DNA from: Promethearchaeota archaeon | Lineage (GTDB): Archaea; Asgardarchaeota; Lokiarchaeia; Sigyniarchaeales; SOKP01 | NCBI GenBank assembly: GCA_048941265.1 | Contig: JBHLNT010000048.1 | Location: 1 to 26,283, forward strand | Direction: 5' to 3' | DNA length: 26,283 nt | Shown: piece by piece, positions 1 to 26,283 of the stretch | Numbering within the stretch: position 1 is the first letter of the stretch | How the letters are laid out: each line of letters opens with the position of its first letter | Position numbers and translations under genes: made by a program | Notes under the pieces: generated by a model | Databases searched by the model: none | The model's input: only the letters and a program-made list of their open reading frames with translations | Told to the model about the DNA's origin: nothing

Positions 1-53
1 CCTGGACCGGCACCAATCACAGCAATATCAAAATTATTAGTCGAATTAGCCAT
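1..53 (-). CDS. 5' end of an FAD-dependent oxidoreductase (geranylgeranyl reductase- or dihydrolipoamide dehydrogenase-like); runs off the window edge
   Basis: Manual translation from ATG at 53 gives MANSTNNFDIAVIGAGPG, the start of a Rossmann GxGxxG FAD-binding motif. Not in the ORF track. Confidence 0.8.
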   Translation of the reverse strand, partial: MANSTNNFDIAVIGAGP

Positions 54-263
54 ATACTTTAAAAATAATTATAGAATTTAAGCTATTTCAAAATTTTAAT
101 ATTATGCATTTTAAAGAGAAATTTTTTTCAGTTTCTATTATAAGTATTCAATAATTATGGTAAAATTTTTATCGCGAATAGAAGCGACTTATGAAAATCT
201 TAAAATAGGTCAAAAAATGAAAATACAATACGTACATAAGAAAAAAATATTCTGTACATACGT

Positions 264-1181
264 TTATACTTGATTTATATTCCCTGAAGAGTTTTCTATT
301 TTTTTTCTTTCGTTTTCAAGTCTTGTTAGGTCTACATTTAATTTTTCCCTTTCTTTTTGAAAATTATCCTTTTCTTCATTAAATTTACTTCGTTGTTCTT
401 CAAACTGTGTCCACTCTTCTTTTAAAGCTTCTAAATCATCTTTTAATTTCTGATTTTCCTCTTTCAATTTTTCTCTTTCTTCAACTAAATTTTCTCTATC
501 ACTTTTCAATTTGTCTTGTTCTGATCTTATCTTATCCCATTCTTCAGCAAGTCTTTTCTTCTCTTCCTCCAGGTCCTGCATTTTTTCTTCGAGTGTTTTA
601 TATTGCTTCATATCTTCGGTTATCGCTCCAAATTTAATTTCAAGCATGTTCAACATATCATTAAAAGATTGCATTTTCATAAAATCAGTAGCTTTGGCTT
701 CTTCGTATTTCTCAAATATATCATCAAATAATTTAGGTCTTTTATGTAAATCGGGATGGTTTAAGTAATTAATGAAATTAATTATGGATTGTTTAGTAGT
801 TTCAGGGAGACTTGTACCGTATGGTGATTGCATTAAAACCTCAATTTTTTTTCTTAGTTCTTTAATTTCTTGAGGATAATTTAGAAACTTTGGCTTTTTA
901 TCCACGTTTTCTTCTTTCTCTGTATAATCGAATTTTCCTAAGGTAATACTTAGTTGGTCTAATTTACGAATAATACCTTCCATCTTCGTAAATCCGCTTG
1001 CTTTTGCAATAAAATAAAGTTCAATTATTTCTTCGAGTAATTTTGGATTTTCTTGCAATTTTGGATTTTCTAAGTACCACATAAGTGATTCCAGCTGTTT
1101 TTCTGTAGTCATTTGTAGACCAAGCCATTCTTTTCCTTTTTTCTCAGTTATTTCTGCTTTAATTTGTGGTATTTTTTCCAT
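264..1181 (-). CDS. Hypothetical protein: two tandem helical repeats plus a long C-terminal coiled coil
   Basis: 305 aa; residues 36-82 and 139-185 align without gaps (20/47 identical); L/I/F every 7th residue from 197 to 295. Confidence 0.85.
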   Translation of the reverse strand: MEKIPQIKAEITEKKGKEWLGLQMTTEKQLESLMWYLENPKLQENPKLLEEIIELYFIAKASGFTKMEGIIRKLDQLSITLGKFDYTEKEENVDKKPKFLNYPQEIKELRKKIEVLMQSPYGTSLPETTKQSIINFINYLNHPDLHKRPKLFDDIFEKYEEAKATDFMKMQSFNDMLNMLEIKFGAITEDMKQYKTLEEKMQDLEEEKKRLAEEWDKIRSEQDKLKSDRENLVEEREKLKEENQKLKDDLEALKEEWTQFEEQRSKFNEEKDNFQKEREKLNVDLTRLENERKKIENSSGNINQV

Positions 1182-1201
1182 AGATTTTTATATAGTGGGC
1201 G

Positions 1202-1209
1202 TTTTTAAA
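1202..1209 (-). promoter_or_regulatory. Putative archaeal TATA box of a probably leaderless transcript
   Basis: TTTAAAAA ends 20 nt upstream of the ATG at 1181; no SD motif in between. Confidence 0.45.
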
Positions 1210-1283
1210 TGAGTTTTCTTTTAGAAAATATTATAAACAAGTAAATTTAGATTAATTCTCATATTAATAGACCATGATCTAAT

Positions 1284-2390
1284 ATGTCTGAGTCCAGAAA
1301 AAAACCGTTTTTATTTGAAACTTATCCAGATTTAGAATCGGGTATTCCATGGATTAATTTGGCTCCCATGAGAACTCCAGTAAAACAATTAAAGAAACTT
1401 CAAGATTATTTGGGTATTAATTCATTGTGGATTAAACAAGATGATCTTACATCTCCGATATATGGGGGAAATAAACCCCGAAAGCTGGAATTCCTCCTTG
1501 CTGATGCTAAAAAAAAAGATTGCAATAAAGTCTTAACAGTTGGAGGGATCGGATCTAATCACTGTGTGGCAACTGCGGCATTTTGTAAAGAGCTTAATTT
1601 GAAATCATATGCTGCCTTGGTTTTTCAACCTATAACTATTTATGTGAGAAACAATCTTTTACTTGAATTATATTTTAAAAACAATTTAACTTATTCTCAC
1701 ACTCAACGTGGCATGAGATTGACGGTTCGCCGGATGTTGAGTAAAATTAAAGATCTCTATTATATAGGTTCCGGAGGAAGTACCCCACTCGGCACTTTAG
1801 GTTTTGTTGATGCCGTTTTTGAGCTGAAAAACCAAATTAATAATCAAAAATTGCCAGAACCGGATTATATTTTCGTAGCAAATGGATCCATGGGAACAAC
1901 AGCGGGTTTAACTTTAGGGATAAAACTTGCTAAACTAAAAACAATCGTCTACGCGATTCGAGTCACAGACCCCTCTTTTGCAAGTGTTGAAAATACTCAG
2001 AATTTAGCCATTAAATCAAGAGCGCTTCTAGCTAAATACGATAAATCAATACCAAAGCTGTCTTTTAAGCATTTAATAATAGATGGTAATTATTATGGAG
2101 AAACATACGGTAAGCCAACCCCTGAGGGTCTTGAGGCAATTAAATTAATAAGAGAAAACGAAGGAATTACACTCGAACCAACTTATACGGGAAAAACTTT
2201 CGCGGGTCTTATTGATTATATAAGAACCAAAAAGATTAACTTTAGAGATAAAATTGTATTATTTTGGAATACTTTTAATAGTCAAGACTACTCGAATGTA
2301 ATATCAAAAATAGATTATCATAATCTCCCTAAAAAACTTCATTGGGTTTTTAAAAAACCAATTTCTGATTATAAAAATAATAGTGTATAA
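1284..2390 (+). CDS. PLP-dependent D-cysteine desulfhydrase / ACC deaminase family enzyme
   Basis: Motifs RTPV, WIKQDD, YGGNKPRKLEF (PLP lysine), GGIGSNH, GSMGTTAG, LEPTYTGK. Confidence 0.9.
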   Translation: MSESRKKPFLFETYPDLESGIPWINLAPMRTPVKQLKKLQDYLGINSLWIKQDDLTSPIYGGNKPRKLEFLLADAKKKDCNKVLTVGGIGSNHCVATAAFCKELNLKSYAALVFQPITIYVRNNLLLELYFKNNLTYSHTQRGMRLTVRRMLSKIKDLYYIGSGGSTPLGTLGFVDAVFELKNQINNQKLPEPDYIFVANGSMGTTAGLTLGIKLAKLKTIVYAIRVTDPSFASVENTQNLAIKSRALLAKYDKSIPKLSFKHLIIDGNYYGETYGKPTPEGLEAIKLIRENEGITLEPTYTGKTFAGLIDYIRTKKINFRDKIVLFWNTFNSQDYSNVISKIDYHNLPKKLHWVFKKPISDYKNNSV

Positions 2391-2405
2391 AAATTAGTAG
2401 TTAAA

Positions 2406-3095
2406 TTATAATATAAAGGTTAATCCTCCATATAAAATATGGTAAACAGTATATTGGGTTAAACGAACGACAATTACAGCAAGAAAACCTCCTTTTCTGT
2501 AGCAATAACATGCTATTATAATGTACCCTCCAGAAATAATTAAGATTTGTATTAGAACTAAAGAATTAATTGGACCAACAAAAGACATGAACAAAATTAA
2601 TTGAATTATGATATAAATAGCACTTTCAAGTATAGCGACTCCCCAAAATACCTTTTGTTGCTTTTTACCCTTCAATAATTTGTAGGAAATCACCCATATT
2701 AGAAATGTCAACAAAAATAAACGCCAAAAAATCTCATCGGTTATACCAACATAAAACCAATATGGAACTGAAATAGGAAACGGAAGTTGAGGGACTTTAT
2801 ATGGATTAATTAAATCAAATAAAATTGCACCTATTCCAAAAATCAATCCAAAGATGAATGGAACGAAGAATCGATTATAGAAATTAATTTCATTATTGAG
2901 CATATCAGGGAATCCCGCATTCTTTTCAAAATATTTAAGAGCTATATACCCTAAGACAAGATAGATAATAGTTAATAACCAATTACTAATTATTTGCACG
3001 GAATCGAAAAAAAATATCGTTAAAATTGTTTGACATAGAATTATAATTAGTACCAAAATAAGATAAACTTGTTTTGAGTTGTTTGTTTCTAACAT
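2406..3095 (-). CDS. CPBP/CAAX protease (Abi) family membrane protein with degenerate motifs
   Basis: About 6-7 hydrophobic segments; GITDEIFWRLFL resembles the EExxxR motif. Confidence 0.65.
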   Translation of the reverse strand: MLETNNSKQVYLILVLIIILCQTILTIFFFDSVQIISNWLLTIIYLVLGYIALKYFEKNAGFPDMLNNEINFYNRFFVPFIFGLIFGIGAILFDLINPYKVPQLPFPISVPYWFYVGITDEIFWRLFLLTFLIWVISYKLLKGKKQQKVFWGVAILESAIYIIIQLILFMSFVGPINSLVLIQILIISGGYIIIACYCYRKGGFLAVIVVRLTQYTVYHILYGGLTFIL

Positions 3096-3132
3096 TTTAA
3101 TTATTAATGCAGGTTCCTTAAATATATTATAA

Positions 3133-3564
3133 TTAAAAAGGGATTTTTACAATATTTTCTTTAGTATCTGTTATACCCTTTAAAATACAATTTTTTTCCT
3201 TTAAGATATCAAAATTTAAATTACTATCCTTCGCCACTATACAATTCTCTAAAGTAAAATTATTTCCAAGGGAAACATTCTCTAATATTATTGTATTTGA
3301 AAGTTCAACATAATCTCCAAGTTCGGAATTATTTCCGATATAAACATTAGGACCTAAAAGTACATCATCACCTAATTTAACGTTATTTCCAAGATATACA
3401 GGTTCTATAAATGTTGGAAAATCTCCTATATATAAATCTATTTTATGGTGGTTTTTTATCTCTTTTAGAGTATCGTGAAATATATCGCTGAGTTTAGTTA
3501 TATCGACTTTATCTATTTCTTTAATTGAATTTTCTATTTTTTCTATTAACTCTTTCATTTTCAT
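3133..3564 (-). CDS. Stand-alone hexapeptide-repeat (left-handed beta-helix) protein resembling the C-terminal domain of NDP-sugar pyrophosphorylases
   Basis: Repeats VYLGNN-VKLGDD-VLLGPN-VYIGNN-SELGDY...TIILEN-VSLGNN; no nucleotidyltransferase domain; overlaps the hypB stop (ATGA). Confidence 0.75.
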   Translation of the reverse strand: MKMKELIEKIENSIKEIDKVDITKLSDIFHDTLKEIKNHHKIDLYIGDFPTFIEPVYLGNNVKLGDDVLLGPNVYIGNNSELGDYVELSNTIILENVSLGNNFTLENCIVAKDSNLNFDILKEKNCILKGITDTKENIVKIPF

Positions 3565-4277
3565 AAACCCATTATTTCTATTAATTTATTGATATTTTCG
3601 CCAGTTTTGGCACTTGTGGTTATAACTTCTATTTTAGGATTAAAATTTTTAGCATCCCTTATCATCTTATCAAGATTAGTTCCAAGCCGTTCTAGGAGGT
3701 CGATTTTATTAATTACTGCGATATCTGACATTTTGAATAGCATTGGATGTTTTTCAATGACCCATTCCCCCTCTGTTATTGAAACAACTGTTATTCTTTT
3801 ATCTGTACCAAGAGTAAATTCAGAAGGGCATATTAAATTCCCCACATTTTCAATAAAAATAACATCATACTCCGTTAAATCTTTATTTTTGATAATTTGA
3901 TTGATATGATATGCGTTTAGTGCACACTCACGCCCGGTATTAATTTGAACTGTTTCAACATTATGTTTTTCTATTCGATCTGCATCGACTCTCGTAGTTA
4001 TATCTCCACATATCACTAAAGTTTTATACTTAGAAGATATTTTTTCGCTTATTTTTTCTAAAAGTGCTGTCTTACCCGCGCCAATTGCTCCTACTATATC
4101 GAATGATTTGATATTATATTTTTTAAAATCTTTATTGATACGTTCAGCTAATATCTCATTATCCCTTTCTACTTCTTTTTTCGTCTCTATAACTAAATCT
4201 CTTATTTCCTCTCTTGCTAAATTAGTGCTTTCAAGTTCTTGGATTCTACCTATCTCACGTTCTTCCTTATCTGACAT
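3561..4277 (-). CDS. hypB: Hydrogenase nickel incorporation GTPase HypB
   Basis: P-loop GAIGAGKT, GD..T..DADRI, QINTGREC, IENVGNLICP, SITEG, KHP, NKID, SAKTG. Confidence 0.93.
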   Translation of the reverse strand: MSDKEEREIGRIQELESTNLAREEIRDLVIETKKEVERDNEILAERINKDFKKYNIKSFDIVGAIGAGKTALLEKISEKISSKYKTLVICGDITTRVDADRIEKHNVETVQINTGRECALNAYHINQIIKNKDLTEYDVIFIENVGNLICPSEFTLGTDKRITVVSITEGEWVIEKHPMLFKMSDIAVINKIDLLERLGTNLDKMIRDAKNFNPKIEVITTSAKTGENINKLIEIMGL

Positions 4278-4582
4278 TTTTTAAATCTGCTAAACTTTCA
4301 ATAAGTTGGTATTTGCTTCATTATTTTTATTTTTTCCGATATTAAATTTTAAATAATGAAAGAATATTCTCTTTTTTTTGATGTGGAGGATTTTTAAAGA
4401 CTTAATCGCATTTATTTCAATTTATTTTTCCATAGTTTAAAATGCATTTGATTGATGCATTTTTATGCCTTAATAAGATTTATAAGTAGAAGAAATTTAC
4501 ATCTTATAACGAAATTTCCTTACAAAATTATAAAAAATACTCAATTAAATAATTTAGCAATAGAAAAAGCAAAAGGATAAGA

Positions 4583-5530
4583 ATGGAACTTAAAAAAATT
4601 GCCAAGGATGTATATGCTTGTTTGCAGGAGGACCGAGGATTTGGGTGTAATAATGCTGGCTTTGTGAATCTGGGTGGAGGGCTGGCTATTGATACATTAT
4701 ACGATTTGAATCTTACAAGACAGATGATAGAGCTATATAAAGCTATATCTCCTGAATCAATACGCCGACTCGTAAACACCCATCACAATGGAGACCATAC
4801 ATGGGGGAATCAGCTTTTTAAGGACGCTGAAATTATTGCACACCATCTCTGTGCTGAAGAAATGAAAAAAGAAAAAAAGCTAGGTTATCCCGCTTTATTC
4901 CACACGTGGAAACGAAGACCTAAGGCTATTCCACCCGGGTTTGAAGGATTTATTGACGCTGTAAGCAAATTCGACTTTTCAGAGGTTGAGATTACACTGC
5001 CAAATCGGTTAATAGAGGATAGACTTGATCTTGAATTGGATGGTTATCCTTGCCAACTCATTTATGTTGGTCCAGCACATACTTCAAGTGATCTAATCGT
5101 ATATCTCCCTGAGCATAGTGTTGTCTTTGCCGGTGATATTGTCTTCAGGCAATCCACGCCTGTCGGATGGGAAGGCACACATGCTAAATGGATTGAAGCG
5201 CTAGATCTCATAATATCTTTGAAGCCCGAGGTTGTTGTCCCGGGGCATGGTCCCCTCTGTGGTGTCGATGGGGCAAAGGAACTACGAGACTACTTCGAGT
5301 TTGTCATTTCTGAGGCTAAGCGTTTTTTTGAGGAGGGACTTGATCCTCTTGAGGCATCGAAGAAGATCGATCTCGGACCTTATTCTGAATGGACCGAACC
5401 CGAGCGGTTGTGTTTTAGTGTTAACAGAGCATATCGCGAATTTCAGGGTGAACCCTGGGATGCACCCTTTAACCCACTTGAAGTTTTCCGTAATTGTATT
5501 GAATTACGGGCTTATTGGAATGGAAACTGA
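4583..5530 (+). CDS. MBL-fold metallo-hydrolase (cyclase-like subfamily)
   Basis: NNAG, IDT, THHNGDH (HxxxDH), GPAHT, FAGD, VPGHG motifs. Confidence 0.9.
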   Translation: MELKKIAKDVYACLQEDRGFGCNNAGFVNLGGGLAIDTLYDLNLTRQMIELYKAISPESIRRLVNTHHNGDHTWGNQLFKDAEIIAHHLCAEEMKKEKKLGYPALFHTWKRRPKAIPPGFEGFIDAVSKFDFSEVEITLPNRLIEDRLDLELDGYPCQLIYVGPAHTSSDLIVYLPEHSVVFAGDIVFRQSTPVGWEGTHAKWIEALDLIISLKPEVVVPGHGPLCGVDGAKELRDYFEFVISEAKRFFEEGLDPLEASKKIDLGPYSEWTEPERLCFSVNRAYREFQGEPWDAPFNPLEVFRNCIELRAYWNGN

Positions 5531-5600
5531 GTAAATTTCTTGAGTAATTTAATGTCAATGAAAAAATTGAAGGTATGGATACAAGGAAAATAGCTAAATA

Positions 5601-6350
5601 ATGGAAAAATCGATCACGTGTATAGGTATTGACGGTTGCCAATCTGGATGGGTTATTGCATATAGAGAAGATCCAAAAGAATGGAAATTTGAAATATTTC
5701 CCACAATACAAGAGCTCTGGAACAAATTTTCTTATACTAAATTGATTATGATTGATATACCTATTGGATTAAAAGATAATGGAAGCGAGCCAAGGTTATG
5801 TGATAAAGCAGCTCGTAAATTTCTCACAAGAAATCGATCATCCAGCATATTTCCAACACCTTGCCGTGCTTCGTTATATGCAGATACCTATATCGAAGCC
5901 AATCAAATTAATAGAAAAATGACAGGTAATGGATTGTCTAAACAGACGTGGAATATTACTGGAAAGATTAGAGAGGTCGACATTTTATTACGAAATGATC
6001 CTAAGGCTTCTAAAGTATTCATAGAATCTCATCCAGAGTTATGTTTTGCTGCTCTTTCAAATAATACTCCCATGAAACACTATAAAAAAAAAGAAGATGG
6101 AATCAAAGAAAGATTATTGGTCATAGATTCTTTCTATAAAAACCCTAAACAAATTTTAAATGAAGCAATCTTTCAACTTTCAAAAGAGAAAGTCCTTGTA
6201 GATGATATTTTAGACGCTTGGATTTTAGCAATATCTGGATTTAAAGGTCTATCAAATCTGCGATTTCTTCCCGATAAATATGAATACGATTCAGAAGGAT
6301 TACCAATGCGAATGGCAATTCCTAATTTTGGAAAACTAGATAGAGTCTAA
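5601..6350 (+). CDS. DUF429 family protein (predicted RNase H-fold nuclease-like)
   Basis: GIDGC..GW, IDIPIGL, R.CD..AR, SSIFPTP, ESHPEL.F, DDILDA motifs. Confidence 0.8.
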   Translation: MEKSITCIGIDGCQSGWVIAYREDPKEWKFEIFPTIQELWNKFSYTKLIMIDIPIGLKDNGSEPRLCDKAARKFLTRNRSSSIFPTPCRASLYADTYIEANQINRKMTGNGLSKQTWNITGKIREVDILLRNDPKASKVFIESHPELCFAALSNNTPMKHYKKKEDGIKERLLVIDSFYKNPKQILNEAIFQLSKEKVLVDDILDAWILAISGFKGLSNLRFLPDKYEYDSEGLPMRMAIPNFGKLDRV

Positions 6351-7654
6351 TTTTTTTTATTGATTAATTTCATTCCAAATATAAACCGGGTAATATTATT
6401 TGTTTTAATTAACTCACAGCCTAAAAGCGTTATGAATAAAGCAGCTGTACTAATTACTAAATATTTTATTAAAATACTTGTTTCCCATTGAATTACATAA
6501 AAACCAATGATTATTATTATTGTTTGATGCAAAATATAATAAGGCAGAGCAATTTCACTAAAATGTTTAATAAATGAATTTTCTTTATTTAAATACTTCC
6601 TACCATATCCTAAAAATGCAATTAACCAACACCAAACACATAAAGACCAAAGTCCCGTCCCTATTATGTACATCAATATTATAATAGCGGGATTAGTAAC
6701 TGTAAAGGCTGTTATTTTAGAATTAAAAGTAGAATCGATATAAAATAGTGCGTCAAATGTTAATGTAAAACTCGCTATCACTATCCCTAACAAAAGAGCT
6801 AATCCTTTATTGCGAGCTATTGAATCCTCAAAACGAGAGTCAGCCACAATTACAAATCCAAATATGAAAATTAACATAAAATGGAGAATTGCTGCCCAAT
6901 CAAATATAAAGTTATGAGTTTCCGGAAATATCCATCGAAGCGAGATATTAACTATTATTAATGGAATAGCTAAAAGAAATATTTTTCGACCTTTTTCAAA
7001 TGAGGAAGCGATATTTGAAATTTTCTGTTTCCCATTTTCACTCCTTAACCTTAAGAATAATGGGAGTGTTATTAAAGAAATAAAGAATAAATACCACATG
7101 AACCACAGATGATGCCAGCTAAAATTACCATTTGGATAAATCCCTACAAAAAATTGAGGATAGAATTCGAGATAAGTACCACTAAAATTAATTGGACTGT
7201 GCCGGGTTTCACTCCACCAGGCTAATCGCTCATAATATACTTGAGGAGGTATAATTATTAAAATACCAAATATTAGAGGAATCAGCAATCTTTTAAAACG
7301 TTCTTTAGAATATTCCTCTCCAGTTCGAAATCTCAAAGCATAATATGTACTTATACCCGCTAAAAAGAAGAAGAGAGGCATATGCCAAATATTAAGAAAA
7401 GATACAAACAATGCGGCTTCTAAACTTAATTCATTGTTTTTGAGGTGAAAGACAGACCAGGCATTAAAAATCATGGCTGTGTGAAAATAAATCAGCAATA
7501 TAACTGCAAACACTCGTAATGAGTCAATATCATATCTTCTCTCAGGTTTTACTTCTATCTTTTCAGGGGATATTTCATTAATTTCTTCCAAAATTATTTT
7601 CACACATATAATATTTTGTTTAGAAATGAAATTTCTCTTGAAGAATTTAAACAT
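6347..7654 (-). CDS. Acyltransferase family 3 membrane protein (OpgC/MdoC-like)
   Basis: RRYDIDSLR...H, MPLFFFLAG, RLLIP, HHLWFMWYL, YYILHQ motifs; about 10 TM segments. Exact start uncertain. Confidence 0.88.
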   Translation of the reverse strand: MFKFFKRNFISKQNIICVKIILEEINEISPEKIEVKPERRYDIDSLRVFAVILLIYFHTAMIFNAWSVFHLKNNELSLEAALFVSFLNIWHMPLFFFLAGISTYYALRFRTGEEYSKERFKRLLIPLIFGILIIIPPQVYYERLAWWSETRHSPINFSGTYLEFYPQFFVGIYPNGNFSWHHLWFMWYLFFISLITLPLFLRLRSENGKQKISNIASSFEKGRKIFLLAIPLIIVNISLRWIFPETHNFIFDWAAILHFMLIFIFGFVIVADSRFEDSIARNKGLALLLGIVIASFTLTFDALFYIDSTFNSKITAFTVTNPAIIILMYIIGTGLWSLCVWCWLIAFLGYGRKYLNKENSFIKHFSEIALPYYILHQTIIIIIGFYVIQWETSILIKYLVISTAALFITLLGCELIKTNNITRFIFGMKLINKKN

Positions 7655-7860
7655 AACAATCTATTTTAATGAAAAAGAGTCCAATTTATATGGATTCTTT
7701 TAAATAAACAAAATATCAATCAAAATGCCATTTATTTATACAAAGAAAAAATGTCAAATCAATTTTAGTTTATAAAATCAAATTATAATCTTTTAAAGCA
7801 ATAGACTTTTTCTATCAATATAAACTCGATGTTTTTAAATTCTTAAGGTAAATAGGAGAC

Positions 7861-9360
7861 ATGATAAACAATCTTCATAATTTGGGATCTCCGTCAGAAT
7901 TTTGGGACTATTTTGAAAAAATCTCTAAAATCCCGCATTGTAGTGGCAATGAGGGTAAGGTTAGAGAATTTATAAGAAATGAAGCAGAAAAATTCAATTT
8001 TGAGACCAAAATCGATAAAGCTGGAAATATTTTAATAATAATACCCTCAAAAAAAGAAAAAAAAACTATTATAATTATACAAAGCCATATGGACATGATT
8101 TGCGAGAAGAATAAAGATGTTGAACATGATTTCTCTAAAGATCCCCTAAAACTAAAGGTCATTAATCTTGATGGTAAAAAATGGCTTACTGCTGAAGGAA
8201 CTACTTTAGGAGCTGACAATGCGACAGGTATGGCATATTCTTTAACATTAATGAAAAAAATTTACAACGGTGAATTAATTTTTGAAGAGTTGGAAATAGA
8301 TTTATTATTTACAGTAGGTGAAGAATCTGGTATGTTTGGAGCAATGCAAATTGATAAAGGACTATTAAGAAGTAATTCATTAATAAATCTTGATTCGGTC
8401 AGAGAAAATATAATTACGATAGGTTGCGTTGGAGCTTTAATTACATATATAGAAATTAAGGCTGATGTAGTAAATATCAATCAAATAGAAGATAATTTAA
8501 GTCCTTTAAAAATAAAAATAACTGGTTTGCTCGGGGGACATTCAGGGGGTGATATTCACAGAGGGCGTGCAAATGCTATAAAACTTATTGCTAAGATATT
8601 AGGGGAATTAAATAATAAGTTTTCAATTCGTGTCAAAACTATAGATGGTGGTAGTGAACATCGCAATGTTCTACCAAGAGAAGCTACAGCAGTTATTTAT
8701 ATTAAAAACGATGAGATTCAACAAGTTCAAGGTTTTTTAAATAATCTAATATCAGAAATAGAGAAACAATTTTCAAAAATTGAGCAAAATATGGATATAT
8801 CATTTCTAAAAACGGAGCATTATTCTGAAGCTTTTGTTTTTTCTAAGGTATTTCAAGATAAATTTTTAAAGGTCTTAAACTCATTTCCTCATGGTCCCAT
8901 TTCAATGCATCCTAAATTCGATGATTTAGTGCATACATCAACAAATCTAGCTTTCATTATTACTAAAAAAAACCGTATTAAAATTGATACAATGCAGAGA
9001 AGTTTTGAAAATACCTCCTATAGAGAAGTATCTGAAAAAATTATTAATTTATTTGAAGATGGTAGTATAAAAATAAGATCCAGACAAACGGGAGGCTTTG
9101 GAGAATGGAATCCTAATTTTGATTCACCATTGCTAAAACTTACTAAAGAAACATATGAAGAATTATCGATGGAAAATATAATCATTACGGCAGTTCATGT
9201 AAACTTAGAACCTGGAGTATTCAGATTGAATTACCCAGAACTCGATATGATTACAATAGGACCTACTATTGATGCTCTGCATTCTCCTGATGAACGTTTG
9301 GATATTCAGAGTGTTGAGAACTTTTGGAATATATTCATGCATTTACTAAAGAAATTCTAG
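7861..9360 (+). CDS. pepD: Aminoacyl-histidine dipeptidase PepD-like (peptidase M20C)
   Basis: QSHMDMI, GTTLGADN, GEESGM, NLDS, GGHSG.DIH.GRANAIK, TSTNL, HSPDE motifs. Confidence 0.88.
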   Translation: MINNLHNLGSPSEFWDYFEKISKIPHCSGNEGKVREFIRNEAEKFNFETKIDKAGNILIIIPSKKEKKTIIIIQSHMDMICEKNKDVEHDFSKDPLKLKVINLDGKKWLTAEGTTLGADNATGMAYSLTLMKKIYNGELIFEELEIDLLFTVGEESGMFGAMQIDKGLLRSNSLINLDSVRENIITIGCVGALITYIEIKADVVNINQIEDNLSPLKIKITGLLGGHSGGDIHRGRANAIKLIAKILGELNNKFSIRVKTIDGGSEHRNVLPREATAVIYIKNDEIQQVQGFLNNLISEIEKQFSKIEQNMDISFLKTEHYSEAFVFSKVFQDKFLKVLNSFPHGPISMHPKFDDLVHTSTNLAFIITKKNRIKIDTMQRSFENTSYREVSEKIINLFEDGSIKIRSRQTGGFGEWNPNFDSPLLKLTKETYEELSMENIIITAVHVNLEPGVFRLNYPELDMITIGPTIDALHSPDERLDIQSVENFWNIFMHLLKKF

Positions 9361-9397
9361 ATAAAAAGAGCTAATATTAAAATTGGTTAAATGAAAT

Positions 9398-9823
9398 TTA
9401 ACTATCTTTTTTAAGATTTATATATTCAAAAACATCATTAAAATCTGATAAATCAAATGGTTTTGTTATAAACCCATCTGCTTTAGTCTCTAAAGTTTTT
9501 ATAGAAATTTCAGATTGAGATGTTCCAGTCAAATAATAGACAAGAATATCTTTATGTTTTTCACTTGATTTAATATTTTTACAAAATTCATATCCATTGA
9601 TATCGGGCATATTTACATCTAGAAATATTAATCTTGGCTTGTTATTATTTAATTCATTCATCGCACTTGGATAATCTCTCACAGCATTACATTTATACCC
9701 TTTCAATGTAAACATCTTAGTAAGTAACTCAATTATATACTTACTATCGTCAACTATTAAAATATCGTAAGGAGCTTTATTTAGGCTATTTTTAAAAGTC
9801 AACTTTCTCACAAATCTATTCAT
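9398..9823 (-). CDS. Single-domain response regulator receiver (CheY-like)
   Basis: ILIVDD, FLDVNMPDINGYE (phospho-Asp), LTG, KPF motifs; no output domain. Confidence 0.92.
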   Translation of the reverse strand: MNRFVRKLTFKNSLNKAPYDILIVDDSKYIIELLTKMFTLKGYKCNAVRDYPSAMNELNNNKPRLIFLDVNMPDINGYEFCKNIKSSEKHKDILVYYLTGTSQSEISIKTLETKADGFITKPFDLSDFNDVFEYINLKKDS

Positions 9824-9855
9824 TCTATCAAATTCATATTTCTAGCTTAATGATT

Positions 9856-9867
9856 CTTATTTAAATT
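9856..9867 (-). promoter_or_regulatory. Putative TATA element AATTTAAATAAG of the receiver gene
   Basis: Lies 32 nt upstream of ATG 9823; an identical 12-mer is at 11042-11053. Confidence 0.55.
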
Positions 9868-9941
9868 TGAGTTTTTGAAAAATATTATTAAGACACACTA
9901 TTGATAATAGCCTAAAAAAGTCCAAAAAATGATTAAAATAA

Positions 9942-11009
9942 TTAAAATTTTCTTTCTGCTACAAATTTTAGCAAACTCTCAAAAAATTCTGCCTCTGAAT
10001 GGTTAATAACAAGCATTAATTCTTCTAAAGCAGATTTTGCCTCTCTATAATATTTATTAGCTAAATCTTTACAAGAGTTAATCGCATCTGCTTCTTGGAA
10101 TAATTCTTTTACATGCAAAACATCCGCTTCTTCCATCTCCGACTTTTCAATTAAGTTCTCAAGTATCTTTCTTTTATTTTTTTCTAATTTATTAAGCGAT
10201 TCAATCAACAAACAAGTCTTTTTCCCCTCTCGAATATCACCATCGGTGGGTTTGCCTGTAACTTTTTCATCTCCAAAGGTGCCCAATATATCATCAATTA
10301 TCTGAAATATAATTCCTAAATTCATACCGTAAGTGGAAAGTAATTGTTTATATTTATCTTCCACCTCAGCATAGGTCGCTCCTATCATGATTGATTTCTC
10401 AATTAAAGCACCTGTCTTAAGAGAGATCATTTCAATATAATCTTGGATCTGTAGATCTTTTTGGTTTACCATATCAATTTCGATAAGTACCCCATCACTT
10501 ATTTCAATAAACGCTTGTTCATAACATTCAATTGCCTTGATATTCAAGAGTTTATCAAAATCATTAAAGAGAAACGCTTCTAAACCAATAAAGAAAGCAG
10601 AATCACCTCCAATGATGCCGATACTTGTTCCAAAATCATCCGCAATCATTTTTTTTAAGCTATATTTTGCATGTAATTTTTTGAATCTGTAATGAAATGC
10701 TGGTTTTCCACGCCTGAAATCATCTTTATCTATAATATCATCATGTACTAAGGAAGCATTATGAAGGAATTCAACCCCTACACTTGGAATTATAATTTCA
10801 TCTCCTTTTCCCTCTTTGAAAGCGTTATATGTGGCGACACATAGTAAAGGACGAATTCTTTTACCTCCTGATAAGAAATAGTCTTTTAATTCTGAATAAT
10901 AGGTGTTTAAGAAATTGTTTTTAACGTTTCCTAATTTTTTATCATAAATTGAGGCTATCGCCTCATTAATCTTCTTTGTATAAATTTTTGCATATTCAGT
11001 AAAAATTAT
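9942..11009 (-). CDS. Trans-polyprenyl diphosphate synthase (IspA/IdsA family), about 355 aa, probable non-canonical ATA start
   Basis: The frame stays open upstream of the track's ATG (10649) to a TGA at 11016-11018. The extension encodes GGKRIRP and the first Asp-rich motif HNASLVHDDIIDKDDFRRG. KT and FQIIDDILG lie downstream. Confidence 0.9.
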   Translation of the reverse strand: MIFTEYAKIYTKKINEAIASIYDKKLGNVKNNFLNTYYSELKDYFLSGGKRIRPLLCVATYNAFKEGKGDEIIIPSVGVEFLHNASLVHDDIIDKDDFRRGKPAFHYRFKKLHAKYSLKKMIADDFGTSIGIIGGDSAFFIGLEAFLFNDFDKLLNIKAIECYEQAFIEISDGVLIEIDMVNQKDLQIQDYIEMISLKTGALIEKSIMIGATYAEVEDKYKQLLSTYGMNLGIIFQIIDDILGTFGDEKVTGKPTDGDIREGKKTCLLIESLNKLEKNKRKILENLIEKSEMEEADVLHVKELFQEADAINSCKDLANKYYREAKSALEELMLVINHSEAEFFESLLKFVAERKF

Positions 11010-11014
11010 TGTTA

Positions 11015-11053
11015 ATCACCTAACGTATTCAATCATATATCCTTATTTAAATT
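11015..11053 (-). promoter_or_regulatory. TATA element (11042-11053) and SD-like AGGTGAT (11015-11021) upstream of the polyprenyl synthase
   Basis: Minus strand reads AATTTAAATAAG-N20-AGGTGAT-TAACA-ATA. Confidence 0.6.
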
Positions 11054-11183
11054 CTGCTTTCTAAAAAAAAGATTGGTTTTTGCATTATTTAATTATTTAA
11101 AAATATTCAAATTAAATCCAAATTTATCGAATTTATTAATAAGATTCACACATAGAAGCATAATAAAAGCAATTGAGTAAAAA

Positions 11184-13046
11184 ATGAGAAATGAAAAATT
11201 TGGCAAAATTTTAGAAGTTAATCTCGAGAGTAAAACTTTTGACGAGAAAAATATATACAGGGATGATGTTAAAACTTTTTTAGGAGGTCCTGGATTTGCA
11301 ATTGATTATTTAATGAAGAAAAAAGTATTTAAATTTGATCCTATAAGTGAGCATAATCCTTTAATTTTAATGACAGGGTTGCTAACAGGCACTTCATTTC
11401 CATGCTCAGGTTTTTACTCTGTATCAGCGAGATCGCCATTAACCAACATTTATGGAGAAGGTTTATCAGGTGGTTTTTTCGGAGCAGAATTAAGAAAGAC
11501 CTTAAATGGAATTATTATTGAAAATAAAGCAGAGTCTCCCGTGTATTTGAAAATAGAAGATGATCACTATGAATTGAAAGATGCTTCTGATCTATGGAGA
11601 TTAACTACAGGGATGGTCATACAAAATTTACGATCTGAATTAGGAAAAGAATATAAAGTCACATGTATTGGACCTTCCGGGGAACAAATGATACCTTTAG
11701 CTTCTATAATCAATGATCACTTTAGAGCAGTTGGTAGAACAGGAATGGGTGCAGTTATGGGCTCAAAAAACTTAAAAGCCATAGCAGTAAAGAGTTCTAA
11801 AAAGATCGATTATTTTGATGAAGAAAAATTCAACAAAATTTCAAAATCAATATTTTTATCATTTAAACAATCTGCCATGGCAGATGTTTTAAAGAATTTT
11901 GGGACTAATAATATTGATTATTTTGAAAGACTGGCAGATGTACCTCACAAAAATTGGACTTTATCTAAATGGAGAGGAGTCAATGAAATATCTGGTTCTG
12001 TAGTGCTAGAAAGATTACACGTAAAAAATAGACCTTGCTATTTATGTCCTTTTAGTTGTGGACGAGAAATTGAAATAAAGGAAGGGCCTTATAAGATAAA
12101 AGATGCTGCTTGTTCTGAATACGAAACTACAGCGGCATTTGGATCTATGTGTTTAATCTCAGATGTAGAAGCAATAGCTTATATGAATCATCTTTGTAAC
12201 ACCATGGGAGTCGATACCATATCTGCAGGGTGCACAATAGCTTTTGCGATGGATTGTTATGAGAAAGGTATTTTAACCCAAAATGAGATTGGTTTTCCTT
12301 TAGAATGGGGGAATGCCAATACGGCAATCAAACTTTTAAATTTAATGTGCAAAAAAGAAGGAATTGGAAAAATTTTAAGCAATGGTTCTCGAAAGGCTTC
12401 TAAAATAATAGGAAAAGGCTCAGAGGAATTCCTAACTGAAATTAAAGGTTTAGAGGCTCCAATGCATGATCCACGTGCTATATTTCCATTGGGCTTACAA
12501 TATGCTACTTCTAATCGTGGTGCATGTCATCTAAGAGGTTTTGCAAATGATTTATATTCGGGATTTACCGGTTTTAATGAAACTTTAAAAATAACTAAAG
12601 AAAAACCAATCCGGGAAAGAACAATAGATAATCCAAAATTCGCGAGGGATGTTGCGATTTCCCAAAATTTATCAGAAATAAATAATGCATTAGGAATTTG
12701 TCGTCAAACAATTTCTTCAGGTTCTCAAATTGTAGAAAAACTGCTTGATTTAATAGTTGATGAAATCTATTTTTTAACAGAAATTAGGTTATCACTACCA
12801 GAGTTAATGGAAATTGGAGAAAGGATCTTCAATTTAAAACGTGTCTTTAATAATAGATGTGGAATTACGAAAAATGACGATAGAATTCCTCCAAGATTAA
12901 AATTTCCATTAGAAAAGGGTAGAGTAAAGGATAAAGTGCTAACTATTGATTTAATGCTAGAAGAATACTATAAATTTAGAGTTTGGGATGAAAATGGCGT
13001 ACCTACAAAGAACAAATTAATTGAACTGAAAATAGATGGTTATTAA
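11184..13046 (+). CDS. aor: Tungsten-dependent aldehyde:ferredoxin oxidoreductase family protein
   Basis: SPLT, GG.FG.EL, CIGPSGE, GRTGMGAVMGSKNLKAI, CYLCPFSC (4Fe-4S), EYET, G.DTIS, DPR, RGACH, distal LGIC, YY..R.WD..G.P motifs. Confidence 0.93.
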   Translation: MRNEKFGKILEVNLESKTFDEKNIYRDDVKTFLGGPGFAIDYLMKKKVFKFDPISEHNPLILMTGLLTGTSFPCSGFYSVSARSPLTNIYGEGLSGGFFGAELRKTLNGIIIENKAESPVYLKIEDDHYELKDASDLWRLTTGMVIQNLRSELGKEYKVTCIGPSGEQMIPLASIINDHFRAVGRTGMGAVMGSKNLKAIAVKSSKKIDYFDEEKFNKISKSIFLSFKQSAMADVLKNFGTNNIDYFERLADVPHKNWTLSKWRGVNEISGSVVLERLHVKNRPCYLCPFSCGREIEIKEGPYKIKDAACSEYETTAAFGSMCLISDVEAIAYMNHLCNTMGVDTISAGCTIAFAMDCYEKGILTQNEIGFPLEWGNANTAIKLLNLMCKKEGIGKILSNGSRKASKIIGKGSEEFLTEIKGLEAPMHDPRAIFPLGLQYATSNRGACHLRGFANDLYSGFTGFNETLKITKEKPIRERTIDNPKFARDVAISQNLSEINNALGICRQTISSGSQIVEKLLDLIVDEIYFLTEIRLSLPELMEIGERIFNLKRVFNNRCGITKNDDRIPPRLKFPLEKGRVKDKVLTIDLMLEEYYKFRVWDENGVPTKNKLIELKIDGY

Positions 13047-13070
13047 AAATAAAAAACGAAAAATAGTTAT

Positions 13071-14456
13071 TTATTGTAATTCTTTAGCTAATTTTTCATT
13101 TAGCACTCTTACTTGATTTTTTACTTCTTCTAATCTAGCACCTGTTAATGGATAAAGATACAGGAAAAACATACCTAATGCTATAAAAACTATCGGCACG
13201 ACACCTAGTAAAATTCTGAGTCCTAATTCACCGAGTGGTGTTATTGTTGATGGACTCACGTTTTCCCGATTTATTTGAAAGACTGTAAGGACTATACCCA
13301 ATACGAGCCAACTAATAGCGTTTGAAGATTTTACGATAACGCCCGAGACACCATTAAAGATTCCCTCCCTTCGTTCATTTGTTTTTGTATGATCTTCATC
13401 TATAACGTCACTTAATAAAACTGTAGGAAAAATCATTAAACCACCTAAGCCAAATCCCGCAATCAAAAGAACTATCAACATAGTAGTAGCGTTATAAACA
13501 AGAAATATTAATGGAAACGTCAAACAAAAACACAGCATAGATATAAACAATGCGGAACGCGTTCCCTTTTTCTCTGCTATTTTTATCCAAACATATAATC
13601 CGGGAATAACAACGCAAAAAATAAGAAGCATTTGAATAGCCCATTCAGAGGAACCCATACCTAAAACTCCTTCAAAAAATAACGGAAGCCCTGAAAGCAC
13701 AACTGAATAAGAAAGTTGTAATAGAAATTGAACAAGAATAAAACAAACAAAGCTCCTACTTTTCAAAGAGATCCTCATTGATTTTAAAAAACCTATTTTA
13801 TTCTCCTTGATTGTTTGGTATTCTTTTCGCTCCTTTATGAAGATTAATGTTGGTAGCATAGTCAAAGCTGTAACCAAACCGAGAATTAACCCCATTAATG
13901 AAAAACCGAACATAGGATCACTAAAAGATCCTGCTATTAAAGGAGCAATAGCAAGTCCGAGAATTAATCCTATTACACCAAAAATCTCTTTAAATCTTGA
14001 GATAGCTAATCGTTCATTTTGATCTAAGGTCAATTCGGGGTACAAAGCAAACCAAAGAGTAATTACCATAGTTACAAAAGTTTCGTATAAGACCAGCATT
14101 GTTATCAAATAAATAGTGCATATTAGGGGGTCATTTATCGGAGGTGTATAAATTAAATAAGAGCAGATTACTAAAGGTACCAAACCGAATGCAATGAATG
14201 GTTTTCTTCTGCCCCAGCGACTTCTTGTAATATCTGAAATATGACCGATTAGTGGTTCATTAAGTGCATCCCATATTCCATACACCAATAATATTAAACT
14301 AATTCCAAGAGGAGACAGTGGTACTCCAAGATATAGAAAGTAATAAGCATAAAGAAGAAGGATAGATGCCTGCCCAATTGCTAGACTCCCAACATTAGCC
14401 ACTGCCCATGATATTTTCTTTCCAGTTGGTACATGATCTTCACTCATAATCATCAC
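13071..14456 (-). CDS. MFS transporter, glycoside-pentoside-hexuronide (MelB-like) family
   Basis: WDALNEPLIGHISD.TRSRWGRRKPF, PELT....ER, DVIDED.....RREG motifs; about 12 TM segments. Start is GTG 14456 or a nearby ATG. Confidence 0.92.
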   Translation of the reverse strand: MMIMSEDHVPTGKKISWAVANVGSLAIGQASILLLYAYYFLYLGVPLSPLGISLILLVYGIWDALNEPLIGHISDITRSRWGRRKPFIAFGLVPLVICSYLIYTPPINDPLICTIYLITMLVLYETFVTMVITLWFALYPELTLDQNERLAISRFKEIFGVIGLILGLAIAPLIAGSFSDPMFGFSLMGLILGLVTALTMLPTLIFIKERKEYQTIKENKIGFLKSMRISLKSRSFVCFILVQFLLQLSYSVVLSGLPLFFEGVLGMGSSEWAIQMLLIFCVVIPGLYVWIKIAEKKGTRSALFISMLCFCLTFPLIFLVYNATTMLIVLLIAGFGLGGLMIFPTVLLSDVIDEDHTKTNERREGIFNGVSGVIVKSSNAISWLVLGIVLTVFQINRENVSPSTITPLGELGLRILLGVVPIVFIALGMFFLYLYPLTGARLEEVKNQVRVLNEKLAKELQ

Positions 14457-14476
14457 TTAGTAAAAAATAGAAATAA

Positions 14477-14517
14477 TAATATGTAAAAAGTTAAAAGGCT
14501 TTAAAATTTACATATTA
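14477..14517. promoter_or_regulatory. 11-bp inverted repeat over the GPH transporter promoter region (candidate operator)
   Basis: TAATATGTAAA-N19-TTTACATATTA, perfect arms. Confidence 0.45.
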
Positions 14518-14679
14518 AACTTAACCACAATATTAAGTTAAATAAAAGGTTATAAATTAATAGATTATCACCGATTTCTGAAATAATCTTGAATTTTTTG
14601 TATGCAATTAAAATAAATTATCAAAAATTTATGAGATCATTATGGATTTCCCTATAATCCATCATTTTTATCTTACTAA

Positions 14680-16194
14680 TTAATTTTTTCTATTTCTTTT
14701 CTTTTTATTCCTCTTCTTTTGATTTTTAATAAATGACTTTTTAATTATATTAATCGAAATGTGGGCATTTAACCATGAGGTCATTCTTATTGGATTCAGC
14801 ATAAATAATAAACCGCGTGTTCTAAGGATTTTTAAGGAGATTCCCCTCAATTTATATAAAGTTCTAATTTGCCTAAAAGAGTAATATAGCAGTTCCTGTA
14901 ATTCTTTTGGGGTTAATCGGTAAGTTCTAATTACAGGATTAGTAAATGTATATTTAGACCAATCTTTAGTGATGATTAATTTTTTTTCCTCTAACTCTTT
15001 CGTAAGTTCGGTACCCGGAATTGGAGTTAATATATTGGAAGCGAGAATATCCACATCAATTTTTTGTATCAATTTTATCTCATCTATTATCTCTTTTTTT
15101 GTCGCGTTTAAATCAGAGCCAATTATGATAGATCCCTGGATGATTATATTATTATCGTTTAATATTTTAAGTGCTTTTAAGATTTTATTAAATGTTAACC
15201 CTTTTTTCATTTCTCTAAGAGTTTGCTCATTAACACTTTCAATTCCAATTTCGACTCCCCAAAATCCTGCTTCAGCCATTTTTTTTACCATTTGAGGAGA
15301 TTTTACTATGGAATCTGCTCGTACTTGAGCAAGAAATTTAAAATCATTCATTTCTTTTTTTGTTTTACACTCAATTATTTGTTCACAAAGCCTTTCAATT
15401 CTTATTGTATCAGCCGTAAAATTATCATCGACAAAAAAAATATCTGTAATTCTTCGGTTTTGTGAAATCATTTTTAATTCATTTATTATTTTTTCAACTG
15501 GTCGTGGTCTCCATAATCCTTTATTAAAAATAGGTGTGTAACAAAACTTACAGTGATGAGGACAGCCTCGTGAAGTTTGTAGTGTTTCAAATCTTAAATT
15601 TACTATCCTATATTTATTATTTTTTGTGAGATTTCTAGCAGGATATCTAATGTTTCCAAAATCTTTAATTATCGCCCTATCGGGATTATGTATGATTTTC
15701 CCATTAGATTTGTAAGAAATTCCCTTAACATTTTCAGGAGTTCCTTTCAGGATTAATTCTCTAAATGTTAATTCTCCCTCTCCTCTAACAATAATATCAA
15801 TTTCATTTACCTTTAAAGTTTCTTCTGTTTCAACCGTAGGATGCCGACCTCCAAGTACAACTAAGCAATTTTGATTAATCTCTTTTGTTATTTTTGCAAT
15901 ATTATAACAAATATTAATTACAGCAGAGATAAAAACTGTAATCCCTACTACATCTGGATTGAATTTTTTTATCTTTTTCTTTATTTGTTTATTATCCAAA
16001 TTATTTACTGTTGCATCAAGTATTTCCACTTCAACATCTAAATCGACTATATAACTCGCTATAAAGGTTAAATTTAATGGTGGTGTATCAAAACGCGTAA
16101 AATGAGTGGCAGTACTAATCGCACGTGAATTCGGTTTAATTAATAAGATCTTCTTCCATTTGAGATCTTTTTGAGTAGGATGTTCAATTTGCAT
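14680..16194 (-). CDS. Cobalamin-binding radical SAM protein
   Basis: N-terminal B12-binding-like domain (PPLNL, PDVVGIT, GGRHPT, GEGE); SRGCPHHCKFC (CxxxCxxC); FVDDNF; GIES; TPIPGT. Confidence 0.92.
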   Translation of the reverse strand: MQIEHPTQKDLKWKKILLIKPNSRAISTATHFTRFDTPPLNLTFIASYIVDLDVEVEILDATVNNLDNKQIKKKIKKFNPDVVGITVFISAVINICYNIAKITKEINQNCLVVLGGRHPTVETEETLKVNEIDIIVRGEGELTFRELILKGTPENVKGISYKSNGKIIHNPDRAIIKDFGNIRYPARNLTKNNKYRIVNLRFETLQTSRGCPHHCKFCYTPIFNKGLWRPRPVEKIINELKMISQNRRITDIFFVDDNFTADTIRIERLCEQIIECKTKKEMNDFKFLAQVRADSIVKSPQMVKKMAEAGFWGVEIGIESVNEQTLREMKKGLTFNKILKALKILNDNNIIIQGSIIIGSDLNATKKEIIDEIKLIQKIDVDILASNILTPIPGTELTKELEEKKLIITKDWSKYTFTNPVIRTYRLTPKELQELLYYSFRQIRTLYKLRGISLKILRTRGLLFMLNPIRMTSWLNAHISINIIKKSFIKNQKKRNKKKRNRKN

Positions 16195-16346
16195 ATAAAT
16201 TAATTTTCACATCTTTTAAGTTTAAAATATATTGAATTTGCACTATTTTGTAAACTAATTTGAAAATTAATAGCCTAATATATAAAAATTTATCCCATTA
16301 TCAAAATATTTTAAACGAAATATTTTTATAAAAAAAATTTAATATT

Positions 16347-17240
16347 TTAAGAATTTCTGAGATACTCTCGAATTTTTCGGTAGCCAATTATGTTTATATC
16401 GTGGTTTTCAACACATTCTTTTAGACGTGGATCTATAAACGCTTTATAATCTTGATCTCGCCAATTTGCTGAGTCCGGCGTTATTGCTTCTAATTCAGGA
16501 CTCATTTTTGCGGGATGAAATAAGAAATGTGTTAAACCTGGTTTTATTTCTGCCACACGTTTGCAATAATAATTAACTTTATCAGGGTAATCTCCAGTTG
16601 TATCTATAATCATATAATCCAATAATGGAGCACCACTTTCTTCAATTTTTGAAAACATCTTAATAATGGCGTCAGCAGAATCTCCTAATCCTATCTCAAT
16701 TAACATTTCCCGATTAACTCTTGGTAAAAAGGCAGATATCTTGAACTCTCGAGCCATTTTCAAATAGATTGGAAGAAATTTGGGATCCATAACTGTTCCC
16801 ATATGGGCGTCAATGTGAGTAATAGATATACCATTATCTAAAGCCATTTGAATTTGGGCCCGCATTTCTAGTTCAGCAGCCGCAACGGTTACATTCGAAA
16901 TGGCTTCCTCTGATGTACGCCAAAGGCATTTTTCTGAATCCAATAATCCTGATTTGAGATCTACAGAACTTAAAGCACGCCACCGATACAAATCATATTC
17001 ACAGGTAAAAGTTAAATGAATGCCTATGTCATATTTGGGTTTAGCTCTACAAATAGATGCTACTTCTAAAAACCAAGGGGCAGGGACAAGGATAGATCCA
17101 CAACTTGCAATTCCAAAATCCAAACATTCAAAAGAAGCTACATTTGAAGCATGAGAGAACCCCATATCATCAATATGGAATATGACGACTTTATCAGAAG
17201 CATCAAAACCAAGGTTTTCAATAAACGATCGATTTTTCAT
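16347..17240 (-). CDS. ChbG/HpnK/YdjC family carbohydrate deacetylase
   Basis: HIDDMG, GIHLT, THIDAHMG, FHP motifs; SD-like AGGGGA upstream. Confidence 0.88.
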   Translation of the reverse strand: MKNRSFIENLGFDASDKVVIFHIDDMGFSHASNVASFECLDFGIASCGSILVPAPWFLEVASICRAKPKYDIGIHLTFTCEYDLYRWRALSSVDLKSGLLDSEKCLWRTSEEAISNVTVAAAELEMRAQIQMALDNGISITHIDAHMGTVMDPKFLPIYLKMAREFKISAFLPRVNREMLIEIGLGDSADAIIKMFSKIEESGAPLLDYMIIDTTGDYPDKVNYYCKRVAEIKPGLTHFLFHPAKMSPELEAITPDSANWRDQDYKAFIDPRLKECVENHDINIIGYRKIREYLRNS

Positions 17241-17295
17241 CAGAAATCCCCTATTAACATTTCATTATTAATTAATCATATTAGAATTACTAAAA

Positions 17296-17327
17296 TAAAA
17301 GAAGATAAAAATTTATATCTTCTTTTA
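17296..17327. repeat. 12-bp perfect inverted repeat upstream of the deacetylase gene
   Basis: TAAAAGAAGATA-N8-TATCTTCTTTTA. Confidence 0.7.
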
Positions 17328-17728
17328 ATAATTGTTTTTCTTTATAATAGATAAAATTCCTTACATAAAATGCGATAACACTATATTTCGAATAGCTTGG
17401 ACGAGTTGCAATTTTAATTTTAAGAGATTCTAATGTATATTGTGGATGATCGTTTAATGGAGACTCCCAAATACCGTATCTTCTTACTTTTATTGAATTT
17501 ATTAAAGTTAAACATAAATTTGGGGAAATTTAAGGGAATTAATTGAAATTAGAAAAGCTTAGTTTGAAAAATAAAATTGTTTCAACTTAAATTTCAAAAT
17601 TTCAGTTAAATTTATAGTATCATAAAATTCAAAATAACATTTTAATAATTTATAACCACCTTTTTTTAATACCAACTGATATATTTCAATTTTAGAACAA
17701 GTAATTAAATTATTAAAAATGGTGCTTA

Positions 17729-19114
17729 ATGCAAAATAATACACTTCTCAATGAAAAAAGCAATAATATGTTTATTTATTTTATTGCAGCAGTATCTGGA
17801 ATAAGTGGTATGCTATTTGGGTATGATACGGGAGTCATATCTGGCGCAATTCTTTTTATCAGATCAGAATTTAATTTATCTCCCTTTTTAACTGGATTAG
17901 TTGTTAGTGCTGTATTGATAGGTGCTGTTATAGGAGCGTTTTTAGGGGGATATATGGCAGAAAATTATGGCAGAAAGAAAGTAATTATTTTTGCTGCCAT
18001 TATTTTCATCTTTGGTGCTATTTTTACAGCCATAACACCAGATATAATCTTTTTAATTTTTGGGAGGATTATCGTTGGTATTGCAATTGGTATTGCGTCG
18101 TTTACAGCACCGTTATATATCTCAGAAGCATCTCCCCCCCATATTCGGGGAGCGTTAGTTTCGTTTAATCAATTAGCTATTACCATTGGGATCGTAATTT
18201 CTTATTTAGTTGATTTTTCTTTAGCTCCAATTCAAGGATGGCGTTATATGTTTGGTTTAGCTGTGATTCCCGGTGCAATATTACTAATAGGTATGTTTTT
18301 TCTCCCCGAAAGTCCTAGATGGTTAGTGCATCATGGAGATATAAAAGACGGACGAAAAGTATTGCAGCGTATAAGAGATAATACAAATATTGAAGTCGAA
18401 TTAAATGAAATTCAAACTAGTTTAGAACAAGAGAAAGGGGGTAGATCTGAATTATTGAATCCAAAAAACAAACCCGCATTAATAATTGGTATAGCTTTAG
18501 CGATATTCCAACAAGTCACAGGTATTAACACTGTAATATATTATGCTCCTATAATCTTTCAATATGCGGGATTCAAATCATCATCAGCAGCAATTATTGC
18601 GACAATAGGCGTTGGACTTGTAAATGTTGGAATGACTATTGTTTCTATTAAATTACTAGACCGAGTTGGACGCCGACCTTTACTTTTGGTTGGTTTAGCG
18701 GGGATGTCTGCAACTTTGATATTGCTTGGAATTATTTTCTTTTTACCGAGTCTAATATCTCTTATAGGTCCATTAGCTGCCATTAGCCTTATGCTTTACG
18801 TTGCGTTCTTTGCAATTGGGTTAGGACCTGTATTTTGGTTATTAATCTCAGAGATATATCCACTAAAAATACGAGGAACTGCAATGAGTATTGTAACTGA
18901 GGCAAATTGGGGAGCAAATTTGGTAATCGCATTAACTTTTCTTTTATTAATTCAATCCATAGGGAAGTCTGGTACTTTTTGGCTGTATGCAGGAGTAGGA
19001 ATAATGGCATTTATCTTTACATTTTATTATGTACCAGAAACTAAAAATCAAACTTTAGAAGAAATTGAAGAACATTGGCGGAAAGGAAAACATCCTCTAG
19101 AATTAGGAAAATAA
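17729..19114 (+). CDS. Sugar porter family MFS transporter (GalP/XylE-like)
   Basis: LFGYDTGVISGA, YGRK, YISE...RG, PESPRWL, QQVTGINTVIYYAP, DRVGRRPLLL, SEIYP, PETK motifs. Confidence 0.95.
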   Translation: MQNNTLLNEKSNNMFIYFIAAVSGISGMLFGYDTGVISGAILFIRSEFNLSPFLTGLVVSAVLIGAVIGAFLGGYMAENYGRKKVIIFAAIIFIFGAIFTAITPDIIFLIFGRIIVGIAIGIASFTAPLYISEASPPHIRGALVSFNQLAITIGIVISYLVDFSLAPIQGWRYMFGLAVIPGAILLIGMFFLPESPRWLVHHGDIKDGRKVLQRIRDNTNIEVELNEIQTSLEQEKGGRSELLNPKNKPALIIGIALAIFQQVTGINTVIYYAPIIFQYAGFKSSSAAIIATIGVGLVNVGMTIVSIKLLDRVGRRPLLLVGLAGMSATLILLGIIFFLPSLISLIGPLAAISLMLYVAFFAIGLGPVFWLLISEIYPLKIRGTAMSIVTEANWGANLVIALTFLLLIQSIGKSGTFWLYAGVGIMAFIFTFYYVPETKNQTLEEIEEHWRKGKHPLELGK

Positions 19115-19125
19115 AGTGATAGAAA

Positions 19126-21561
19126 ATGGAAAAGTTAAAAATTGATAATAATCCCCCTGGTTATCCAGGAGTAAATCCTAGTTGGAGTATAAGCTCTAAA
19201 GATGGAGTAGGCACTGCTAATTCAATAGGTAATAGACTCTGGTTTACAATTTCAAAAGGAATTATCAATGAAATTTATTATCCAAGAATAGATCAAGCAA
19301 ATATTAAAGATATGCAGTTTCTCATCTCAAGTGAACCAGACATATTTGAAGATGAGAAAAAACTTTGCACACATCAAATATTACCAATAAAACAAGGTGT
19401 TCCAGCATTTAATATTACTAATAAATCAATAAATGGTATATGTGAAATAAATAAAATTGTCTTGACTGATCCAAGGAGGGAAGTATTAATCCAAAAAGTT
19501 CAATTTAAACCTCTCAAAGGAGTATTAAGTGATTATCATTTATATGTAATTTTAACTCCTCATATTAAAAATTGTGGATTTGGTAATAATGGATGGATGG
19601 GGGATTATAAGGGGATCCCAATGTTGTTCGCTCAACGCGATGATGTATCTCTTGCGCTTGCTTGTTCGATACCTTTTATTAATATGAGTTGTGGTTATGT
19701 TGGTTTTAGTGATGGATGGCAAGATATCAGTAAAAATAAAAGATTGACTAAATGTTATTCCAAAGCTATTGATGGAAATATTGCTCTAACTGGTGAAATT
19801 GATCTGTCAATTTCAAAGGGCGAATTTATTATAGTCTTAGCTTTTGGAAATAATGCTGCAGAAGCAGGACAATTAGCACGCACTACATTAATTAAAAATT
19901 TTGACCAAATGTTGTCTGAATTTAAAAAATCTTGGGAAAAATTTCAAAAGAAGTGTTTAAATTTAAGAAACTTAGGTGAAAAAGAAATTGATATATACAG
20001 GATAAGTACTTCAGTTCTGAAAACGCATATGGATAAGCGTTTTAGTGATGGCATAATTGCGAGTCTTTCAATACCATGGGGTTTTTCAAAAGGAGATAAT
20101 GATTTGGGAGGTTATCACTTAATATGGCCACGAGATTTGGTTGAGATTGCTGGTGGTTTACTAGCCGCAGGAGATACTTCTTCTGCACGCCAGATTCTCC
20201 TCTATCTTATGAGTACTCAAGAAGCAGATGGACATTGGCCTCAAAATATGTGGCTTGACGGAACAAGTTATTGGCAAGGAATACAAATGGATGAGACGGC
20301 CTTTCCTATATTGCTTGCTAATGCTCTTAAGCAAAATAATGAATTATATGATTTAGATATATGGCCCATGGTGAAGCAAGCAGCAAGCTTCTTGGTATGT
20401 AATGGTCCTGTGTCTCAGGAAGACCGTTGGGAGGAGGATGCAGGATATTCCCCTTTCACTCTTGCTGTTGAAATTTCAGCCCTTTTAGCTGCTGCTGAAT
20501 TTGCTGAAGAAGCTGGGGAACATCAAATCGCAAAATTCTTAACCGAAACTGCTGATATGTGGAATTCTAAGATTGAGCAATGGACTTATATCAAAAATAC
20601 TAAAATTTCAAAAAAATTAAATATCGAGGGCTACTATGTTAGAATCGGCCCTAAAAATACAGCAGATGCAGCATCGCCACTAAATGGTTATGTTCCAATC
20701 AAAAATAAACCACCCAACCAAAGTAAAGCTTTGTTTGAATATATCGTTAGCCCCGATGCATTAGCGCTAGTGAGATTTGGATTACGAAGTGCTAATGATC
20801 CACGTATTATTAATACTGTTAAAGTCATTGATTCTTTACTAAAAACAGAAACAAAAACTGGTCCTGTTTGGTATCGATATAATCAAGATGGGTATGGTGA
20901 GCATGAAAATGGTGATCCTTTTGATGGTACGGGGATTGGTCGAGGTTGGCCTTTATTGGTAGGAGAACGTGCACATTATGAATTAGCAAGAGGAAATATC
21001 TCAGAAGCAAAATTCTTATGTAAAGTAATAGAAAGACAAACGGGTCCAGGAGGATTAATTCCAGAACAAATCTGGGATTCAGAAGATATACCTGAAAAAG
21101 ATCTCTTTAATGGGCATCCAACAGGATCTGCTATGCCCTTGGTATGGGCTCATGCTGAATATATAAAATTATTGCATTCTATCCATAAAGGAAGTGTTTT
21201 TGACATGCCAAAACAGACATTTAAACGTTATATTACAGGAGATATCTCATCAAATCTTTCAAAATGGAGTTTTAATCATAAAAGTCGCCAGATTGCATTC
21301 GGTAAACAATTAAGAATCGAACTATTATCTCCAGCAATAATCCATTGGACAATAGACGATTGGGCTTCAAGTCAAGAGCTAAAAACAATTGATTCTGAAT
21401 TAGGAATTCATTACGGTGATCTCCCTATTAGTAATCTTGCTGAAGGCATAAAAATAATCTTTACATTTTATTGGATAAATTCAGAAAATTGGGAAAATAA
21501 AAATTTTGAAGTTGTAATTAAAAAATCAAAACAAAAAGAGCTTATTATGGAAACATTGTGA
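19126..21561 (+). CDS. Glucan 1,4-alpha-glucosidase / glucoamylase (GH15 with glucodextranase-like N-terminal domain)
   Basis: K.GVGTA, EIYYP, ASLSIPWG, GGYHLIWPRD, QMDET, DRWEE (acid), RYNQDGYG, GRGWPLL.GER, PEQIWD (base), SAMPLVWAHAEY motifs; no obvious signal peptide. Confidence 0.94.
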   Translation: MEKLKIDNNPPGYPGVNPSWSISSKDGVGTANSIGNRLWFTISKGIINEIYYPRIDQANIKDMQFLISSEPDIFEDEKKLCTHQILPIKQGVPAFNITNKSINGICEINKIVLTDPRREVLIQKVQFKPLKGVLSDYHLYVILTPHIKNCGFGNNGWMGDYKGIPMLFAQRDDVSLALACSIPFINMSCGYVGFSDGWQDISKNKRLTKCYSKAIDGNIALTGEIDLSISKGEFIIVLAFGNNAAEAGQLARTTLIKNFDQMLSEFKKSWEKFQKKCLNLRNLGEKEIDIYRISTSVLKTHMDKRFSDGIIASLSIPWGFSKGDNDLGGYHLIWPRDLVEIAGGLLAAGDTSSARQILLYLMSTQEADGHWPQNMWLDGTSYWQGIQMDETAFPILLANALKQNNELYDLDIWPMVKQAASFLVCNGPVSQEDRWEEDAGYSPFTLAVEISALLAAAEFAEEAGEHQIAKFLTETADMWNSKIEQWTYIKNTKISKKLNIEGYYVRIGPKNTADAASPLNGYVPIKNKPPNQSKALFEYIVSPDALALVRFGLRSANDPRIINTVKVIDSLLKTETKTGPVWYRYNQDGYGEHENGDPFDGTGIGRGWPLLVGERAHYELARGNISEAKFLCKVIERQTGPGGLIPEQIWDSEDIPEKDLFNGHPTGSAMPLVWAHAEYIKLLHSIHKGSVFDMPKQTFKRYITGDISSNLSKWSFNHKSRQIAFGKQLRIELLSPAIIHWTIDDWASSQELKTIDSELGIHYGDLPISNLAEGIKIIFTFYWINSENWENKNFEVVIKKSKQKELIMETL

Positions 21562-21569
21562 AAAAAATA

Positions 21570-23240
21570 TTAGAATTTAAATATTGCTCCTTCAGCCGCA
21601 GAAGAGACGAGCATTTTGTATTTTAATAGAGCTCTGCTTTTGATAATCCTTTCAAATGGTTTCCATTGCGTGAATCGTTCTTGAATCTCAGTATCCGAAA
21701 TATCTACTTCAATTTTTCTTGCTGGTATGTCAATTCTAATTCTATCACCATTTTGTACTACTGCAATAGGACCACCTATATATGCTTCTGGGCTCACATG
21801 GCCAATACAAGGTCCTGATGTAGCACCTGAAAAACGACCATCTGTAACTAAAGCTACGCGATCTAAATTCTGTTTTAGCATAAGCATGGCAGTAACTGCT
21901 AATAATTCTGGCATTCCAGGTCCTCCCTTAGGTCCTTCATATCTAATTATTAACGCTGAACCATTTTCTACAATATTTTGCGAAATTGCATCAATTACTT
22001 CTTGTTCAGAATTGAAACATAAAGCAGGGCCCTCAAAAGTTAACATATTTTTATCCTTAATAGCAGATTGTTTTACTACAGCACCTTGAGGTGCTAAATT
22101 TCCCTTTAATACCACAGTGCCTCCTTTTGGATAAATAGGATTGTCTAGAGGTCTAATCACATTATCATCTAATACATTCATTCTCCTTATTTGCTTAGCA
22201 ATGGTTTTTCCTGAAACTGTAAGACAATCTAAATTAAGAAAATCTTTCAATCTATTTAATACTGCAGGAATTCCTCCTGCTTTATAAAGGTCTACTATGC
22301 CATATTCTCCCGATGGAGAAACATTGACGATTGTTGGAATTTTCTCACTGTATTCATTGAACATTTCTAAATCAAAATCAATACCCCTTTCATGTGCAAT
22401 TGCTGGAAGATGCAGTGCTGAATTTGTAGATCCTCCGATTGCCACATCGACCATCACGGCGTTTTCAAAAGATTTCTGAGTAATTATTTTAGATGGAGTT
22501 AGGTCTTGTTTCAATATTTCAATAATTTGTCTTCCAGAATTTTTTGCAATTAGGTATTTCATTCTTGTCATAGCAGGAGTTGTAGCTGCATTAGGTAATG
22601 TCATTCCAAATGCTTCCATCAAGCATTGTATAGTATTTGCCGTCCCCATAACCTCACATGCTCCATATGTGGCACAGCTTATGCATTTTAGTTTATGATC
22701 GAGATCTTCATAATTTCCTTGTTCAATTCCCACATAATCAGGAGTAAATCTTACTTCATAAAAACTCGGTCCTCCTGGGACACAAATAGTTGGAATATCT
22801 AATCTTATAGCTGCCATCAAAATAGCAGGATTAATTTTATCGCATCCTGATAATGTGACCATTGCGTCTAATCTATGAGCTTCCACCATTAATTCAATTG
22901 AATCTGCAATAACTTCCCTCTGTGGTAGAATATGGTGCATCCCCTCGTTGCCATTAGCCCATCCATCGCACGGACCAACAGTACAAAATTCAAATGGAAT
23001 ACCACCTGCCTCAGCTATACCTAGTTTAACAGCTTCAGCTAAATCCTTTAAATGTTTATGTCCCGGATTAAGTTCATTCCATGTGTTAACTATGCCAATA
23101 AAAGGTTTATTATAAATATCTTTATCTTCTAAACCCAAACTTTCAATTATACCTAAAGTAACATAATTGAATGGTGTTTTTTTTATTCCTTCAAAAATGG
23201 TATTGCTTCTTTTCTTTAAACTACTTTTTTTATCAACCAT
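21570..23240 (-). CDS. IlvD/Edd family dehydratase (dihydroxy-acid or sugar-acid dehydratase)
   Basis: NPGH.HL, CDG, GCDK, GAC..MGTANT, GGSTN..LHL.AIA, GNLAP.GAVVK, YEGPKGGPGMPE, TDGRFSGA, GHVSPEA motifs. Confidence 0.93.
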   Translation of the reverse strand: MVDKKSSLKKRSNTIFEGIKKTPFNYVTLGIIESLGLEDKDIYNKPFIGIVNTWNELNPGHKHLKDLAEAVKLGIAEAGGIPFEFCTVGPCDGWANGNEGMHHILPQREVIADSIELMVEAHRLDAMVTLSGCDKINPAILMAAIRLDIPTICVPGGPSFYEVRFTPDYVGIEQGNYEDLDHKLKCISCATYGACEVMGTANTIQCLMEAFGMTLPNAATTPAMTRMKYLIAKNSGRQIIEILKQDLTPSKIITQKSFENAVMVDVAIGGSTNSALHLPAIAHERGIDFDLEMFNEYSEKIPTIVNVSPSGEYGIVDLYKAGGIPAVLNRLKDFLNLDCLTVSGKTIAKQIRRMNVLDDNVIRPLDNPIYPKGGTVVLKGNLAPQGAVVKQSAIKDKNMLTFEGPALCFNSEQEVIDAISQNIVENGSALIIRYEGPKGGPGMPELLAVTAMLMLKQNLDRVALVTDGRFSGATSGPCIGHVSPEAYIGGPIAVVQNGDRIRIDIPARKIEVDISDTEIQERFTQWKPFERIIKSRALLKYKMLVSSAAEGAIFKF

Positions 23241-23249
23241 TTTTATCTC

Positions 23250-23293
23250 TTATTCTCTTATGAAAATCAAGCTTATTTTATATGAGGGAATAA
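23250..23293. promoter_or_regulatory. Long imperfect inverted repeat in the divergent dehydratase/RraA promoter region
   Basis: TTATTCTCTTAT (23250-23261) against ATGAGGGAATAA (23282-23293), 10/12 matched; inner AAAAT/ATTTT pair. Confidence 0.45.
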
Positions 23294-23354
23294 TCAAATT
23301 AATATCATTTTAAAAATTTTCTTTAGTATATTCTAAACGATACTTGATTATGTC

Positions 23355-24035
23355 GTGAGAGATATGGATAAGAAAAAATTAGAATCTTTATTAAATGAAT
23401 ACTCTAAACTCTACACACCAGCTGTTTCTGATGCTATTGATGAATTAGGACTTGAACCGGGATTTATAGATGCGGGGATAAGGCCTATGTGGAATGGTGC
23501 TAGAATGATGGGGCTTGCAGGAACGATGAAAATGGTACTTTCTGATGAACCACTTGATAGGGATGTGATTGCTCGCATGATTAAGTTCATTAAGCTAGTT
23601 CCAAATTTTCCTATTATATGTATAGACATGAGCGGCGAAATGATCGCAGCTGGGTTAGGACAGAGTACTAGTAGAATTCTACAAGGTTTAGGATTTAGAG
23701 GAGGACTTGTGGATGGTCCAGTCCGAGATATTCCACAAGTTTCTGATTTAAAATTTCCAATATTTGCTCGAGGTATTATATGTTCTTCAATTCGCAGCCG
23801 AATGATTATTGATATGGATTTAGTAATGCATCCAATAAAGTGTGGGGGAAGAACAATAAATCCTGGAGATTTTATATTTGGTGATATCAATGGTGTTGTG
23901 ATAATAAATTCATCTAAAATTGAGGTTGTATTGGAAAAAGCAAAAGAAATTATTTCTACCGATAAGTGGTGGTTTGAACAACTCGAAAAAGGACGCAGTC
24001 CTATTGATATTGAAAAAGAGAGGGAGTTACCTTAG
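23355..24035 (+). CDS. RraA family / HMG-CHA aldolase-like protein
   Basis: T.AVSDA.D, G.A.T, G.LVDGPVRD, FPIFARG, I.PGDFIFGDINGVVII motifs. Start is GTG 23355 or ATG 23364. Confidence 0.88.
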   Translation: MRDMDKKKLESLLNEYSKLYTPAVSDAIDELGLEPGFIDAGIRPMWNGARMMGLAGTMKMVLSDEPLDRDVIARMIKFIKLVPNFPIICIDMSGEMIAAGLGQSTSRILQGLGFRGGLVDGPVRDIPQVSDLKFPIFARGIICSSIRSRMIIDMDLVMHPIKCGGRTINPGDFIFGDINGVVIINSSKIEVVLEKAKEIISTDKWWFEQLEKGRSPIDIEKERELP

Positions 24036-24067
24036 AAATAGAGCATGCTTTTAAAACATACTAATCC

Positions 24068-26283
24068 TTAAAGTTTTAAATTTTGGATTTTCCAAGCACC
24101 TATTATTGATGTTTTATTCCTTAATTCTTTTATTACGTTAAAATTGAAATCTATTTCTTTTAAACTATTGTCAATCAATGTTCCTTCTATTGTAATTTTC
24201 TTTATTTCGTTACTTGGATTTAATATCCTTAAAAAAGAACCATTATCTCGTCTCCATAGATTAATTAAGGAAATCTCGGGATTTATGGAGATCCATGAAT
24301 CAGATTTTTTCACATAATCGTGTTTTCCTTGAATAGTAGTCCCTAATAATTTGAATTTATATGTATTTACTTGCTGATAAGCCGTGAAAAAATTTTTATC
24401 GTGTAGTATTGATATTGAAAATTCGTATTTCCCCTTTTTCTTTATTAAATTGCGAAATTCAAAATTGTTACGATTAATCATAAATTGCTGGCTATTCTTT
24501 TGAATATAAAGGATGCTTTTATCATCTCCCACTAACCATAGAAAGTCTAAAGTTTGAATATTTGATCTTTTTGTTTCTTCAATTCCAAATGGATAGTTTA
24601 TTAGAGATTCTAAAATTTTAAAGGAAGGAATAACTATAATTTCTTCCAAAAACTCAGAATTTAAAACATACTCTAATCTGTTAACTTCCTTATATTGATG
24701 AATCTCAATAGTGAAAGTTTTATTTCGAATTTCGCCTTGAATAATTATTTTTTTCTCAATTTCATTTTGAACTTGAGTAATTAAGGATAAAGTATAATCA
24801 TATGACGAGCCTAATTTTAGTCTATAAACCTCGTGATTTTTAAACCTTATTTCAATTGTTTGATTATCCTCCAAGATTATTATATCATAAAGAAAATTAT
24901 GATCTGAATCATATCTTGTTTGATTTTTTTTAATTAAGGAATAGATCTTATATCCCATTGATGGAATGTTGGGAATGAATTTTATTGTAGAATCCTGATA
25001 GATAAAATCCAATGATTCTCCCTTTTCATCAACCAATACTCTTTTAGAAGCATTTTTTAATTGCAACGGAACAAAGACTATATCCTGCCGAGTATAGATT
25101 GTTGGATTTAGGATGAATATATCAAAACAATTATTTTCTTTTATCTCTGAGTTTATCGTAAGAATATCAATTATTTTTTTTAAGCTCTTATTTATAAAAC
25201 TATCACATTCATTAATGATCTGTCTTTGAATTTTAATACTTAAATCGGAGATCGTGGTTTTTTCAGCAGATATCTCTAATTTTTCATATTCTTTCTTACT
25301 CAACTGCTGAGCAGAATAATCCCCAGGTTTAACGTAAGGTACAGCATAATTATCATGGGCTTGAGCAACTAGTAGTTTTTTCCATAAGTCATCTAATAGA
25401 GAATCATTAGAATCTTCATTCAATCGACCTAAAATGCAATTAATTATCTCAGATGTAATTAACGCAGCTTCACATCTTTTATTGTTTAAAAATAATTCAC
25501 TTCGAATAAAAATGTATTCTCCTAATGAAAATTCATCTCTGCTATATCTAAATTCTCCATCTGTTTTGATAAGATCAAATATCTCCGAGCAAGAAACAAA
25601 TTTTCCAAATATTTCAGAGTATGATGATAATCGCCAAACGTCCTCCTGAAAAGGTAATGGATTAACAAAATCCTCTATTGATGAGAAAATAAGATGTTTC
25701 ATAAAGGGACGGGAGACAGCTTGAAATAATAACTCAGGAAGTTCTTTAAAGAAAGTTCCATGCCAATATTCTCCATTAAAGATGCCAGATTGATCAGTTA
25801 TAGTCGTGATTCTTGAATTATCTAATCCTACCCAAGTAATTTTCCCTGAATTGGTAGATGGACATGTACCTAATAATCTTGTTCTAAGAGAGCAAAATTC
25901 TATGTTAAAATTTTTTAGGATCTGAGGAATCTGAGGATGAAGTGAAACTTCTGAACAATAATAATTATTGCAACTTAATCCTAAATGATTTAATACCTTT
26001 AATCCAAATTCAAATTGTTTAATATTTGACTCCTCACCAATAATTAAATTGTAAGGCTGCGAATATGAAGGATTAATAATTTCAAAGCGCCCTTTGTTAA
26101 ATAAGTCTAAGAATTGCGCCATTTCTTTAGGAAAGTGATATTTTAACCATTCAAAACAACATATTGCGATTTCAATATCATAAGGCATATTGGTTTCAAT
26201 AGCCATTTTCATTCTATCTATTAAACGATCTAAGGCAAATTTGGGTGAATCAAATTCACAAAAACCAATATCATTTATTATAA
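24068..26283 (-). CDS. Divergent GH38 (alpha-mannosidase)-like glycoside hydrolase, probably 5'-truncated by the window edge
   Basis: Frame is open from the edge (IINDIGFCEFDSPKFALDRLIDR precedes the track's Met). Motifs GEESNIKQF..G, HPQIPQIL, W.GLD.SRI, LL.AQAHD, NP..Y.R, IPSMGY, LRILNP. Confidence 0.7.
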   Translation of the reverse strand, partial: IINDIGFCEFDSPKFALDRLIDRMKMAIETNMPYDIEIAICCFEWLKYHFPKEMAQFLDLFNKGRFEIINPSYSQPYNLIIGEESNIKQFEFGLKVLNHLGLSCNNYYCSEVSLHPQIPQILKNFNIEFCSLRTRLLGTCPSTNSGKITWVGLDNSRITTITDQSGIFNGEYWHGTFFKELPELLFQAVSRPFMKHLIFSSIEDFVNPLPFQEDVWRLSSYSEIFGKFVSCSEIFDLIKTDGEFRYSRDEFSLGEYIFIRSELFLNNKRCEAALITSEIINCILGRLNEDSNDSLLDDLWKKLLVAQAHDNYAVPYVKPGDYSAQQLSKKEYEKLEISAEKTTISDLSIKIQRQIINECDSFINKSLKKIIDILTINSEIKENNCFDIFILNPTIYTRQDIVFVPLQLKNASKRVLVDEKGESLDFIYQDSTIKFIPNIPSMGYKIYSLIKKNQTRYDSDHNFLYDIIILEDNQTIEIRFKNHEVYRLKLGSSYDYTLSLITQVQNEIEKKIIIQGEIRNKTFTIEIHQYKEVNRLEYVLNSEFLEEIIVIPSFKILESLINYPFGIEETKRSNIQTLDFLWLVGDDKSILYIQKNSQQFMINRNNFEFRNLIKKKGKYEFSISILHDKNFFTAYQQVNTYKFKLLGTTIQGKHDYVKKSDSWISINPEISLINLWRRDNGSFLRILNPSNEIKKITIEGTLIDNSLKEIDFNFNVIKELRNKTSIIGAWKIQNLKL

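Follow-up and report, generated by a model that had tools for sequence, protein, structure and literature searches.

The locus described here raises the question of whether a group of neighboring genes in an Asgard archaeon encodes a route for the breakdown of sugar acids. The window, 26,283 nucleotides in length, is an entire contig of a 5.0-Mb genome of the Promethearchaeia, and an initial annotation had proposed that genes between positions 11184 and 26283 could form an Entner-Doudoroff/Dahms-like pathway. All nine open reading frames of this region were scanned with Pfam and NCBIfam. Every gene on the earlier list was present, but the list had missed a gene for a B12-binding radical SAM protein of 504 amino acids (14680-16194, minus strand; Pfam B12-binding and Radical_SAM). 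The genes are distributed over both strands and do not form a single operon, and no sugar 1-dehydrogenase or lactonase was recognized in the window or in the scanned neighbor ORFs, so that both caveats attached to the proposal, the missing sugar dehydrogenase and the missing operon, hold. Our best explanation, with a probability of roughly 55%, is that the core of the region is a non-phosphorylative sugar-acid catabolic module comparable to yagEFGH of E. coli.

The core was defined by synteny. Of 28 related loci retrieved, 26 carry an ortholog of the RraA-like gene (23355-24035, plus strand; PF03737, 87.4 bits). As had been noticed earlier, this gene is divergent from that of an IlvD/Edd-family dehydratase (21570-23240, minus strand; both Pfam domains, 384 and 243 bits), with 114 bases between them, and the IlvD/Edd gene lies upstream in the same divergent orientation in all 22 loci with enough DNA. 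The GH38-like gene (24068-26283, minus strand, its frame running off the contig end; 24068-26212 as the listed ORF) has a counterpart within 5 kb of the RraA-like gene in 23 of 24 testable loci. An ortholog of the aldehyde:ferredoxin oxidoreductase (AOR family) gene (11184-13046, plus strand; AFOR_N 217.8 bits, AFOR_C 379 bits) is near the RraA-like gene in 15 of the 26 loci; in one more locus the distance is about 11 kb. A transporter of the GPH/MFS_2 family (13071-14456, minus strand; MFS_2 217.9 bits), of one of two types, is within the cluster in 15 of the 26. The exceptions to the linkage were a locus without the GH38-like gene (L007), a genome with the RraA-like gene and the IlvD ortholog on separate contigs (G017), and one in which IlvD was not found (G028). 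Since the core genes are syntenic in relatives even though the genome has 15 AOR paralogs (AFOR_N matches), their grouping goes beyond chance; the linkage of dehydratase, RraA-like, GH38-like and AOR genes that the initial annotation had wished to see checked was thus found in related loci. The divergent intergenic region has at its center an 18-base motif (23292-23309) that, compared by eye, recurs exactly or as a close variant in 11 of 19 orthologous intergenic regions, which are divergent elsewhere. It has a single exact copy in the genome and is a candidate shared operator or promoter element. A search of RNA runs found none that contains the region.

Other genes in the region showed a different distribution. 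A sugar-porter MFS transporter gene (17729-19114, plus strand; Sugar_tr 433.9 bits; TIGR00879 424 bits, above cut-off) was inserted jointly with a GH15 gene encoding an enzyme of the glucan 1,4-alpha-glucosidase or glucodextranase type (19126-21561, plus strand; Glucodextran_N and Glyco_hydro_15; TIGR01535 746.1 against a cut-off of 741.9), and the two were seen in just one of the related loci, that of the closest relative (L004). The protein encoded at 16347-17240 (minus strand) is a YdjC-family carbohydrate deacetylase-like protein (PF04794, 149 bits). It had been called ChbG; the family is right, but it is not ChbG proper, since the ChbG equivalog NF002559 gave 59.9 against a cut-off of 227. 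A YdjC-type gene belongs to the cluster only in the window, in L004 and in L005. In the closest relative (G001) the GPH and YdjC genes are direct neighbors, with no radical SAM gene between them, and the product of the window's radical SAM gene matched no NCBIfam model above cut-off. The GH15, sugar porter and radical SAM genes are lineage-specific, accessory insertions. The two sugar MFS transporters and the GH15 enzyme had been correctly recognized, but GH15, the sugar porter and the deacetylase, all taken as parts of the pathway, are not conserved in related loci.

The identity of the dehydratase bears directly on the function of the module, as it could be an ordinary dihydroxy-acid dehydratase (DHAD) for branched-chain amino acid or pantothenate synthesis, with unrelated neighbors whose order was merely inherited. 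The protein passes the cut-offs of PRK00911 and of TIGR00110 ilvD (620.4 versus 618.15) and retains all catalytic residues, namely C133-D134-K135, C195, C91, E445 and S471; the roles of the Cys ligands, the CDK motif and the Ser in this family are described in the available text of PMC9795676. Its best solved relatives are true DHADs (M. tuberculosis DHAD, 426 bits), ahead of L-arabinonate (344 bits), galactonate (284 bits) and xylonate (221 bits) dehydratases. This nearness to true dihydroxy-acid dehydratases over solved sugar-acid dehydratases is a point against our best reading, as is the passing, however barely, of the ilvD equivalog cut-off. Against a biosynthetic role, no ilvC match above cut-off came from the 10 genomes searched in the genus, comprising our own (best 22 bits versus 226) and 9 sampled relatives, in a survey whose control search was positive in 14 of 14 genomes, and the best AHAS-like match fell under its cut-off (415 versus 538 bits). 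Eight relatives do contain ilvC, and five of these have an adjoining IlvD, with only 42-45% identity. In a tree built by a quick method, with E. coli IlvD, Edd and YjhG as its few characterized references, these five ilvC-linked proteins cluster with E. coli IlvD (SH-aLRT 98), whereas the window dehydratase falls outside, in a separate clade (SH-aLRT 99). The ilvC-linked copies also score higher with TIGR00110 (713-733 bits), as does a second IlvD copy in the same genome (contig C180, 685 bits), so that the genome has at least one IlvD besides the window dehydratase. The clade of the window dehydratase is patchily distributed and accompanies the RraA-like gene, and its paralogs sit beside aldolase and sugar-acid dehydratase genes. 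Judged by the failure to find ilvC in the sampled genomes of the genus, the placement of ilvC-linked IlvDs in another clade and the lower TIGR00110 score, the protein is not a branched-chain IlvD, and we consider the biosynthetic explanation improbable. We propose that it is a sugar-acid (2,3-dihydroxy-acid) dehydratase.

The RraA-like protein likely starts at the ATG at 23364, which gives 223 amino acids, the length of the database orthologs, and it is of the long HMG/CHA-aldolase-like type (223-226 amino acids). Its closest solved relative is the uncharacterized 3k4i (E value 2.5e-18), while the HMG/CHA aldolase 3noj matched with an E value of 5e-13. R124, D125, D203 and G102 are invariant in all 26 rows of the alignment, and the first three align with Arg-123, Asp-124 and Glu-199 of the Pseudomonas putida HMG/CHA aldolase, whose roles are given in the available text of PMC5065237. 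Like the HMG/CHA aldolases (LigK, GalC, PcmE; PDB 3NOJ), the protein belongs to the RraA-like fold family and is of the same length class, and it has the essential Arg, next to it the metal-binding Asp, and another acidic ligand. It differs from them in the phosphate and substrate pocket, where Arg-195 is replaced by Ile and Gly-144, Thr-145 and Lys-147 by Ser, Ile and Ser, and it scored under every NCBIfam cut-off (LigK/PcmE, 61 versus 304.5). Together with the uncharacterized state of its closest solved relative, these differences weigh against our best reading. Whereas HMG/CHA aldolases serve aromatic-ring cleavage, no protocatechuate or gallate pathway gene was found nearby, and the context in the window is one of carbohydrates and sugar acids.

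Paralogous clusters provide a further comparison. Two of them (G001:C3 and G003:C329) have the order LarA, esterase, UxaA-like, AOR, DHDPS-family aldolase, IlvD/Edd, MFS_2, DUF2961, and another (G017:C1) has UxaA, DHDPS, IlvD/Edd, while a third paralog has UxaA-like genes for sugar-acid dehydratases as its neighbors, both in G002 and in G006. In the paralogous cluster a classical aldolase of the DHDPS type occupies the place of the RraA-like protein. Because of this replacement and the conserved catalytic residues, we propose that the RraA-like protein is a metal-dependent class II pyruvate aldolase. The founding member of the family is, by its name, a protein inhibitor, and the RraA-like protein might instead have a regulatory or binding role, like that of E. 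coli RraA toward RNase E, with the aldolase encoded elsewhere, for example by one of four DHDPS-family matches in the same genome. This is very improbable, given that the RraA equivalogs are far under their cut-offs (29.9 versus 136 and 22 versus 241), that the Arg-Asp pair and acidic ligand required for catalysis are invariant, and that the protein is of the long, aldolase-like type; archaea are not known to have RNase E.

The module might also handle a dicarboxylic hydroxy acid and not an aldonic acid. In one version the IlvD/Edd enzyme would convert tartrate to oxaloacetate, which the RraA-like protein would decarboxylate to pyruvate; in the other an aldaric acid, perhaps derived from a uronate through AOR, would yield 5-keto-4-deoxy-aldarate and then pyruvate and tartronate semialdehyde. 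Characterized RraA-like relatives do have dicarboxylic 4-hydroxy-2-oxo acids as substrates, and they also decarboxylate oxaloacetate (NCBIfam names; 3noj; available text of PMC5065237), UxaA-like galactarate/altronate dehydratase genes occur in the paralogous clusters, and the GPH family includes, by its description, hexuronide carriers. In addition, a LarA-like gene, lacking in the window's own cluster, was found with Pfam in 9 of the 26 related loci, and its product has its best match in malate racemase (Mar2, 148.6 bits) but scores just 26.9 bits against the Thermotoga maritima gluconate epimerase entry, and so gives no pointer to hexonates. However, the tartrate version leaves no role for the conserved AOR and GH38-like genes, the HMG/CHA aldolase pocket residues are not conserved, and the available text on IlvD/Edd enzymes (PMC6692406, PMC9795676) describes none acting on tartrate or aldarates. 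We therefore regard a dicarboxylic substrate as possible but rather unlikely.

The AOR had been described as a tungsten enzyme; its family is confirmed by both domains, while the metal is not deducible from sequence. Among solved structures it comes closest to AORs in the strict sense (9g7j, 365 bits; 1aor, 351 bits), and the CxxCxxxC cluster motif at 285-292, which like the two domains is common to the Pyrococcus furiosus enzyme (1AOR), is preserved in 16 of 16 orthologs. Unlike the P. furiosus enzyme, it is linked by synteny to a dehydratase-aldolase pair. The cluster AORs, 59-88% identical to each other, are a distinct orthologous line, with at most 35% identity between the window copy and the six other AOR-family proteins that BLASTP found in its genome (at least 400 amino acids). 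The GPH/MFS_2 transporter scored under the cut-off of TIGR00792 gph (175.6 versus 231) and is 26% identical to E. coli YagG over nearly the full length; we propose that it imports the substrate, a glycoside or sugar acid.

For the GH38-like protein, whose N terminus is cut by the contig end and which is about 100 residues short compared with relatives of 794-840 amino acids, the GH38N match reached just 28 bits, yet the earlier call of a GH38-like hydrolase was borne out by structure. A model of a full-length homologue (77% identical; pLDDT 95) had GH38 alpha-mannosidases as best matches (Foldseek E value 1.6e-31, TM 0.69), with a VIA Z of 26.3 over 696 residues. The full-length architecture agrees with that of the bacterial enzymes 2WYH (Streptococcus pyogenes) and 5KBP (Enterococcus faecalis), with an rmsd of 3.6 A over 696 residues and TM of 0.64-0.69, but identity is 11-15%, Pfam GH38N is at threshold or absent in the GH38-like proteins, and the model has about 78 additional residues at the N terminus that form a helical segment. 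Where a weak alignment with Ams1 pairs the Asp of WLPDTFG, the GH38-like proteins have a nearly invariant Glu.

Taken as a sugar-acid catabolic module, the core genes would act in succession. The transporter would bring in a glycoside or sugar acid, and the GH38-like enzyme would free the monomer if the substrate is a glycoside. By family chemistry, the IlvD/Edd paralog would remove water from a 2,3-dihydroxy (sugar) acid, and the RraA-like protein, as an aldolase, may then cleave the resulting 2-keto-3-deoxy acid to pyruvate plus an aldehyde, which could be glyceraldehyde, glycolaldehyde or lactaldehyde. AOR would oxidize the aldehyde to the acid and reduce ferredoxin, as is typical of its family, the coupling being suggested by synteny. 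The Entner-Doudoroff/Dahms-like route first proposed is therefore partly supported: the comparisons favor it as regards the linked genes, the non-branched-chain dehydratase and the aldolase with its counterpart in the paralogous cluster, but not as regards a sugar dehydrogenase or the unconserved GH15, sugar porter and YdjC genes.

The same four functions, a 2-keto-3-deoxy acid aldolase, an IlvD/Edd dehydratase, a GPH transporter and a glycoside hydrolase, lie side by side in the Dahms-type D-xylonate systems of E. coli K-12, yagEFGH (CP4-6 prophage) and yjhGH, where the annotation gives yagE as an aldolase, yagF as a D-xylonate dehydratase, yagG as a putative xylonate transporter and yagH as a xylosidase. 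The E. coli aldolase has the DHDPS fold (class I), whereas that of the window has the RraA fold (predicted to be class II and metal-dependent). The window dehydratase is on a different branch from YjhG/YagF (model score 263 versus a cut-off of 808), YjhG itself sitting on a very long branch of the tree, and the hydrolase is GH38-like and not a xylosidase. In E. coli the aldehyde is oxidized by an NAD-dependent dehydrogenase whose gene lies elsewhere; in the window cluster AOR takes its place. AOR and the RraA-fold aldolase are both non-homologous to the E. coli parts for which they would stand.

The logic is also that of the archaeal non-phosphorylative Entner-Doudoroff pathway (Sulfolobus, Thermoplasma, Thermoproteus), in which a sugar acid is converted to a 2-keto-3-deoxy acid and then to pyruvate and glyceraldehyde, the latter being oxidized to glycerate, the substrate of glycerate kinase. 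A MOFRL-type glycerate kinase gene is present in our genome (contig C5), while glucose dehydrogenase was not found in the window or the scanned neighbor ORFs. In the known archaeal routes gluconate is dehydrated by an enzyme of the enolase superfamily, and the aldolase is a KD(P)G aldolase of class I. IlvD/Edd enzymes of Sulfolobus and Caulobacter dehydrate D-gluconate, according to the available text of PMC6692406. In the present case the organism is an anaerobic Asgard archaeon, and the oxidation step is proposed to be ferredoxin-linked. Of 251 genomes sampled in the phylum, 19 have the module, and these belong to 2 of 30 families, a patchy spread as expected for a peripheral catabolic trait. 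The AOR, MFS_2/GPH transporter, IlvD/Edd, RraA-like and GH38-like genes appear to make up a catabolic module that is conserved within one order of Asgard archaea.

The window makes up one entire contig (C274) of its source genome (G000), a 91% complete assembly of 5.01 Mb in 361 contigs with 30.5% G+C. Nine open reading frames between 11184 and 26283 were scanned with Pfam and NCBIfam, and every gene named in the initial annotation was found. They encode an AOR (11184-13046, plus strand), a GPH/MFS_2 transporter (13071-14456, minus strand), a B12-binding radical SAM protein (14680-16194, minus), a YdjC-family protein (16347-17240, minus), a sugar porter (17729-19114, plus), a GH15 enzyme with a glucodextranase N domain (19126-21561, plus), an IlvD/Edd dehydratase (21570-23240, minus), an RraA-like protein divergent from the dehydratase (23355-24035, plus) and a GH38-like protein whose frame is open to the contig end (24068-26212, minus). 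The name ChbG, which had been given to the YdjC-family protein, is valid at the family level only, since the score against the ChbG equivalog NF002559 was 59.9 and the cut-off is 227. The upstream part of the window (1-10649) carries genes for a coiled-coil protein, a PLP enzyme, a hexapeptide transferase, a CobW/HypB-like GTPase, a metallo-beta-lactamase, a DUF429 protein, an acyltransferase_3 protein, an M20 peptidase, a response regulator and a truncated-looking polyprenyl synthetase. Synteny with the closest relative, G001 (locus L061), extends over this part from the lactamase gene on, and no link between these upstream genes and those from 11184 onward was seen. A scan of 10600-26283 for bacterial-type promoters and terminators, uninformative for an AT-rich archaeal genome, returned 93 promoter-like sites (83 expected) and 13 terminator-like sites (7.6 expected). 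The nine sequencing runs that matched 16300-26283 came from four studies, and all were DNA runs, with no RNA run among them.

The RraA-like protein was used to query species-representative genomes, giving 28 loci, and all proteins of the window, together with two proteins of one locus (L023), were then compared with these loci by tblastn. An ortholog of the RraA-like protein (70-87% identity) was present in 26 of the 28, while L030 and L031 held a short fragment only. In all 22 testable loci the IlvD/Edd gene lay directly upstream of the RraA-like gene on the opposite strand; L008, L010, L015 and L028, with less than 600 bases upstream, were left out of this count. A GH38-like gene was found within 5 kb of the RraA-like gene in 23 of 24 testable loci, being absent from L007, and two loci that end too early (L010 and L027) were left out. 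AOR orthologs (59-82% identity) occurred in the cluster at 15 loci, the remaining 10 loci end before the usual place of this gene, and in G001 the ortholog is at a distance of about 11 kb, with the gene order that the window has. In 15 loci the cluster included an MFS_2 transporter, which belonged to one of two types, and nine loci had a LarA-like gene (PF09861) between the AOR and the transporter. The YdjC gene was common only to the window, L004 (the cluster locus of G001) and L005, and the pair of sugar porter and GH15 genes only to the window and L004. From these counts the conserved core consists of the AOR, in some loci LarA, MFS_2, IlvD/Edd, RraA-like and GH38-like genes, so that the linkage of dehydratase, RraA, GH38-like and AOR genes, on which the initial annotation had made its reading depend, was borne out across relatives. 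The RraA-like orthologs form a compact group with a narrow distribution (19 of 251 genomes sampled from the phylum, 2 of 30 families), and the core is a gene cluster of Asgard archaea, conserved yet patchy in its occurrence.

Several loci showed additional features. The B12-binding radical SAM gene of the window, which the initial annotation had overlooked, encodes a BchE/HpnJ-like protein of 504 aa that reached no NCBIfam cut-off; it lies within the cluster only in G000, with no such gene at the corresponding place in G001. In L022 a comparable place between the AOR and IlvD/Edd genes is taken by another B12 radical SAM gene (665 aa, 32% identical); this locus also has a second RraA-like paralog within the cluster (L022:13004-13675, minus strand) and, after the GH38-like gene, Amidohydro_2 and GH4 genes (L022:17071-19447). 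In L004 the divergent IlvD/Edd and RraA-like pair is split by an IS605-type OrfB/TnpB gene with a Cas12f-like TNB domain (L004:8486-9763, minus strand). Downstream of the cluster in two loci (L016:13035-17279 and L023:15012-19394) are NifH/CbiA-like, CdhC-like, CCG-domain and FAD-linked oxidase (GlcD-like) genes, the last two of which could serve the oxidation of glycolate or D-lactate, possible products of the AOR. Ras/Arf-family small GTPase genes stand beside LarA-like or cluster-flanking genes at L025:15688-17187 and, in G000 itself, at L036:9042-9503 (contig C143). Two sequences with bacterial labels, L014 ("Nanopelagicaceae" bacterium) and P0235 ("Deferrimicrobium"), carry the Asgard cluster at 75-76% identity, like the Asgard copies, and for that reason are probably mis-binned contigs and not cases of transfer.

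The dehydratase has both family domains at full length (PF00920, 384.4 bits; PF24877, 243.5 bits). Residues C133-D134-K135, C195, E445, D467, R469 and S471 show no variation across the 44 aligned rows and C91 is kept in all but one or two; in IlvD/Edd enzymes, according to passages of a published review, three cysteines are Fe-S ligands, an aspartate and a carboxy-lysine form the Mg site and a serine is catalytic (PMC9795676). The possibility, raised in the initial annotation, that this is the only IlvD of the genome can be dismissed, as a second copy, 43% identical and with no ilv neighbours, lies on contig C180. Against TIGR00110 (ilvD; cut-off 618.15) the window protein scored 620.4, the C180 copy 685 and ilvC-linked relatives 713-733. 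Ketol-acid reductoisomerase (TIGR00465) had a best score of 22 bits in G000 (cut-off 226) and exceeded the cut-off in none of 10 genomes of the genus (64-99% complete), in a search that was positive in all 14 control genomes and in eight of 31 relatives, G000 being among the 31. The best AHAS-like match to acetolactate synthase in G000 reached 415 bits against a cut-off of 538, and the genome holds four AHAS-like ThDP enzymes under that cut-off. Five of the eight ilvC-carrying relatives have an ilvC-adjacent IlvD, only 42-45% identical to the dehydratase of the window. In a tree of 44 rows (IQ-TREE quick search, SH-aLRT support only), these five IlvDs grouped with E. coli IlvD (98), copies of the C180 type formed a second clade (100), and the RraA-linked dehydratases together with two further Asgard paralog groups formed a third (99). 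The phylogeny proposed in the initial annotation, at the depth of this quick-search tree, thus places the window protein outside the ilvC-linked clade, and it is very probably distinct from the IlvD of branched-chain biosynthesis. Among solved proteins it comes closest to true DHADs (Mtb, 426 bits), with the L-arabinonate (344), galactonate (284) and xylonate (221 bits) dehydratases behind, and this nearness counts against a sugar-acid role.

Other IlvD/Edd copies have neighbors of their own. The C180 copy (L003; G000:C180:5005-6675) is kept in nearly all relatives, though the genus shows no ilvC, and in G001 a copy of this type adjoins a GH130 gene (L040). A fourth, long-branched paralog in G001 lies beside a SepSecS (selenocysteine synthesis) gene (L041:6438-7793, contig C6).

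The RraA-like protein is of the long type, with an open reading frame of 226 aa, a likely ATG start at 23364 and database orthologs of 223 aa. It matched PF03737 with 87.4 bits (cut-off 24.5) and exceeded no NCBIfam cut-off, that of RraA proper included: scores were 61 (cut-off 304.5) for TIGR02798 and 65.6 (179) for NF006731, the HMG/CHA aldolase (LigK/PcmE) equivalogs, and 29.9 (136) for NF006875 and 22 (241) for TIGR02998, the equivalogs of the RNase E regulator RraA. The best 120 database matches were all at least 73% identical, and the names among them were confined to RraA family protein, regulator of RNase E activity, HMG aldolase and hypothetical protein. Solved relatives are 3k4i (uncharacterised, E 2.5e-18), 5ir2 (deposited as "cellulase") and 3noj (E 5e-13), the HMG/CHA aldolase of P. 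putida, for which passages of one paper give Arg-123 as essential and Asp-124 and Glu-199 as metal-binding (PMC5065237). R124, D125 and D203 of the RraA-like protein align with these three residues, aspartate replacing glutamate at D203, and together with G102 (Gly-101 of the aldolase) they are invariant in 26 of 26 rows. Other residues of the aldolase pocket are changed, Arg-195 to Ile and Gly-144, Thr-145 and Lys-147 to Ser, Ile and Ser. Elsewhere in G000 a second RraA-like domain, 31% identical, is found in a 449-aa frame (G000:C70:48463-49026); the same form exists in several relatives and resembles the hexulose-6-phosphate synthase/RraA-like fusion named by NF005442.

Midway between the divergent starts of the IlvD/Edd and RraA-like genes lies an 18-base motif (23292-23309), which, judged by eye, was present exactly or as a close variant in 11 of 19 orthologous intergenic regions. 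A genome-wide search of G000 found one exact copy, a sole one-mismatch copy within a coding frame on contig C99 and no regulon. The conservation of these bases suggests a shared control element, and a regulator might bind here, between two TATA-like boxes.

The best single reason to regard the RraA-like protein as the aldolase of its module comes from a paralogous cluster found in G001 (contig C3, L039:1868-13064) and in another relative (G003, contig C329, L063), where a DHDPS-fold class I aldolase takes its place. This cluster consists of LarA, esterase, UxaA-like dehydratase, AOR, DHDPS-family aldolase, IlvD/Edd, MFS_2 and DUF2961 genes, its IlvD/Edd being a 59%-identity paralog, and is a candidate for a second sugar-acid module of these genomes. 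The DUF2961 gene is followed by genes for a PIG-L deacetylase and a ROK kinase. The order UxaA, DHDPS, IlvD/Edd was seen in G017 (contig C1), and a further IlvD/Edd paralog (68-70%) has UxaA-like genes as neighbors in G002 and G006, and in G001 has LarA and an MFS gene close by.

The initial annotation had interpreted the genes of the window as a non-phosphorylative sugar-acid catabolic system, in which the dehydratase would convert aldonic acids to 2-keto-3-deoxy acids, an RraA-fold aldolase would release pyruvate and the AOR would oxidise the aldehyde with ferredoxin. The conservation of the cluster and the position of the dehydratase outside the ilvC-linked clade speak for this interpretation. 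It is weakened by the lack of a recognisable sugar 1-dehydrogenase or lactonase, none of which was detected in the window or in the scanned neighbor ORFs, as had already been remarked for the dehydrogenase. We estimate a probability of roughly 0.55 that the core is a sugar-acid catabolic module with the mechanism just described. A Dahms or np-ED route would have its sugar-acid dehydratase and keto-deoxy-acid aldolase encoded together; here the genes of the putative dehydratase and the putative aldolase are adjacent in 22 of 22 testable loci. The Amidohydro_2 family, one member of which is encoded in L022, includes sugar lactonases, and G000 has a gene for an MOFRL-type glycerate kinase on contig C5.

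The AOR has AFOR_N and AFOR_C domains (Pfam). Its CxxCxxxC motif at 285-292 and C506, which by analogy with the P. furiosus enzyme we take to be the ligands of the 4Fe-4S cluster, are kept in 16 of 16 orthologs, and the solved proteins most similar to this AOR are strict-sense AORs (9g7j, 365 bits; 1aor, 351 bits). Identification as GAPOR was rejected (equivalog score 33.8, cut-off 1300). Since the 5-Mb genome of G000 has 15 AOR-family matches over the cut-off, an AOR gene near the others could be there by chance, but the cluster AOR forms a separate orthologous line and is at most 35% identical to six other AOR-family proteins of the same genome (those of at least 400 aa found by BLASTP). Co-duplication of the AOR with the IlvD/Edd gene found no support, because the AOR of the DHDPS cluster is only 36-37% identical to that of the window, no closer than another paralog of G000 at 35%.

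LarA is absent from the window contig, and the two LarA homologues of G000 lie on contigs C143 and C289 in other contexts. Among solved proteins the LarA-like protein of the relatives is nearest to the malate racemase Mar2 (148.6 bits) and to broad-spectrum lactate racemases. In the portions consulted of two papers, LarA homologues are described as racemising or epimerising 2-hydroxy acids, with D-mannonate to D-gluconate among the reactions (PMC7583248), and as commonest in Asgard archaea, where 87.5% of species have them (PMC11770544). Assignment as a gluconate/mannonate 2-epimerase was not upheld, as the T. maritima entry scored 26.9 bits and the malate and lactate racemases are nearer. The position beside the AOR fits a putative action on an imported hydroxy acid or on an AOR product such as lactate or glycerate. 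The relatives of the LarA-like and RraA-like proteins would also agree with a module for dicarboxylic hydroxy acids, either tartrate or aldarates; we consider this unlikely, and in its tartrate form it gives a poorer account of the AOR and of the GH38-like gene than does a sugar-acid module.

The GH38-like protein of the window lacks about 100 N-terminal residues, as its frame runs off the contig end and its relatives are 794-840 aa long. The incomplete copy scored 28 bits against GH38N (cut-off 25), one relative matched GH57 instead (26 bits), and for the full-length copy of L004 (77% identical) no family came up at E 1e-5. When 1.84 billion representatives were searched with a profile, 905 relatives were obtained at E <=0.001, of which 60 had E <=1e-30; among 38 that were scanned, most of the more distant ones had GH38N, GH38C, an alpha-mannosidase middle domain or GH57. 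A structure model built from nine sequences was poor (pLDDT 66, catalytic domain below 50) and was superseded by one of the full-length homologue, made from 70 sequences (pLDDT 95, pTM 0.95). The top 40 Foldseek matches of this predicted model were all GH38, the best of them alpha-mannosidases that match along its whole length (best E 1.6e-31, TM 0.64-0.69), alignment to 2wyh with VIA-align gave Z 26.3 and an rmsd of 3.6 Å over 696 residues of the prediction, and GH57 enzymes matched its catalytic domain only. As modeled, the protein has the GH38 architecture of N-terminal barrel, helical bundle and C-terminal beta domains. E203 (L004 numbering), nearly invariant across the 70 relatives, stands in a weak alignment (E 0.11) opposite the Asp of WLPDTFG in Ams1, presumably the GH38 nucleophile.

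The closest known parallel in gene content that we compared is the E. coli K-12 set yagE/yagF/yagG/yagH, annotated as 2-dehydro-3-deoxygluconate aldolase, D-xylonate dehydratase (IlvD/Edd), putative D-xylonate transporter (GPH family) and putative xylosidase/arabinosidase; the dehydratase-aldolase pair occurs a second time as yjhG and yjhH. The transporter of the window is 26% identical to YagG and the other cluster type 24%. These four functions are also predicted for the Asgard cluster, with aldehyde oxidation as a fifth, and it differs from yagEFGH in its proposed RraA-fold aldolase and its AOR; it is a departure from a known kind of pathway in these two respects. As no sugar dehydrogenase was recognised close to the cluster, and the cluster AOR forms its own line within a set of 15 paralogs, there is also room for a bolder version, which taken as a whole we regard as very improbable: a natural, kinase-free, minimal glycolysis-like route running on ferredoxin. 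In it the AOR would oxidise the free aldose, giving the aldonic acid, as well as the aldehyde from the aldolase, and IlvD/Edd would dehydrate both the aldonic acid and glycerate, so that three enzymes would take sugar to two pyruvate with no ATP and pass all electrons to ferredoxin for H2-based syntrophy. Sections of one article report dehydration of D-gluconate by IlvD/Edd enzymes of Sulfolobus and Caulobacter, slow dehydration of D-glycerate by the Sulfolobus enzyme, and a synthetic cell-free cascade that uses one Sulfolobus DHAD for both dehydrations (PMC6692406), of which such a route, if true, would be the natural counterpart. It would also echo a 1991 proposal of an AOR-linked glycolytic pathway, known here by its title as cited in PMC2063504.

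Our literature searches found nothing that links RraA with Asgard archaea in this sense, the one paper naming both being unrelated, and nothing that joins RraA, dehydratase, sugar acid and aldolase. In the excerpts available of an Asgard phylogeny paper, sp/np-ED occurs only as a figure-legend category (PMC12222021), and in those of a paper on eukaryotic central carbon metabolism Edd/dihydroxy-acid dehydratase occurs only in a legend (PMC11976288). The enzymes would be of interest for cell-free biocatalysis, where, according to part of one report, the dehydratase and aldolase steps of cascades are limiting (PMC6692406). If the sugar-acid module is real, it would for the first time set a large group of proteins known just by the label "RraA family" in a physiological context, and would be a case of non-homologous replacement of a keto-deoxy-acid aldolase, with the RraA fold in one cluster and the DHDPS fold in sister clusters of the same genomes. 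The order to which these archaea belong is otherwise viewed mainly as one of peptide and amino-acid fermenters. Models of eukaryote origin hinge on the substrates that Asgard archaea ferment and on the release of reducing power to partners, and a conserved ferredoxin-linked sugar-acid module would, if true, give this archaeal order a concrete and testable carbohydrate route.
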